Shown: positions 1 through 64,000 of the stretch, piece by piece
Layout: every line of letters starts with the position of its first letter
How positions within the stretch are numbered: the stretch's first letter is position 1
From: Terriglobia bacterium
GTDB taxonomy: Bacteria; Acidobacteriota; Terriglobia; 20CM-2-55-15
Direction of reading: 5' to 3'
Assembly: GCA_965218585.1 (NCBI GenBank)
Contig: CBDCLE010000012.1
Coordinates: 128,001-192,000 of the forward strand
DNA length: 64,000 nucleotides
Notes under the pieces: model-generated
Seen by the model: the letters and a program-made list of their open reading frames with translations, nothing else
Databases searched by the model: none
What the model was told of the DNA's origin: nothing
Program-made: the position numbers and the translations under genes

Positions 1-770
1 CTGGCCAAAGCAGCGCGGCGCGGGGCTCCGAAGACGTCCATCGTCGGAGACATGCCCCAGGGTTCCTATGAAGTCAGCGGCGAGGAAGCCGTCCGAAACG
101 CGATGCGTTTCGTTAAGGAGGCGGGCTGCGACGCGGTCAAGCTGGAGGGGGGACGACGCACGGCGTCGCGCGTCAGGGCGATAGCGGAAGCCGACATCTT
201 ACCGGCATCTTAGTGGTCGGGCATCTGGGACTGACTCCCCAGAGCACAGCCTCGTTCGGAGGCTACCGGGTCCAGGGTAAGACGTTGGAGAGCTTCGAAA
301 CCATCATGGAAGACTCTCTGGCGATTGAGGAAGCCGGCGCCGCAGCCATCCTTCTTGAAGCGATTCCGGCGGAACCGGCAGGGCAGGTGGCACAAGCGAG
401 AGAAATACCCATCTTCGGGATCGGGGCCGGAGACAAGGTCGATGGTCAGCTCATCATCATGCACGACCTCCTGGGCTTCTATCAGGCCTTTCGCCCGTTA
501 TTCGCCAAATGCTACATTCCCCAGGTCGCAGCGCAGTTCGGGGATCACATTTCCAGATACCCGGATGTCCGCCAGATGGGACGCGAGGAACGCAAGGACG
601 GCCTACTCATGCTGGCACAACTCGCGGTCGAGGAATACGTCTCAGAAGTGCATTCGGGGCTTTTTCCAAGCCCCGAATATTGCTACGAAATCGAGGCTGA
701 CGATCTCGCGGTTCTCCGTCGTTCAAAGTATTGGAAAAAGGCTGCGACTGAGCGACAGTTGTCCGTGTAA
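1..770 (+). pseudogene. panB: 3-methyl-2-oxobutanoate hydroxymethyltransferase-like gene, 5'-partial, frameshifted
   Basis: Frame 1 reads IVGDMPQGSYE...DAVKLEGG and stops at 211-213. Frame 3 continues VVGHLGLTPQS...AAAILLEAIP...GIGAG..DGQ. The shift coincides with an 11-bp imperfect tandem duplication at 191-212. Confidence 0.8.
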
Positions 771-867
771 TCCGTCTTCCCGTCCCATAGCATAACTAAA
801 GCGTAATCCCTCCTACGGGCTAAGGTTTCTGCCTGACTCGAACAACCCCCGATCGGAAATTGTTTTC

Positions 868-885
868 ACCGCGAAGACGCAAAGG
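868..885. repeat. Orphan left arm of the CRCRRAG palindromic element
   Basis: ACCGCGAAGACGCAAAGG resembles the left arms at 53591 and 54112. No right arm is seen before IS256 at 917. Confidence 0.5.
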
Positions 886-916
886 AAAACAGGATAGGCT
901 GTGTAAATTCCTACAG

Positions 917-2281
917 GAGGTCATTACAAAAGGTGTGTAAAAGTCATCAGGCGGCGGCCTTCGATTTCATCACGACTCTGATGCCGTCAGCGAATTGCTG
1001 ACCATCATAGACCTCTTGTAAGAGTTCGGATCCTTTTAAGTGTCGCCAAGCCTTCTCAGCGACACGTAGTAGCTTCCAGATCATTGCCGTTGCATTCTCG
1101 ACACGCTTGAATCGGCGAGCGGCGTTGGTGCGGAGGCGAACCATGTCGAAGGGCGACTCGACGATGTTGGTCGTTCTCAGATGCACCCAGTGTTGTTTCG
1201 GGAACTCATAGAAAGTAATCATCCGGTCCCAGTCCCGCAACAGCGTCTCACCCGCTTTGGGATAGTTCTTCTCATATCGGCGGACGAACTGATCCCGCTT
1301 TCGTTCGCAGGCCGCGCGGGAGTTCGCGAAGGCCATCCCATGAAGCAGCTGTCTGGCCGCGGGCTGCTCGGTCTTCGGCAGATGATCGACCACGTTGATC
1401 GACTTGTGGTTCCAGCAGCGTTGTTCCTGGCCCTGGGGCTGTTGCTCGGCCAGCGCGGACCAGATGCCCAGGTGACCGTCCGCGACAGTCAGCCGTCCCA
1501 GCTTCAGGCCCCGTCTCTGGAGATTGCGCAGAATGCGGCTCCAGGACTCCTTGCTTTCCCGCTGCCCGCTCTCACAGGCCAACAGCACTTTGCGCCCGTC
1601 TGACAAGGCTCCGATGATCACCAGCAATGCCGCTCGCTCTTTCGCGATCCCCGCTTTCACGTACAAGCCGTCTGCCCACTGGTACACGACCTCGAGGCCG
1701 GACAGGTCCTGCTGGACCCACTCGTCATACTCCAACTGCCAGGTCGATTTCAGTCGTTGGATCGATGCTCGCGACAACGGAGCGCCAGCGCCAAGCAGTC
1801 CGCGCATGGCCTGCTCGAAGTCCCCTGTGGCCAGACCGTGGAGGTAGAGATCGGGAAATAGCTCGCCCAGCTGTTTCGATTTCCGTCGAAAATACGGCAG
1901 GATCTGACTCTCGAACCGCTCGGCGGTGTTTCGAACCCGAGGTCGTCGAACCTCCATCGTACCGTTCATCATTGCGAAGCGTCGCGGCTTCCCGTGACCG
2001 TTCCGGTATCCTCGTCGATTCGGACTCCGCTCCGACTTTTCCCGACCCAGAAATTGAGTGACTTCGTCCTCGAGCAGCTCCTGTAGCCAGACTTGGACCC
2101 GGGATCGCGCCCAGTCCTCCAAACCTTCATACGCGTTCGTTGACGCCACTGATGCCGGTATGTTCTTCTTCTTCATGGGTGGTGTACCTTTCTCCCGATT
2201 GCTGCCGGGATTGCTTACGGTTTCGAATTCACCGAAAGCGTACACCGCCTTCTCTTTTTACACACCGATTGGAACGACCTC
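917..2281 (-). mobile_element. IS256-family insertion sequence, copy 1 (1365 bp, no target duplication)
   Basis: Imperfect 26-bp terminal inverted repeats GAGGTCATTACAAAAGGTGTGTAAAA / GAGGTCGTTCCAATCGGTGTGTAAAA. Near-identical to three other copies. Flanks TCCTACAG and GTCGCAGG do not match. Confidence 0.95.
947..2176 (-). CDS. IS256-family (mutator) transposase
   Basis: Motifs YRNG, WADG, VADGHLG, QRCWNH, LRTTNIVES. Likely start is the ATG (MKKKN) after a GGAGAAAGG ribosome-binding site. Confidence 0.95.
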   Translation of the reverse strand: MKKKNIPASVASTNAYEGLEDWARSRVQVWLQELLEDEVTQFLGREKSERSPNRRGYRNGHGKPRRFAMMNGTMEVRRPRVRNTAERFESQILPYFRRKSKQLGELFPDLYLHGLATGDFEQAMRGLLGAGAPLSRASIQRLKSTWQLEYDEWVQQDLSGLEVVYQWADGLYVKAGIAKERAALLVIIGALSDGRKVLLACESGQRESKESWSRILRNLQRRGLKLGRLTVADGHLGIWSALAEQQPQGQEQRCWNHKSINVVDHLPKTEQPAARQLLHGMAFANSRAACERKRDQFVRRYEKNYPKAGETLLRDWDRMITFYEFPKQHWVHLRTTNIVESPFDMVRLRTNAARRFKRVENATAMIWKLLRVAEKAWRHLKGSELLQEVYDGQQFADGIRVVMKSKAAA

Positions 2282-2422
2282 GTCGCAGGATTCGCGGGAA
2301 TCAGTCTGGTCTTCTACCCGTTTTAGATCCTATTAGATCCTAACTGTAGGTGCGGGCTAACTAGCATCGGGCCCACCGTCCTTTGGACGGTCCCCCCATG
2401 CCGGAACGCACAAATCAAACCT

Positions 2423-2477
2423 GTAGGTGCGCTCTGTGAGCGCACAAATGAGATGTGCGGTCGCAGACCGCACTTAC
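2423..2477. repeat. GTAG-type REP doublet (REPIN-like)
   Basis: GTAG-GTGCGCTC-TGT-GAGCGCAC, then an inverted partner GTGCGGTC-GCA-GACCGCAC-TTAC. Confidence 0.75.
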
Positions 2478-2490
2478 AGAAAAAAAGAAC

Positions 2491-3231
2491 ATGGACATAT
2501 TTCAACTCGAAAACACGGTCAAGAAACGCGGAGATCAGTTCGTGCTGGGACCGTTGGACCTTCACCTTGAACCGGGAGAAATCCTCGGCATCATGGGTCC
2601 AAACGGAGCGGGCAAGACGACTCTGTTGCGACTGCTCTGGGGTTTTCTGCGCCCGGATGCGGGTCGCGTATCGGTGTTCGGCAGAACACCCCACCTCGAA
2701 CAGGTCTGGATCCGACTCCGCGCCGGATATCTTCCCGAATCTCTGCGCTTCTACGACTGGATGAGTGTGGAACGGTTTCTCTCATTCATTGCGGGCTTCT
2801 ATCCGTCATGGGACTGGGGGCGCGCGTTCGAACTCCTCGATCAGTTCGGTCTCAAGACAACGCAGACGATCGGAACACTCTCTAAAGGAAACCGCGTGAG
2901 ACTCGGCCTGGTTGCAGCAGTTTCCCATCGTCCCCAACTGCTGATTCTTGACGAACCCACGGCTGGACTGGATCCTCTGGTCCGCGTCGACATCCTGGAC
3001 TTCCTCAAACGTTCCGCTCTTGGGGATCGGACCGGAATTGTCATGTCCTCCCACGTTTCGGACGATCTGGACCGGATCGCAGATTCCGTTCTGATGTTGA
3101 ACGAAGGGAAAGTCGTGGAATACGCGCCGACCAAGGTCCTGCTCGATCGATCCAACGAGGTTCAACTGGAGGCTGTGTTTTTAAATGCATTGGGTCGGAT
3201 TCCCACGCCTGGCGTTCCACATCGCGCGTAA
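2491..3231 (+). CDS. ABC-2 type transporter ATP-binding protein
   Basis: Walker A GPNGAGKTT, signature LSKG, Walker B LLILDEPT, H-loop SSH. Start placed at ATG 2491, downstream of the REP doublet. Confidence 0.92.
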   Translation: MDIFQLENTVKKRGDQFVLGPLDLHLEPGEILGIMGPNGAGKTTLLRLLWGFLRPDAGRVSVFGRTPHLEQVWIRLRAGYLPESLRFYDWMSVERFLSFIAGFYPSWDWGRAFELLDQFGLKTTQTIGTLSKGNRVRLGLVAAVSHRPQLLILDEPTAGLDPLVRVDILDFLKRSALGDRTGIVMSSHVSDDLDRIADSVLMLNEGKVVEYAPTKVLLDRSNEVQLEAVFLNALGRIPTPGVPHRA

Positions 3232-3821
3232 GGACTGGGCCGAAGCACAGCGAGTCATCCTTGGCCTGACCCTGGGCCTCATGGTTCCAGCCTTGCTGGT
3301 CCGTTTTGCTCCAGGCCGATCCGACGATTTCGCCAAAGGTCTGCTTGCGGGCCTACTTGCGGGAGCAGGGTTTGGATACGCTCAGTTCTGCTTCATCAAC
3401 GAACGGCAGCGCCAAACGCTGGATCTCCTGTTAAGCCTTCCTGTGGAGCCACGAAAGCTGGTCCTCGCCAAATACGTCCCTTTACTCCATGGTCCTGTTC
3501 ACGGTGAACGTCCCTGGCCTATTCGTTCCGGACCCACGATTGATCTACGTCACTAATGCCGCTGCACTCTCATTGGCCACCCTCTTCATGGCCACGACGG
3601 TGATCTCAGACAAACCCTGGGCCTCACAGATCCCCATCTGGTTCCTCTTCGTCTTCATCCTCCCCATCCAGCGCATACTTGAACGCTACTACCCGGATGG
3701 CCTCGGCCTGCTGGAAACCCTTACGGCGAATCCCATCTTGATCGCCACGCTCCCCCTTCTCCTCTCACCTGTCCTGGTGATCATTTCCGTATGCTTTTTC
3801 AACACGAAGACACGAAGTTAA
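3185..3821 (+). pseudogene. ABC-2 permease, frameshifted near 3480
   Basis: Hydrophobic segments and NERQRQTLDLLLSLPV...LVLAKY motif. The protein continues in another frame (MVLFTVN...). Confidence 0.75.
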
Positions 3822-4201
3822 CGAAGGAAATCATCGGGTGTGCTATTGACGTCCTTCGCGAGTTAGGGCCCGGACTGTTAGAGTCGGTTTACGAAGAATG
3901 TCTGTCTATCGAATTGCAGAAAAAGGGGATTCGAGTCGCACGTCAGCTCCATCTTTCCGTTATCTATAAGGGACGGCCCGTCGCTTCAAGTCTTCGGCTG
4001 GACTTGATCGCAGGAGTCAAGGTGATCGTCGAGATCAAGTCTGTGGAGCACTTACTCGCGGTTCATCGTGCGCAGCTTCTCAGCTATCTACGCTTGGCAA
4101 ACTTTCCCAGTGGATTGCTCATCAACTTCAACGTTCCTCTCCTCAAGGACGGCATCAAACGCGTCCTCAACCTGAACACATTATCAAGTGATTCCGACTA
4201 G
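3791..4201 (+). CDS. GxxExxY protein (PD-(D/E)xK nuclease superfamily)
   Basis: LGPGLLESVYE (GxxExxY), RLDLI...VEIKSV (D...ExK), AQLLSYL and GLLINF motifs. 136 aa. Confidence 0.92.
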   Translation: MLFQHEDTKLTKEIIGCAIDVLRELGPGLLESVYEECLSIELQKKGIRVARQLHLSVIYKGRPVASSLRLDLIAGVKVIVEIKSVEHLLAVHRAQLLSYLRLANFPSGLLINFNVPLLKDGIKRVLNLNTLSSDSD

Positions 4202-4381
4202 ATCATCTTCCCTTCTTCGTGATCTTCGTGCCCTGGTGTGGGAGTTCTGAACGTACAGGCCGGTAGTAATGCACAGGTGAGGTCAAGACGTAGAGGGTAC
4301 TTGTGACACGAAGAAAACGAAGCACCACGAAGAATGAACGCCCTAAACACTTCGTGCCAAGGAATCCTTCACAAACACCCT

Positions 4382-4903
4382 CTACAGCAACTTCGAAAGG
4401 ATTTCTTCGGGTATACGTTCACGCAGTTCGGGGGAGGCTTCCAGCAGGCGGGAAATATCTGCCAAGTCTTTCTGTCGCTTACTGGCTCGCCGGGAGGAGT
4501 CCAACACGGCCCATACCTTTCCCTGTAGCACATCTTCGACGCGAGCGACGCGAAGAGTCATTCCAAGAACATCATGTTCAGCAGAATGGGGAAGGAAAGC
4601 GAAATAGCGCGGATCAGTCTGAATCTGAACCCGGATACTGGATTCGGAGGCGGACACGTTTATGCTGTGTTCAAATCGCTCTACGTGGAAACGTTCGGCG
4701 AGCTCACTTGTTAAAGAGTCTATGCTGTCGGCGGCAATGACAACATCAAGATCCAAGCTGACTACCGGCTCTACGTAAGCGTTTACCCCCTGGCCGCCAA
4801 TCACACAGTAACTCGCGCCGCTGGCTTCGAGCAAGGCCACGAAACGTTCTAGAAAATCCTCTCGATCCACAGTCACCGCCTTCCAGAACTCCAATTGTTT
4901 CAT
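4382..4903 (-). CDS. Nucleotidyltransferase-fold protein (AbiEii-like)
   Basis: YCVIGGQGVNAY...SLDLDVV motif and a C-terminal RxxKxxKDLADI motif. Start MKQLEF at 4903. Confidence 0.75.
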   Translation of the reverse strand: MKQLEFWKAVTVDREDFLERFVALLEASGASYCVIGGQGVNAYVEPVVSLDLDVVIAADSIDSLTSELAERFHVERFEHSINVSASESSIRVQIQTDPRYFAFLPHSAEHDVLGMTLRVARVEDVLQGKVWAVLDSSRRASKRQKDLADISRLLEASPELRERIPEEILSKLL

Positions 4904-4956
4904 GCGACTTCTCCGCCAACCTCTTATTAATTCATAGGCGAAAAGTATGACACACA

Positions 4957-6321
4957 GAGGTCGTTCCAATCGGTGTGTAAAAAGAGAAGGCGGTGTACGC
5001 TTTCGGTGAATCCGAAACCCTAAGCAATCCCGGCAGCAATCGGGAGAAAGGTACACCACCCATGAAGAAGAAGAACATACCGGCATCAGTGGCGTCAACG
5101 AACGCGTATGAAGGTTTGGAGGACTGGGCGCGATCCCGGGTCCAAGTCTGGCTACAGGAGCTGCTCGAGGACGAAGTCACTCAATTTCTGGGTCGGGAAA
5201 AGTCGGAGCGGAGTCCGAATCGACGAGGATACCGGAACGGTCACGGGAAGCCGCGACGCTTCGCAATGATGAACGGTACGATGGAGGTTCGACGACCTCG
5301 GGTTCGAAACACCGCCGAGCGGTTCGAGAGTCAGATCCTGCCGTATTTTCGACGGAAATCGAAACAGCTGGGCGAGCTACTTCCCGATCTCTACCTCCAC
5401 GGTCTGGCCACAGGGGACTTCGAGCAGGCCATGCGCGGACTGCTTGGCGCTGGCGCTCCGTTGTCGCGAGCATCGATCCAACGACTGAAATCGACCTGGC
5501 AGTTGGAGTATGACGAGTGGGTCCAGCAGGACCTGTCCGGCCTCGAGGTCGTGTACCAGTGGGCAGACGGCTTGTACGTGAAAGCGGGGATCGCGAAAGA
5601 GCGAGCGGCATTGCTGGTGATCATCGGAGCCTTGTCAGACGGGCGCAAAGTGGTGTTGGCCTGTGAGAGCGGGCAGCGGGAAAGCAAGGAGTCCTGGAGC
5701 CGCATTCTGCGCAATCTCCAGAGACGGGGCCTGAAGCTGGGACGGCTGACTGTCGCGGACGGTCACCTGGGCATCTGGTCCGCGCTGGCCGAGCAACAGC
5801 CCCAGGGCCAGGAACAACGCTGCTGGAACCACAAGTCGATCAACGTGGTCGATCATCTGCCGAAGACCGAGCAGCCCGCGGCCAGACAGCTGCTTCATGG
5901 GATGGCCTTCGCGAACTCCCGCGCGGCCTGCGAACGAAAGCGGGATCAGTTCGTCCGCCGATATGAGAAGAACTATCCCAAAGCGGGTGAGACGCTGTTG
6001 CGGGACTGGGACCGGATGATTACTTTCTATGAGTTCCCGAAACAACACTGGGTGCATCTGAGAACAACCAACATCGTCGAATCGCCCTTCGACATGGTTC
6101 GCCTCCGCACCAACGCCGCTCGCCGATTCAAGCGTGTCGAGAATGCAACGGCAATAATCTGGAAGCTACTACGTGTCGCTGAGAAGGCTTGGCGACACTT
6201 AAAAGGATCCGAACTCTTACAAGAGGTCTATGATGGTCAGCAATTCGCTGACGGCATCAGAGTCGTGATGAAATCGAAGGCCGCCGCCTGATGACTTTTA
6301 CACACCTTTTGTAATGACCTC
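4957..6321 (+). mobile_element. IS256-family insertion sequence, copy 2, 8-bp target duplication GACACACA
   Basis: Same terminal repeats as copy 1. GACACACA at 4949-4956 and 6322-6329. Confidence 0.97.
5062..6291 (+). CDS. IS256-family transposase
   Basis: Near-identical to copy 1. Confidence 0.95.
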   Translation: MKKKNIPASVASTNAYEGLEDWARSRVQVWLQELLEDEVTQFLGREKSERSPNRRGYRNGHGKPRRFAMMNGTMEVRRPRVRNTAERFESQILPYFRRKSKQLGELLPDLYLHGLATGDFEQAMRGLLGAGAPLSRASIQRLKSTWQLEYDEWVQQDLSGLEVVYQWADGLYVKAGIAKERAALLVIIGALSDGRKVVLACESGQRESKESWSRILRNLQRRGLKLGRLTVADGHLGIWSALAEQQPQGQEQRCWNHKSINVVDHLPKTEQPAARQLLHGMAFANSRAACERKRDQFVRRYEKNYPKAGETLLRDWDRMITFYEFPKQHWVHLRTTNIVESPFDMVRLRTNAARRFKRVENATAIIWKLLRVAEKAWRHLKGSELLQEVYDGQQFADGIRVVMKSKAAA

Positions 6322-6681
6322 GACACACAGCAGTAACTACCCTTAGCAACAAAAGTTCCATTCTTCCTTAGCACCTCGGTCTCTATGCTTCATGTCCATC
6401 TTGTTCGTGCCTTCGTGTTGAAGCTCTCAAAGTCTGGATCGTCGGGAATGAACACTCGAGCTCCGAAACACAGGGGATCTCTTGCGCGAAGTTCCCTGAT
6501 GAACGAAACTCCACGAAGATTGGGTACCTAAGAGGCTTCGTGTCTTCGTGTTGAAGTTCTCATTCTCCCGTTTGTCTCACCTTATCCATACAAACAAATC
6601 GCTGGATAAACGTACTTCTTCGAGCCTCATTCATAGGTTCAGTCACTTAACGATGGAACCAAGACTGCGTTCAACCCGACC

Positions 6682-7193
6682 ATGGGTTACCCGATCGTCC
6701 ATCAGCACGACGCCAATGACTGCGGGCCGGCATGTCTTGCCATGGTGGCCGCCCATTACGGGAAGCGGCAATCTATCGCTCGATTAAGAGAGCACGCGGG
6801 ATCCTGAGCGTTTCCATCGCGGACAACATCCGTCTCGGGCGCGCAGACGCCTCTGCGATGGAAGTCCGACGGGCGGCTGAACTCGCAGGAGCCGCAGAAT
6901 TCATCGAACAGTTGCCGCTCGGGTACAACTCGCTCGTCGGTGAGCGGGGGACGACACTATCCGGGGGTGAACGCCAGCGGCTGCTCCTGGCACGTGCGAT
7001 TCTGGTCGACCCTCCGATTCTGATTCTGGACGAACCCACGAATCATCTCGACGCGGCCTCGACCGAAGCCGTCCGTAACCTCATCGACCAACGAAAACAC
7101 GAGAACCAAACGACGATAATTATTTCCCACGACGAGCTCCCCGCCCAAAGGACCGTTCCTATAGGGACCCTCCCCTATGCCGTCGCGAATTGA
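6682..7193 (+). pseudogene. Peptidase C39-containing ABC exporter with a large internal deletion
   Basis: ATG 6682 gives MGYPIVHQHDANDCGPACLAMVAAHYG (C39 catalytic Cys motif). Near 6800 it is joined out of frame to an ABC C-terminus (SIADNI, LSGGERQR, ILILDEPT). Confidence 0.85.
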
Positions 7194-8349
7194 GTTGAAC
7201 CTTGGCCGAAGCCCCCGGCTCCTGGGTACAACGGTGTATGTCCTGGCGATTCTTCTTGGTGTTGCCATCACCTGGGGTTATTTCACCGAAGTAGACGTCG
7301 TCGTCCGCGCGCCCGGCATCGTCCGGCCTGATGGAGAGGTCGTTCGAATCACTTCGGAAATCGGTGGAACCGTCGAGGCTGTCCACGTCGAGGGAGGCGA
7401 GGTCGTACACACGGGCGATGTCCTCGTCCGATTGGACGACACGTCGGTCCAGTTGGAACGGAACACCGTCGAGCAACAGATGGCGCTGCTCGCCGAACAG
7501 ATGGCCGACATTGACCGTAAGATCCGCGATGCAGGCGAAATTCATCATTTAGAAGACACGCGACTGGCAACAGAGATCGCCGCGGCCCGAGAGGATCTCG
7601 TCCAACGGAGACAGGAACATGCGTCTCAGGTGGCCTCAGCCTCGCTCCGCCTTGCGCAGGCCAAAGACGAATACTCGATACATCGGCAACTCTTTGAAGA
7701 GGGGCTCATCTTGCGTCAGGATGCAGATCGCTCGACCACCGAGTTCCGGCTCGCCGAGGCCCAATTGGAAGAAATAGCCCACCGGCAGGCTTCAAGCGCC
7801 AGTCTCGATTCACTCCTTGAAACCCGGAATGTCGTTAGTGCCGAGTTCGCATCCCTCGAACGGGATCTCAGGTCCGAAGTGATGCCGATTGAAGCCCGAT
7901 TGACCGAACTGCGTTCGCGACTCGAGCAAACCGACCTGGAAACCCAACGCCTCACGATCCGCACGCCTGTGAAGGGGCAGATCACGCTCCTGCCGACCGT
8001 TCACACTGGAGAACGCGTTGAAGCCGGCAGTCTCGTTGCTGCAGTGGCCCCAATTCCCGTCCGGCTCATAGTCGAGGCCCTGGTCAGCAACGCCAAGGCT
8101 CAGGACGTCGAACAGGGTCAAGCTGTCCGGCTCCGCTTTGACGAGGGCGAAACAATCGACGGCATCGTCTTCTCCGTCAGCCCCGACGCCCGATTCAACG
8201 ATTCGTCCGCTCCTACATACCATGTCCTCATCGCTCCCGACACAGTCGACCTCCGACTGGGTCTCGCAGTGGATGTCCGGCTGATCACACGCCAAGAGCG
8301 CGTCCTCACTCTTCTCTTCGACCGGATCAAGCAGCCGTTTCGGGAGTGA
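7177..8349 (+). CDS. HlyD-family secretion membrane fusion protein
   Basis: N-terminal transmembrane helix, biotinyl-like hairpin (VEGGEVVHTGDVLVRLD), long coiled coil, IRTPVKG motif. Confidence 0.88.
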   Translation: MPSRIELNLGRSPRLLGTTVYVLAILLGVAITWGYFTEVDVVVRAPGIVRPDGEVVRITSEIGGTVEAVHVEGGEVVHTGDVLVRLDDTSVQLERNTVEQQMALLAEQMADIDRKIRDAGEIHHLEDTRLATEIAAAREDLVQRRQEHASQVASASLRLAQAKDEYSIHRQLFEEGLILRQDADRSTTEFRLAEAQLEEIAHRQASSASLDSLLETRNVVSAEFASLERDLRSEVMPIEARLTELRSRLEQTDLETQRLTIRTPVKGQITLLPTVHTGERVEAGSLVAAVAPIPVRLIVEALVSNAKAQDVEQGQAVRLRFDEGETIDGIVFSVSPDARFNDSSAPTYHVLIAPDTVDLRLGLAVDVRLITRQERVLTLLFDRIKQPFRE

Positions 8350-8413
8350 GCAAGTATGGAACGCGTCGAAAGCGCCTCCCATGAGATCCGAAGACCGAGC
8401 GTATAATGACCCC

Positions 8414-9076
8414 ATGCGAACCCATACCGATATCCGGCGGGCTCTGGACCATCTACCCGAAGCGGCATTGCTTGTGGTCGAAGGGGTTGCCTGGGCAGAG
8501 TACGAGGAGTTCCTTAGAGATCTGGGGGATCGCTCCGGCCTGCGCGTCACCTACGATCGAGGACGACTCGAGATCGTGACGACGTCGGCCGGGCACGAAG
8601 CCCGAAAGGAATTGATTCTTCGGCTCGTCCACGTGCTGTCGGAAGAAATGGGAATCGAACTGGAATCCAGGGGTGGCATGACTCAAAAAAGAGAGCAGGA
8701 GGGCAAGGGTACGGAGCCAGACACGTGTTTTTACGTCACCGACGTTGAACGAATCATCGCGAAGGACGAGATCGATCTCAAAGTCGACCCACCTCCTGAC
8801 ATCGTCGTGGAAATCGACAAGGCGAATCAATCTCATTCTAAGTTCCCGATCTACGCTGCCTTTCGAGTGCCCGAAATCTGGCGCTACGACGAGGGGGGAC
8901 AGCGGGCCGAGATGTTCGCCCTCCAGGCGGATGTATATGTCCGCATTGAGGCAAGCTGTTTCTTTCCGATACTGACTTCTGAGGTATTGACCCGGTTTGT
9001 CGAGCAAAGCCAGACCCAGGGACAGTCGGTGACCCTGTCCACGTTCCGGGAATGGGTCCGGACAGGACGAGGTTAA
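8414..9076 (+). CDS. Uma2-family endonuclease
   Basis: RVTYDRGRLEI, EPDTCFY, PPDIVVEID and VPEIWRYD motifs. TATAAT at 8402-8407 suggests a leaderless start at ATG 8414. Confidence 0.88.
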   Translation: MRTHTDIRRALDHLPEAALLVVEGVAWAEYEEFLRDLGDRSGLRVTYDRGRLEIVTTSAGHEARKELILRLVHVLSEEMGIELESRGGMTQKREQEGKGTEPDTCFYVTDVERIIAKDEIDLKVDPPPDIVVEIDKANQSHSKFPIYAAFRVPEIWRYDEGGQRAEMFALQADVYVRIEASCFFPILTSEVLTRFVEQSQTQGQSVTLSTFREWVRTGRG

Positions 9077-9348
9077 CCCCGAGCGATGACGAACGGGAAC
9101 TGGTCCTGGAACACGATCTGGCGATTTCAGACATCGTTTTCTGGGAACTCGCGAAACTTATACAACTCGATCGACTGCGTCTGGATCTATCGAGCGACCC
9201 ATTCCAACGACGGCGCCGACATCTGACAGTTTTCCCCATCAGCCCGGAAATCGCTCGAACCAGTACCTGTTTGGACTTCTCGGCGGACCTCGCCGACGAA
9301 ATCATTGCTGCTACGAGCGTGGTCCATACCGTGGCTGACCAGAGATAG
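9073..9348 (+). pseudogene. PIN-domain (VapC) toxin fragment
   Basis: LAISDIVFWELAKL...DLADEIIAATS. The N-terminal LDT motif and the C-terminus are missing. Confidence 0.65.
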
Positions 9349-9468
9349 AAGAATCCTGCAGTCGCACCTGGCCCCGCTCGCGTGACATTGATTTCACAGA
9401 ATGCGCTTTCCCATCGGCACCATACATGCGACTTTAGTAGTCATATTGAATAGACCGTTATAGCCATA

Positions 9469-9762
9469 ATGATAAACACGTCAATATCCAGACTGAAGTC
9501 AATGCTGAGTGAATACCTGGCCAAGGTCAAAGCCGGCGACGAGGTGGTGGTCACTGAGCGGGGTCGACCGATCGCCAAGATCGTACCGATTCGCCAGGAC
9601 AATTCTACGATCTCACCCCACCTTGAGCATCTCGCTCGCTCCGGCCAGATCCAACTCGGATCTGGAAAACTTTCCAAGGAATTCTGGAAACTGACCCGAC
9701 CCGATGACAAGACCGGGGCTGGACTGAAATCCCTGCTCGATGACCGAGCCGTAGGACGGTGA
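9469..9762 (+). CDS. Phd/YefM-family antitoxin
   Basis: SISRLKSMLSEYLAKVKAGDEVVVTERGRPIAKIVP pattern. Confidence 0.9.
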   Translation: MINTSISRLKSMLSEYLAKVKAGDEVVVTERGRPIAKIVPIRQDNSTISPHLEHLARSGQIQLGSGKLSKEFWKLTRPDDKTGAGLKSLLDDRAVGR

Positions 9763-10244
9763 AATTCTGGGATGCATCGTCTATCGTGCCACTCTGCCTA
9801 GAAGAACCCAACGGCCACGATTGGAGGGCTGCTTCCGACATGACGAAGCCATGATCGTATGGTGGGGCAGCCGGATCGAATGCCACTCCTCGTTTGCCCA
9901 TCTTCGTCGCGAAAACCTCCTCTCGAGGATCGAGGAAACTCAGGCTCGAGAAGTCCTGATACAACTCGAAGACGTCTGGACCGAAGTCTTACCTGGTAAT
10001 GAAGTTCGCGAAAAAAGCAAGCCGAGCACTTTCGATCCATCCCCTGAGGGCGGCCGATTCCCTCCAACTCGCCGCTGCACTGATCTGGGCTGACAAAAAT
10101 CCAACCGGTTTTGAGTTTGTCTGCCTCGACGACCGCCTTCGCGACGCGGCAGACCATGAAGGTTTTTCAGTCCTACCCCTTCCCAACCAAGATTCGTACA
10201 AGAGCCGAAAATCTCATGCACACCCAGATCGGTGCTCAAATTAG
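9759..10244 (+). pseudogene. vapC: VapC PIN toxin, doubly frameshifted
   Basis: GTG start overlapping the antitoxin stop gives MKFWDASSIVPL. Later frames give SRIECHSSFAHL and LRAADSLQLAAA...FVCLDDRL. Confidence 0.8.
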
Positions 10245-10346
10245 AGAGAAGACTAATCAGAACAAGATTCCCCCGCCAGCCTGCGCATTCCGCTGAACGT
10301 GATCACTGGTTCCGGTATCCTACCTAACAACCTCGAAGTTCACGCC

Positions 10347-11711
10347 GAGGTCATTACAAAAGGTGTGTAAAAGTCATCAGGCGGCGGCCTTCGATTTCAT
10401 CACGACTCTGATGCCGTCAGCGAATTGCTGACCATCATAGACCTCTTGTAAGAGTTCGGATCCTTTTAAGTGTCGCCAAGCCTTCTCAGCGACACGTAGT
10501 AGCTTCCAGATTATTGCCGTTGCATTCTCGACACGCTTGAATCGGCGAGCGGCGTTGGTGCGGAGGCGAACCATGTCGAAGGGCGATTCGACGATGTTGG
10601 TTGTTCTCAGATGCACCCAGTGTTGTTTCGGGAACTCATAGAAAGTAATCATCCGGTCCCAGTCCCGCAACAGCGTCTCACCCGCTTTGGGATAGTTCTT
10701 CTCATATCGGCGGACGAACTGATCCCGCTTTCGTTCGCAGGCCGCGCGGGAGTTCGCGAAGGCCATCCCATGAAGCAGCTGTCTGGCCGCGGGCTGCTCG
10801 GTCTTCGGCAGATGATCGACCACGTTGATCGACTTGTGGTTCCAGCAGCGTTGTTCCTGGCCCTGGGGCTGTTGCTCGGCCAGCGCGGACCAGATGCCCA
10901 GGTGACCGTCCGCGACAGTCAGCCGTCCCAGCTTCAGGCCCCGTCTCTGGAGATTGCGCAGAATGCGGCTCCAGGACTCCTTGCTTTCCCGCTGCCCGCT
11001 CTCACAGGCCAACACCACTTTGCGCCCGTCTGACAAGGCTCCGATGATCACCAGCAATGCCGCTCGCTCTTTCGCGATCCCCGCTTTCACGTACAAGCCG
11101 TCTGCCCACTGGTACACGACCTCGAGGCCGGACAGGTCCTGCTGGACCCACTCGTCATACTCCAACTGCCAGGTCGATTTCAGTCGTTGGATCGATGCTC
11201 GCGACAACGGAGCGCCAGCGCCAAGCAGTCCGCGCATGGCCTGCTCGAAGTCCCCTGTGGCCAGACCGTGGAGGTAGAGATCGGGAAGTAGCTCGCCCAG
11301 CTGTTTCGATTTCCGTCGAAAATACGGCAGGATCTGACTCTCGAACCGCTCGGCGGTGTTTCGAACCCGAGGTCGTCGAACCTCCATCGTACCGTTCATC
11401 ATTGCGAAGCGTCGCGGCTTCCCGTGACCGTTCCGGTATCCTCGTCGATTCGGACTCCGCTCCGACTTTTCCCGACCCAGAAATTGAGTGACTTCGTCCT
11501 CGAGCAGCTCCTGTAGCCAGACTTGGACCCGGGATCGCGCCCAGTCCTCCAAACCTTCATACGCGTTCGTTGACGCCACTGATGCCGGTATGTTCTTCTT
11601 CTTCATGGGTGGTGTACCTTTCTCCCGATTGCTGCCGGGATTGCTTACGGTTTCGAATTCACCGAAAGCGTACACCGCCTTCTCTTTTTACACACCGATT
11701 GGAACGACCTC
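10347..11711 (-). mobile_element. IS256-family insertion sequence, copy 3, 8-bp target duplication TTCACGCC
   Basis: Same terminal repeats. TTCACGCC at 10339-10346 and 11712-11719. Confidence 0.97.
10377..11606 (-). CDS. IS256-family transposase
   Basis: Near-identical to the other copies. Confidence 0.95.
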   Translation of the reverse strand: MKKKNIPASVASTNAYEGLEDWARSRVQVWLQELLEDEVTQFLGREKSERSPNRRGYRNGHGKPRRFAMMNGTMEVRRPRVRNTAERFESQILPYFRRKSKQLGELLPDLYLHGLATGDFEQAMRGLLGAGAPLSRASIQRLKSTWQLEYDEWVQQDLSGLEVVYQWADGLYVKAGIAKERAALLVIIGALSDGRKVVLACESGQRESKESWSRILRNLQRRGLKLGRLTVADGHLGIWSALAEQQPQGQEQRCWNHKSINVVDHLPKTEQPAARQLLHGMAFANSRAACERKRDQFVRRYEKNYPKAGETLLRDWDRMITFYEFPKQHWVHLRTTNIVESPFDMVRLRTNAARRFKRVENATAIIWKLLRVAEKAWRHLKGSELLQEVYDGQQFADGIRVVMKSKAAA

Positions 11712-11805
11712 TTCACGCCGATCGTCAGAGCCAACAACGAACAAAAAACACGCCCCCCGACTGAAGACAGTGACTCATTACTATGAGTAAATTATGCTCT
11801 CTTGT

Positions 11806-12048
11806 ATGAGTAAACGCTTGCAGGCCCTGTTAGAAGAATCGGAATTGCTGGAAATTCAGCGCTTAGCCAAGAGTAAGAAGATGACGGTCGCCGAATGGGT
11901 CCGTCAAGTGCTGCGGGCGGCACGCCAGGGCGAGTCTGTGATTGAACCCGATGACAAGGTTCGAGCCACTAGACTGGCGGTTCAACACGACTTTCCGATC
12001 GATCGGATGTTGGAAGAGGTAGAGCGCGGATACGGTGCGGACGTGTAA
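11806..12048 (+). CDS. Putative antitoxin (ribbon-helix-helix-like)
   Basis: MSKRLQALLEE...MTVAEWVRQVLR, directly upstream of a vapC remnant. Palindrome ACTCAT-TACT-ATGAGT lies upstream. Confidence 0.7.
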   Translation: MSKRLQALLEESELLEIQRLAKSKKMTVAEWVRQVLRAARQGESVIEPDDKVRATRLAVQHDFPIDRMLEEVERGYGADV

Positions 12049-12050
12049 AC

Positions 12051-12336
12051 GTGATCTTTATCGACTCCAATATCCCGATGTATCTCATCGGGGCCAGCCA
12101 TCCACGCAAAGCCGTCGCGATGTGATCCGGCCCGCCTTCGACTGGCTTCTCGCTGTAACGGACCAAGTTTTTCTCGTTGATCTCTCGGACGCACGAAAGT
12201 CGTACTTAAAAAGCGCAGGCTTTCGGCTCGCGAAGCCTTTCACATGGAGGTAACGGAGCGATACGGCGTCCTGCGCATCTTGAGTTTCGATAGCGGATTC
12301 GATGGAGTGCGCGGAATTGCCCGAGTTCATGACTGA
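12051..12336 (+). pseudogene. vapC: VapC PIN toxin, internally deleted and frameshifted
   Basis: Starts MIFIDSNIPMYLIGASHP and ends ILSFDSGFDGVRGIARV in another frame. The central part is missing. Confidence 0.75.
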
Positions 12337-12339
12337 TTC

Positions 12340-12479
12340 CATCATATTGACCCGGGAGCTCGCGATCTCAGACAAATCGTGTTCTGGGAATTAGCCAAAC
12401 TGATCGAATTGAAACGGTTAGGTCTCGATCTTGGCAGTACTGAGTTCCTACGACTGCGTCGACACTTGACGGTCTATCC
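12340..12479 (+). pseudogene. Second fragment of the same VapC subfamily as 9073-9348, cut by IS1595
   Basis: IVFWELAKLIELKRLGLDL...RRHLTVYP parallels IVFWELAKLIQLDRLRLDL...RRHLTVFP. Confidence 0.65.
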
Positions 12480-12521
12480 GGTTATTATATACTTTACACA
12501 GAAATAATGCCGATGCTACAA

Positions 12522-12698
12522 TCATTTCATGGTTGCAGTATCCGTATTTTTATCAGCACTTTCCGGTTGCTCAATCAGCTTATCCAGCTCACGTTTCACG
12601 CGCTTTCCGAAGATTTTCTCAACGATCTCCACGTCGGTCTTCTCGGTGAGATTCTTCGGGAGTCTTCGCTTTCGCTTTCTCTTGGAGTTTTGAGTCAT
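12522..12698 (-). CDS. Small basic protein, head-to-head with the IS1595 transposase
   Basis: 58-aa ORF MTQNSKRKRKRR...; its ATG overlaps the transposase ATG within a shared CATG. Confidence 0.45.
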   Translation of the reverse strand: MTQNSKRKRKRRLPKNLTEKTDVEIVEKIFGKRVKRELDKLIEQPESADKNTDTATMK

Positions 12699-13598
12699 GC
12701 CTGACACCGCCTCGTTGAATCTTGTACGTTTGATTGATCGCTTTCCGAACGAAGAAAAATGCAGGGAGTTTCTTGAAAACCTGCGGTGGCCGAACAGCGT
12801 TGGCTGTCCTCGCTGTGGCGACACATCGCTTTGTGAGATCGCAAGTCGCGACCAATGGGATTGTCTCTCATGCCGCTACCAGTTCAGCGTGACGGCGGGA
12901 ACGATCATGCACGATTCCCACCTGCCGCTGAGGAAGTGGTTTCTGGCGATTTATCTCATTCTCGAAGGCAAGAAGGGGATTTCGGCCAACCAGTTGAAGC
13001 GCACCATCGGTGTCTCCTACAAGACAGCCTGGTATCTCTGTCACCGCATCCGCTCCGCGATGGGACATAGCGAACCGGACGGCCCGACGCTGTTTGGGGT
13101 GGTCGAGGTCGATGAAACCCTGGTCGGCGGCAAGGCCAAAGGCAAGGGGAGCGGCTACAGAGGCAACAAGACTTGGGTGGCCGGCGCGATCCAGCGGGGC
13201 GGGAAGGTCCGCCTGGAGCGGGTTCCAAACATCCGGCGTCACACACTCCATGCTTTCATCCGGCGCAACATCAAGGATGAGGCCGCAGCGATCTATACCG
13301 ACGAACTGAAGTCTTACCTCGGGATCGAGGATCACGACACGCGCATGAGACCGTCAACCACTCCGCTGAGGAATGGGTTGTCGGCGATGTCCACACCAAC
13401 AGCATTGAGGGCGTGTGGAGCCTGTTCAAGCGGTCTATCGTCGGATCGTTCCATAAGATCAGTGCGAAACATCTGGACCGTTATCTTGAGGAACTGGAAT
13501 GGCGCTTCAACAACCGCGACAACCCTTACATCTTCCGGGATGCCTTGCGTTTGATCGTCAACGCGGACATGCTCCCCTACAAGGATCTGGTGGCCTAG
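12697..13598 (+). pseudogene. IS1595-family transposase, frameshifted near 13345
   Basis: Zinc ribbon CPRCG...CLSC, VEVDET and IYTDE motifs, then HETVNH...VHTNSIEGVW and YLEELEWRFN in the next frame. Confidence 0.9.
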
Positions 13599-13828
13599 TC
13601 CAGGTTTCTTTCGAGTTCTTCTTGTCCGTTCCATGTGAGATTGAGAATCTTCAGATTCTTCCCCGATTTCTGGATTTCCAGATAACCCGCTTGGTGACAA
13701 AGATCAATATGGTAAAGAACCTCTATCCGGCTGTATTCCTCATAGCGCGGCGCCGGTAGGGGCTTGCCAGTGGCATTCTCCTCTGCGTAACGCAGAATCA
13801 TGAGAATCAATTTCTTATGGCGTTTCAA
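13595..13828 (-). CDS. DUF2513-like winged-helix protein
   Basis: MKRxxxLIxxILxxxE...YHIDLCHQAGYL...LTWNGQEEL pattern. Confidence 0.7.
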   Translation of the reverse strand: MKRHKKLILMILRYAEENATGKPLPAPRYEEYSRIEVLYHIDLCHQAGYLEIQKSGKNLKILNLTWNGQEELERNLD

Positions 13829-13832
13829 TAGA

Positions 13833-15746
13833 TCACTCCCTCTTTACTTGACACAAACTTCCTTCCTGCCATAGCCTTCTTATTGCCAAAACACGTTGCG
13901 TGTACGCCCATCGTCGGGCTGCTCGCTGAATACAACACCCTTCGGGGAAATAGGTGGGGCTCCGCACTACAACGCGCGGCGTGTTTTGGCAAACTGGCCC
14001 GGCGTGATCAGCGACAATCAAAACTCCCGGCCGTATTGCCTCATTTAAAAATGTTACCGAACTGAGGGTTGTTGCCTCATCGAAAATGTTACCGAACGAC
14101 CGGTCAAACGGGAGAGTTCTTCCCGCCGTCGAGGCTGTGGGGCGACCGCCTTTTCCACAGCCCCCGTCGCCCGCAGATGCTGAAGCCGGGCGGACCCGAT
14201 CCAGTTCGAGCCACTCGCCATCGAAAGTCTCCAGAATCTGACGCCGCCATTCGCGCACGCGCCGCTGCAGGGTCCGTAACTGACCGTTGGGGTAACGTCC
14301 CGGGCGCCGCTGCTGAAGCTCAAGCAACAGCGACTTTGATGTTCGCCCGGGATCGGATTCAAGCCATGACCGCATCTCCTCCCAGACGCCGTCGAACGGG
14401 TCCGGGCGAGTACGCCAGATGTGGGGCACAGGTTGTTTCCGTGTTTTGCGATACCGACGCGTGATTCGTTGCTCGAAGCCGGGATCGGGGAGTTCCGCCT
14501 CAATCGGGGCTCGGTCTGCATCTGCGTCGCAGTTCGGGGACACAAGGGCGGCGCGCACGATGTCGTCCGTTAGCGTGGGAGAGGCCAGTTCCTTCGCATG
14601 TCTCCAGAATGCATCCTGGAGTTTCTCAAGCTGTCGTAGGAGATCGACCGGATCCGAACGTTCATAAATCGCAGCAAGGCGAACGCGAACCTCCGGGTCG
14701 AGCGCATCCGAATTCGAGAGCCGTTGATAGGGTGTTTGCGCGATATCGTAGCGTTTCGTCACCCGGGATCCATCGCGAGTCTTCGTCGTGAGCTTCATGG
14801 ACGGCTGGAAGAAGTTCACGTAGAGCCGGACCACTCGGTAGAGCTCGGCAAGCTGCCTGTATGCCAGTGAGCCTTCGTAGCGGTCGTAGCCGACCAATTG
14901 GCGGACGATCGAGCCGTTCTTCTGTTCGACGAAGCACTGGTCGTTCTTCCGGCGCGCCCGGCCTCGGGTGAATTGAATCGTTTCACGCTCGCAGTAGGCG
15001 AGGAGTCCGTAGTTCATGAACTCGGAACCGTTATCCGTGTCCAGGCCGACAAGCTGAAACGGAAGGATCTGCCGTGCCGTCGTGAGCGCCTGCAGAATGT
15101 CCGCCTCCGTACGCCGTAGCAACGCCAGACATTCGGTCCAGCCGGTCGCCACGTCGGTCAGTACCAGGGTGTGGAGGAAAGGGCCTTCCGAGTTCCCGCC
15201 GCAGTGTGCAACCAAGTCCGCTTCCATGAATCCCGGCCGCGTGTCCGCCCAGTCGGCGAATGTGCGAATCGGAACGCGGTGTTTGAGTAACTGTCCGGAC
15301 TTGGTGGTGGTCTTGCCGTGCGGTCGATGATCGAATCGGAATTGACGGAAGATCCGATCAGCCGTGGCGGCGCTCAGCTCAAGCAGATCCGCCCGCGTTT
15401 TATCAGACAATGACAGATGCCCGTGACGCTCCATGGTCGGGATCAGCTCCGGCAGAAACGGAACGAGCCGTTTGCCACAGACATCATTGACTGTGCGCCA
15501 GGCCGCGATCAGGGCGGCCTGCACCGCGGGGCCGTATCGACGGACCCGGCCGCGCGGTTGCCGTCGGGGCCGTTCGCCCCTCAGAATGTCGTTCAGAAGC
15601 CGTGTCGCGTGCTTCCGATGGAACCCGGTCGATTCAAGGAACTCATCCAGGATTCGCTTCTTCTCCGGTCGCGCCGCATTCTTGTAGCGAACCGCCGTTC
15701 GTAGAGCTAATTCTCGCCTTGCCGCAACAGTCATGTGTGTCCTCAC
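13833..15746 (-). CDS. rve/DDE transposase; C-terminus altered by a 37-bp deletion causing read-through past the element end
   Basis: EADLVAHCG, LTDVATGWTE, LDTDNGSEF and NDQCFVEQKN motifs. Comparison with copy B shows the deletion. Confidence 0.85.
   Translation of the reverse strand: MRTHMTVAARRELALRTAVRYKNAARPEKKRILDEFLESTGFHRKHATRLLNDILRGERPRRQPRGRVRRYGPAVQAALIAAWRTVNDVCGKRLVPFLPELIPTMERHGHLSLSDKTRADLLELSAATADRIFRQFRFDHRPHGKTTTKSGQLLKHRVPIRTFADWADTRPGFMEADLVAHCGGNSEGPFLHTLVLTDVATGWTECLALLRRTEADILQALTTARQILPFQLVGLDTDNGSEFMNYGLLAYCERETIQFTRGRARRKNDQCFVEQKNGSIVRQLVGYDRYEGSLAYRQLAELYRVVRLYVNFFQPSMKLTTKTRDGSRVTKRYDIAQTPYQRLSNSDALDPEVRVRLAAIYERSDPVDLLRQLEKLQDAFWRHAKELASPTLTDDIVRAALVSPNCDADADRAPIEAELPDPGFEQRITRRYRKTRKQPVPHIWRTRPDPFDGVWEEMRSWLESDPGRTSKSLLLELQQRRPGRYPNGQLRTLQRRVREWRRQILETFDGEWLELDRVRPASASAGDGGCGKGGRPTASTAGRTLPFDRSFGNIFDEATTLSSVTFLNEAIRPGVLIVADHAGPVCQNTPRVVVRSPTYFPEGCCIQRAARRWAYTQRVLAIRRLWQEGSLCQVKRE
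13848..13877 (+). promoter_or_regulatory. Putative sigma70 promoter
   Basis: TTGACA-N18-TAGCCT immediately upstream of the long hairpin. Confidence 0.45.
13883..13992 (+). ncRNA. Candidate structured RNA, about 110 nt
   Basis: 21-bp closing stem, fully paired on the + strand with three G-U wobbles, plus an internal CCCUUCGGGG hairpin. Confidence 0.45.
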
Positions 15747-15860
15747 TTCCCACCTCCGTTCTCATAGAGTTGGGTAACATTTCTAATGAGGCAACAACCC
15801 TCAGTTCGGTAACATTTTCAATGAGTCAATGCGAGAAGGAATTCTGATTGACGTTGGACA
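14005..15860 (-). mobile_element. IS21-like/ISNCY DDE element, copy A
   Basis: TG...CA ends (TGATCAGCGACAATCAAAACTCC / TGTCCAACGTCAATCAGAATTCC), each followed by two ~30-bp subterminal repeats containing AAATGTTACC. An inverted near-identical copy lies at 38964-40829. Confidence 0.9.
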
Positions 15861-16921
15861 GGCCAGTTCTGATTACGGGTCACGCCGGATTTAAAGGAAC
15901 CTGGCTGGCTCTGTGGTTGAATAATCTCGGTGCCAAGGTTACAGGTTACTCCTTAGAATCCCCCACGACTCCCAGTATGTCCGTCATCGTCGAATTGGAG
16001 TCGGTGGTGAACTCGGTCGCCGGAGACATATGCGACCAAGATCTGCTTCACAAGACTTTCGCGAGTGCCAAGCCCGAAATCGTTTTTCATCTCGCTGCCC
16101 AGTCGCTAGTTCGAGCTTCTTACGTCGACCCGGTCGAGACGTACCGAACGAACGTTCTAGGGACTGCAAGTCTGCTCGACGCCGTCCGTGCAACTGGTTG
16201 TGCGAAAGCAGTCGTCGTGGTTACCAGCGACAAGTGCTATGAAAACCATGAACGGACTCGCGGCTACCGGGAGAACGATCGATTAGGCGGCGCCGATCCC
16301 TACAGCAGCAGCAAGGCATGTGCCGAACTAGTAGCGGCCGCCTACACTGCGTCGTACTTTCCTGCGGCACTCTACAACGATCATGGTACCGCCGTTGCCA
16401 CCGTCAGAGCGGGCAACGTCATTGGAGGTGGCGACTGGGCCGCGGACCGACTTGTTCCTGATCTTGTTCGTTCGATCGAAGCCGGGAGTGCTGCAAAGCT
16501 TCGGAATCCATCAGCGGTAAGACCCTGGCAGCATGTGTTAGAACCTCTCTCTGGGTACTTGTGTCTGGCCAGAAATCTGGTTGAGTCTGGTCCCGGATTT
16601 GGGGAAGCTTGGAATTTCGGGCCCGTCGAGACCGAGGCTCGATCTGTTGCATGGGTAACCGATGGCTTCCTCAGCCTGTGGAATGGAGGAGGTGTTTGGA
16701 GCGATGATGACTCGGAGAATCCTCACGAAACACATTACCTGAATATAGATTCATCGAAGGCTCTCGAACGCCTCAGATGGCAACCTCGCTGGAATACTCG
16801 CAAGGCTTTAACCGAATGCGTGGGTTGGTACAAGGCCTACTTCTCGGGTGGGGATATGCATGAGTTCACTCTCGCTCAAATCTCGCAGTATTTGGCCGAC
16901 TTCGACGAGTCAATCGGATAA
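15848..16921 (+). CDS. rfbG: CDP-glucose 4,6-dehydratase; native first codons displaced to 40830-40863
   Basis: VLITGHAGFKG, HLAAQSLV, TSDKCYEN, YSSSK, RAGNVIGGGDW and RPWQHVLEPL motifs. Confidence 0.93.
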   Translation: MTLDRPVLITGHAGFKGTWLALWLNNLGAKVTGYSLESPTTPSMSVIVELESVVNSVAGDICDQDLLHKTFASAKPEIVFHLAAQSLVRASYVDPVETYRTNVLGTASLLDAVRATGCAKAVVVVTSDKCYENHERTRGYRENDRLGGADPYSSSKACAELVAAAYTASYFPAALYNDHGTAVATVRAGNVIGGGDWAADRLVPDLVRSIEAGSAAKLRNPSAVRPWQHVLEPLSGYLCLARNLVESGPGFGEAWNFGPVETEARSVAWVTDGFLSLWNGGGVWSDDDSENPHETHYLNIDSSKALERLRWQPRWNTRKALTECVGWYKAYFSGGDMHEFTLAQISQYLADFDESIG

Positions 16922-16923
16922 GA

Positions 16924-17335
16924 ATGGGTTCACAAGGCAAAACCTCTTCCGAGAAAGACTTGCGGCAACAGATCCTTGAACTGGTCGCGAATTACGCGAA
17001 TGTTGCGAACACTCCGGAAGACTTTGTTCCGGGAAAGACTCCTATTCCTGCATCGGGAAAAGTCCTGGCGGCCGAAGAAGTCGTCAATCTCGTCGATGCC
17101 TCTCTCGATTCATGGCTAACGAGTGGGCGCTACAACCACCTGTTTGAAAAAAAGCTCGGTGATTTTCTCGGCGTGAAACACGTGCTGACGACCAATTCCG
17201 GATCGTCGGCTAACCTGCTGGCAGTCGCCGCGCTTTCATCACACCGACTTGGAAGCCGGGCCCTAAAGCCGGGCGATGAAGTTATCACTGTGGCTGCAGG
17301 GTTTCCAACTACTGTCAATCCGCTTCTGCTTTATC
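16924..17335 (+). pseudogene. rfbH: CDP-4-keto-6-deoxyglucose 3-dehydratase, 3'-truncated after about 137 codons
   Basis: IPASGKV, DSWLTSGR, NSGSSANL, LKPGDEVITVAAGFPTTVNP. The ORF then runs into the antisense of rlmD. Confidence 0.88.
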
Positions 17336-17352
17336 TAGAGAGCCGGCATTTC

Positions 17353-18549
17353 TCAACCCTCTGCAGGTTTTTGAGGAAGGCTGGGTTTGTGTCGCTGTTC
17401 TCGCTCGAACTCTGCGATCGTTTCGATGTGTGGTGTGTTCGGAAATTGATCGACGAATTTCAGCGACCTCAGTCGGTAACTTTGATTCAGAAGAAGCCTT
17501 GCTTCGGAAGCAAAAGTGGTCGGGTTACAGGAGACATAAACGATTTTCTTGGGTCCCAGCGCGATGATCTTTTGAATTATGCTTTTGCCGGCTCCGGTTC
17601 GGGGAGGGTCGATAACCACGGTGTCGGCCTTGACACGCGTTTTCACTAGGAAGGCCCAGGCCGAAGCCTTCACGAATTCGACGTCTGCGATCTCGTTCCT
17701 TCTCGCGTTCCACTCAGCGTTAGATACCGAACGCCGGTCGATGCCGATAACTCGGGATGCGCCCCGAGCCATGAGAACGGAAAAGAAACCACTGCCACAG
17801 AACAGGTCCAGTACTACGTCACTGCCTTCAGCAGCACGAACAACTTCAGCGGCCATCGCCTCCAGTAGGAATCGATTGGGTTGAAAGAAACTGTCCGGTC
17901 GCAGGCGATACTCGATCCCCAGTACGCGTGTCCGGGGCAGACGGTCCGTCCATGAAGCCCGGTTGCGGCCGCTGAGGAATGTAGCCGCAACCTCCCCGGT
18001 CTCGGGCGCGACAATAGCCCGGACAGTTTCCGTTTTAGTTAGTTCCGGTTTTTGAAGTGCGGCGTTTGCTTCTCCGATGAACTCATTGAGAGCGGGCATC
18101 AGGGCGGCACAATCCGCGATGGGCACAACGTCATGGGTTCTCTCCCGGACGAATCCCAAGAGGTGACCTTCGACATGAAAGTTGGCGCGCATCCGGTACC
18201 CACGGTCCGGTCCGGTGATTCGCTCGATCGGCTGGGTCCAGTCAATACGCCCGAGACGAGTCAGACTTTCCCGAACGATCGATTCCTTGATTTCCAGCTG
18301 GGTTTCGTAATCGATGTAATCCCAGCCGCAGCATCCCACCGTTTCGAAGTTTGGACATGCGGGAGAGGTGCGGTGAGATGATCCCTCGATCACTTCGAGC
18401 AGGCGGGCCTTGGCGTAGTCTTTCTTCCTATCGACGATTTCGACTTCGACGATTTCCTCAGGGAGTACCTTGTCAACAAAGACGACTCCTTCTTCAGTCC
18501 GGGCGATTCCTGCTCCCCCGTACACCAGTTTTTCAATCTTGATCCGCAT
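17353..18549 (-). CDS. rlmD: 23S rRNA m5U methyltransferase (TrmA/RlmD family)
   Basis: TRAM domain, SFFQPN, LDLFCGSG, IDPPRTG, YVSCNPTT and DQFPNTPHIE motifs. Confidence 0.9.
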   Translation of the reverse strand: MRIKIEKLVYGGAGIARTEEGVVFVDKVLPEEIVEVEIVDRKKDYAKARLLEVIEGSSHRTSPACPNFETVGCCGWDYIDYETQLEIKESIVRESLTRLGRIDWTQPIERITGPDRGYRMRANFHVEGHLLGFVRERTHDVVPIADCAALMPALNEFIGEANAALQKPELTKTETVRAIVAPETGEVAATFLSGRNRASWTDRLPRTRVLGIEYRLRPDSFFQPNRFLLEAMAAEVVRAAEGSDVVLDLFCGSGFFSVLMARGASRVIGIDRRSVSNAEWNARRNEIADVEFVKASAWAFLVKTRVKADTVVIDPPRTGAGKSIIQKIIALGPKKIVYVSCNPTTFASEARLLLNQSYRLRSLKFVDQFPNTPHIETIAEFEREQRHKPSLPQKPAEG

Positions 18550-18560
18550 CGATTTTCTTT

Positions 18561-18626
18561 AACGCTGAGACGCGGAGGGCGCAGAGGCCGCTCGCCAGAA
18601 TAGATATAACTCTGCGTCTCTGCGTT
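18561..18626. repeat. CGCAGAG-unit palindromic element
   Basis: AACGCTGAGACGCGGAGGGCGCAGAG, 23-bp spacer, CTCTGCGTCTCTGCGTT. Confidence 0.85.
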
Positions 18627-18638
18627 GGATCAGATTCT

Positions 18639-19280
18639 CTAAATCAAATAGAAGAGGCTGAGGCGTGGGACGCCATAGCGTTCCATCAGCTTGCGCTTCC
18701 ACAGTTGCTGCTCGAGCATCGACAATTGTTCTACCGTCATCTTCGAACGGAACGGGGACAAGCTGCTCTCGACTTCACGCTGAACCTCGATGAGTGCGTC
18801 TTCTTCAGCCGCGATTTTCATGATGGCGATCAGCTTCTCTTCCAGGGCGTGCAGAGCTGTTTCCCCGGAACGGAGGTCCGAAGTGTCCTGACCCCGGATG
18901 GTGTCGCCAATGCTGTTCAAGCGACTCTGGAACTCGGGAAAAGTTCCTCCGATGGCGCAGACTTCTTCCGCCAGTCGGTCGAGGTACGTCTTCACTTCTT
19001 CAGCTGAAAATTCCGGTGGTGCCGGCTCCTCTGTCCTCAGATCTTTTTGTTCTTCGGCTACTGCTGCGACTGCGTTGGCGCAATAGGCAAGCGAACTGAT
19101 CTTACGTTTTGTTTTCGAGAAGGCGCGATCCATCCCTTTCAGTACGATTTCGAGAGGGATACCCTGATCCTTCCACGTTTCGATCAACACCCAGTCCAAC
19201 GTGGAGAGGAGCGTAAAGCTCTCTCTCTTTGTCTGGTAGTAGCGTTCGATTTCCGTGAAGTAGTTGAAGTAGTTGTCCAT
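18639..19280 (-). CDS. Conserved hypothetical protein
   Basis: 213-aa ORF co-oriented between mnmA and rlmD. NYFNYFTEIE...LDWVLIETWK is recalled as typical of Acidobacteriota. Confidence 0.8.
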   Translation of the reverse strand: MDNYFNYFTEIERYYQTKRESFTLLSTLDWVLIETWKDQGIPLEIVLKGMDRAFSKTKRKISSLAYCANAVAAVAEEQKDLRTEEPAPPEFSAEEVKTYLDRLAEEVCAIGGTFPEFQSRLNSIGDTIRGQDTSDLRSGETALHALEEKLIAIMKIAAEEDALIEVQREVESSLSPFRSKMTVEQLSMLEQQLWKRKLMERYGVPRLSLFYLI

Positions 19281-19322
19281 ACGCAGATCAATCCGTGCAA
19301 TCCGCGTAACTAGTCCGCGTCA
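19281..19322. repeat. CRCGGAT-unit mini palindromic element at the mnmA stop
   Basis: Minus strand reads GACGCGGACTAG-TTACGCGGATT-GCACGGATT-GATCTGCGT. Confidence 0.5.
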
Positions 19323-20407
19323 ACGATCCAGGCACCGCCCACCACGACGTCGTCCCAGTAGAAGACGGCGGCTTGGCCCGGTGTGATAGCGCGTTGAGGC
19401 GTATCGAAGTGAACGACGACTTCGCCATCTTTCCTCGAGACGGTTCCCGGCTGGGGCTCAAAGCGGTTGCGAATCTGGATCTGGCAGTGGATGGGGTCCC
19501 TCACTTCTTCAATCGCAATCCAGTTGGCGTCGCGCACTCGGAAGGCCTGTCGGGAGGTGTCGCCGTCGTCGCCGATGACGACGCGATTCTGCTTCGGCTC
19601 GATCTGAACAACGTATTGCGGTTTTCCGGCTGCGACCAATCCCTTGCGCTGTCCCACGGTGTATCTGTGGAGGCCGGCATGAGTGCCAACGACTTCTCCA
19701 TCGAGGTTGACGATATCGCCCTTGGCCGGTGCCTTTTTCCTGGAGTACTTCTCCACAAAGTCAGCGTAGGAGCCTTCCTGGACAAAACAGATTTCCTGCG
19801 ACTCAGGTTTGTTGTAAGTCGGCAGGCCCGCCTTCTGAGCGATCTTGCGAACCTCGGACTTCGTCAGCTCACCAAGCGGAAACACAGTCTTGGAAAGTTG
19901 TTTCTGTGTCAGTCCAAAGAGGAAGTACGACTGGTCCTTGTCGCGGTCACGGCCGCGCAGCAATGTCCAGCGATTGAGGTGCGTATCGAATCGGACCCGT
20001 GCATAGTGCCCAGTCGCCACCCGTTCGGCTCCAATATTTTCAGCCTTATCAACGAGGTGGCTGAACTTTACGAAGTTGTTGCAGAGAATGCAGGGACTCG
20101 GTGTTTCAGCCTTGAGGTAGCTGGCGACGAAGGGCGCGACGACCCTCTCTTCGAACTCGTCTTCGAGGTTCAGGACGTAAAATGGGAATCCGATGTGTCC
20201 GGCCACGCGTCGGGCATCCCATATGTCGTCTATCGAGCAGCACCGGCCAACGCGTCGTGTTTCTGCCTCGGCATCTTCGTCTTCACCAAGCGCACGTCGC
20301 TGGTTCCACAACTGCATTGAGAGCCCGACAATTTCTTGTCCGGCATCCTTCAGAAGGACAGCGGCAGCAGAGGAATCCACTCCACCACTCATTGCGACGG
20401 CTATCAT
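19310..20407 (-). CDS. mnmA: tRNA 2-thiouridylase
   Basis: [36 protein letters not shown] and TPGQAAVFY motifs. Confidence 0.97.
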
Positions 20408-20418
20408 GTCTGTCCCCT

Positions 20419-20775
20419 CTAAAAGTCCTTGAGAGCGGCGCGGATGGCGTCTGAAGCAAGGACGCTGCAGTGGATCTTCGATGCCGGGAGTCCACCCAGT
20501 GCATCCGCGATCTGCTCACGCGTGATCGTCCGGGCCGCAGTCAAATCCATCCCGATCAGCATCTCTGTCGCGAAAGAACTCGTGGCGATGGCCGCCGGGC
20601 AACCCTGGGCCTTGAAGCTGGCGTCTTCGATCAACTTGCCGTTGAGCTTGATCCAGAGCTTCAGGACGTCGCCGCAAACCGGGTTGCTGACCTCGGCCGT
20701 CGTGTCCGCGTCAGCCAGTTCCCCGATACATCTCGGGTTTTCAAAGTAGTCGAGCAGCTTCTCCGAATACGCCAT
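20419..20775 (-). CDS. iscU: Fe-S cluster scaffold protein
   Basis: NPVCGD, GCPAAIA and KIHCS cysteine motifs. Confidence 0.92.
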
Positions 20776-20777
20776 AT

Positions 20778-21974
20778 CTATCTTTGCGCCTTCGCACCTT
20801 TGCGTTGAGAAGTCTTCTCCTTCTTATAGTACGGCGACAACTCCCTCAGTCTTTCCACGATCGGGGGCAACACTTCCACGAAGCGATCGATTTCGTTGTC
20901 TGTCGTGAGCGAACTCAAGCTGATGCGGAGGCTCCCGAATCCTTCATCCGGAGTCTTTCCGATGGCCGTCAAAACGTGCGAGGGTTCCATCGAACCGGAG
21001 GAACAGGCCGATCCGGTCGAAACGGCGATCCCTTTGAGGTCCAGAGAGATCACCAGACCTTCGCCCTCGGCGTAATCCACCATGATGTTGGACGTGTTGG
21101 GAAGGCGTGGAACGAGTTCTCCATTGATCTGGATGTCCGGAATCGCCTTCTTCAGACGTTCTTCCATACTGTCGCGCAACTCACCGATGTGGACCATCGT
21201 CGCAGCCAGATCCTGCCGGGCAAGTTCCCCAGCTGTCCCAAACCCGACGATCCCGGCTACGTTTTCGGTTCCTGCGCGCCGATTTCGTTCGTGTCCCCCA
21301 CCCGTCATCATGGGCCTGACAGGTGTTCCTTTCTTTATGAAGAGTGCGCCGACGCCCTTGGGTCCGTGGATCTTGTGGGAAGACATCGAATAGAGATGAA
21401 CCCCAAGTGCCGCCATGTCGACCGGTATCTTTCCCGTTGCCTGGACACCGTCCGAGTGGAAACAGATGCCAGCCTCTTCGGCGATCTGACCGATCTGTTC
21501 AATCGGCTGGATCGTTCCGATTTCGTTGTTGGCATGCATGACCGAGATCAGGATCGTGTCGGCGCGGATGGCCTCCCGGACCTGCTCGGCGTCAAGGATC
21601 CCGTCCGAGCCAACGGGCAGCCAAGTGACCTCAAAGCCCTTCTTTTCAAGGCCCTTTAACGTATTGAAGACGGCGTGATGCTCAATCTGCGAGGTGATAA
21701 TATGGCGCCCCTTGGAACTCTGAGATTCGACGATTCCCCGAATCGCCAGGTTGTCCGCCTCGGTTCCTCCACTCACGAACACGATTTCAGTGGTCTGGGC
21801 CCCGATCAGACGCGCGACCTGTTGTCGGGCATCGTCGATGGCGGCCTTAGCCTGCTGCCCGAACCAGTGAATAGAGGATGCGTTCCCGTACGCTTGGGTG
21901 AAGAAGGGAACCATGGCCTCGACCACCTCTGGCCGCATGGCCGTGGTTGCGTTATTGTCGAGATAGATGTGCAT
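20778..21974 (-). CDS. iscS: Cysteine desulfurase
   Basis: YLDNNATT, HANNEIG, SHKIHGPKG and STGSACSSG motifs. Confidence 0.95.
   Translation of the reverse strand: MHIYLDNNATTAMRPEVVEAMVPFFTQAYGNASSIHWFGQQAKAAIDDARQQVARLIGAQTTEIVFVSGGTEADNLAIRGIVESQSSKGRHIITSQIEHHAVFNTLKGLEKKGFEVTWLPVGSDGILDAEQVREAIRADTILISVMHANNEIGTIQPIEQIGQIAEEAGICFHSDGVQATGKIPVDMAALGVHLYSMSSHKIHGPKGVGALFIKKGTPVRPMMTGGGHERNRRAGTENVAGIVGFGTAGELARQDLAATMVHIGELRDSMEERLKKAIPDIQINGELVPRLPNTSNIMVDYAEGEGLVISLDLKGIAVSTGSACSSGSMEPSHVLTAIGKTPDEGFGSLRISLSSLTTDNEIDRFVEVLPPIVERLRELSPYYKKEKTSQRKGAKAQR
20782..20808. repeat. Single CGCAAAG-unit arm inside the iscS 3' end
   Basis: Minus strand TCAACGCAAAGGTGCGAAGGCGCAAAG encodes the terminal SQRKGAKAQR. 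Confidence 0.75.
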
Positions 21975-22032
21975 AATTGTTCGGATCTCGCGGGTCACTT
22001 CCGAAGATTAATTCGTTTAATCCACCCGGTTT

Positions 22033-22050
22033 AATCCGTGTCATCTGTGT
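22033..22050. repeat. CACAGAT/CACGGAT-unit arm
   Basis: AATCCGTGTCATCTGTGT (reverse complement ACACAGATGACACGGATT), upstream of iscS. Confidence 0.5.
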
Positions 22051-22062
22051 ATCGAGTCTAGC

Positions 22063-22812
22063 ATGATCATCACTCTGACAACCGACTTCGGACTGCGTGA
22101 TCCATATGTAGGAATCATGAAAGGAGTCATCCTGGGACTCGCTCCCCAGGTTCGCCTGATTGATATTACACATGATGTTGAATCGCATGACGTTGCTGAG
22201 GGTGCCTTCGCACTGCTTCGGCTGTTCGATACTTTCCTCCCGGAACCGTGCACCTGGGAGTTGTGGATCCTGGAGTCGGCTCAGAAAGGCGGCCGATAGC
22301 CGCTTCCGATGGTCGGCATCTCTTTGTCGGTCCCGACAACGGGCTTTTTTCTCTGTGCCTGGATGAGCAGGCCACGATGCATCACATCACGAATGACGAA
22401 CACTTCCTGAAGCCAGTAAGTGACACCTTTCATGGCCGTGATATATTCGCCCCGGTCGCAGCCCGACTGGCCGCAGGGATGGCTCTGGAGGCGGTGGGGC
22501 CGCCGATTCTCGATTTCTTGAAACTGACCTCGAGCAAGAGTCCCACCGTTCTCCATGTTGATCGGTTTGGAAACATTGTGACGAGCCTCCGGCCCCAGGA
22601 GTCTGACCACTGACTCAGTGCTCCGCATTTCAGGTACCCCCGTGAGCTCGTTCTATAGAACGTACGCGGAAGGACTGGCTGGCGAGCTTTTCATGGTTGT
22701 GGGCAGTTCGGGTTACGTCGAGGTGGCGATGAACCGGAATTCCGCGGCGGAACGTCTCGAAGTCACTCGAGGTTCCGATTTCGAAGTAGAAACTGGCCCA
22801 AGAAAGCAATAA
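22063..22812 (+). pseudogene. SAM hydrolase/halogenase (DUF62) family, two frameshifts
   Basis: TLTTDFG..D.YVG.MKG, VVDPGVGS.R, TFHGRDIFAP, VDRFGN and GSSGYVEVA spread over three ORF pieces. Confidence 0.85.
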
Positions 22813-22911
22813 AATGAATACCTTTGCCGACAGGGCGTGTCCGAATACGGATTTATGGGAACGGTGCGAGACGCGCGCACCCTGTGTTAGAGGATCGAAG
22901 GAGGAAGCATA

Positions 22912-24030
22912 ATGCCGGCGGGACTTCAGGACGTTGTCGCGGGTCAGTCTGGAATCTGTTACATCGATGGGGACAAGGGGCTCTTGTCGTACCGTGGCTA
23001 CAATATCCACGAACTGGCGCCCAATTCGACCTTTGAAGAAACCTCCCATCTTCTCTGGTTCGGTACCCTGCCGACGAGTTCCGAGTTAGACACAACGTCT
23101 TCTGAGATGGCCAGTTACCGGCCCATCCCTGAAGACGTCATTGCGATGATGCGGCACTTCTCGAAATCTGCGACGCCTATGGAGGCCCTACGGACTGGCG
23201 TATCTGCCCTGTCAATGTTTGACTCGGAGGCCGAAGACGGTTCCCCGGAAGCCAACAAGCGAAAAGCGCTCCGGCTGACGGCACAGACCGCGACGGTCGT
23301 AGCGGCTGTAGCCCGGTTGCGGGATGGGAACGACCCGGTAGCTCCCCGGTCCGATTTGAGCCATGCGGGCAACTTCTATTACATGCTGACGGGCGAAGCC
23401 CCGAACGACACCATCGAGCGCGCTCTGGACATCGCGTTGATTCTGCACGCGGACCACGAATACAACGCGTCGACTTTTGCCGGACGGGTTACCGCGGGTA
23501 CGTTGTCCGACATGTATTCGGCCGTGACGTCAGGCATCGGAGCCCTCAAAGGGCCGCTTCACGGCGGAGCGAATGCCAACGTGATGAGGCTGCTTCTGGA
23601 AATCGGGGACGACTCCAAGGTCGAGAGCAAGGTGCATGAAATGTTGGCCGCCAAGACGAAGATTCCCGGCTTCGGTCACCGTGTTTATCGCACCGAGGAC
23701 CCGCGCGCGACGCACCTGCGCCGAATGTCGAAGGAATCGGGCGAGCGGGCCGGAAACACCAAGTGGTTCGACATGTCGACGCATATCGAGCAGATCGTGA
23801 ACAACGAAAAGAAGCTCAATGCAAACGTAGATTTCTATTCTGCGAGCACGTATTACGTGATCGGACTTCCGATCGATCTGTTCACACCGTTCTTTGCCGT
23901 CAGCCGGATGTCTGGTTGGACGGCACATATCCTGGAGCAGTACGCCGATAATCGTCTGATTCGACCCAGAGCCGAATATGTCGGCCCTGAACCCACCTTG
24001 AAGTGGGTGCCGGCCGACCAGCGAGGTTAA
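22912..24030 (+). CDS. gltA: Citrate synthase (type I-like)
   Basis: HADHEYNAST, GPLHGGAN, GFGHRVY and NVDFYS motifs. Confidence 0.93.
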   Translation: MPAGLQDVVAGQSGICYIDGDKGLLSYRGYNIHELAPNSTFEETSHLLWFGTLPTSSELDTTSSEMASYRPIPEDVIAMMRHFSKSATPMEALRTGVSALSMFDSEAEDGSPEANKRKALRLTAQTATVVAAVARLRDGNDPVAPRSDLSHAGNFYYMLTGEAPNDTIERALDIALILHADHEYNASTFAGRVTAGTLSDMYSAVTSGIGALKGPLHGGANANVMRLLLEIGDDSKVESKVHEMLAAKTKIPGFGHRVYRTEDPRATHLRRMSKESGERAGNTKWFDMSTHIEQIVNNEKKLNANVDFYSASTYYVIGLPIDLFTPFFAVSRMSGWTAHILEQYADNRLIRPRAEYVGPEPTLKWVPADQRG

Positions 24031-25266
24031 GTGCCCTCACCGCCACGCAGTCGATGGGAAATTGAACTCAACACGTGGCCGCGCAAGATCATTGCGATCA
24101 CGTTGACGCTGGGAATCTGCGGCTTCATGTTCTATCAGACCTGGTGGCTGTTTCTCGCCGCCTGGATCACCCGCGAAGGCATTCCCGACCCCCAGATCTA
24201 CGAGCGTGCGATAGCCTACGACCCGGATAACGCCGACTACCGATTCACTCTTGCCCAGCTCTACAACTACTCGACTGAACATCTGGATTTGGAAAAGGCG
24301 CGGGAACAGTATCTGGCGGCCGTCCGTTTGAATCCCTACCGTGCTTCACATTGGCTGGAGCTTTCGAAGTTCTACGAACAAGATGGCAACGCCGAGGGTG
24401 CACGCGATGCGATGGCAAAGGGCCTGGAAATGGACCCTAATTACGCGCAGACACACTGGTCGGCAGCGAACCTTTTTATCAGGTTAGGGGATTTGACCGC
24501 AGCCGACTTTGAACTGCGACGGACAGCCGATCTGGATGTGAGCTACTTGACGCAGGTTCTGGATCTGGTCTGGCGCTTCTACGAAGATCCCGAACTGATC
24601 GTCGCCACGCATGTCCCCAATACGAAGGACGCCAATCTTTCGGCCATGAGTTATTTCATTGGACAGAACAGCGAATTGGGAGCCCGTTTGTCCTGGGAAC
24701 GCTTGCAGACCTTCAACACCAATCCGCAGGAACGTTTCGGATACGTGAACTATCTGGTAAACAGGGGACAGCCTCATGATGCCCATAAGGTTTTTTCGAG
24801 TAGCAACGAGCTCGCTACGGTATTCAACGGTGGTTTCGAAACACAGCCGATGAACGGTGGATTCGACTGGCGCTCTTCCTCATGGGAGCATGCCGAAGCC
24901 CGCAGGGACACGACCCAGTCGCAGGAAGGTTTCGCCAGTTTCCTGATCGAGTTCTCGGGAGAGGAAAACGTCAACTACTCCCACCTCTGGCAATGGTTGC
25001 CTGTGGAGCAAGGTAATGATTACGAACTCACGTTCTGGATGAGGACCGAAGCTATTTCTACCGATGAGGGTGTCTTCTTGGAAGTCGACGGGCAGAGGAC
25101 GGATGCACCTCTCGGGACGACCTACTGGCAGGAGTTCACAGTCCCTTTCACTGCCTCCTCGGATCTGGTCACAGTTCGTGTACGACGGATTCCGAGCGGG
25201 AAGTTCGACAACCTGTTGGGTGGAAAAGTCTGGTTGGATGAGTTTCAGTTAGCGGTGGCGGAATAG
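24031..25266 (+). CDS. Membrane-anchored TPR protein with a C-terminal carbohydrate-binding-like domain
   Basis: N-terminal transmembrane helix, TPR helices (YDPDNADY, LNPY, MDPNY), then an NGGFE...W beta-rich domain. Confidence 0.75.
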   Translation: MPSPPRSRWEIELNTWPRKIIAITLTLGICGFMFYQTWWLFLAAWITREGIPDPQIYERAIAYDPDNADYRFTLAQLYNYSTEHLDLEKAREQYLAAVRLNPYRASHWLELSKFYEQDGNAEGARDAMAKGLEMDPNYAQTHWSAANLFIRLGDLTAADFELRRTADLDVSYLTQVLDLVWRFYEDPELIVATHVPNTKDANLSAMSYFIGQNSELGARLSWERLQTFNTNPQERFGYVNYLVNRGQPHDAHKVFSSSNELATVFNGGFETQPMNGGFDWRSSSWEHAEARRDTTQSQEGFASFLIEFSGEENVNYSHLWQWLPVEQGNDYELTFWMRTEAISTDEGVFLEVDGQRTDAPLGTTYWQEFTVPFTASSDLVTVRVRRIPSGKFDNLLGGKVWLDEFQLAVAE

Positions 25267-25272
25267 TTCTTA

Positions 25273-25764
25273 ATGCAGCATTGGTACGCCCTCTACACTC
25301 GCCCGCGACACGAGAAGCAGGTCCTGCAGGAGCTGACAAACTATCGGATTGAAGCCTATCTTCCCACCCATAAGATCCGGAGGCGCTGGAGTGACCGGTA
25401 CAAGATCGTCGAAGAGCCGCTCTTCAAGAATTATCTCTTCGTCCGGATCGACTCCGAGCACTATCGGAAGGCCCTGAAACCGTACGGGGCAGTTTCATTT
25501 GTAACTGTTGAAGGGGCGCCTGCAATCATTCCCGACGAGCAAGTCGAGGCCGTGAAGATCCTGGTGACGTCCGAGATCCCGCACAACCCGTACCCCTATC
25601 TGAAAGCCGGGAGAAAGATACGAGTCAGATACGGTCCTCTGGAAGGTTGTGAGGGCGCGTTGGTCAGGAAGAGAGGCATTGATCGCTTAGTCGTAACAGT
25701 GGATCTACTACTCCAGCGATCCATAGAAGCTGAGCTGGATGCGGCATGGATTGAACCCAGGTGA
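25273..25764 (+). CDS. UpxY/NusG-family transcription antiterminator
   Basis: WYALYTRPRHEK, RWSDR, PLFKNYLFV and a KOW motif (GPLEGCEG). Confidence 0.9.
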   Translation: MQHWYALYTRPRHEKQVLQELTNYRIEAYLPTHKIRRRWSDRYKIVEEPLFKNYLFVRIDSEHYRKALKPYGAVSFVTVEGAPAIIPDEQVEAVKILVTSEIPHNPYPYLKAGRKIRVRYGPLEGCEGALVRKRGIDRLVVTVDLLLQRSIEAELDAAWIEPR

Positions 25765-25881
25765 CTCTGCCAGCCATCTGAGGATAGTGCCAGCAACACG
25801 ATTCTAGTCAAATGTGGTTCCGGTAACCGTTTCTTGAAGCTAGAACACGCTCTGAAGGTGAGTCAAGGTTGGGTAATAGCG

Positions 25882-26787
25882 TCAGAAGTTCTTGTTTCTT
25901 GCGACGATGTGGAGTGTGTACTTGCCGCTAGGATAGAGATCCGACTGGAGAACCTCGAAGCCATGTCTGTCGAACAATGCGAAAAAATTGTTGAAGAAAT
26001 ATCCATCACCGCTCAGTACAGGTTTATCAGGATCTACATCTTCGGGCTTAACTATCTTCAATAGATTAAGTGAGTCGACCGGCTGTTCCCAGGCTTCTGC
26101 GAAATAGACGTATTTGGCAGTAGTTGAGAGCAACGCGACGTACGCATCCAGCTCTCTGGGATGAAATCCTGTTGCTGTGCTCTTGAAGAAAAACAGATCT
26201 CCCCGTAGCTCGCCTGTTCTTAAGAGGTCATGTTGATATCCTTGAACGCACTTCCAGTTTGATCTTGCCGAATAGGAAGGCAGCAGCGTGTTTTGAATCT
26301 CTTCCAGGTCTTCCATTACGTCATTTGAGACGAATTGAACGTCGGGGTGATTGCGCGACAGCCATTCGGAAATGTTGTCAAGCCCGCAACCGACATTTAC
26401 GACGGTTCTGATTTCCGACGCATGTTCTTTCAGAAATCGATCCAGGTAGATCGTCGCGGCGAGATAACCGTCTGACCGGCCAAGATCGCCACCGTGAACC
26501 TCTTCGTCTGATAGAATCCGAGCGCGAGGCATATGAGCGGATTCCAGGAATCGTTCGAGACGCGGGGCCGCTAGTTGCTTCAGTTGGGCTTCATCCGGGG
26601 CGCCCGGACTGTTTCTGGACGCCGCCTTCCGTACGTATGCCTCATAAACCCTGAGCGACCTACTTGCAAAAGATATGATCCTGCCAGTGAGCAGTTGAAA
26701 TCGCAGCAGAAATCCTCGCCTTATGTTTAGCTTCAAATAGTCTCGGATCGGGATGTGCAATCGAGTTTTTCGATGCCGTGAAGCCAT
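25882..26787 (-). CDS. Putative SAM-dependent methyltransferase
   Basis: 301-aa ORF with a VVNVGCGLD motif I, in polysaccharide-locus context. Confidence 0.6.
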   Translation of the reverse strand: MASRHRKTRLHIPIRDYLKLNIRRGFLLRFQLLTGRIISFASRSLRVYEAYVRKAASRNSPGAPDEAQLKQLAAPRLERFLESAHMPRARILSDEEVHGGDLGRSDGYLAATIYLDRFLKEHASEIRTVVNVGCGLDNISEWLSRNHPDVQFVSNDVMEDLEEIQNTLLPSYSARSNWKCVQGYQHDLLRTGELRGDLFFFKSTATGFHPRELDAYVALLSTTAKYVYFAEAWEQPVDSLNLLKIVKPEDVDPDKPVLSGDGYFFNNFFALFDRHGFEVLQSDLYPSGKYTLHIVARNKNF

Positions 26788-26856
26788 TGAGTGTGAATCC
26801 TTATGAATATTTGGAAGCTTTCGGTGAGTTGTTTCGTGTACTCGGTTTTCGAAATT

Positions 26857-27837
26857 CTAAATCCATTGAGGGTTGAGGAGGATGTTTTGGATTGGAGCGA
26901 AAGATCTTGGGGGAATTCTCGGAGTTCGCTCCAGGAATCCCTGAATCGTTTCAAACATTCTCTTCGTTGTGCAGGGCAAGGCCTTTGAGCGGAAGCGCGC
27001 AGCCATGTAGCTGTGCAACGCTTGATCAACCAGTTCTCTCGCTGAATCGCGATCGATGCCCAGCGAGGTTAGAACCGCTTCCGATTCTTCAACAAACGTC
27101 TTATGCCCATCTTTCCACCGTGGCATTCTGAGCCAGTCCGCCGCAGTTGGGAGACCGTAGTCCCCAGGTCGAGGGACCTGGCGCGCAATGAAGAAAGTGT
27201 CTAGCTTCTTGCACCTTCCTCGAGCGACTGAGGACCCGTTGACGAGAAGTTCCATGAAGTTTATGTCGGGACACTTTTCAACTGGTAAGAGGTCTTCGAT
27301 GAACTCACTACGTCGGCGCAGTGCCAGGTACGGCAGAAAAAGACCAGGACCAAAGTAGTGGGTGAATCGACCCCCTGGATCGTCACCTTCATTGCTCCCC
27401 ATCCTGTAAAAATCACTTGTTAGGGCAGTTATGCGCTGCGGATGATCGGGCTTGAAGGTCATGCCCCAACCGCACGCGATTCTGTACTCGGGGTGATGGT
27501 CCAAGAAACGGGCACATTCATATAGCCCGTTGGGGATGACGAAATTGTCGTCCTCGACGAAGACTGCCAAATCCTCAGACCCGGCTCTCAGAATATCGAG
27601 AAGCGACTCGTGGAGAGTTCGATGTGGAGTCTGAATATATCGGATCGTGATGTCGGAATCCCATCGCTCAATGACCTTTTGGTTTTGGTCGATCGTTGTC
27701 GCTTCGGTAGAGGCGTCTCCGACCGTAATGGGGCTCGCAAGGTGTTGCCCGGCATAGTAACGGAGCAGGCGATTGAGAAAGAACGGGCGATCAAGTGTGG
27801 GGACGTATATTCCGACTTTCTCTAGCTCAACGTCCAT
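26857..27837 (-). CDS. Glycosyltransferase family 2 (TIGR00180-like)
   Basis: IYVPTLDRPFFLNRLLRYY, VGDAS and FVEDDNF motifs. Confidence 0.8.
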   Translation of the reverse strand: MDVELEKVGIYVPTLDRPFFLNRLLRYYAGQHLASPITVGDASTEATTIDQNQKVIERWDSDITIRYIQTPHRTLHESLLDILRAGSEDLAVFVEDDNFVIPNGLYECARFLDHHPEYRIACGWGMTFKPDHPQRITALTSDFYRMGSNEGDDPGGRFTHYFGPGLFLPYLALRRRSEFIEDLLPVEKCPDINFMELLVNGSSVARGRCKKLDTFFIARQVPRPGDYGLPTAADWLRMPRWKDGHKTFVEESEAVLTSLGIDRDSARELVDQALHSYMAARFRSKALPCTTKRMFETIQGFLERTPRIPPRSFAPIQNILLNPQWI

Positions 27838-28283
27838 TTCTTTTCGTATTCCTTCTTCCAGCCCAGCTCCGGAGAAGGGCCCTCTTGATTCGAATCCCAC
27901 ACCTTGTGTCGAAGTTCCCAGCGATCGTTGGTTCTCGTCCAGAGGTGAGGGGATCTGAACGAATCGGCCAAGGTCTCGAAGTAATCGCGGGTGACCATAG
28001 GTTGTTCGAAGAAGTCAGAGATATGGCCGAAAGTTCGGATCGGTAAGCTGAGATACTCAAATAGTTCGTCGATAAAGCGTTCAGGGAATTCCCCGTCGTA
28101 GCGCCTGACAAGGGCCACTGCTTCTTCGCGCGTAAGATCACCTGAACGAATCTCCTGAGCTGCGTCATATGTTGCTCGCCCGATTCCAAACTTTACGTGT
28201 GTTGTGTAGAAGTTCAAGTCGTCGATCTTGTCGTCGATGCTGGCGTACTTACTAAACGTTCCCGGATTTCTTTCTGGGCAGGG
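27822..28283 (-). pseudogene. N-acetyl sugar amidotransferase (WbpG-like), C-terminal fragment only
   Basis: GTFSKYASIDDKIDD...KFGIGRATYDAAQEIRSG...YDGEFP. No N-terminal half is present. Confidence 0.85.
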
Positions 28284-28462
28284 ACGATGTCACGATCGAG
28301 CCTGTCGGATCAGATCAGTTCCCGCTTCCGGCACCGAGAGGGAGGTCGGAAGCACTCCGAAACCTGAAGCTCGAATCGACAGGTTTCTACAAGATGCGGC
28401 CCTGGCAGGAGGTGGTCGAAGAGTACCTGGTCCAGGAAGTGATGCCTGTCTTGTCTGACTAA
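28277..28462 (+). pseudogene. dTDP-4-dehydrorhamnose reductase-like C-terminal fragment
   Basis: Not in the ORF track. Reads GRDDVTIEPVGSDQFPLPAPRGRSEALRNLKL...MRPWQEVVEEYL, like an RmlD tail. Confidence 0.7.
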
Positions 28463-28532
28463 GAACCGACGAGAAAGTGATCAATGAGCAATTGCAAGTA
28501 GGATCGCTATCAACCATTGATCACCTGCCACT

Positions 28533-29494
28533 GTGAAAGAACAGGATATCCGTCCCCAGGCCCTGTTCAACCGCTACCTCGAGCTTGCGGCAGGAGATGT
28601 CGAACGTTTCTTTTCGAAGACGGCCGACTTTGTCGAGGTTAACTGTCCTGCCTGTGCCGGCACCTCGTCCCATCTGGCCTTCGAGAAGCTCTCGTTCGGA
28701 TACCGGCTATGCGAGGACTGCGCGTCACTCTTCGTGTCTCCCCGGCCCACCCCTTCGATGATCAATACGTACTACCGGGATGGCGCGTCCGTACATTTCT
28801 GGGCCACGGACTTCTTCAAGCAGACGGCCGATGCCCGCCGTGTGCGCATCTTCCGTCCACGGGCGTTGTTCGTCGAGGAATGGTCGCGTAAGATAAATCC
28901 TAACGGCAAGCGATTTGCCGACATCGGATCCGGCTATGGCATTTTTCTCGACGAAACCCAGGCGCTCAATATCTTCGATGACGTGATCGGTATCGAGCCT
29001 TCGCCGCCATTGGCTGCAGTCTGCCGCGAGCGTGGTTTCACAATCGTCGAGGACACGATCGAACAATGCCATCTAGATGGACCATCACCATCGGTCATGA
29101 CCAGCTTCGAGTTTTTGGAGCATGCGTTTGATCCGTCCGAATTTCTTGGAGCGGTCCGAAAGCTTCTGGCGCCGGGTGGTCTGTTGATTTTTACGACACT
29201 CACCGTCAGTGGGTTTGACATTCAGGTCTTGTGGGAACATTCTAAGAGCGCGCATCCGCCCCAGCATCTGAACTTGCTGTCGTCGAGGGTGTTCGGCCGC
29301 TGATCTCCCGGTGTGGTTTCCATCTGCACAATCTGGAAACGCCGGGCGAACTGGACGTCGACATCGTCCGCAATACACTCGCCGAGGACCCCGAGATTTC
29401 CCAAAACGATGACGCCTCAGTGAGGAATGCATTTCAGGAGTTCCTCAAGGCCAATCGTTTGAGTTCCCACCTGAGAGCCGTCGCTTCGAAGTAA
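28533..29494 (+). pseudogene. Class I SAM methyltransferase with N-terminal CxxC zinc motifs, frameshifted near 29290
   Basis: CPAC...CEDC, DIGSGYG and FEFLEH motifs. Continues ETPGELDVDIV...RLSSHL in another frame. Confidence 0.8.
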
Positions 29495-30012
29495 TGTCGT
29501 CCACCAGCCCCGAAATCACAGTCCTGATGACCGTTTACAACGGCGTTGCCTTTCTAGCCGAAGCCGTCGAGAGCGTTCTCAACCAGACGTTCACCGACTT
29601 TGAGTTCCTCATCGTTGACGACGCCAGCACCGATAATTCCGTCGAGTTGATACGATCTTATGAGGATTCGAGAATACGCCTTGTCCTGAACAGTGAAAAC
29701 ATGGGACAGGCAGCGTCTTTGAACGTGGGATTGGAACTGGCGCCCGAACAGCTCGACCTGTCTGATGCCGAAGCGGCATCCCTCGCCCGCAGGGTTCATC
29801 GTCGTCTTGGCCCCGGCGTTGCAGTGGTCATGCACCTCCGGACCCTGCCCTCGGCTGTTCTGTTTCCCCTTCTGGTCGGGCTATCTCCCATGCTGGTCTC
29901 GCCCCTGAGGAAATTGGCCACGCTCCTCAATCAGAAGCTGCCCGAACTGCGTTATCCAGGACGTTTTGTTCAGTCCAGGGCAGAGCGTCTGATCGGCCAG
30001 CGCCCACAGTGA
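29494..30012 (+). pseudogene. GT2 glycosyltransferase with in-frame internal deletion
   Basis: ITVLMTVYNG...SVLNQT...IVDDAS...LNVGLELA, then jumps to an unrelated tail. The DxD-bearing core is absent. Confidence 0.7.
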
Positions 30013-30016
30013 GACA

Positions 30017-31141
30017 TTGACGGTCCCCGCGGCGCCCCTGCCTTCGCTCCGTAGCATCCTTCGGGCAATCCGGACACCTTTCGATTTCAGAAATTCCCTC
30101 TGGGCAGATGATCCGCGCCGTTTGTATCTGTTTGGCAGCGGCCGCACGGCCCTGGCAGGAGGCATCGAGGGCTATCGCCGCGTGCGCGGAGGAGACAGCG
30201 TTCGGATCTGGTGGCCCGGTTACATCTGTGTCGAAGCCCTGGCCGGGTTCAGCGACGTCCCAGTAAGCTTCGAGTTTTATCGGCTGCGTCCCGACCTCAC
30301 GCCGGACTGGGAGAGGCTGGGTCCGGTACCATCTGCCGAACACGGCGAATTACAGGTTCTCGTCCTGGTGCACTATTTCGGATTTCCGAGCGACACCACA
30401 GGTGCCCGTCGATTTGCCGACGAGCACCGAATGCTACTGGTTGAAGACGCGGCTCACCTGCTTGGTATGACGCCTGGGATTGGTTCCGGAGACATGTTGG
30501 TTTTTAGTCCCTGGAAATTGTTGCCCGTACCATCGGGAGGGGTCCTCGTCACCGACGCGGAGGTGGCAGAAGATCTGGAAACATCCGGAAGGGGCGATGC
30601 GGCCGGTTTACTGGGTTGGATGGTGGTGAGGTTCCTGCAGCGAGCCCTGAGACGTCTCGGCATCTCCTGGCATGGTTTTTTGGGATTCACCGCTTTGCGC
30701 CACAGTCTGCAGTCAAACATCACACCTAACGTCTCCAATCGTATGGGCCGTTTCGTCGCCCACCTGCTTCAGGTCGAATCGCAGGAAGCCGAACGCGTGC
30801 GAGAAAACCGCCGTCGCAACTACCGGGCTTTGATTGAAGAAATTAAGAAGATAAAGGGCGTTCGACCGCTGTTTCCGGACCTACCGGATGGTGTGTGTCC
30901 ATATGTGTTCCCTATCGTCCTTGAGACACCGAGCGTTCCCGTGGCTTCCAGATTGGAATTGGCCGGGATTCCCGGGTTCGTGTGGCCGGAGTTGCCAGAA
31001 GCGATCGCCGTCAACTCCGACCTCAATCGCGAAGTTCAGGACCTGCGTGACCACATTCTGCTTCTGCCTGTGCACCAGGATCTTGATGATGCGGATATCA
31101 AGGACATCGTCCTGAATGTCAGAAGCGCTGTGATGGGCTGA
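30017..31141 (+). CDS. DegT/DnrJ-like PLP-dependent aminotransferase
   Basis: SGRTAL, VHYFGF, VEDAAH, FSPWKLLPVPSGG and LPVHQ motifs. Confidence 0.8.
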   Translation: MTVPAAPLPSLRSILRAIRTPFDFRNSLWADDPRRLYLFGSGRTALAGGIEGYRRVRGGDSVRIWWPGYICVEALAGFSDVPVSFEFYRLRPDLTPDWERLGPVPSAEHGELQVLVLVHYFGFPSDTTGARRFADEHRMLLVEDAAHLLGMTPGIGSGDMLVFSPWKLLPVPSGGVLVTDAEVAEDLETSGRGDAAGLLGWMVVRFLQRALRRLGISWHGFLGFTALRHSLQSNITPNVSNRMGRFVAHLLQVESQEAERVRENRRRNYRALIEEIKKIKGVRPLFPDLPDGVCPYVFPIVLETPSVPVASRLELAGIPGFVWPELPEAIAVNSDLNREVQDLRDHILLLPVHQDLDDADIKDIVLNVRSAVMG

Positions 31142-31230
31142 GGTCATTGGGTACCCGACCGTGAGATTGAGCGCAACTCCCGAAGCCGCCCCTTATAGAT
31201 ACCTCGAGATCGATTGACCCTTTTCGCGCC

Positions 31231-32124
31231 ATGGCAACGCTGAAGTATCCCTGGTGGCTGTCGCTCTGGTACCGAATGGGACCTGTTCTCGGTCCGATCC
31301 ACCGACTCAGAAAACGATTTTCCCCAGCCCCGACTCTTTCTCCATTCCAGGTGGTTCTCTTTCACGACATTCCTCAGTTCCGGCGACCAGCATTTGAGAG
31401 GTTTGTCGATTATCTTGCGGAAAACTACACGATCGTGGCACCAGAGGACGTAACCTCTTTGCTTGCAGACGCGCCTTCAATATCTCAACAAGACCACACG
31501 CCGGTCTTGCTGACCTTTGACGACGGCTTTGAGAGTCAGGCAGTCGCTGCCCGCGAGGTTCTCGACACCAGGGGTATTCGAGGTGTTTTCTTTGTTTGTC
31601 CGGCGATGATGGAGCTCCCCCCGGACCAGCAGCGACAGGAAATCGCTGAACGAATGTTCGAAGATCGAGTCGCGGCGGAAGATCTGCCGAAAGACATGCG
31701 ATTGATGCAGTGGGATTCGGCGAAGGCACTGATCGATGCCGGTCACACGATCGGTTCGCATACCGGCCGACACGGTCGGCTGGCAACCCTCGCTCCTGGG
31801 GATCGTGACTTGGAAATCGCAGGTTCGAAGGATCTGTTGGAATCGCGATTGGGAACGAAGATGAACTGGTTTGCATATCCCTTCGGAGACGTGGATTCCA
31901 TTGACGGAGATTCCATGGACTTGATCGGGCAGCACTACCGTTTTTGTTGTAGTGGCTTAGCGGGTTTCAATAGCCGGATGACTCACCGCTTGGGTATTCG
32001 CCGACAGAATATCGATCTGGATTTGCCATTCGCCTACCAGACCTTCGTGATGGACGGCGGAATGGACCGAGCCTATGCTCGCGCCGCCCGCCGCTATGAA
32101 TCCCTTCTTCCAGCTTCGAAATGA
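31231..32124 (+). CDS. Polysaccharide deacetylase
   Basis: LTFDDGF, IGSHT..H and FAYPFG motifs. Confidence 0.88.
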   Translation: MATLKYPWWLSLWYRMGPVLGPIHRLRKRFSPAPTLSPFQVVLFHDIPQFRRPAFERFVDYLAENYTIVAPEDVTSLLADAPSISQQDHTPVLLTFDDGFESQAVAAREVLDTRGIRGVFFVCPAMMELPPDQQRQEIAERMFEDRVAAEDLPKDMRLMQWDSAKALIDAGHTIGSHTGRHGRLATLAPGDRDLEIAGSKDLLESRLGTKMNWFAYPFGDVDSIDGDSMDLIGQHYRFCCSGLAGFNSRMTHRLGIRRQNIDLDLPFAYQTFVMDGGMDRAYARAARRYESLLPASK

Positions 32125-32235
32125 GCAATGGTCAATGCGTAACACGAGCGCAACGCGTAAGACCAGATAGTTGTGAGGCTAACGGTGTTCCTAGTATTCT
32201 GTTTGATGAATTTACCGATTGGATTCGGTTTTTGA

Positions 32236-33264
32236 ATGAAAGAAGACGTACAGCCTGAAACGTCCGGTCCAGGATCGTCTCCGCAGGGGGAAGCGGACAC
32301 GATTCTGGAAGAGATCCGCCAGGTTCTAGCCATAGAAATCGAAGGCCTCAAACAGGTCTACGAGAGAGCGGATTCAGGATTCGTCGGAGCCGTGCAGGCC
32401 ATCCGCGATTGTTCCGGCAAGGTCGTACTGACCGGTGTCGGAAAGTCCGGTAACGTTGCGGCCAAGATCGCCTCCACGCTGACCAGTACGGGGACCCCCG
32501 CTGTTTTCCTGCACCCCGCCGAAGCGCTCCATGGAGACGTCGGCATCGTCCAGGGAGGTGACGTCGTCATAGCCGTGGGGAAAAGCGGTGAAAGTGCAGA
32601 ATTGAACGCCCTGATTGGAGTGTTCAAGCGCATCGGAGTCGTTTTGATCGGTCTGACCGGTACGGCCGACTCCACCTTGGGTCGGGCCAGCGACATCATC
32701 GTCAACGTGGACGTTGCCCGCGAGGCGTGTCCCCTGAATCTCGCGCCGACCGCCAGTTCGACAGCAGCTCTGGCGGCAGGCGATGCCATCGCCGTGGCAT
32801 TGATGAAACTCAAAGATTTTTCAGCCGATGAGTACGCTCTGCATCACCCCGGCGGGCAATTGGGCCGGCGACTGACGCTGACAGTTTCCGACGTGATGCG
32901 TAGCGGCGAGTACAACCCCATCGTGTTTGAAGACGACTCGATCAAGACCATGCTGATCCGCATTGCCCAAGGTCAGGCCGGTGCCGTGTCCGTCGTCGAT
33001 GGAGACCAGCGGCTCAGTGGAATCGTGACTGATTTCGATATCCGCCACGTTCTGGAATCGCAACGCAACATTTTCGACCAATCAATCACCGACGTGATGA
33101 ATCCCGACCCGTTGTCCATCAGAGACACAACGAAAGCCGTAGAAGCATTGAACGTTATGTACTCGAGCCGCGAGAAACGCCTCGCCGTCCTCCCGGTCGT
33201 AGACGATGGCAACCGCGTCGTCGGCATGCTTCAACTGTCGGATCTCATCGCTGCCGGCATCTGA
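32236..33264 (+). CDS. kdsD: Arabinose-5-phosphate isomerase (KpsF/GutQ)
   Basis: TGVGKSG, HPAEALHGD, LAPTASS and HHPGG motifs, plus a CBS pair. Confidence 0.93.
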   Translation: MKEDVQPETSGPGSSPQGEADTILEEIRQVLAIEIEGLKQVYERADSGFVGAVQAIRDCSGKVVLTGVGKSGNVAAKIASTLTSTGTPAVFLHPAEALHGDVGIVQGGDVVIAVGKSGESAELNALIGVFKRIGVVLIGLTGTADSTLGRASDIIVNVDVAREACPLNLAPTASSTAALAAGDAIAVALMKLKDFSADEYALHHPGGQLGRRLTLTVSDVMRSGEYNPIVFEDDSIKTMLIRIAQGQAGAVSVVDGDQRLSGIVTDFDIRHVLESQRNIFDQSITDVMNPDPLSIRDTTKAVEALNVMYSSREKRLAVLPVVDDGNRVVGMLQLSDLIAAGI

Positions 33265-33301
33265 CGTAAGGACACTTAACGTTTCTTTTGTTCTTCTGTA
33301 G

Positions 33302-34363
33302 GTGCGATCTATGACCGCACTCCGCTCCCTCATGTTCCAACTCATCCAAAAACCTTTCACCGCATCCGAATGGACAGCACTCACCTCCCAATTCGACGAT
33401 CTGAGTCTGATGCAGACCTGGGAGTATGGAGAAGCACTGGCAAGTACCGGTCCATGGAAGATTGATCGCGCGGTTTTCGAAGACGACGGTGTTCCCATCG
33501 GAGCGATTCAAGCTGTCATTCGAAGGGTGCCCCTAGTTCGAGCCGGTTTCGCCTGGGTCAATCGTGGCCCTCTATGTCGTAAGTCTGACGCTGCAGGTCC
33601 GGAACAATTAGGGCCGATGATGAGTGAGGCGCGAAGTCTGTGGGCCGAACGGCAACATCTGTACCTGAGGATCGCTCCCCCGGTCTCGAAACCGGAGTGG
33701 GATTCCATCGCTTCGAACGACCCGGGTTACAGTCCCTCGAGGGAGGGCAATGGATGGGTCTCTTCCCGCCTGGACTTGACGGTGGATCTCGGCCTCATTC
33801 GCCAGCGCCTCGACAAACGTTGGCGCAACAGCCTGTCGAACGCCGAACGGCGTGAAGTGACCGTGCGCCGCGACTCCAACGAGAGCTTCAAACAGTTCTT
33901 ACGGTTGCAGCGCGGAGAGTTTGCTCTGCATTCCTATCCGACGACGGTCACGCCGAAGTTTCTTGTCGCGCTCCAGAGCTTCCTTCCCACCGAACGTAGA
34001 CTCCTGGCGTTTGTCGCAACGTCCGGTGAATCCCTGCTCGGTGCCGTACTAATAGCTCGTTACGGCAGCATCGGGGAATTTCTGGCCGGTGTCATCGAAG
34101 GGGCGGGGCGCACCGCTAACGTGGGGCAGCTGCTGATCTGGCAGGCGATCCAGCATCTCAAGGAATCCGGATATCGATGGTTTGATTTGGGTGGCATGGA
34201 TCCGGACCATACCGAGCCGGGTATCATCAATTTCAAGGCGGGCCTCAGCGGACAGCCGTACGAATACGTTGGAGAGTTCGACGCGATCGGTTCCGGTTGG
34301 GCCAACCGGATTGTTCGATGGCGGGTGCGGCGGGTGCGACGGGTGCGACGGCGTGTGGCATGA
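33302..34363 (+). CDS. FemAB-like GNAT acyltransferase
   Basis: QTWEYG, RGP, LDL...RWRN, FDLGG and FKAG motifs. Confidence 0.8.
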   Translation: MRSMTALRSLMFQLIQKPFTASEWTALTSQFDDLSLMQTWEYGEALASTGPWKIDRAVFEDDGVPIGAIQAVIRRVPLVRAGFAWVNRGPLCRKSDAAGPEQLGPMMSEARSLWAERQHLYLRIAPPVSKPEWDSIASNDPGYSPSREGNGWVSSRLDLTVDLGLIRQRLDKRWRNSLSNAERREVTVRRDSNESFKQFLRLQRGEFALHSYPTTVTPKFLVALQSFLPTERRLLAFVATSGESLLGAVLIARYGSIGEFLAGVIEGAGRTANVGQLLIWQAIQHLKESGYRWFDLGGMDPDHTEPGIINFKAGLSGQPYEYVGEFDAIGSGWANRIVRWRVRRVRRVRRRVA

Positions 34364-34752
34364 CTTGAAACAGCGTTGCACCTGTTCCGCTGATGACGTG
34401 ATGATACCGGAAAAGTATTCCGAGATGCTTTCTCATTTGCTGCGAGCCTGCTTGTCTTCAACAATAACGGCTCTCTGGCATACCCTCGCTCTATCTGTTT
34501 GCCAGACCCACGGCATCAAGATTTTGGGTTTTGGTGAGAGAGCCTGGACAGCATCCGATCGATTCCCTCCTCAAACTCCTTGTTCTCAAGAAACCGCCTA
34601 AGAAATTCAGCCCACGATTTCTTCGTCCGGCAAACAGCTGATAGATCTAAGCTAGGTATCGCAGGTTTTGATCGCCACCAGCGGCAACTTGGTTTCGAAA
34701 GTCCAATGCGATGCTGTCTTGGCAAGAGTCTCCGCTCTTGCCCGCTATGATA

Positions 34753-35712
34753 TCAGCCTGCTGACGCTGTTCGGGACCTCATCCAGTTGATCGTTTGCTC
34801 CAGACCGTCTTCGAGCGAAGTTCTGGATTTGAACCCAAAAAAGTTCTCCGCCCTAGTCACGTCCAATTGGCGCGATGGTTGCCCATCCGGGCGCCCCGTG
34901 TCCCATCGAATGCGGCCCGTATATCCAGTGAGTTGGGCGATTAACCCCATGAGAGCCCCGATACGTATCGAGTCGCCCGATCCGAGGTTGACCGGTTCGA
35001 TTCCGTCATAACGTTCCGCTGCCAGGACGATACCTTCGGCAGCATCATCCACATATAGGAATTCCCGGGTGGCTTCCCCAGTACCCCAGGCGACGATTTC
35101 TGATTTTCGATCACGTACCGCTTCCAGACACTTTCGGATCAGCGCGGGGATCACGTGGGACGTGTCCAGGTCGTCGTTGTCGTTCGGGCCGTAAAGGTTG
35201 ACTGGCAACAGGTAGATACAATTGAACCCGTATTGCTCTCGGTACGCTTGCCCTTGGACGAGAAGCATTTTCTTGGCTAAGCCGTACGGTGCATTGGTTT
35301 CTTCTGGATAACCGTCCCATAAGTTTTCTTCCTTAAAGGGCGCGGGAGTGTGCTTCGGGTACGCGCAGACCGTACCGATCGCGACAAACTTGTCCACACC
35401 AACCTGTCGTGCAGCCTCCATCAACTGGATGCCCATCATTGCGTTCTCGAAGAAATAAGAGCCAGGATTGGCTTGGTTGGCGCCGATGCCGCCTACGATA
35501 GCAGCAAGGTGGATAACCAAGTCGGGTTTCATCTCAAGGTACGCCCGTTCGACATCCGTTGCTTTTACGAAGTCGTACTCGGAGTGGGAAGGTACTAGGA
35601 TATTTCTGCAACCCTTCGTCTGGAGCTTGGCGACAACCCGTGAGCCCAAGAACCCACGACCACCGGTGACCATAACTCTCCTGTCAGCCCAGAACTCAGT
35701 TCTAGTGAGCAC
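34753..35712 (-). CDS. fcl: GDP-L-fucose synthase
   Basis: [39 protein letters not shown] and REFLYVDD motifs. Confidence 0.95.
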
Positions 35713-36718
35713 CAGATCGGCTACCCTCCAGCTTGAGTCGTTCCGCGGCTATGTCTGCGTCGACCATCATGTGTACCAATTCCTCGAACCCGACCCGGGG
35801 CTGCCAGCCGAGGTTTCTTCGCGCTTTCGAAGCGTCGCCGATCAAAACGTCGACTTCAGTGGGACGGAAGTATTCTGAATCGATCTCGATGTGCCGGGCC
35901 CAGTCCAGTCCTGCGTGGAGGAAAGCGACTTCTAGGAAGTCCCGAACCGAATGCGTTTCGCCAGTGGCGACAACGTAATCCTCTGGTGTGTCCCGCTGCA
36001 GCATCATCCACATCGCTTCGACATAGTCGCCCGCGAATCCCCAGTCCCGCTGAGCGTCCAGATTTCCCAGATACAGCTTGTCCTGAATTCCCAACTTGAT
36101 TCGTGCTGCTGCCAGAGAAATCTTGCGCGACACGAACGTCTCACCGCGCCGGGGGGACTCGTGATTGAACAGAATGCCGTTGACGGCGAACATATTGTAG
36201 GCTTCGCGGTAGTTGACTGTCATCCAGTAGGCGTAGACCTTCGCTGCGGCGTATGGGCTGCGGGGCTTCAAGGGTGTGTTTTCGTCTTGAGGCCTTTTCG
36301 TGGCGTTGCCGAACATTTCGCTGCTCGATGCCTGATAGTAACGAGTGTTCACGCCACATTCTCGAATCCCTTCGAGCAGCCGGACTGCGGCGAGACCCGC
36401 ACTCTCTCCCGTGTATTCGGGAATGTCGAAACTCACTCGAACGTGGCTCTGAGCGCCAAGATTATAGATTTCATTCGGTTCCAGCGAGCGGATCAGTTTG
36501 TTCAGCGAGCTGCCGTCATTCAGATCGGCAAAGTGGAGGCGGAGGCTTGCGTCCTTGACATGACGGTCCTGATAAATGTGGTCGATTCGTTGCGTGTTGA
36601 AAGAACTGGACCGCCGCATCAGGCCGTGGACCTCATAGCCTTTGGAAAGGAGAAGTTCTGCCAGATACGACCCATCCTGTCCCGTTATTCCGGTGATGAG
36701 AGCTTTCTTGGTTTGCAT
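35702..36718 (-). CDS. gmd: GDP-mannose 4,6-dehydratase
   Basis: [31 protein letters not shown] and RDWG motifs. Confidence 0.97.
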
Positions 36719-37397
36719 TGAACTGTCAGTATTCAGCTACCAGCCTGGGCCTGTACGCCGGGAGTTGATGGCTGATTACGATGTGTAGGCGTGTAGGAGT
36801 GGACCATGGAGTTTGCGATGCTGTCAACCGGACCAGAATCATACTTGGGGATGCCTAGTCAACAGTAACCTCTTTCCGAATCGCTGGAGTGAGACCGAAT
36901 TCCGATTGTAGGAGGGACTCTGCAGTCTTCATTCCAGGGAGTTTTATCCCGTCCTTCTTAAAGACTGTCAGCGCCAGCGATCCATGTAATCAATGGCACC
37001 CTTTTCGTAGCGTCGCAGATTGAAAACAAAGATTGCTTCGATATCTCTTGCCTTGGCGATCCGCCTAAGCCCTTCAATTTATTAAACAATCAACCCCGTA
37101 AGAAATGCGTGCTATTGTACAATGTCGCTCTCAAGGACCGAAGGTTGGAACGATTACCGGCAACTGGGGGCAAGGAATGACCGCTATCGTGCATGCCATG
37201 GGAAGCAAGGGAGTGCTACCATTATTTGGCAAGGACTTTCAGGATTCGCTCACTGAGCCCTACCGCCGTTTTCTTTGCATTGACTTTATTGAGACGGTAA
37301 ATCCTCATTGTTCCAGTGGTTTGCCCTCAGAGCCTATGAGTTTGAGACTACACGACTGTGAGAAGAATTCGTCGAGCTAACCAGTGGTGTTGCCCTG

Positions 37398-38918
37398 ATG
37401 CCTAGGCTTCGTCAACACGTACTCGGCCTTTCCGGAATGGACGGAGGCTTTGCCGCGAGTCTGCTTCAGGATAACGAGGTCACCTTTGCTATAGAAGAAG
37501 ATAAACTCCGTCGCTATAAAGGATTAGGACTCAAGGACCTCGAAACGATTGGCTCACGCGCCGTTGAGCACGCGCTCGCGAAGGTTCCCGGGCGAATGAG
37601 TGGCGTCGATGCGGTCGTCTACACGCCGTCCATACAAGCGGACTCGAACATCTCAGGGCGCCAGGCGTCTTACGTGGAGCAGTTTTTGATCCGGCACCAT
37701 GGTCTATCGCCTGGAGTCTCTACGGTCGATCACGTTGCTGCCCATCTGGCTTTCGAGCGGGCCGTGCACGGGTCGTCGGTCAATGTGTTGATGGTAGGAC
37801 GGACACGAGCCGTCTATTCCAATTGCGAATCGAGCACCTACGAATTCGACACCAATTTTCCTGTTGTGTCATTCGCCGAGAAATGTGCCCGATTCATCGG
37901 ACTCGAGCGGGAGCGCATCCACCACCTGGAGAATATGGCTCGCTTCGGCAAGGCGCGATTTACCGAAGATCTTTACGGATTGCTAGAGGACGGATTCGAC
38001 CCAGACAAGACTCCAACTGCGTTGTCTGAAGTAACTGGGCCTTGTCGCCGCCGCCCTGGAGACATTCTGGAAAAAGTCCACTACGATCTGGCCGCGTCGT
38101 TGTTCGAAGTGCTGAGTAACGAGATCGTGGCCCTGCTCCGTTCGGTACTCCAAAAGCTCCCTTCTCATCCAGTCGCGCTCTGCGGGGGGGTATTCCAGAG
38201 TTGGCGCTTGAACGATGCCGTTGCCGCAGCCTTCCCAGACAATTCCTTCGCGGTGTCGTTTTCACCCGGGAACCCAGCGTGTGCCATCGGCGGGCCACTG
38301 GCCTTGACTGGCCGTTTTCCAAGCGAGCCCCTGAAACCTTTTTTGGGGCCAAGGTATGACCCGAACGAAATAAAGGGAACTCTCGATAACTGCAAGGCCC
38401 GATATGCCTTCCATTCACACAAGGAAGTGATGGATCTAACCTGCGATGCACTGGAGGCAGGGAAGATGGTCGGTTGGTTTGCGGGTGCGTGTGAGTTTGG
38501 CTATCGGGCTCTTGGCGCCCGTAGCGTGTTTGCCAATCCCGCAGACTCGTATGCTTGCGACAATCTCAGTTCCTATCTAAAAAAGCGTCCTTCATATTTT
38601 GCGTACGCCGTCGCGATGAAAGATGAGGGCGGCAGTATCGATACGCGATCGCCTTACCTGTCCCGGTCTACTCACCTGTCTGAATATTTCGGCGACTCAC
38701 CCGTCCGTTTGCAAACAGTTTCGAAATCGGCGGCGCCGAAACTGCACCGGTTGCTCGATGTCTTCCAAAAGAAAACGAGCGTTCGGGCTCTGTTGAACAC
38801 ATCGTTGAACTACTTTGATGAACCCATCGCCTGCACGCCCCGGGACGCGCTGAAAACCTTCTACGCATCCGGGCTGGATATGTTAGTGATGGAGAACTTC
38901 GTTCTCACGAAATCCTGA
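37398..38918 (+). CDS. Carbamoyltransferase-like protein (NodU/CmcH family), divergent
   Basis: AIEEDKLRR, CGGV, EFGYRALGARS and LLNTSLN...EPI..TP.DA motifs. Confidence 0.8.
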   Translation: MPRLRQHVLGLSGMDGGFAASLLQDNEVTFAIEEDKLRRYKGLGLKDLETIGSRAVEHALAKVPGRMSGVDAVVYTPSIQADSNISGRQASYVEQFLIRHHGLSPGVSTVDHVAAHLAFERAVHGSSVNVLMVGRTRAVYSNCESSTYEFDTNFPVVSFAEKCARFIGLERERIHHLENMARFGKARFTEDLYGLLEDGFDPDKTPTALSEVTGPCRRRPGDILEKVHYDLAASLFEVLSNEIVALLRSVLQKLPSHPVALCGGVFQSWRLNDAVAAAFPDNSFAVSFSPGNPACAIGGPLALTGRFPSEPLKPFLGPRYDPNEIKGTLDNCKARYAFHSHKEVMDLTCDALEAGKMVGWFAGACEFGYRALGARSVFANPADSYACDNLSSYLKKRPSYFAYAVAMKDEGGSIDTRSPYLSRSTHLSEYFGDSPVRLQTVSKSAAPKLHRLLDVFQKKTSVRALLNTSLNYFDEPIACTPRDALKTFYASGLDMLVMENFVLTKS

Positions 38919-38963
38919 AACCGCGCTCGCGGAAATCCTACAAAGCACGGTTCCCACCGCTGC

Positions 38964-40829
38964 CGCATTGACTCATTGAAAATGTTACCGAACTGAGGTT
39001 GTTGCCTCATTAGAAATGTTACCCAACTCTATGAGAACGGAGGTGGGAAGTGAGGACACACATGACTGTTGCGGCAAGGCGAGAATTAGCTCTACGAACG
39101 GCGGTTCGCTACAAGAATGCGGCGCGACCGGAGAAGAAGCGAATCCTGGATGAGTTCCTTGAATCGACCGGGTTCCATCGGAAGCACGCGACACGGCTTC
39201 TGAACGACATTCTGAGGGGCGAACGGCCCCGACGGCAACCGCGCGGCCGGGTCCGTCGATACGGCCCCGCGGTGCAGGCCGCCCTGATCGCGGCCTGGCG
39301 CACAGTCAATGATGTCTGTGGCAAACGGCTCGTTCCGTTTCTGCCGGAGCTGATCCCGACCATGGAGCGTCACGGGCATCTGTCATTGTCTGATAAAACG
39401 CGGGCGGATCTGCTTGAGCTGAGCGCCGCCACGGCTGATCGGATCTTCCGTCAATTCCGATTCGATCATCGACCGCACGGCAAGACCACCACCAAGTCCG
39501 GACAGTTACTCAAACACCGCGTTCCGATTCGCACATTCGCCGACTGGGCGGACACGCGGCCGGGATTCATGGAAGCGGGACTTGGTTGCACACTGCGGCG
39601 GGAACTCGGAAGGCCCTTTCCTCCACACCCTGGTACTGACCGACGTGGCGACCGGCTGGACCGAATGTCTGGCGTTGCTACGGCGTACGGAGGCGGACAT
39701 TCTGCAGGCGCTCACGACGGCACGGCAGATCCTTCCGTTTCAGCTTGTCGGCCTGGACACGGATAACGGTTCCGAGTTCATGAACTACGGACTCCTCGCC
39801 TACTGCGAGCGTGAAACGATTCAATTCACCCGAGGCCGGGCGCGCCGGAAGAACGACCAGTGCTTCGTCGAACAGAAGAACGGCTCGATCGTCCGCCAAT
39901 TGGTCGGCTACGACCGCTACGAAGGCTCACTGGCATACAGGCAGCTTGCCGAGCTCTACCGAGTGGTCCGGCTCTACGTGAACTTCTTCCAGCCGTCCAT
40001 GAAGCTCACGACGAAGACTCGCGATGGATCCCGGGTGACGAAACGCTACGATATCGCGCAAACACCCTATCAACGGCTCTCGAATTCGGATGCGCTCGAC
40101 CCGGAGGTTCGCGTTCGCCTTGCTGCGATTTATGAACGTTCGGATCCGGTCGATCTCCTACGACAGCTTGAGAAACTCCAGGATGCATTCTGGAGACATG
40201 CGAAGGAACTGGCCTCTCCCACGCTAACGGACGACATCGTGCGCGCCGCCCTTGTGTCCCCGAACTGCGACGCAGATGCAGACCGAGCCCCGATTGAGGC
40301 GGAACTCCCCGATCCCGGCTTCGAGCAACGAATCACGCGTCGGTATCGCAAAACACGGAAACAACCTGTGCCCCACACCTGGCGTACTCGCCCGGACCCG
40401 TTCGACGGCGTCTGGGAGGAGATGCGGTCATGGCTTGAATCCGATCCCGGGCGAACATCAAAGTCGCTGTTGCTTGAGCTTCAGCAGCGGCACCCGGGAC
40501 GTTACCCCAACGGTCAGTTACGGACCCTGCAGCGGCGCGTGCGCGAATGGCGGCGTCAGATTCTGGAGACTTTCGATGGCGAGTGGCTCGAACTGGATCG
40601 GGTCCGCCCGGCTTCAGCATCTGCGGGCGACGGGGGCTGTGGAAAAGGCGGTCGCCCCGCGACCTTGGGAAACTCGAAGAGTTTCCCACTTTCCCACAGC
40701 CTCGACGGCGGGAAGAACTCTCCCGTTTGACCGGTCGTTCGGTAACATTTTCGATGAGGCAACAACCCTCAGTTCGGTAACATTTTTAAATGAGGCAATA
40801 CGGCCGGGAGTTTTGATTGTCGCTGATCA
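38964..40829 (+). mobile_element. IS21-like/ISNCY DDE element, copy B; outer 27 bp of the left end missing
   Basis: Inverted near-identical copy of 14005-15860. The right end ...GCTGATCA is followed by CTGGCC. Confidence 0.9.
39050..40730 (+). pseudogene. rve/DDE transposase, +1 frameshift near 39577
   Basis: GAAGCGGGACTT here versus GAAGCGGACTT in copy A. Confidence 0.85.
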
Positions 40830-40863
40830 CTGGCCTGTCTTTCCAGAAGTCAACGTCGCTCAT
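40830..40863 (-). pseudogene. rfbG: Displaced 5' end of rfbG (MSDVDFWKDRP)
   Basis: ATG 2 bp after the rfbF stop. It joins in frame to DRPVLITGHAG at 15857 through the shared GGCCAG. Confidence 0.85.
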
Positions 40864-40865
40864 CG

Positions 40866-41627
40866 TCAACTCCACGGTGCCTGGCCTGACGACCAGAGGT
40901 TTTCCAATAGCAGTTTGTCGCGTAACGTATCCATCGGCAGCCAGAACCCTTCGTGAGAATACGCGGTCAATTGGTCCTCGGCCGCCAATCGCTCTAGCGG
41001 TTCGCGCTCCAGATTCACGTCTTCGCCCAGGTACTTGAAGACTCCCGGCTCAAAAACGAAAAACCCTCCGTTTATCCAACCCCGGTCGACCTGCGGCTTT
41101 TCGACAAACTGATTGACCCGCTTCCCGTCAAGAGTTAGGCGACCAAACCGTGCGGGAGGATGAACTGCAGTGACCGTCGCAAGACGACCTTGCTCTCGGT
41201 GAACATCGAGAAGTTGTGGGATGTCGACGTCTGAAACACCATCGCCATATGTCAGAAAGAAAGGATCATCCCCAAGGTATTTTTTCAACCGCAACAGACG
41301 GCCAGCAGTTGGTGTGTCCAATCCCGTGTCGACGACCGTTACCCTCCAATCGTAACCCTCGACCTTTCTTGTAGTCTGATGGGATCCTCCACCCAGATCG
41401 ACCTCTAAATCACTGTTGTGGAGCACGAAATTCTGGAAGTAGTCCTTGATCATCCAGTTCTTGTAACCCGAAGCTATGATGAAGTTAGTCAAGCCGTGCT
41501 TCCCATATATTTTCATGACGTGCAAAAGGATGGGCATTCCGCCAATTTCGATCATCGGCTTCGGTCGAATGTCCGTCTCTTCGGCAAATCGCGTCCCCCG
41601 ACCTCCAGCAAGAATGACAACGTTCAT
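40866..41627 (-). CDS. rfbF: Glucose-1-phosphate cytidylyltransferase
   Basis: ILAGGRGTR, PKPMIEIG, LTYGDG, INGGFF and MDTLRDK motifs. Confidence 0.95.
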   Translation of the reverse strand: MNVVILAGGRGTRFAEETDIRPKPMIEIGGMPILLHVMKIYGKHGLTNFIIASGYKNWMIKDYFQNFVLHNSDLEVDLGGGSHQTTRKVEGYDWRVTVVDTGLDTPTAGRLLRLKKYLGDDPFFLTYGDGVSDVDIPQLLDVHREQGRLATVTAVHPPARFGRLTLDGKRVNQFVEKPQVDRGWINGGFFVFEPGVFKYLGEDVNLEREPLERLAAEDQLTAYSHEGFWLPMDTLRDKLLLENLWSSGQAPWS

Positions 41628-41725
41628 GTCCTAACCATCCAATAACAAAAAGTGTCGATCCGCAAGATCTCGCGAACGAATCGAAAAAATTCCGATCATC
41701 ATGTATGCCCGGCTCGAAGCTGGTG

Positions 41726-43090
41726 GAGGTCATTACAAAAGGTGTGTAAAAGTCATCAGGCGGCGGCCTTCGATTTCATCACGACTCTGATGCCGTCAGC
41801 GAATTGCTGACCATCATAGACCTCTTGTAAGAGTTCGGATCCTTTTAAGTGTCGCCAAGCCTTCTCAGCGACACGTAGTAGCTTCCAGATCATTGCCGTT
41901 GCATTCTCGACACGCTTGAATCGGCGAGCGGCGTTGGTGCGGAGGCGAACCATGTCGAAGGGCGACTCGACGATGTTGGTCGTTCTAAGATGCACCCAGT
42001 GTTGTTTCGGGAACTCATAGAAAGTGATCATCCGGTCCCAGTCCCGCAACAGCGTCTCAGCCGCTTTGGGATAGTTCTTCTCATATCGGCGGACGAACTG
42101 ATCCCGCTTTCGTTCGCAGGCCGCGCGGGAGTTCGCGAAGGCCATCCCATGGAGCAGCTGTCTGGCCGCGGGCTGCTCGGTCTTCGGCAGATGATCGACC
42201 ACGTTGATCGACTTGTGGTTCCAGCAGCGTTGTTCCTGGCCCTGGGGCTGTTGCTCGGCCAGCGCGGACCAGATGCCCAGGTGACCGTCCGCGACAGTCA
42301 GCCGTCCCAGCTTCAGGCCCCGTCTCTGGAGATTGCGCAGAATGCGGCTCCAGGACTCCTTGCTTTCCCGCTGCCCGCTCTCACAGGCCAACAGCACTTT
42401 GCGCCCGTCTGACAAGGCTCCGATGATCACCAGCAATGCCGCTCGCTCTTTCGCGATCCCCGCTTTCACGTACAAGCCGTCTGCCCACTGGTACACGACC
42501 TCGAGGCCGGACAGGTCCTGCTGGACCCACTCGTCATACTCCAACTGCCAGGTCGATTTCAGTCGTTGGATCGATGCTCGCGACAACGGAGCGCCAGCGC
42601 CAAGCAGTCCGCGCATGGCCTGCTCGAAGTCCCCTGTGGCCAGACCGTGGAGGTAGAGATCGGGAAGTAGCTCGCCCAGCTGTTTCGATTTCCGTCGAAA
42701 ATACGGCAGGATCTGACTCTCGAACCGCTCGGCGGTGTTTCGAACCCGAGGTCGTCGAACCTCCATCGTACCGTTCATCATTGCGAAGCGTCGCGGCTTC
42801 CCGTGACCGTTCCGGTATCCTCGTCGATTCGGACTCCGCTCCGACTTTTCCCGACCCAGAAATTGAGTGACTTCGTCCTCGAGCAGCTCCTGTAGCCAGA
42901 CTTGGACCCGGGATCGCGCCCAGTCCTCCAAACCTTCATACGCGTTCGTTGACGCCACTGATGCCGGTATGTTCTTCTTCTTCATGGGTGGTGTACCTTT
43001 CTCCCGATTGCTGCCGGGATTGCTTACGGTTTCGAATTCACCGAAAGCGTACACCGCCTTCTCTTTTTACACACCGATTGGAACGACCTC
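41726..43090 (-). mobile_element. IS256-family insertion sequence, copy 4 (no target duplication)
   Basis: Same terminal repeats. Flanks AGCTGGTG and CAGCTGCC do not match. Confidence 0.95.
41756..42985 (-). CDS. IS256-family transposase
   Basis: Near-identical to the other copies. Confidence 0.95.
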   Translation of the reverse strand: MKKKNIPASVASTNAYEGLEDWARSRVQVWLQELLEDEVTQFLGREKSERSPNRRGYRNGHGKPRRFAMMNGTMEVRRPRVRNTAERFESQILPYFRRKSKQLGELLPDLYLHGLATGDFEQAMRGLLGAGAPLSRASIQRLKSTWQLEYDEWVQQDLSGLEVVYQWADGLYVKAGIAKERAALLVIIGALSDGRKVLLACESGQRESKESWSRILRNLQRRGLKLGRLTVADGHLGIWSALAEQQPQGQEQRCWNHKSINVVDHLPKTEQPAARQLLHGMAFANSRAACERKRDQFVRRYEKNYPKAAETLLRDWDRMITFYEFPKQHWVHLRTTNIVESPFDMVRLRTNAARRFKRVENATAMIWKLLRVAEKAWRHLKGSELLQEVYDGQQFADGIRVVMKSKAAA

Positions 43091-43230
43091 CAGCTGCCTT
43101 TGAAAACAATTCGGCAGAAAATTTTCATCAACTCAAGAACGAATGCATGAAAGCCATATTCCATCGGTGGCCGATATGGCGACCTCGATGATAGACTAAG
43201 CTTGCCCTTGTCCCAGACAACTTAGGTCTC

Positions 43231-45635
43231 TTGCCACCACTAGTTCGTCCCCTCATCGCGCTCGCTACGGGAATTGTTGCGTCTCCCTATATCGACATTT
43301 CCTACGCGTGGATAGCGCTTCCCTTAGCTTGTCTCGTTTCGATTATTCGACCCAGGTGGACGCTGATTCCCGTTTTCCTGTTAGGAGGGATTCTCACCTC
43401 TCGTCAGGAAACACGGCCTCCAGGGATTCCCGATGACGGGTATCCGCGGCGCGTCGTCGCCCGACTCGAACACGCTCCCGAATACCGCGCTCCCGGCTAC
43501 TACCTGAACGTCCAGATTCTGTCTGTCGGTGAGACTGAATGGTGGGGAGGGGCACGACTCTCCTACTTTCCGGCAGACGAAGATCTCGAACGACTCTTTC
43601 ATCAACTCGATCTGGGTGCCGGAGACCGGATCGAAGTCCTCGTCCGTCTTCGCCCACCTAACTCGTATCGAAATCCGGGTGCTTTCAACTACCGGCAGTA
43701 TCTCGAGCGCCAGGGCATCTACTGGACGGGGTCCGTCCGCAACCCGCGGTTGATCGAGGTCCGCGACCGGGGTTGGCACGGAAACGACAAGCTGAGGACA
43801 TGGGTCACCCAGCGCATCGGCAGCCACTTTGAAGACGGCAGCACGGCCGAGGCCCTGGTCCTTGGAATGGTATTGGGACAGCAACGACGTCTGCCCCCTG
43901 ACGCCGCGCGAAAGTTCCGATCGGCGGGACTGATTCATCTGCTTGTCGTTTCGGGGTTCAATCTGGCCCTGGTCGCCGCCCTAGCGCTTTGGCTGGGACG
44001 ACGACTCCCCTTCGGGCGATACCAGAGAACGGGGAGTCTCCTCTTCGCGTTCGTCCTCATCTGGGGATACGCGCTCTTGGTGGAGGGACAGTCCCCTGTC
44101 ATGCGAGCCACCCTCATGGCTAGTCTCATGCTGGCCAGCAGTCTACTGGACCGGGGTTACGCAATCGGAAATGCTCTGGCGGCGACCGCGATCGCAATCC
44201 TGCTCTTCAAACCGCAGACCCTGACCGATCCGAGTTTCCAACTCACGTTTCTAGCAGTCCTGGGAATAATCCTTCTCGCCCTTCCCTGATCCGATGGACA
44301 CTCGGTTGGATTCGTCCGGCCACCCGGCATCTGGACAACCCCGAGATCGACGCTCACCTCCCTCCAGAAATCGCGGACTGGCGCGTTTCCCGACGTCTCC
44401 GGTGCGAATTTTACGGATGGCCCCTCTGGTCGGTCACTGTTCCACTGAGGTTTGGGCTCATTCTGGCCGAGGCACTCCTGGTCACCTGGAGCGTCCAGTC
44501 CCTTCTTCTGCCGCTGACCGTGGAGTCCTATCATCAGGTTTCAGCCGTCACCCTACCCCTTAACGTCGTCGGTGCCCTCGTAGCAGCATGCATCACGCCA
44601 ATGGGGCTGATTTTGATTTTCCTGCCCCACCCCCTTTCGGACTGCGTGTCGGCAATAATGCAGGCCATCCTCGAATTGTTCATCTGGGCTGTGGATGCGG
44701 GACTCGAACTGCCCGGAGGGAGCCTGCGGGTCCCTTCTCCGCCACCGTGGGTCTGGGTCCTTTACCTGGTTCTAATCGCATGCATCACGTGGGCCCTCCA
44801 CCGTCGCTCCGCTTCCGGCGTGATCACAGGAATAGCGCTCGTCTCGATTCTCATACTTCTAATCGGGATCGCGGATTTCTCGCCACCCCCACCGTCCGAT
44901 CCGATTCTGACCTTCATCGACGTGGGTCAGGGAGACTCAACATTGATCGAACTGCCCGGTGGTAAGCGGGTCATCGTGGATGGAGGCGGAGTCGCCTCGG
45001 GTGGCTATCGCTCCCTCAGGAACGAGGGCACTTTTTCGATCGGGGAAGACGTCGTCAGCCCGTACCTGTTCTCGCGGGGATTCCGCCGCCTGGACGCCAT
45101 CGCACTGACGCATGCCCATCACGACCATATGGATGGTCTGTTCGATTTGATTCGCAACTTCGAAATCGGTGAAGTCTGGCTGGGTACGAACCCCCTCGTC
45201 CCCCGGTACCGGGAACTGATCGAGGAGATCCACGGACGCAACATACCGATCCGTTGGCTGGGGACAGGAGACCGGATAGGCCCCTTCCGGGTCCTAAATC
45301 CTCCACGTAACCGGCTCCCGGGATTCCGGGTTCACAACGACGATTCCCTCGTACTGATGCTCGAATGGGAGGGGCGGCGTGCACTTCTGACCGGGGACCT
45401 CGAACGCGATCTGGACGCCCTTCCGGGGTACATCGACGTTCTCAAGGTCCCCCACCACGGAAGCAGGAACACAAAATTACAGGTGCGGGCCCGGCTCCCG
45501 GTGATCTCGGTCGGCGCCAACAACCGCTTCGGGCACCCCGCCCCATCAAAGCTCCCCGCCCTGCGTACGGATCTCCTGGGCGCGATCGAGGTCACCCTCT
45601 CAGCCCCATCCAAAGTCGCCTTCCCCGGTCTTTGA
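43231..45635 (+). pseudogene. comEC: ComEC/Rec2 competence protein, single frameshift near 44286
   Basis: NPGAFNY, GLIHLLVVSGFN and SFQLTF in part 1. DVGQGD, THAHHDH, NDDS and KVPHHGS in part 2. One C appears missing in CTTCCCTG. Confidence 0.88.
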
Positions 45636-45643
45636 AGAAAGAG

Positions 45644-45753
45644 TTCAACCGAGAGACGCAGAGAACGCAGAGAAAGATCTGTTGGTTCAAGAGAAACCGT
45701 TTCTCAGAAAGTACATTTTACGACCTCTGCGTTCTCTGCGCCTCTGCGTTGAA
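45644..45753. repeat. CGCAGAG-unit palindromic element
   Basis: TTCAACCGAGAGACGCAGAGAACGCAGAGA, 51-bp spacer, CTCTGCGTTCTCTGCGCCTCTGCGTTGAA. Confidence 0.9.
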
Positions 45754-45773
45754 AGGTATCTCCTTTCCTGATG

Positions 45774-45802
45774 TTGACTCTGCTGGGGCCGTTGTGTAAC
45801 CT
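45774..45802 (+). promoter_or_regulatory. Putative sigma70 promoter of mltD
   Basis: TTGACT-N17-TAACCT. Confidence 0.45.
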
Positions 45803-45886
45803 AACTTATTGCAGGGCGGCAACTAAGCGAAGAAAGACGCGCTGCCGAGGGATCCTGCTCTTATAAATGAACCACTACATCTAGGG

Positions 45887-47740
45887 GTGTCCTCCTTGGA
45901 TCACAGCTACCGTCAATTTATTTCATCAGCCGTCTTGTGTCTGCCGCTTCTGGCAGCCTGTTCTGGGAGCAACCGTCAGATCACCCAGGCACCGCCACCA
46001 GTGATCGAAACGACGGCACCATCGATCACGGAGGCTTCCGCTCCGACTCGAGATGAAGAAAGCGTCGATCCGCTGGCCGCGGTACTAGTACGGGTACGGG
46101 AACTGACAGAAGGTGGAGACACCAGACGCCGGAAGGGGGATCTTACGCGGGCACGGGAGGATTTCGAGGCCGCACTGGACTTGCTCTGGGATTACTCCCG
46201 TGAACACGACGCTCTGAATTTCGAAGTCGAGCGCGAAATCGACTACCTGGTGGTCTTTCTCGAGACACTACGGGCAGCCGAAGAAAGCGAACCAGCGGCC
46301 ATCGACGATCTGGCCGAATTGGAGACCTCGACAGAAGATCCCGACCCGCGGTTGAGAGAGCGCGTGGAATCGGAAATGGAAGAGCTGGATTCGGACCTCC
46401 CGATCCAGGTTCACGATCGAGTCCTGTCGTTTCTTGAGTATTACGCCGAGGGCAACGGGCGTGGAAGCATCGAACTGGGATTGGAACGCGTCGGCCTGTA
46501 CGGCCCGATGATCCGCCGCATTTTCCAGGAAGAAGGCGTCCCCGAAGACCTGATCTACCTCGCTCAAGCCGAGAGTGCCTTCAAGCCGCATGCCCTTTCG
46601 AGAGCTGCGGCGAAGGGCATGTGGCAGTTCATCTCCGCGCGCGGAGAGGAATACGGGTTACGGCAGACCTGGTGGATTGACGAGCGCTCCGACCCGGAGA
46701 AATCGACCCGGGCCGCCGCGCGACATCTGCGGGACCTCTATGACCGCTTCGGAGACTGGTATCTTGCGATGGCTGCGTACAATTCCGGACCTGCCCGCGT
46801 CAGCCGGGCCATCCGTCGGGCCGGCGTGGCCGATTTCTGGATCCTGGCCGATAGGAACCTGCTTCCCAGGGAGACCCGGAACTACGTCCCCACGATCCTG
46901 GCGATGACCCTGATCGGAAGAGACCCTGCAAGATACGGTTTCGACGTCCAGCCTGCCGCTCCGCTCGAAGTGGAAAGGATTCCAGTGGCGCAGGCCACGG
47001 ACCTGCGGATCATCGCTGACGGTCTTGAGCTGCCATTGGAAACGATCGAGGAACTAAATCCCCACGTCCTGAGATGGGCCACCCCGCCCGATGACGACGA
47101 GTTCGAATTGGTTCTGCCCGCCGGGTACGGGGATCTTTTCGCCGAGAAGATCGCTTCGCTGGGGGAGAGAGACCGTCTCCGGTTCCAATACCACGTCGTC
47201 TCAAACGGTGAAACCCTCTCTCACCTTTCCGAGCGATATGGTGTCGCGATTTCAGCTATCAGTGAAACCAACCGCCTCAACAGTCAACACATGATCCGGG
47301 TAGGACAATCGTTAATCATCCCGCTGAGCGGAATTCCCGTGCCCGAAACTGCAACTGCGGACCTCGCCCCACCCACCCAGACTCCACCCGATGTCTACAG
47401 GGTCCGCACCGGAGACACGTTATCGGAAATTGCTGAGAGCTTCGGGGTGAGCGCCACCGACATCAGGGCTTGGAACGGTATGTCCTCAAACGTATTGATC
47501 GCCGGAGACACTTTGCGGCTAACTCCGACCGAGGACACCCCCCAGGTCGCTGCACGAGGCTCGGGTGGGGGTGCCAGCGTTGTCTACAATGTCCGTTCCG
47601 GAGACACGTTGAGCGAGATCGCGTCATCCTACAGAACCTCAGTCGCTGCCATCCGTACCTGGAATCTGGAACGAGATCTCAGCGTCATCCGGCCGGGCGA
47701 TGAGATCACGATCTACTGCACGACCGAGACTATTTGCTGA
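45887..47740 (+). CDS. mltD: Lipoprotein lytic transglycosylase with three LysM domains
   Basis: Lipobox LAAC, AES, AKGMWQF, DERSDP, AAYNSG and ETRNYV motifs, then three GxTLS LysM repeats. Confidence 0.9.
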
Positions 47741-47898
47741 GCGTCTTCCTGTCCCGCGGTGTCTTTAAGAAGTAGCTTTCGAACAGGAATCGGACGGCTA
47801 CGGATATAAGATGTTTGCTTTCAATCACTTAAATATTTGACATCCGAGTGGCCCGATGCCGGGGACGGGACGTAGTAAATTATCAAGAATTCTTATTT

Positions 47899-47921
47899 AA
47901 CTTTTTACAGCTGGGGGCGTC
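47899..47921 (+). promoter_or_regulatory. Putative ECF-sigma autoregulatory promoter
   Basis: AAC-N16-CGTC ending 12 bp upstream of the ECF sigma start. Confidence 0.5.
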
Positions 47922-47933
47922 AAAACCCCTGAA

Positions 47934-48557
47934 ATGGACACGATTACGTTGAAACGGGCTCCCAAGACAGAAGCCGAAACCCAGGAAGAGCGGTTACTGG
48001 TCGAACAGGCTCAAGCGGGCGATCGGGAAGCCTTTGAACAATTGGTTTACCGCCATGATCGTGATATTTTGCGCCTTGCATTTCACATGCTTGGCAACCG
48101 CGAAGAGGCGCGGGAAGTCTTTCAGGACACATTTCTGAAAGCTTACCGCTCGCTCGGGCGATTTCGGTCCGAGTCCAGCTTCTACACGTGGATCTATCGG
48201 ATCGCAACGAACGTTGCTCTGGATCGTCTCCGCAAACGGCAGACGCTGCGCGAGGAGATATCCTACGAGGCCGACACCGAAGCACATCCGGATCGGCCGG
48301 CATTGAAAGATACGCTCGAGGAGAAGAGCTACTACAGCAATCCCGAACGGCGTCTCTACGGCCGGGAAGTCGGCGAACGGATCCAGGAAGCATTGGGAAC
48401 ATTATCAGAAAAGGAACGCCTGGTTTTTGAGTTGCGGCATTATCAGGGCTTGAGACTGCGGATGATCGGTGAAATCATGGGCAGCACCGAAGAGACCGCG
48501 AAAAATTATCTCTTCCGGGCCACTCAAAAGTTGAGAGCTCATCTGACCGAGATATAA
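47934..48557 (+). CDS. ECF RNA polymerase sigma factor
   Basis: GDREAFEQLV, QDTFLKAY, FYTWIYRIATN and a region 4 helix-turn-helix. Confidence 0.93.
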   Translation: MDTITLKRAPKTEAETQEERLLVEQAQAGDREAFEQLVYRHDRDILRLAFHMLGNREEAREVFQDTFLKAYRSLGRFRSESSFYTWIYRIATNVALDRLRKRQTLREEISYEADTEAHPDRPALKDTLEEKSYYSNPERRLYGREVGERIQEALGTLSEKERLVFELRHYQGLRLRMIGEIMGSTEETAKNYLFRATQKLRAHLTEI

Positions 48558-48579
48558 TGTTGCCCATCGAAAAAACACT

Positions 48580-49497
48580 ATGAACTGTCGAGAGCGCCAA
48601 CACGACATCGTCCTGTTTCTTTACGACGAATTAGGGATCGATAGTCGAAACGAACTGCGCACCCACATGGACACATGTGCCGAGTGCCTCCAATTCCACG
48701 AGAATGAAAAACAGGTCCACCTTCGCCTGACTGAGGATTTTTCCGAATGGGAAGTCCCAGCGGATCTGCTAATGGAATCCCGGCGAAGTCTGTCGGACGA
48801 GCTGGACCGGATCGAAGAGAAACGGTGGCGTTGGCGGATGCCGGCCCTCGTTCCCTCCTTCCTGAGGATCCGCTTGCTGGAATCTGCCACGCTCGTATCG
48901 ATTGGATTGGCCCTGGGCGTTTATATGATGAACGAAAGGCCACTCCCCGCCGAACAGAACCAAGTCGCCATGATCCCCACCGCAATTCCCGAAGGTGCTA
49001 CTGTTTCGAACCTGAGAATTACCGACGCCGATCCGGCAACCGGACGGGTGCAACTGGCCGGAGATGTCGTGCAGCCGATAGAACTCCAGGGGAATGTCGA
49101 AGATCCCAACGTGCGAGATCTGTTGTTCAGCGCCTTGCGTGCCGAGGGGAACCCCGGTGCCCGGCTTCGGGCGACCGAACTCCTGTCTACGAACCCGCGG
49201 GATCCCAGCGTGAAAGAAATTCTGATCGGCGTTCTCTTGAGTGATGACAACATTGGCGTGCGGCTCCAGGCATTGGAAGGGTTGCAGTCTTTCGCGGACC
49301 AGGATGACGTTCGCCAGGCTCTGATTTATTCTCTCGAAAACGATCAGAATCCGGGCATGCGAGTCAAAGCCATCGAAGCCCTGACTCCTTTGACGGCGGA
49401 TGAAGCGATGGAAGGGATCGTTCAGGAAGCTATTCGAGACGATCCGAACGCCTACGTCACGATGCGGGCGTTGCAGTTTGTAGGAACCGGAAATTGA
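48580..49497 (+). CDS. Zinc-finger anti-sigma factor with HEAT repeats
   Basis: HMDTCAEC (HxxxCxxC), a transmembrane helix, and repeated (D/G)xNPGxRLxA units. Confidence 0.85.
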   Translation: MNCRERQHDIVLFLYDELGIDSRNELRTHMDTCAECLQFHENEKQVHLRLTEDFSEWEVPADLLMESRRSLSDELDRIEEKRWRWRMPALVPSFLRIRLLESATLVSIGLALGVYMMNERPLPAEQNQVAMIPTAIPEGATVSNLRITDADPATGRVQLAGDVVQPIELQGNVEDPNVRDLLFSALRAEGNPGARLRATELLSTNPRDPSVKEILIGVLLSDDNIGVRLQALEGLQSFADQDDVRQALIYSLENDQNPGMRVKAIEALTPLTADEAMEGIVQEAIRDDPNAYVTMRALQFVGTGN

Positions 49498-50639
49498 TGA
49501 AGAAGGATTTGATGTCGATGTCCAAACGCGGTAGCTGGACTTTCGTCACGATCCTCGTTCTCCAATCCGTAGCTCTCGCCCAATGTCCCATTCCATCCAA
49601 CGGTGCCGTATTTGTAAGAATCCCTGTGGGAAATATCGTTGTGGACACGTCGGGTAGCGAAATCGTCTCAGCCCAGGTGTCGAATCCCGCCATAGAGGTC
49701 CAGGAAGCGTGTTTCGAAGATCACGTTGAGATCAGCGGTATTGCACCGGAGCGTGTATATGGTCCGGTCGATTGGGAAATTCAGGTCCCCAGTTCTGCGC
49801 GACTAGATCTGGTCACGCATGCAGGTTCGATTCGAATTGCCAACACAGACGGTAGCGTTACAGCCCGGACAACGGGCGGATCTGTAATCGTCGGAGATAT
49901 CGGCGGCGATGCGGCAATGGTCACCCAGGGCGGATCCATTCTTGTGGGAAACATCGACGGCAACGCGGAACTGCGGAGCCTGGGTGGAGAAATCAGGATG
50001 GGGAACGTGACTGGTAACGCCGAACTCCAGACGATGGGCGGTCCTATTACGACAGGAACCGTATCGGGACAGGTTCGAGCCGAAACGGCAGGCGGAACGA
50101 TCAGCATTCAGGAAAGCCAGGGGGAACTGGTCGCCCTCACTCTGGCGGGTGACATTCTGATTGGCACAGCCGGACGCACAACGGTTCAGACAGCCGGTGG
50201 CAATATCATCGGGCTGGTGATCCGCGGACCGTTCCAGGGTTCGACAGATATAGGAAATATCCGCCTCGAAAGAGCCGAGTCTTCGATCGAAGCAAGAACG
50301 GGAATCGGAAACATCGAGGCCCAGCTCATACCGTTGTCGCTGGACGGGGACCTCCATGTCACGCTCGATACGAACTCCGGTAACATCCGGCTTGTGATCC
50401 CGGATAACCTGCCGGCCGATGTAGAAGCCCGGGTGGATAGTCGCGTCGGCAACGGGCAGAACATCCGTTCCAACTTTCCGTTGGAACGAGTCAGCTCCAG
50501 ACCTAACCTCCCTCCGTTTTTCCCACAGGCATTTACGGTTGCACCAATCCGCTCCGAGACGACGTTGAACGGTGGCGGCAACCGCATTCAGATCCATGCC
50601 ACACGGGGATCCATCGAAATCCTCCGCGCCCCCCGCTAA
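49494..50639 (+). CDS. DUF4097 beta-strand repeat protein
   Basis: Signal peptide and repeated TxGGxI units. Confidence 0.8.
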   Translation: MMKKDLMSMSKRGSWTFVTILVLQSVALAQCPIPSNGAVFVRIPVGNIVVDTSGSEIVSAQVSNPAIEVQEACFEDHVEISGIAPERVYGPVDWEIQVPSSARLDLVTHAGSIRIANTDGSVTARTTGGSVIVGDIGGDAAMVTQGGSILVGNIDGNAELRSLGGEIRMGNVTGNAELQTMGGPITTGTVSGQVRAETAGGTISIQESQGELVALTLAGDILIGTAGRTTVQTAGGNIIGLVIRGPFQGSTDIGNIRLERAESSIEARTGIGNIEAQLIPLSLDGDLHVTLDTNSGNIRLVIPDNLPADVEARVDSRVGNGQNIRSNFPLERVSSRPNLPPFFPQAFTVAPIRSETTLNGGGNRIQIHATRGSIEILRAPR

Positions 50640-50662
50640 GTTCCCTCAGCAAAGCTAAGAAT

Positions 50663-50800
50663 TTCAACGCAGAGGCGCAGAGACGCAGTGGATCTTAGGC
50701 TCTGTAGATTCCGCGTGTCCTAACATTTAGGGGTTCCCAATGAAGAACGAATGCAGACAGCATATTCTTCTTTCTCTGCGCCTCTGCGCCTCTGCGTTAA
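50663..50800. repeat. CGCAGAG-unit palindromic element
   Basis: TTCAACGCAGAGGCGCAGAGACGCAG, 85-bp spacer, CTCTGCGCCTCTGCGCCTCTGCGTTAA. Confidence 0.9.
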
Positions 50801-50814
50801 TGTCCTGTCTTCTC

Positions 50815-53535
50815 TTAGTTCTGTCCGCGGAGGACAACGATCTTGGCTAAAGATGGGCTGAGGTAGCGGATGGCCACGGAGCGGACCTGGTCACGGGTCA
50901 CTTCGCGGATCGCCTCACTGAAATCGGTCACACCGGTCATGCCTTCACCGGCGATGATCTCACGCGCGAGGGCAAGAGTTCGGCCACGACGGGTCTGGAG
51001 TCTTGTCTCGTGGATCCCCACCGAGTAATTGATTGCACGTTCCAGTTCTTCATCGGTTATTCCCTCTTCGACCAGGCGGGTCATTTCTTCTTCTAAGGAA
51101 GCACGGACCTGCTGCTCGTTCTCAGGTGAAAAAGCGGTGTAGGCAAAGAACGCACCTGAGCGGCTGAGGAAATTATCAAGAACACGAACGGTATAGGCCA
51201 ACCCTTGTTCCTCGCGGATCGTTTCGAACAGCCGTCCACCCAGACCCGATAAAACGTTTTCGATCACGATCAGGGGAAGATGATCCCTGTGGGATAACTG
51301 AGGTCCGATCGTGCCGAATACCAAAGCGCTTTGCCGTCGGTCGGCTGTTTCGACGCGCTCCTCTCTCTCCAGTGAAGGTGTGGGTACCGGCAAACGCGAG
51401 ATATTGCGCTCGAACAGATCCTCGTTGGTCAGCGTCTCGGCAATAGAGGCCACCAGGCCAGTTCCGTTGGTGTCACCAACGATGACGATCAACGGGACAA
51501 CTGTCCGTTGATGCAGGCGATGCCATGCGCCGAGATCGTCAGGCGTGATCTCTCCCAGGGACGACTCGGTCCCAACCGCGGGACGCGCGTAGGAATGGCC
51601 GTCGAACGCGGTCTCCATAAACAGCTGAACAGGGTACCGCAGAGTGTCTTCCCGGAGTCGGGAAATACGTGCCTCCTGCAGCACACGTTCCTGCCGAACC
51701 CGATCTTCTGGAAACGTAGGATCCTGCAACACCTCCATCAGAATCTCCAGCGCCTCATCGATCTGGCCACTCACTCCATCGAGGAGGTAACCGAAGAAAT
51801 CGGGCTCGTTGACTACCTCGATCCGGGCGCCGGCATTCTCGAGCCGACGTGAAATGTCTGCAGTGTTGTATCTGCGTGTACCACGGAGCGCACTCCGAAG
51901 CATCAGCTCCGTAATTCCAGCATTGCTGTCCGATTCGAAAAGGCGCCCCCCCGGAAAGAAGATCCCAAACGAAACCAGAGGCAATCGATGATCCTCAAGA
52001 ACGTAAACTTCGGGCCCCCTGAGAATCTGACGGCGCAGGGGTGGACGGACAAGGTCGAGCACGACTTCATCGTTGGACGAAGGAACCGTCGCGGAAACGG
52101 GAAGCTCCTCGACGCTTCTCTGAACGATGTCAACAGGAACCCTGTCGAGGACGTTCGCGCTGAAATCGTCATTTGAAAAAGACCGCGCTACAGAAGTCGG
52201 AAGGTACTCAAACACGCTCAGGTTGGTCCGCGTCAGGTACCGCCGTGCGACCCTCTGAACGTCGTCCGCGCTGACAGCTCCGATGCCGTCCAGATACCGA
52301 TCCATCCGTCTCCAGTCGCCGAGCACTTCCTGTCGGGCCATTTCGTCGGCAAGAGATTCGACGGTCTCCAGCCTGTGGTAGTACTGCTGGGCGATCAAGG
52401 TCTTGGCCCGCATCAACTCCTCTTCGAGAACTCCAAATCGCTGGATCCGATCGAACTCCTCGAGCGCGGCGACCTGGGCATCCAGGGGCGTGGATGTTTC
52501 CAACGTCAACTGGAAGTAGCCGAGCCCTTCGAAGCCGACAAAGCCGGACCCCGCACTATGGATCACTCCGAGTTCGTCACGCAGAAACTGGTTCATTCGG
52601 GACGCGCGTCCCGCGGTCAGGATGCCTGAAAGAACGTCCAACACGTACGCGTCGTCAGAGAGTCGGTCCGGAACGTGGAATCCCAGCGCAACCTGAGAAC
52701 GCTCTATCGGTCCACGTTCCCAGTTGTATCGGAATGCAGATTGTGAAGGTTCCTCCGGCCCACGATCACGCTCTACGGGCATGTCGGGCGCGGATCCATA
52801 AAACCGGACAATCTCCTCGAGAATGTCCTCACGATCGAACTGCCCGACGACTGCAAGGACGATGTTGGACGGCTGATAGTAGCTCTGGTAGAAACCGAGG
52901 AGGTCGTCCCGGGTCAGGGCACGGAGTCCTTCCGGAGAACCGATCCTCCAGCGGCGCATACGGTGTTCTTCAAATGCTGTCGCGTACAACCGCTCCACAG
53001 CTACGGCTGGAGGGTTGTCCAGCTTCCGGTTGTTCTCCTGGAGGATGACTTCGATCTCCCGTCGAAGTGCTCCTGAATTGAAAATGGGATTAAAGAGCGC
53101 GTCGGACTGGATGTCCATTGCCTGCACTGAGTTTTCAGCCGGAACAACCGCGTGATACACCGTGCGTTCGTAGTTGGTGTAAGCATTCAGCGATCCGCCC
53201 AGTGCCTTCGTCTCTGCTGCGATCTGCCCGACACCGCGCCTTTCGGTGCCTTTAAAAAACATGTGTTCGACAACATGGGCGATCCCCGAAAGACCGTCGG
53301 GTTCGTCAAAGTAGCCTACCCTGACGTGAGTCGTAATCGTTGTCAGAGGAATGGCGTTGTTCTCTCGAACGAGAACGGTCAGCCCGTTCTTGAGTATGAC
53401 TTTGGTCGACTGTCCGGAATCTTCTCTCAGAATAAATGGCCCCACAATTTCTCCCCCCACGTTCACATCAGCATCCGGGTCGGGTAATTGAGGAATAGGG
53501 ATGATCTGAAGGAAAAGAAGGAAAAACAGCGACAT
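50815..53535 (-). CDS. M16-family zinc peptidase (fused, four-domain)
   Basis: GIAHVVEHMFFKG (HxxEH), NAYT and RLFETIREEQGLAY motifs. Confidence 0.92.
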   Translation of the reverse strand: MSLFFLLFLQIIPIPQLPDPDADVNVGGEIVGPFILREDSGQSTKVILKNGLTVLVRENNAIPLTTITTHVRVGYFDEPDGLSGIAHVVEHMFFKGTERRGVGQIAAETKALGGSLNAYTNYERTVYHAVVPAENSVQAMDIQSDALFNPIFNSGALRREIEVILQENNRKLDNPPAVAVERLYATAFEEHRMRRWRIGSPEGLRALTRDDLLGFYQSYYQPSNIVLAVVGQFDREDILEEIVRFYGSAPDMPVERDRGPEEPSQSAFRYNWERGPIERSQVALGFHVPDRLSDDAYVLDVLSGILTAGRASRMNQFLRDELGVIHSAGSGFVGFEGLGYFQLTLETSTPLDAQVAALEEFDRIQRFGVLEEELMRAKTLIAQQYYHRLETVESLADEMARQEVLGDWRRMDRYLDGIGAVSADDVQRVARRYLTRTNLSVFEYLPTSVARSFSNDDFSANVLDRVPVDIVQRSVEELPVSATVPSSNDEVVLDLVRPPLRRQILRGPEVYVLEDHRLPLVSFGIFFPGGRLFESDSNAGITELMLRSALRGTRRYNTADISRRLENAGARIEVVNEPDFFGYLLDGVSGQIDEALEILMEVLQDPTFPEDRVRQERVLQEARISRLREDTLRYPVQLFMETAFDGHSYARPAVGTESSLGEITPDDLGAWHRLHQRTVVPLIVIVGDTNGTGLVASIAETLTNEDLFERNISRLPVPTPSLEREERVETADRRQSALVFGTIGPQLSHRDHLPLIVIENVLSGLGGRLFETIREEQGLAYTVRVLDNFLSRSGAFFAYTAFSPENEQQVRASLEEEMTRLVEEGITDEELERAINYSVGIHETRLQTRRGRTLALAREIIAGEGMTGVTDFSEAIREVTRDQVRSVAIRYLSPSLAKIVVLRGQN

Positions 53536-53590
53536 GCCAATATTTTACCTTACAGCTTCACGAATGGGAGCGTAACCGGAAACCAAAGGA

Positions 53591-53675
53591 TCAACCGCAA
53601 AGGCGCTAAGGCGCAAAGCTTTATATAGGCCGCACTTGCTATCTTCCCTTCGCGTCTTCGCGTCTTTGCGGTTCA
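53591..53675. repeat. CGCAAAG-unit palindromic element overlapping the tsaE 3' end
   Basis: TCAACCGCAAAGGCGCTAAGGCGCAAAG, 29-bp spacer, CTTCGCGTCTTCGCGTCTTTGCGGTTCA. Confidence 0.88.
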
Positions 53676-54103
53676 TCTTCTGCCGATCTGACCTCAATCT
53701 GACGGGTGTGTTCGTCGACATAGGTAAGTGAAATGTGTGTGGCTTGAGGTGGGGTGAAATCACCCAGGCGGTCGGCCCATTCGACCACGGCCACGGCTGC
53801 AGCGTCCTCCAGAATCTCGTCCAATCCAAGGTCGTACAGGTCCCGGGAGGCGACGCGATAGAGATCGATGTGATAGATGGGAACCCTCCCATGATAACGA
53901 TTGACCAGGGTAAAGGTCGGGCTTGAGACCTCATCGACGTCGTCCAAACCAAACCCAGCTGCCAATCCCTTCGTGAAGGTCGTCTTCCCTGCACCGAGTT
54001 CGCCAAACAACAGAACGTGTGAGGGCACGTCAAGAGATTCGGCCAACTTCCGTGCAAACTCGAACGTCTGGCCTTCCGACTGTGAGAGGAAATTTGATCC
54101 CAT
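53639..54103 (-). CDS. tsaE: tRNA threonylcarbamoyladenosine biosynthesis ATPase
   Basis: GELGAGKTT, VSSPTF, HIDLYR and VEWA motifs. Confidence 0.95.
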   Translation of the reverse strand: MGSNFLSQSEGQTFEFARKLAESLDVPSHVLLFGELGAGKTTFTKGLAAGFGLDDVDEVSSPTFTLVNRYHGRVPIYHIDLYRVASRDLYDLGLDEILEDAAAVAVVEWADRLGDFTPPQATHISLTYVDEHTRQIEVRSAEDEPQRREDAKGR

Positions 54104-54111
54104 AAAATTTA

Positions 54112-54258
54112 TTGACCGCAAAGGCTCGAAGTCGCAAAGGAAGAAAAACGAAAGTAGGTAAAATACGTCTAGGTCGACCAGACTTGGCCGGGCTAGAAAA
54201 ACAAACAGCAGCCTGGGTTTTCTTCTTAGTCTTTGCGCCTTTGCGCCTTCGCGGTAAA
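54112..54258. repeat. CGCAAAG-unit palindromic element
   Basis: TTGACCGCAAAGGCTCGAAGTCGCAAAGG, 90-bp spacer, CTTTGCGCCTTTGCGCCTTCGCGGTAAA. Confidence 0.88.
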
Positions 54259-54263
54259 AACTC

Positions 54264-55829
54264 TTACTCCCCGCGGAGTTCGGCCCATGCCTCGGACAGG
54301 AATTCGATCAGGTCGGTCGCGACAAGAGTCTCCTCGCCGAGTTCCGACACAGCGACGTCTCCAGCCAACCCGTGGAGATAAACCGCCAGGCACAAACGCT
54401 CTTCAAACGTACCCAGATGAGGCTGCCCCAAGATACCTGCGATCATGCCGGTCAGGACATCACCGCTGCCTGCCGTCGCCATGCCTGGGTTTCCCGTTGA
54501 ATTTACGTAAACCCTTCCATCCGGACAGGCGATCACGGTCCGGAAGCCTTTCAAGACGACGTAAACGTTCTGCTGTTTTGCAAACTCGCCGGCAACTGAC
54601 AAACGGTTTCTCGACACGTCAGCAGTCGAGCGATCCAGGAGTCGGGCCATCTCACCTGGATGAGGCGTGATGACGATCGGATTATCTACTCCGTGCAATT
54701 TGTCGACACGACCCACGAAGGCGTTCAATCCGTCTGCGTCCAGAACCAGCGGCACCTCGACCCGGCTGACGACTTCACCGATCAACTCGTCCGTCTCCGG
54801 ATGGCGTCCGATGCCCGGACCCAGGGCAACCAGAGACTTATCTTCGATCAGTTCTTCGATTCGGCCGTCGTTCAGTGCCGAAAGCGTTCCTGTGTCCGTT
54901 TCGGGAAGCGGTTCAGTCATGATCTCGGGCATGTACCCGGCAACGATCCCCAACACACTTTCGGGCACACCCACTGTGACCAGACCCGCACCGGCTACCA
55001 GTGCAGCATGTCCGGCCATCGCAGCCGCGCCGGTCTTTCCACGTGAGCCCCCGATGATCAGGATCTTCCCGTAGTCGCCCTTGTGCGAGTCTTCTTCACG
55101 ACTCCAGAGCGCCTCGGGAAAACTGTCGTCCAGCAGCAGTTCAACCTTGTGTGCGTCGGATTCCAGCAGTTCATGGGGATTGCCGATATCGGCGATGACA
55201 ACTTCACCTGCCGCCTGATTGGCGGGCGGGAAAACAAGACAGAACTTGGCTGCGGATAGAGTGACCGTGAGATCAGCCTGCACGACCGGTCCTTCCAGGT
55301 CCCCGGCGTCGGCCCCGCAGCCTGAAGGCACATCGATCGACACGACCATCGCCTGTGGGAAATCTTCGTCCAACGACTGAACTACCTCTCCCAGAAAACC
55401 CTCGACCGGTTTGGAAAGCCCCGTTCCGAGCAGCCCGTCCACAACGATCTCCACGTCGCCAAGCGCAAGCCTTTCGCGATCCCAATCCTCGCGATTTCTG
55501 ATGACGACGGGTGGATGTCCGATGGACGTCAGAATATCCAGGTTCACCCGCGCGTCGCCGCCGACAGCATCGGTTTCTGCAAATAAGAACACCGAGGGAA
55601 AGCAATCCCGCCCGATCAACTGCCGGGCGACTACGAAGCCGTCTCCGCCGTTATTTCCCTTCCCGCAGAGTATGACAACCGAACTGGTATCGAGGTCTTC
55701 GACACGCGCACCCATCGCCTCGACCACACGCATCCCGGCGTTTTCCATGAGCGTGATGCTCGGAATGTTAAAGGCCTTACTGGACGTACGGTCAACCTGG
55801 CGGATTTCTTCTGCGGTGAGGATCTTCAT
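54264..55829 (-). CDS. nnr: Bifunctional NAD(P)HX epimerase/dehydratase
   Basis: LMENAG, GKGNNGGDG, HKGDYG, LDADGL, TPHPGE and GSGDVL motifs. Confidence 0.95.
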   Translation of the reverse strand: MKILTAEEIRQVDRTSSKAFNIPSITLMENAGMRVVEAMGARVEDLDTSSVVILCGKGNNGGDGFVVARQLIGRDCFPSVFLFAETDAVGGDARVNLDILTSIGHPPVVIRNREDWDRERLALGDVEIVVDGLLGTGLSKPVEGFLGEVVQSLDEDFPQAMVVSIDVPSGCGADAGDLEGPVVQADLTVTLSAAKFCLVFPPANQAAGEVVIADIGNPHELLESDAHKVELLLDDSFPEALWSREEDSHKGDYGKILIIGGSRGKTGAAAMAGHAALVAGAGLVTVGVPESVLGIVAGYMPEIMTEPLPETDTGTLSALNDGRIEELIEDKSLVALGPGIGRHPETDELIGEVVSRVEVPLVLDADGLNAFVGRVDKLHGVDNPIVITPHPGEMARLLDRSTADVSRNRLSVAGEFAKQQNVYVVLKGFRTVIACPDGRVYVNSTGNPGMATAGSGDVLTGMIAGILGQPHLGTFEERLCLAVYLHGLAGDVAVSELGEETLVATDLIEFLSEAWAELRGE

Positions 55830-55846
55830 GGGAAGGAGGGAAAGGG

Positions 55847-55931
55847 AAATGGGGTCAGAGTCCTATTTCCTTATTTAACAGATGAAATACCTGTAACGCA
55901 AAATTGGGGAAATAGGGCTCTGACCCCATTT
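55847..55931. repeat. 24-bp inverted repeat element (GGGGTCAGA type)
   Basis: AAATGGGGTCAGAGTCCTATTTCC, 37-bp spacer, GGAAATAGGGCTCTGACCCCATTT (23/24 match). Confidence 0.85.
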
Positions 55932-55933
55932 AA

Positions 55934-56488
55934 TCAGTCGCCGCTAACGACCTCGGCCATCTCACCCAGTAACGCCTCGACGGGTATCAATCCGCCGGTT
56001 ACGTTCTTCCAGATCAGCGTGCCTTCCTCGTCGATGAGGAAGTAGTAACGGCTGGCCACGGGAATGTCTCCCCCGGTCGACGCGCCATAACGATCGACGA
56101 CTTCGAGGCCGGGATCACTCAGGAAATAATTCCGGGCGCTTACGGTCTCTGCGAATCGCTGCTGTGCCGGCTGGAGATCTCTGGAAATGCCAACGATCTC
56201 GATACCTAAACTCAGGAACTCGTCGTAATTAACACCGAACTCGGTGAATTCTCGCGTTCAGCCGCCAGTAAATGCGGCCGGGAAAAACGCGATCAAAACC
56301 TTGCTCTGACCTCGGAAATTCGCGAGTCCCAGCGTTTCGTCTCCACGCAGTCCCACCGGGCGTTCGAAGTCTGGTGCAGGCTCTCCCACCTCGGGCGTGT
56401 TATCCCCTCCAGGCGCCTGCAACTGTCCAAAAGCCAACGCACCGGAGAACACCATCAAGACGGGTAGAAGTAAGGCAACCTTCATCAT
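55934..56488 (-). CDS. Selenocysteine-containing peroxiredoxin-like (AhpC/TSA) protein, exported
   Basis: FFPAAFTGG-UGA-TREF places UGA at the peroxidatic Cys position. The frame stays open for 107 more codons with GISRD, LSD and FLIDEEG motifs. A hairpin follows the UGA. Confidence 0.85.
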
Positions 56489-56699
56489 CAGTCGTCCTCC
56501 TCTATGATCGTAGTGCCGCGTCTTCTCCGGTCTCCCGGTCGAATCCGTGCACGTAACTCACATCAGATACCGAACCATCATATGCTAAGATTTGCGCTTT
56601 ACGCAACAAGACTGAATCTGACCTAAAGTATAGTTTTTTTCAAGCGTTAACCAAGCTGTCGGCGAATATCGACCTTCGCACCGCTCCACCGAACGCGAA

Positions 56700-57914
56700 A
56701 TGCCTCTTTCACACGTCAAGGCGCTGGAAGAACAGAGCCTGCTTCAGACCTACAACCGGTACGATCTGCTGGTAGACCGGGGCAGCGGCCCTTACCTGTT
56801 TGACAAGAGCAACAGACGTTATCTCGACCTTCTGGCAGGGATCGGCGTCAATGCCCTGGGATACAACCATCCTCGAATGCTCCGCGTCCTCCGAAAACAG
56901 ATCAAGCAGCCCCTGCACATTTCAAACCTGCTGTACCACGAACATCAGGGCCGCCTCGCCCAGCGACTGACCGAACTCTCCGGCCTCGATCGGGTCTTCT
57001 TTTCCAATAGTGGAACCGAGGCGGTGGAGGGTTGCCTGAAACTGGCCCGTGCTTATGCGAACTCCAGGGAAGGAGCCGGTCCGGGCAACCGCGTACTTGC
57101 CCTCGAGGGCTCCTTTCACGGACGGTCTCTGGGAGCACTATCGGCCACACACTCGAGTCGATACCGGACTCCTTTCGAACCCCTGCTCACTGGCTTCGAG
57201 TTCGTCCGGTTCGACGACATCGAAGATCTGGACCACCGTTTCTCAGATGACGTATGCGCTGTAATCCTGGAAGCAATTCAGGGAGAAGGCGGCATCCGTC
57301 CGATATCGGAAGAGTTCTATCGTCGGGCGCGAGCACTCACAGAAGACGCCAAAGCCGTCCTCATCTGTGACGAAGTCCAATGCGGCCTGGGACGTTCAGG
57401 GCGCTGGCTCGCACATCACAAGTTTGCCCCGCCCGACAGACCCGATTCCCTGCCCGATCTGGTCGCACTCGCGAAACCGCTGGGCGGTGGGCTTCCGCTC
57501 GGCGCAGTCTTGATGAAAGAAGAACTCGCCAGAGCAATCGAACCGGGTCTCCACGGATCGACCTTCGGAGGGGGACCTTTAGCATGCAAGCTGAGCCTGG
57601 AAATGCTGAAGATTTTTGAGGAAGAAAATCTTCTCGGGCATGTCCAGGAAGTCGGTGCCTACTTCCTCGAGCAACTTAAAGAACTCGAAAGCCTGCCGGT
57701 GGTCGAGGAAGTTCGGGGCGAAGGCCTTATGTTGGCCGTCGCACTGAAAATACAGGCCAAAGAGCTCGTGAAGCAGTTGCTCGACGCCGGCTTCATAACA
57801 AACGCGACGAGCGGGAACGTCCTCCGCCTTCTGCCTCCCCTGATTATCCGGAAGAAACAGATCGACAAGTTCATCAAAGCCCTCCGCCCCCTTCTGGAAA
57901 CATTGGATGCCTGA
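56700..57914 (+). CDS. argD: Acetylornithine aminotransferase
   Basis: AGIGVNALG, NSGTEAVE, SFHGRS, IQGEGG, DEVQCG, AKPLGGG and HGSTFGG motifs. Confidence 0.9.
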   Translation: MPLSHVKALEEQSLLQTYNRYDLLVDRGSGPYLFDKSNRRYLDLLAGIGVNALGYNHPRMLRVLRKQIKQPLHISNLLYHEHQGRLAQRLTELSGLDRVFFSNSGTEAVEGCLKLARAYANSREGAGPGNRVLALEGSFHGRSLGALSATHSSRYRTPFEPLLTGFEFVRFDDIEDLDHRFSDDVCAVILEAIQGEGGIRPISEEFYRRARALTEDAKAVLICDEVQCGLGRSGRWLAHHKFAPPDRPDSLPDLVALAKPLGGGLPLGAVLMKEELARAIEPGLHGSTFGGGPLACKLSLEMLKIFEEENLLGHVQEVGAYFLEQLKELESLPVVEEVRGEGLMLAVALKIQAKELVKQLLDAGFITNATSGNVLRLLPPLIIRKKQIDKFIKALRPLLETLDA

Positions 57915-57932
57915 ATAAGAACCAGGAACTTT

Positions 57933-58016
57933 TTCAACGCAGAGACGCAGAGGACGCAGAGAATTGTTTCCGAAAGATAGCCAAAAAACTTCTGCCTCTC
58001 AGCGTCTCTGCTTTGA
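57933..58016. repeat. CGCAGAG-unit palindromic element
   Basis: TTCAACGCAGAGACGCAGAGGACGCAGAGA, 28-bp spacer, degenerate TCTGCCTCTCAGCGTCTCTGCTTTGA. Confidence 0.82.
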
Positions 58017-58027
58017 TTCTTAGATCT

Positions 58028-58540
58028 ATGAAAATTCTGGAACAGAAGATTGAGTTTGAAGGTCGCCGGATAGCCGTGCGGCGGGATCGGATCGTGGACC
58101 ATGCGGGTCGGGAGACGACGCGTGAAGTCGTTGTTCATCCGGGTGCAGTCTCCATCGTGGCGATGGCCTCCCCGGACGAGGTGATCCTGATCAGACAGTA
58201 TCGGCATCCTACCGGCGAGGAACTCATCGAGATTCCCGCAGGAACACTCGAAGAGGGCGAAGACCCCATCGACACGGCCCGTCGCGAACTCGAGGAAGAG
58301 ACCGGGTACCGGTCAGCACGAATCGAACTTCGAGCAACGTACTACACGACTCCCGGTTTCAGCGACGAATTGATGTACCTCTACGAAGCCAGCGACCTAA
58401 CTCTAGCCCAACAAAACCTGGACGAGGATGAAACGATCGAAGTTGTCCTGACCCACCGTGAAGAAGCCCTCAGGATGATCCGGGAAGGACGCATCCGGGA
58501 CGCCAAGACCCTAATTGGCTTGCTGACTCTGCTCAACTGA
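58028..58540 (+). CDS. NUDIX hydrolase (ADP-ribose pyrophosphatase-like)
   Basis: HPGAV, QYR, nudix box AGTLEEGE...ARRELEEETG and DAKT motifs. Confidence 0.9.
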   Translation: MKILEQKIEFEGRRIAVRRDRIVDHAGRETTREVVVHPGAVSIVAMASPDEVILIRQYRHPTGEELIEIPAGTLEEGEDPIDTARRELEEETGYRSARIELRATYYTTPGFSDELMYLYEASDLTLAQQNLDEDETIEVVLTHREEALRMIREGRIRDAKTLIGLLTLLN

Positions 58541-58553
58541 TGGCCAGTTTCCT

Positions 58554-59792
58554 GTGAAGTTTCCCGCCTCGCTCCAGCAATGGCGTAAGAACCAGCTTGC
58601 CGTTTCGATTTCCGGATCGGGCGTGTGGCTGGGAAACACGCTGGTCATGCCCTTCCTGCCCATTTTCGTTCGCCAACTCGGCGTAGAGGGAACGGGTGCA
58701 ACGGCATTCTGGACCGGCGTACTGTTCGCCGTCAGCCCTGCGTTGGCGGCGCTGACAGGACCGATCTGGGGACGGATTGGCGACCGCTACGGCATGCGGT
58801 GGGTCACCGCGCGCGCAGCAGCCGGCAACTCCTTGTGTTGGTTCCTGATGCCCTTTGCGGACAACGTCTGGCACGCCCTGGCGTTCCGTACGGCTCTGGG
58901 CGTACTCGGTGGATTCAACAACGTGTCGGTTGCAGCCATTACCCAGCTCACGCCCAAGGAACAGACCTCACGCGTCATCGGCACATTGCAATCAACGCAG
59001 ATCCTGAGCGCAGCTGTTGGGCCCATCGTGGGTGCCTTGCTGGCCCAGTCGATCGGAATTCGGAACACTTTCTTTGTAACGTCGCTTGTAATGTTCGGCT
59101 CATTCTTGAGCATTCTGTTGCTTTACCGCGACCGAGCCCGGCACTCGGCCGATCGCGACGCGACGAAAGAGAAACGCCCCTCAAGGGGATACCTCAGGAA
59201 GCCCGAATACCTGGTCCCCATGCTGATCCTGTTTTCGATTCAGATGACGAACCGAACGCACGCACCCGTCGTGCCTCTTTTCCTCGAGGAGTTGGGGACA
59301 CCGACGAGGGCGCTAATTACCGTCGCCGGAGCCCTGTTTTCGATCGCAGCTATCGGTGAAGCCTTTTCTGCCTGGCTCTCGGGAAGGCTGGTCGGCCGGA
59401 TCCACATCAATCGACTCTTGTTGGTACGACTCGGGTTCGGCGTCGCCTTTCTGACGCCGTTGGCCCTGGCCCAGACCTCAACAGCGTTCTTTGTCTGGCG
59501 CATTGCCCTGGCGTTCGTCGCAGGGGGCATCCTGACGCTCGCCTACGCCGCCGCAGGTGACGTCATACCCAGCGAACAACGGAGTTCGGGATATAGCATT
59601 CTCTCGAGCATGTTGATGTTGGGGGGCTCTCTTGGCCCAATAGTGGCTGGACTTCTGGCTGGACTCAGCTTGCGGGCGGTCTTTTTCTTCAATATCGCGG
59701 TCTATGCGTGTCTGATTGTGGTTGTTCTGGCTTATGGGACAGCTCGAACCGCCGACGGTGGAACCCGGACTGAACCGCTCGACGAACCCTAG
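58554..59792 (+). CDS. MFS transporter (DHA1-like)
   Basis: About 12 hydrophobic helices and motif A WGRIGDRYG. Confidence 0.9.
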   Translation: MKFPASLQQWRKNQLAVSISGSGVWLGNTLVMPFLPIFVRQLGVEGTGATAFWTGVLFAVSPALAALTGPIWGRIGDRYGMRWVTARAAAGNSLCWFLMPFADNVWHALAFRTALGVLGGFNNVSVAAITQLTPKEQTSRVIGTLQSTQILSAAVGPIVGALLAQSIGIRNTFFVTSLVMFGSFLSILLLYRDRARHSADRDATKEKRPSRGYLRKPEYLVPMLILFSIQMTNRTHAPVVPLFLEELGTPTRALITVAGALFSIAAIGEAFSAWLSGRLVGRIHINRLLLVRLGFGVAFLTPLALAQTSTAFFVWRIALAFVAGGILTLAYAAAGDVIPSEQRSSGYSILSSMLMLGGSLGPIVAGLLAGLSLRAVFFFNIAVYACLIVVVLAYGTARTADGGTRTEPLDEP

Positions 59793-59831
59793 GACACTCC
59801 GCTATCGGTCATCAGCTGAGGCGACAAGTGG

Positions 59832-60998
59832 CTAAGGGACGCTAATCCATTCCTCGGGCGCCTTCATGAGACGTTCACAGCCTGTCTCCGTGATGACAAA
59901 GGTGTTTTCTATACCGGCGCCTCCGACTCCTGGATAGAAGATTTTCGGTTCCATCGCCAGAACGACTCCGGGTTCGAGGGGCTCGTCAAACCGAGGCGCG
60001 ATCACCGGCAGTTCGTCCAACTCCAGGCCGACACCATGCGCGATAAAGCGGACCTGGTTCTCAGCAGCACCCATGAAATGGGTGGCATAGTCGCTCCCGG
60101 CCAGGCGTTCCTGGGCTTTGGCGTAGATTTCGCCGGGAACATTGCCAGGTTTGAGCTGTTCTTCCAACCAGGCATTCAGTTCGAGGATAAACGCATGGGT
60201 GTCGGCAACCTGGGTCGACGGTTCCCCGAGCGAATACGCTCTGGATCCATCGGCGATGTAACCTCCATGGCCGCCGACGATGTCGACCATAACCGGTTCC
60301 CCCCGAACCAGAGTTTTGCGGCCGGCCATCAATGGCACGGCCGGATACAGCCCCCTCACACCGACCGGCCCGTCGAAGCTATGGGGATAGGCGCTCGTAT
60401 CTCCGAAAGAGACCGCCCCGTAGTGCATCTCCATATTGAAACGACGCAAACGGGTGAAACCCTGGTGTCCTTCCATGCGCATGACGTACTCGATCCGGGC
60501 GCCCAGTTCAAACTCGGCAATCCCTTCTCGAAGCTGGCCTGGAATGTCGAGAAACGCGGCGTCCACCATGCGAGCCGCCTGACGGATATGGTCGATCTCA
60601 AATTCCGTCTTTACTGAACGGGCTCGCCTTAGAGAAAGAGATGCATCGACGAACTCCAGATCCGGAAAGGCCTTGCTGATCTGCCGATGGACGGCCACTG
60701 GCACGACATCGAATTCCAGGCCCACGACTTCAGCAGAGGGAAAGAGCCCGGCAAGCTCTGAGTATTTTCTAAACCCAACGATGTTTGTCAGTGGGGATTC
60801 TGTTTTCGCCCGAGAGACACTCTTTCGAACCGCAAAAACAGGCTCGCCCTCGAGGGGAAACCAGAGGACTCCATCCTGAACTGTGCCACTCAGATAAAAC
60901 TGATCAACGTTCTGAACGAGGAGCAGCGCGTCGCAATCCATGAATCTGCGGACGCGTGCCCAACGCCGTTCAAGTTCTTCTCTGGGGACATACTCCAT
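59832..60998 (-). CDS. M24-family (Xaa-Pro) peptidase
   Basis: VKTEFE, GYIADGSR, HGVGLELDE, EPK and GIENT motifs. Start placed after the AGAGGA ribosome-binding site. Confidence 0.88.
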   Translation of the reverse strand: MEYVPREELERRWARVRRFMDCDALLLVQNVDQFYLSGTVQDGVLWFPLEGEPVFAVRKSVSRAKTESPLTNIVGFRKYSELAGLFPSAEVVGLEFDVVPVAVHRQISKAFPDLEFVDASLSLRRARSVKTEFEIDHIRQAARMVDAAFLDIPGQLREGIAEFELGARIEYVMRMEGHQGFTRLRRFNMEMHYGAVSFGDTSAYPHSFDGPVGVRGLYPAVPLMAGRKTLVRGEPVMVDIVGGHGGYIADGSRAYSLGEPSTQVADTHAFILELNAWLEEQLKPGNVPGEIYAKAQERLAGSDYATHFMGAAENQVRFIAHGVGLELDELPVIAPRFDEPLEPGVVLAMEPKIFYPGVGGAGIENTFVITETGCERLMKAPEEWISVP

Positions 60999-61027
60999 CA
61001 ACATTCCTCTGATTAACGATTGATTAT

Positions 61028-61098
61028 AGGGGACGGCGACCGAATTTCTCGCCGAACACTTCCGGCAATCAAAACAAGGAATTCGGTCTCTGTCCCTA
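61028..61098. repeat. Imperfect inverted repeat element (GGGAC...GAATT type)
   Basis: AGGGGACGGCGACCGAATTTC ... GGAATTCGGTCTCTGTCCCTA. Confidence 0.55.
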
Positions 61099-61129
61099 CT
61101 TTTTTGGACACGTCCCTGTTTCCTGATAT

Positions 61130-61290
61130 GATTTCGATGAACTTCGGATGAGGGAAAGCGGTGAGACGCCGCTACTGCCCCGCAACTGTAAGACGACAAG
61201 TTCCCACACCACAGCCACTGCCGGAGAGAAACCGGTGGGAAGGCGCTATCGATTGCGGTGTCGTCGAGTCAGGAAACCTCCCGAGGAAAT
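61130..61290 (+). promoter_or_regulatory. Cobalamin riboswitch
   Basis: GGGAAAGCGGTG, CTGCCCCGCAACTGTAA, GCCACTG, GGGAAGGC and GAGTCAGGAAACCT elements in order. Ends are approximate. Confidence 0.92.
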
Positions 61291-61313
61291 GACCTTTCGA
61301 GGGAGAGGAATCC

Positions 61314-62219
61314 ATGACTCTATCTTGCCTGTTCCGATTTCGACCCGGTGTCCCGGTTATAGCCACGTTCCTGCTGCTGTCGGCCTGCACAGCGCCGGAT
61401 AACTCCGGCCCACAGGAGGCGGCTGTTCCCGAACGCATCATATCGCTTGTACCCACAGTCACCGAAACACTCTTCGCTCTCGGTGCGGGCGACCGCGTCG
61501 TCGGCGTCAGTGATTTCGATAACTACCCGCCGGAAGCGGCTACGCGGCCGCGTGTTGGAGCTCTCATCAATCCCAACCTCGAGAGAATATTCGAGCTGCA
61601 ACCAGACCTGGTGATCACCTACGGGACACAGTCTCTCCTGCGGGAACGACTTGCTGGGGAAGGCATTCGACAGGTTCCGTTCGTGTCCGGAAGCATCGAC
61701 CATGTATTGGAATCGATCCGAACACTGGGCCGTGAAGTGGGCATGGCTGCCGAAGGCGAACGACTCTCAAATGAAATCAGTGAAGAGTTGGAAAGAATTC
61801 GGTCCGGATCGACTGGCGAGAATCCCAACGTGCTCCTGGTTCACAGCCGGGAAGTCGGAACGATGGGTTCTTTCTATTCGGGTGGCGCCCTGTCTTACTT
61901 CGATGAGTTGATCGACCTTGGCGGTGGGCAGAATATATTCGGCGATGTCGATGAAAACATTTTTCAACCTTCGCTGGAAGAGGTCCTCAAACGTGCTCCC
62001 GAAGTCATCATCGAGTTGTTGCCTTCCGATTCGGACGGCAACGCGCGCATCGACCAGAGACTGGCCGACTGGCAGGCACTGGAGTCGGTTCCAGCCGTTC
62101 GTGATGGGCGGGTTTACGTCCTCGCCGGAGACCACCTGTTACTGGTAGGCCCCCGCCTTCACTTAGCCGCGGCTGACATCGCGAACGCCATCCGGGACCG
62201 GTCCCTCACTTCGAACTAG
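61314..62219 (+). CDS. btuF: Cobalamin-binding lipoprotein (BtuF-like)
   Basis: Lipobox LSAC, RIISLVPTVTE, VVGVS...YP and PNLE..PDLV motifs, downstream of the B12 riboswitch. Confidence 0.82.
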   Translation: MTLSCLFRFRPGVPVIATFLLLSACTAPDNSGPQEAAVPERIISLVPTVTETLFALGAGDRVVGVSDFDNYPPEAATRPRVGALINPNLERIFELQPDLVITYGTQSLLRERLAGEGIRQVPFVSGSIDHVLESIRTLGREVGMAAEGERLSNEISEELERIRSGSTGENPNVLLVHSREVGTMGSFYSGGALSYFDELIDLGGGQNIFGDVDENIFQPSLEEVLKRAPEVIIELLPSDSDGNARIDQRLADWQALESVPAVRDGRVYVLAGDHLLLVGPRLHLAAADIANAIRDRSLTSN

Positions 62220-62361
62220 GAATCCAGGACTCATGTCCGTCAACTCAGGATCTGTCATAGTCTTTCCTCTTGTAGGAATTACTTGTATTGGGACTGTGGC
62301 GGATGTCGTTAATTCAAAACGGGAAAGAGCCCGCCGAACAACACAGGAACCAGTTCGACGC

Positions 62362-62391
62362 TTGACCATTTTCAAGTATAAACCTTAGAAT
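62362..62391 (+). promoter_or_regulatory. Putative sigma70 promoter of carD
   Basis: TTGACC-N18-TAGAAT. Confidence 0.45.
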
Positions 62392-62415
62392 GGTTAAACA
62401 CCTGCGGTAGGATTT

Positions 62416-62925
62416 ATGGAAGAGTTTGAAATTGGCGATCAGGTGGTTTACCCAAACCATGGGGTCGGACTTATCGAAAAGATCTCGAATCGCCTGGTTC
62501 AAGGGAAGTTCGAAAGATTCTACCTATTAAGAATCTGCTCCAACGACATTCTCGTGATGGTTCCGACCGCCAACGCCCAGGACGTCGGCTTGAGGCGCAC
62601 GATCGACAGCAAACAGGTTAATCGTCTTTTTACTTTTCTCTCCAACAAAGACTTCTTTTCGCAGCGGGATTGGAAAGACCGTTTTAAGGAAAACTCTGAA
62701 AAAATGCGGTCGGGTTCCATTTTCCACGTTGCCGAGGTCTATAAGAACCTCGTTTACCTCAACAAGATCAAGCCTCTGTCTTTCCGGGAAAAACGAATGC
62801 AGGACCGGGCACGTTTTCTGCTCGTGTCGGAACTGGCGTCGGTAATGAGCGTTCCCGAAGATGATATCGAAGGCCGGATAGACAAAAGAGTCGATAAGGC
62901 CTGCGCCAAAGTCCCTGTCGCCTAA
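62416..62925 (+). CDS. carD: CarD-family transcription regulator
   Basis: FEIGDQVVYPNHGVG, VGLR, WKDRF and LSFREK motifs. Confidence 0.93.
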   Translation: MEEFEIGDQVVYPNHGVGLIEKISNRLVQGKFERFYLLRICSNDILVMVPTANAQDVGLRRTIDSKQVNRLFTFLSNKDFFSQRDWKDRFKENSEKMRSGSIFHVAEVYKNLVYLNKIKPLSFREKRMQDRARFLLVSELASVMSVPEDDIEGRIDKRVDKACAKVPVA

Positions 62926-62945
62926 GCCTGTTCCAGGCCTCCCTT

Positions 62946-64000
62946 ATGCCTTCGATTCTGCTCATCATTCTGCTTTTTGTCTTTCTCCTTTTGTCCGGAC
63001 TGTTCTCCCTATCGGAAACTGCTGTCCTGTCCAGCAACCGATACCGAATCCGGCACCTGGCGGCAACCGGTAACAAGCAAGCTAAGAAACTGGCCCTGTG
63101 GCTCGACGCTCCTCAGAAACTACTCGCCACAATTCTGTTGGGAAACAACTTCGCCAACATCGGAGCTGCGACTGTGGCCGCTGCAATGGTCGCGCGCACG
63201 GTGGCCGAAGAACAACGCGACGTGTTTCTGGCGCTGGAAACTGTCGCGCTAACACTCGTCGTTCTGCTGTTCTGCGAACTGGGACCGAAAGCGTTTGCAA
63301 CGCGGACTCCCGAGCGAACGAGCTTGCGACTTGTCGTGCCAATCGAACTCTGGATGCGAATCTCCTATCCGATCGCTCGGCTGAGCATCAATTTCGCAGG
63401 GCTCTTCTACCGCAGCGTACGCGAAGACCATCGGTCGCTGGCGGCATCAATCTCTGACGTCGAACTCAAATCCATCATCAATTCTTATACGCAGGATCGT
63501 CGGAAGATGCTCGAACGCGTTCTCGAGTTCTCCGAGCGTCAGGTGCGAGATGTGATGGTTCCCCGTATGAAGACAGTAGCGATGGCGATCGACACGCCCA
63601 TCGAAGAGGTTCTGAACATCGTCGAAACCACACGAATGACCCGCTTTCCGGTCTACCAGGGGAGCATGGACAACGTACTCGGCATCATGCACGGCAAGGA
63701 CCTGATGCCTTACCTGCACTCATCAAAATCCTTCCGCCTGTCCCAACTACTACGAAGACCCGTTTTCATTCCCGATACAGCTCGACTGAACAACGCCATT
63801 CGGGTCCTCCAGTCGGCACAAACACATCTGGGCATCGTTGTCGATGAACACGGTGGCGTCGAAGGAATCGTGACCCTGGAAGATCTGATCGAACAGATCG
63901 TCGGCGAAATTCAGGACGAGCACGACATCGAAGTCGACGAAATAATTCCGCAGCCAAACGGAAGCTACGTGATCGATGCTGGAATTTCAGTGAGAGAACT
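62946..64000 (+). CDS. CNNM/HlyC-CorC membrane protein (DUF21 + CBS), 3'-partial
   Basis: Not in the ORF track because it runs off the end. Reads MPSILLII...SGLFSLSETAV, TILLGNN, VMVPR, RFPVY, VVDEHGGVEGIVTLEDLIEQIVGEIQDE. Confidence 0.92.
   Translation, partial: MPSILLIILLFVFLLLSGLFSLSETAVLSSNRYRIRHLAATGNKQAKKLALWLDAPQKLLATILLGNNFANIGAATVAAAMVARTVAEEQRDVFLALETVALTLVVLLFCELGPKAFATRTPERTSLRLVVPIELWMRISYPIARLSINFAGLFYRSVREDHRSLAASISDVELKSIINSYTQDRRKMLERVLEFSERQVRDVMVPRMKTVAMAIDTPIEEVLNIVETTRMTRFPVYQGSMDNVLGIMHGKDLMPYLHSSKSFRLSQLLRRPVFIPDTARLNNAIRVLQSAQTHLGIVVDEHGGVEGIVTLEDLIEQIVGEIQDEHDIEVDEIIPQPNGSYVIDAGISVRE

Follow-up and report, generated by a model that had tools for sequence, protein, structure and literature searches.

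A GxxExxY nuclease gene between inverted repeat arms, and gene-less hairpins of the same build: a candidate family of IVS-like cassettes

Introduction

To our knowledge, GxxExxY/PDDEXK_3 and the '23S rRNA intervening sequence protein', two very common families of small proteins, are still without a function. In REP/REPIN-RAYT systems the repeat is a short palindrome with a conserved GTAG head; bacterial hairpin-RNA MITEs, such as the Correia elements of Neisseria, are short, have terminal inverted repeats and are co-transcribed with their neighbours; and eukaryotic foldback transposons have long inverted arms made of short tandem subrepeats, most copies having no coding capacity. Some homing endonucleases have a PD-(D/E)xK fold.

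As passages of the Coxiella paper on intervening sequences (IVSs) describe them, the ORF-bearing IVSs of 23S rRNA consist of a small ORF in a stem of terminal inverted repeats, ride on the host transcript, spread by horizontal transfer and have an ORF prone to decay; the origin of rRNA intervening sequences is there still called unclear (PMC4990558). Tandem arrays of the heptamer GGGNATC in Xanthomonas and Nostoc are, according to the abstract of their description, enriched close to stop codons, scarce where genes diverge, transcribed, and interpreted as G-quadruplex formers (Rehm 2015, PMC4692102).

Here we analyse a stretch of 64,000 nucleotides from a Terriglobia genome (hereafter the window) in which a GxxExxY gene and several gene-less hairpins have arms of the same build. 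Our best explanation, to which we give an even chance of being right, is a promoter-less, IVS-like selfish cassette that forms a widespread family and whose remnants are the gene-less hairpins. No published description of a family of hairpin-boxed nuclease cassettes was found, and the family is apparently undescribed.

Results

The GxxExxY gene and its arms

The GxxExxY/PDDEXK_3 gene of the window (3791-4201, forward strand, 136 aa) is the sole copy in the genome. Its product, P0001, matched the profiles PF13366 (E 2.9e-41, 140.9 bits against a cut-off of 22) and TIGR04256 (E 1.2e-42, 145 bits against a cut-off of 35), and in 70 sequences of the family the active-site residues E31, D71 and E81-x-K83 were either invariant or conserved to at least 90%. 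The structural model has a nuclease fold (pLDDT 90.9), and its best structural matches were PD-(D/E)xK nucleases throughout, with no single one standing out (Cas4 SSO0001, E 2.6e-3; CinB, Z 8.0; R.SwaI, Z 7.7; Hjc, Z 6.5). Searched with PADLOC, the protein gave no defence-system match except a weak Cas4 row (E 0.006).

The left arm (3796-3826, forward strand), TTCAAC followed by CACGAAG-type units, covers codons 2-12 of the gene, and the right arm (4215-4230, forward strand), two CTTCGTG units, starts 14 nt past the stop codon; contrary to the initial annotation, the arms thus do not bracket the gene exactly. The left arm also contains the end of the upstream ORF 3489-3821, whose stop codon is at 3819-3821. 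Taken by itself the arm pair is weak, scoring 25 against a best of 26 among 20 shuffles, and it is convincing only because homologues share the arrangement. An ABC-2 permease gene lies upstream of the cassette, and the site is not in a 23S rRNA helix. The cassette is also adjoined by an AbiEii-like ORF and insertion sequences.

Gene-less hairpins and remnants in the window

Six gene-less (solo) hairpins sit between protein-coding ORFs, four of the CGCAGAG type (18561-18626, spacer 32 nt; 45644-45753, spacer 52 nt; 50666-50798, spacer 87 nt; 57934-58016, spacer 30 nt) and two of the CGCAAAG type (53589-53677, spacer 29 nt; 54112-54258, spacer 91 nt). All were present where the initial annotation had placed them and share one architecture, as it had said, with spacers that measure 29-91 nt and not the 23-90 it had given. 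The arms of these six elements are 17-30 nt long and have 2-3 units of 8-9 nt with the core C-R-C-N-R-A-G, mostly led in by (T)TCAAC or TTGACC, with the complement at the far end. Each element folds into one extended hairpin, with z scores from -3.6 to -6.0 relative to 200 dinucleotide-shuffled versions, of which either none or one per element folded as well as the real sequence.

Several partial elements accompany them. An orphan left-type arm of CGCGAAG/CGCAAAG units (868-886), for which no partner arm was found, has an IS256-family insertion (917-2281) 30 nt away, and a degenerate element (4303-4360) consists of three CACGAAG-type units, a 17-nt spacer and one complementary unit. A remnant right arm (CTTGTTCGTGCCTTCGTGTTGAAG) occupies 6398-6425, and a short element or distal right arm occupies 6510-6556, its end units having orthologs in a second, degenerate right arm that follows the cassette of the congener G001. 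In our reading, for which we see the balance as even, the window contains a single gene-bearing member of a hairpin cassette family along with six or more gene-less ones.

The elements across the genome

In the whole genome, arrays of at least two units numbered 68 on the forward and 72 on the reverse strand, against 9-15 in five mononucleotide shuffles, and 61 paired arm-spacer-arm elements were catalogued. Both arms carried the same major unit in 41/59 elements (across 2000 permutations the mean was 23.9 and the highest count 33), which bears out the earlier proposal that the arms of each locus change together. CGCAGAG was the unit type in 36 of these 59 elements, and the CACGAAG of the resident gene in 9.

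Among the spacers of at least 40 nt, 27/29 matched only themselves in the genome and the remaining two matched each other, so the solo elements are not a copy family and there is no sign of recent copying. When the GxxExxY protein was compared with the spacers by lax tblastn, nothing was found beyond stretches encoded by the arms.

The contig of the GxxExxY gene holds 18 of the 61 elements, against 2.9 expected, and arrays are also concentrated within 400 kb of the gene in G017 (86 against 38 expected) and G021 (55 against 10.9), the Poisson p-values for this clustering being overstated because the counts use overlapping matches. Such clusters round the gene may be inherited instead of produced by local spread.

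The link between gene and arms in other genomes

GxxExxY genes elsewhere do have flanking arms: inverted arms that beat all 20 shuffles were found at 79/107 homologue loci, from many phyla. At least two spaced CRCNRAG units were present in both arms at 59/105 homologue loci, compared with 5 in a wrong-strand control, and at 49 of those 59 loci the two arms had the same unit type. The unit core is constant across phyla, with C1, C3, A6 and G7 invariant and positions 2, 4 and 5 often varying, a combination of constant and changeable positions that resembles a candidate protein-binding site.

The number of repeats likewise tracks the presence of the gene. Specifically, among 151 genomes of the same phylum, at least five three-unit arrays occurred in 52/58 genomes with the gene versus 14/93 without it, and the median number of arrays was 29 and 1, respectively.

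The architecture extends beyond this protein family. Genes of PF05635, whose product is a four-helix-bundle protein that is unrelated to GxxExxY and no nuclease, had analogous tandem-unit arms at 20/29 loci, outside rRNA, in relatives of the window genome; no PF05635 match was found in the window's own genome. Since these non-nuclease genes have analogous arms, the architecture does not need a nuclease.

Turnover at orthologous sites in congeners

Empty and filled orthologous sites both exist among congeners, and presence, absence and type switching were seen at four of them. In G001 the ABC-2 permease gene (77% nt identity) is likewise followed by a cassette, whose protein is 48% identical to P0001 and whose arms are CGCAAAG instead of CACGAAG; P0001 is 55-57% identical to homologues from other phyla. 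The orthologous site in G004 (contig C18) holds a pseudogene in which only residues 1-64 are left, with two stops and a frameshift; it matches the G001 cassette at 74% DNA identity. This one site thus carries P0001, a distant allele or a pseudogene, depending on the genome.

The gene-less elements show similar variety. The element at 50666 has an ortholog in G003, and its site is empty in G002 and G004; compared with G003, its arms are alike at 25/30 and 24/28 positions (83-86%), and its spacer at 33/80 (41%), with 30 additional gap columns. At the 53589 site G003 has a CGCAGAG-type element and G004 has arms around an insert of ~430 nt; at the 54112 site the element is of the CGCAGAG type in G003, of the CACGAAG type in G004 and missing in G002; and the 57934 element has a degenerate counterpart in G003. 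Judged from these alignments, the sites shared with G003 indicate that some elements are old, and at 50666 the arms have been conserved while the spacer drifted. Between congeners, intergenic sequences have diverged too far for a target-site duplication or exact empty/filled junctions to be read. A larger repeat in G170, present in near-identical copies, includes one cassette whose intact arms are 475, 417, 400, 275 or 257 nt apart, depending on the copy; like the pseudogene in G004, this shows cargo decaying within its arms.

Position relative to genes, and a possible role in RNA

The arms might act in RNA only, forming a long stem in the read-through transcript that RNase III cuts to release or regulate the cassette mRNA, while the host retains the gene-less hairpins to stabilise or delimit transcripts at their 3' ends and the nuclease does an unrelated job. 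We consider this reading rather unlikely. It is favoured by the likeness to ORF-bearing IVSs, whose 28-bp terminal stem is described as cut by RNase III in the same Coxiella source (PMC4990558), by the analogous arms on PF05635 genes outside rRNA, and by the pairing of both arms with each other in the minimum-energy fold of the cassette RNA. The placement of the elements agrees with it too: by the crude ORF calls of our analysis scripts, solo elements avoid gaps between divergent genes (2/55 against 22% expected, p 2.5e-4) and favour those between convergent genes (22/55 against 20% expected), and the upstream neighbour was co-directional with the cassette at 80/97 loci, the median distance from its stop codon to residue 1 being 61 nt.

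Selection on RNA would, however, give a strand bias, and none was seen in the 31 elements between co-directional genes, in which G:U-compatible mismatches numbered 27 in the sense and 36 in the antisense orientation (p 0.31) and the sense RNA folded better in 13 and worse in 15. Moreover, pairing alone leaves the cross-phyla unit core C-C--AG unexplained. Instead of a U-tract, A-runs come after the hairpins and T-runs before them, the sequence that follows on either strand being GTTGAA(A); for want of a U-tract, the hairpins were rejected as intrinsic (Rho-independent) terminators.

Arms as possible slots for passenger genes

The genes could instead be passengers, the arms being made or moved by something encoded elsewhere (host recombination or replication slippage at hairpins, or an unlinked enzyme); the arm-bounded slots would be hot spots for the exchange of small genes that evolve fast and perhaps have defence or addiction functions. 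That two unrelated cargo families have the same architecture argues for this, as do the alleles of only 48% identity at one site, the neighbouring AbiEii-like ORF and insertion sequences, and the lability of the arm unit type, which changes 27 times on a protein tree of 53 tips. Gene-less yet repeat-rich genomes point the same way: 11/93 gene-less genomes of the phylum sample had at least 10 arrays, and two-unit matches numbered 201 in G003 and 556 in G023, neither of which has the gene. Nevertheless the two cargo families differ in the class of unit in their arms, none of the 20 PF05635 arms printed being of the CRCNRAG type, and arrays closely track the GxxExxY gene. The PADLOC result also speaks against a defence cargo, and no candidate enzyme was found, the two 3.3-kb loci of Y1_Tnp-domain genes in the genome being free of arrays; on the whole we judge passenger genes improbable.

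A REP or REPIN reading, in which an HUH tyrosine transposase mobilises the hairpins, is very improbable. In its favour are the dispersed intergenic palindromes and the two Y1_Tnp-domain genes of the genome, but it is contradicted by the unique spacers, which show that the elements are not near-identical copies, and by the array-free Y1_Tnp loci (nearest catalogued element at least 19 kb away). The arms are tandem arrays (TTCAAC/TTCACC and then CRCNRAG units) without a GTAG head, and a separate repeat of the GTAG type, CTGTAGGTGCG..., is present in the genome, with 146 matches of a 9-mer. This GTAG-type repeat is more likely to be a REP family than the CRCNRAG hairpins are.

Discussion

The reading that we prefer, an IVS-like selfish cassette, would work as follows. 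In its full form the cassette would be a promoter-less PD-(D/E)xK nuclease (GxxExxY) gene of ~125 codons within inverted arms that consist of tandem 8-9-nt CRCNRAG units; inserted right after a host gene that points the same way, it would be transcribed together with that gene. Deletion or decay of the cargo would leave the arms as gene-less hairpins, still at the 3' ends of genes, and turnover at fixed sites would account for what related species have there: a distant allele whose arms are of another type, a pseudogene, or no cassette at all. The nuclease may act on the arms: it would recognise the invariant unit positions C1, C3, A6 and G7, or the hairpin or cruciform that the units form, and would cut sites that bear arms, whereupon the arms could serve as portable homology in repair, so that the cassette is copied or replaced in a homing-like manner. 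Arms paired in the transcript could also allow the cassette to be cut out, like an rRNA intervening sequence.

A bolder and doubtful version would make GxxExxY a new kind of homing nuclease that recognises tandem CRCNRAG units or their cruciform and cuts cargo-less or foreign hairpins, into which repair by arm homology inserts the cassette. Hairpin cassettes would then be a mobile-element class of their own, with PF05635 cassettes and rRNA IVSs as a sister branch and the intergenic hairpins as landing pads and fossils.

The initial annotation had seen in gene and hairpins a pair of autonomous and non-autonomous elements comparable to REP/RAYT. Part of this holds, namely the link between gene and arms, the tracking of the gene by arrays and the existence of empty and filled sites. 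The unique spacers, the majority of CGCAGAG over the resident CACGAAG, the old shared elements, the repeat-rich genomes without the gene and the analogous arms of non-nuclease PF05635 genes do not fit such a pair.

One frame would unite the two function-less families and a class of intergenic hairpins with up to hundreds of copies per genome. If the nuclease does act on the arms, it would drive a type of mobile element by a minimal restriction-like enzyme and offer a testable origin for rRNA intervening sequences. The hairpins also have practical effects: they break short-read assemblies, contig ends having been found inside arms, they give host genes stop codons and C-terminal residues, and they go unannotated.

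Among known systems, eukaryotic foldback transposons resemble the cassette in form only, being far larger and moved by another transposase. GGGNATC arrays, like the hairpin arms, are tandem repeats of a short unit, in their case 7 nt long and of a different sequence, and the abstract describing them mentions neither a gene link nor an inverted-arm architecture (PMC4692102). MITEs match the hairpin elements in their short length, terminal inverted repeats and co-transcription with neighbours, but share internal sequence and an origin in DDE transposons, whereas the hairpin elements share only arms. Homing endonuclease genes, too, can be present, absent or replaced by another allele at a fixed site, and are likewise patchily distributed through horizontal transfer; the cassette differs in lying outside any intron or intein and in its proposed target, a dispersed repeat that the nuclease would cleave.

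With REP/REPIN-RAYT the cassette has in common a small gene between inverted repeats, many gene-less intergenic palindromes and a repeat abundance linked to the presence of the gene, although its protein is not an HUH transposase and the resident arm type is a minority. As in the IVSs of Coxiella and Leptospira, terminal inverted repeats make a stem that encloses an ORF; unlike them, the cassette has a protein-coding operon or an intergenic region, and not rRNA, as its host, carries a PD-(D/E)xK nuclease (PF13366) in place of S23p (PF05635), has arms in which one conserved 8-9-nt unit is repeated in tandem, and is accompanied by dozens to hundreds of gene-less hairpin copies per genome.

Solo hairpins in the window and the source genome

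The solo elements, gene-less hairpins in the window (G000:C12:128001-192000; G000, the source genome, comprises 4.55 Mb in 26 contigs), share a single layout: a left arm, made of TTCAAC or a near variant followed by 2-3 units of 8-9 nt with the core C-R-C-N-R-A-G, then a spacer of 29-91 nt and the reverse complement of the left arm. The six intergenic hairpins named in the initial annotation were all present, catalogued at 18561-18626, 45644-45753, 50666-50798, 53589-53677, 54112-54258 and 57934-58016, and RNA folding gave one long hairpin for each (z -3.6 to -6.0). Arrays of at least two units numbered 68 on the forward and 72 on the reverse strand genome-wide, versus 9-15 in five shuffles, and arm-spacer-arm pairing provided a copy count of 61 elements in the source genome. 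The shuffles and the fold z-scores rule out chance or low complexity as the origin of the arrays. That the two arms of one locus change together, as first proposed from the sequence, was also borne out, the major unit being equal in both arms of 41/59 elements (mean 23.9 and maximum 33 in 2000 permutations).

The same annotation had read the solo hairpins as non-autonomous copies dependent on the nuclease gene, in the style of REP/RAYT systems, and here the results went against it. Of the spacers of at least 40 nt, 27/29 matched only themselves in the genome and the remaining 2 matched each other, so the solo elements are not copies of one master. A lax tblastn search with the GxxExxY protein found no gene remnants within the solo spacers. 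Nor are the hairpins intrinsic terminators, because a U-tract is absent.

Judged by crude ORF calls, 55/61 elements are intergenic; convergent gene pairs hold 22 of these 55 (20% expected) and divergent pairs only 2 (22% expected, p 2.5e-4). The contig that carries the gene holds 18/61 elements versus 2.9 expected. In two genera other than that of the source genome, the 400 kb round the gene contained 86 two-unit matches versus 38 expected (genome G017) and 55 versus 10.9 (genome G021), counts that contain overlapping matches and therefore inflate significance. Inheritance could be the source of such clusters.

Hairpin repeats also break assemblies. Short-read metagenome contigs from three runs stop inside hairpin arms at window positions 45725-45752, 54270 and 57931-57959, and read depth heaps up at those arms, drawn from the arms of other elements. 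Over 43200-59800 the joints in metagenome contigs are other elements' arms with other spacers, and identical contigs span 45644.

The GxxExxY gene and its surroundings

The source genome has one GxxExxY gene, ORF 3791-4201, encoding a clear GxxExxY/PDDEXK_3 protein (P0001). The arms had been described as bracketing it exactly. They do lie on its two sides, but the left arm (3796-3826, CACGAAG units) is within the first codons of the gene; the right arm (4215-4230) begins 14 nt past its stop codon. The upstream ORF (3489-3821) terminates inside the left arm. Taken by itself this arm pair is marginal, scoring 25 when the best of 20 shuffles scored 26.

Residues E31, D71, E81 and K83 are kept in a 70-sequence alignment. 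The AlphaFold model predicted from the 70-row alignment (pLDDT 90.9) matched PD-(D/E)xK nucleases only, the best Foldseek match being a Cas4 (E 2.6e-3) and the VIA Z at most 8.0. Since no specific structural relative stood out in Foldseek or VIA and the matches are generic to PD-(D/E)xK proteins, we claim no kinship with Holliday-junction resolvases. Searching solved structures by sequence with the protein returned non-significant rows only (E 0.096), and PADLOC gave no usable match for it.

ORF 4382-4903 (-), flanked by the cassette and an IS256 copy, has a weak match to AbiEii nucleotidyltransferase toxins (Pfam E 4.6e-5, PADLOC E 1.5e-5); the segment bearing it is missing from the versions of the locus in the congeners G001 and G004. 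IS256-family copies occupy 917-2281 (-), 4957-6321 (+), 10347-11711 (-) and 41725-43090 (-). This 1365-bp insertion, with a 432-aa transposase (NF033543, E 8.8e-82), exists genome-wide in ~60 full-length copies at 98-99.7% identity plus fragments, the product of a recent burst, and two of them have a hairpin arm 30-80 nt away (868-886; 6398-6425).

Arms accompany GxxExxY genes across phyla

Public genomes of many phyla supplied 80 homologue loci and relatives 30, and 107 remained after those short of flank were removed. In 79/107 the regions upstream and downstream of the gene formed an inverted repeat that beat all 20 shuffles, and the arms displayed consisted of tandem CRCNRAG-type units. 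By motif count, at least two spaced units were present in both arms at 59/105 loci, in one arm at 24 and in neither at 22, versus 5 in a wrong-strand control, so the proposed flanking of GxxExxY genes by arms extends well beyond the source genome. The major unit was common to both arms in 49 of the 59 two-arm loci. Unit type underwent 27 changes on a 53-protein tree (35.6 on average and at least 30 when shuffled), and unit position 2 underwent 8 (16.3 on average and at least 11 when shuffled). The core of the unit is fixed and its variable positions are labile.

Where an upstream neighbour was called it was co-directional in 80/97 loci, with a median of 61 nt from its stop to residue 1 of GxxExxY, and the downstream neighbour was co-directional in 70/96. 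Moreover, the GxxExxY frame continues from the frame of the upstream permease gene, giving open frames of 337 aa in G001 and 324 aa in G004:C2 and a further genome, G007. Given these co-directional neighbours and run-on frames, the cassette appears to be promoter-less, riding on host transcription.

Cassettes are replaced, lose their gene and leave hairpins

The congener G001 has a GxxExxY cassette (two copies) that, like the window's, follows the ABC-2 permease gene (77% nucleotide identity) and precedes the downstream gene found in the window. The arms of this cassette are of CGCAAAG type, and the encoded protein shares 48% identity with P0001, which is nearer to homologues from other phyla (55-57% identity). 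The positional orthologue in G004 (contig C18) retains only residues 1-64 of a G001-type gene, with two stops and a frameshift, enclosed by degenerate arms; over 229 nt this remnant shares 74% DNA identity with the G001 cassette. A cassette elsewhere in G004 (contig C2) equals that of G007 in match scores and arm, and C2 may have been mis-binned or recently transferred; the two loci (L092 and, on G007:C1, L093) are also identical in a PF05635 fragment match ~10 kb away.

Genome G170 contains 27 PF13366 (GxxExxY) matches, and 14 of the 16 loci fetched are copies (97-100% identical) of a larger repeat bearing one CGCGGAG-armed cassette. Its arms are 475 nt apart with a full gene at 2 loci, and after internal deletion 417 nt (2 loci), 400 nt (1), 275 nt (6) or 257 nt (2) apart; one locus has lost an arm. 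The repeat (L163-L178, sixteen places on C1) is longer than 1.1 kb, has the cassette ~120 nt from one end and is the source of the majority of the 27 matches. These deletions and the G004 pseudogene therefore trace a route from a gene-bearing cassette to a gene-less hairpin with a unique spacer.

Solo-element sites were compared in congeners whose genes are ~75-77% identical at the DNA level to those of the window. At 50666 both filled and empty orthologous sites were found: the CGCAGAG element of the source genome has an orthologous element in G003, and the site is empty in G004 and G002. The arms of the two elements match at 25/30 and 24/28 positions, the spacers at 33/80 with 30 gap columns and the left flanks at 10/33. 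Since an element at an orthologous site is shared with G003, some solo elements are old, with arms maintained by selection or concerted evolution and spacers that drift. At 53589 the source genome has CGCAAAG, G003 CGCAGAG, G004 arms round a ~430-nt insert and G002 no element; at 54112 the types are CGCAAAG (source), CGCAGAG (G003) and CACGAAG (G004), again with none in G002; at 57934 the CGCAGAG element is degenerate in G003, absent from G004 and possibly represented by degenerate arms in G002. At one and the same site, both arms can change to another unit type. The G004 insert (L119:963-1475, orthologous to 53589-53677) is rich in other short repeats (GCGAAGAAGCGCCG...), and at the corresponding site G002 has a partly related 779-nt stretch (L120:4263-5041) with no recognisable arms.

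Repeat number follows gene presence

Among 41 relatives, split into repeat-rich and repeat-poor by reading count tables, the gene was present in 12/14 repeat-rich versus 11/27 repeat-poor genomes; G003 (201 hits) and G023 (556 hits) were repeat-rich without it. In a phylum sample of 151 genomes, each at least 90% complete, at least five three-unit arrays occurred in 52/58 genomes with the gene versus 14/93 without (51/57 versus 14/91 when G085, G062 and G182, flagged as unpublished, were left out), and the medians were 29 arrays versus 1. Repeat number thus tracks gene presence, as the initial annotation had anticipated, with p-values that overstate the link since the genomes are related and not independent. 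Eleven gene-less genomes of this sample had at least 10 arrays, and six gene-holding genomes had zero.

A second cargo family and the proposed role of the nuclease

PF05635 (S23p, the '23S rRNA intervening sequence protein'), a non-nuclease family of four-helix-bundle proteins, was not found in the source genome and occurs in 27/40 relatives. Inverted arms beating all shuffles flank it in 20/29 loci; by eye, 14 of those 20 have tandem 6-8-nt units (CAGTGGN, TAGGCAT, AGTTTTC, GATGAAT and others) that differ from CRCNRAG. Therefore the architecture is generic and the unit class cargo-specific.

Overall, a cassette family of gene plus arms is spread across phyla, inserts behind co-directional genes, decays to gene-less hairpins and turns over and switches type at fixed sites, and arrays go with the gene at the genome level. 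Since the unit core is kept across phyla, which mere pairing would not demand, and the active site is conserved, we infer that the GxxExxY protein may act on its own arms; a cut followed by repair via the arms would then copy or replace the cassette. Against nuclease action stand the non-nuclease PF05635 cassettes of shared architecture, the arm type of the resident gene, a minority among solo elements, and the existence of repeat-rich genomes without the gene. Weighing these, we give about even credence to the whole statement, that is, the cassette family with its decay to hairpins together with nuclease action on the arms, and regard nuclease-driven homing specifically as doubtful.

Of the two main rivals, a role of the arms purely as RNA seems rather unlikely to us, though it is compatible with the first part of the statement, the cassette family and its decay. 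Co-directional genes flank 31 elements, and in the stems of these G:U was not preferred over A:C on the sense strand (27 versus 36, p 0.31); the sense RNA was stabler in 13 and less stable in 15, which speaks weakly against selection for a sense-strand RNA stem. Less probable still is that the genes are passengers, cargo carried and not driving, a reading likewise compatible with that first part.

Comparison with known systems

The literature searched, with supplementary files outside its scope, contained no published description of the hairpin cassette, and the GxxExxY papers retrieved did not deal with repeats; five arm unit strings of 15 letters gave an unrelated match only, with 0 hits in PMC4666352.

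In contrast to REP/RAYT systems, CRCNRAG arrays are absent from the two Y1_Tnp loci of the source genome (3.3 kb each), which lie 19 kb or more from any catalogued element; a RAYT is thereby excluded as the driver. The genome also has a separate GTAG-type repeat, present in the window at 2340-2470 (CTGTAGGTGCG...CGCAC), which is classically REP-like, with a short hairpin and a GTAG head. One of its 9-mers is found at 146 places genome-wide, none of them within 1.5 kb of either RAYT-like Y1_Tnp gene (C10:115768 and C3:160482), and copies of the repeat are present in G001-G004. Another dispersed palindromic repeat of ~85 bp, at window 55848-55932 (GGGGTCAGAGTCCTATTTCC ... GGAAATAGGGCTCTGACCCC), has dozens of matches on two strands in G001-G003 at 73-86% identity.

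The closest described counterpart of the cassettes is the classical ORF-bearing intervening sequence (IVS) of 23S rRNA genes. According to PMC4990558, its S23p ORF lies inside a 28-bp terminal stem cut by RNase III, and the IVS is acquired horizontally, with its ORF decaying. We rate the cassettes as IVS-like or REPIN-like selfish hairpin elements.
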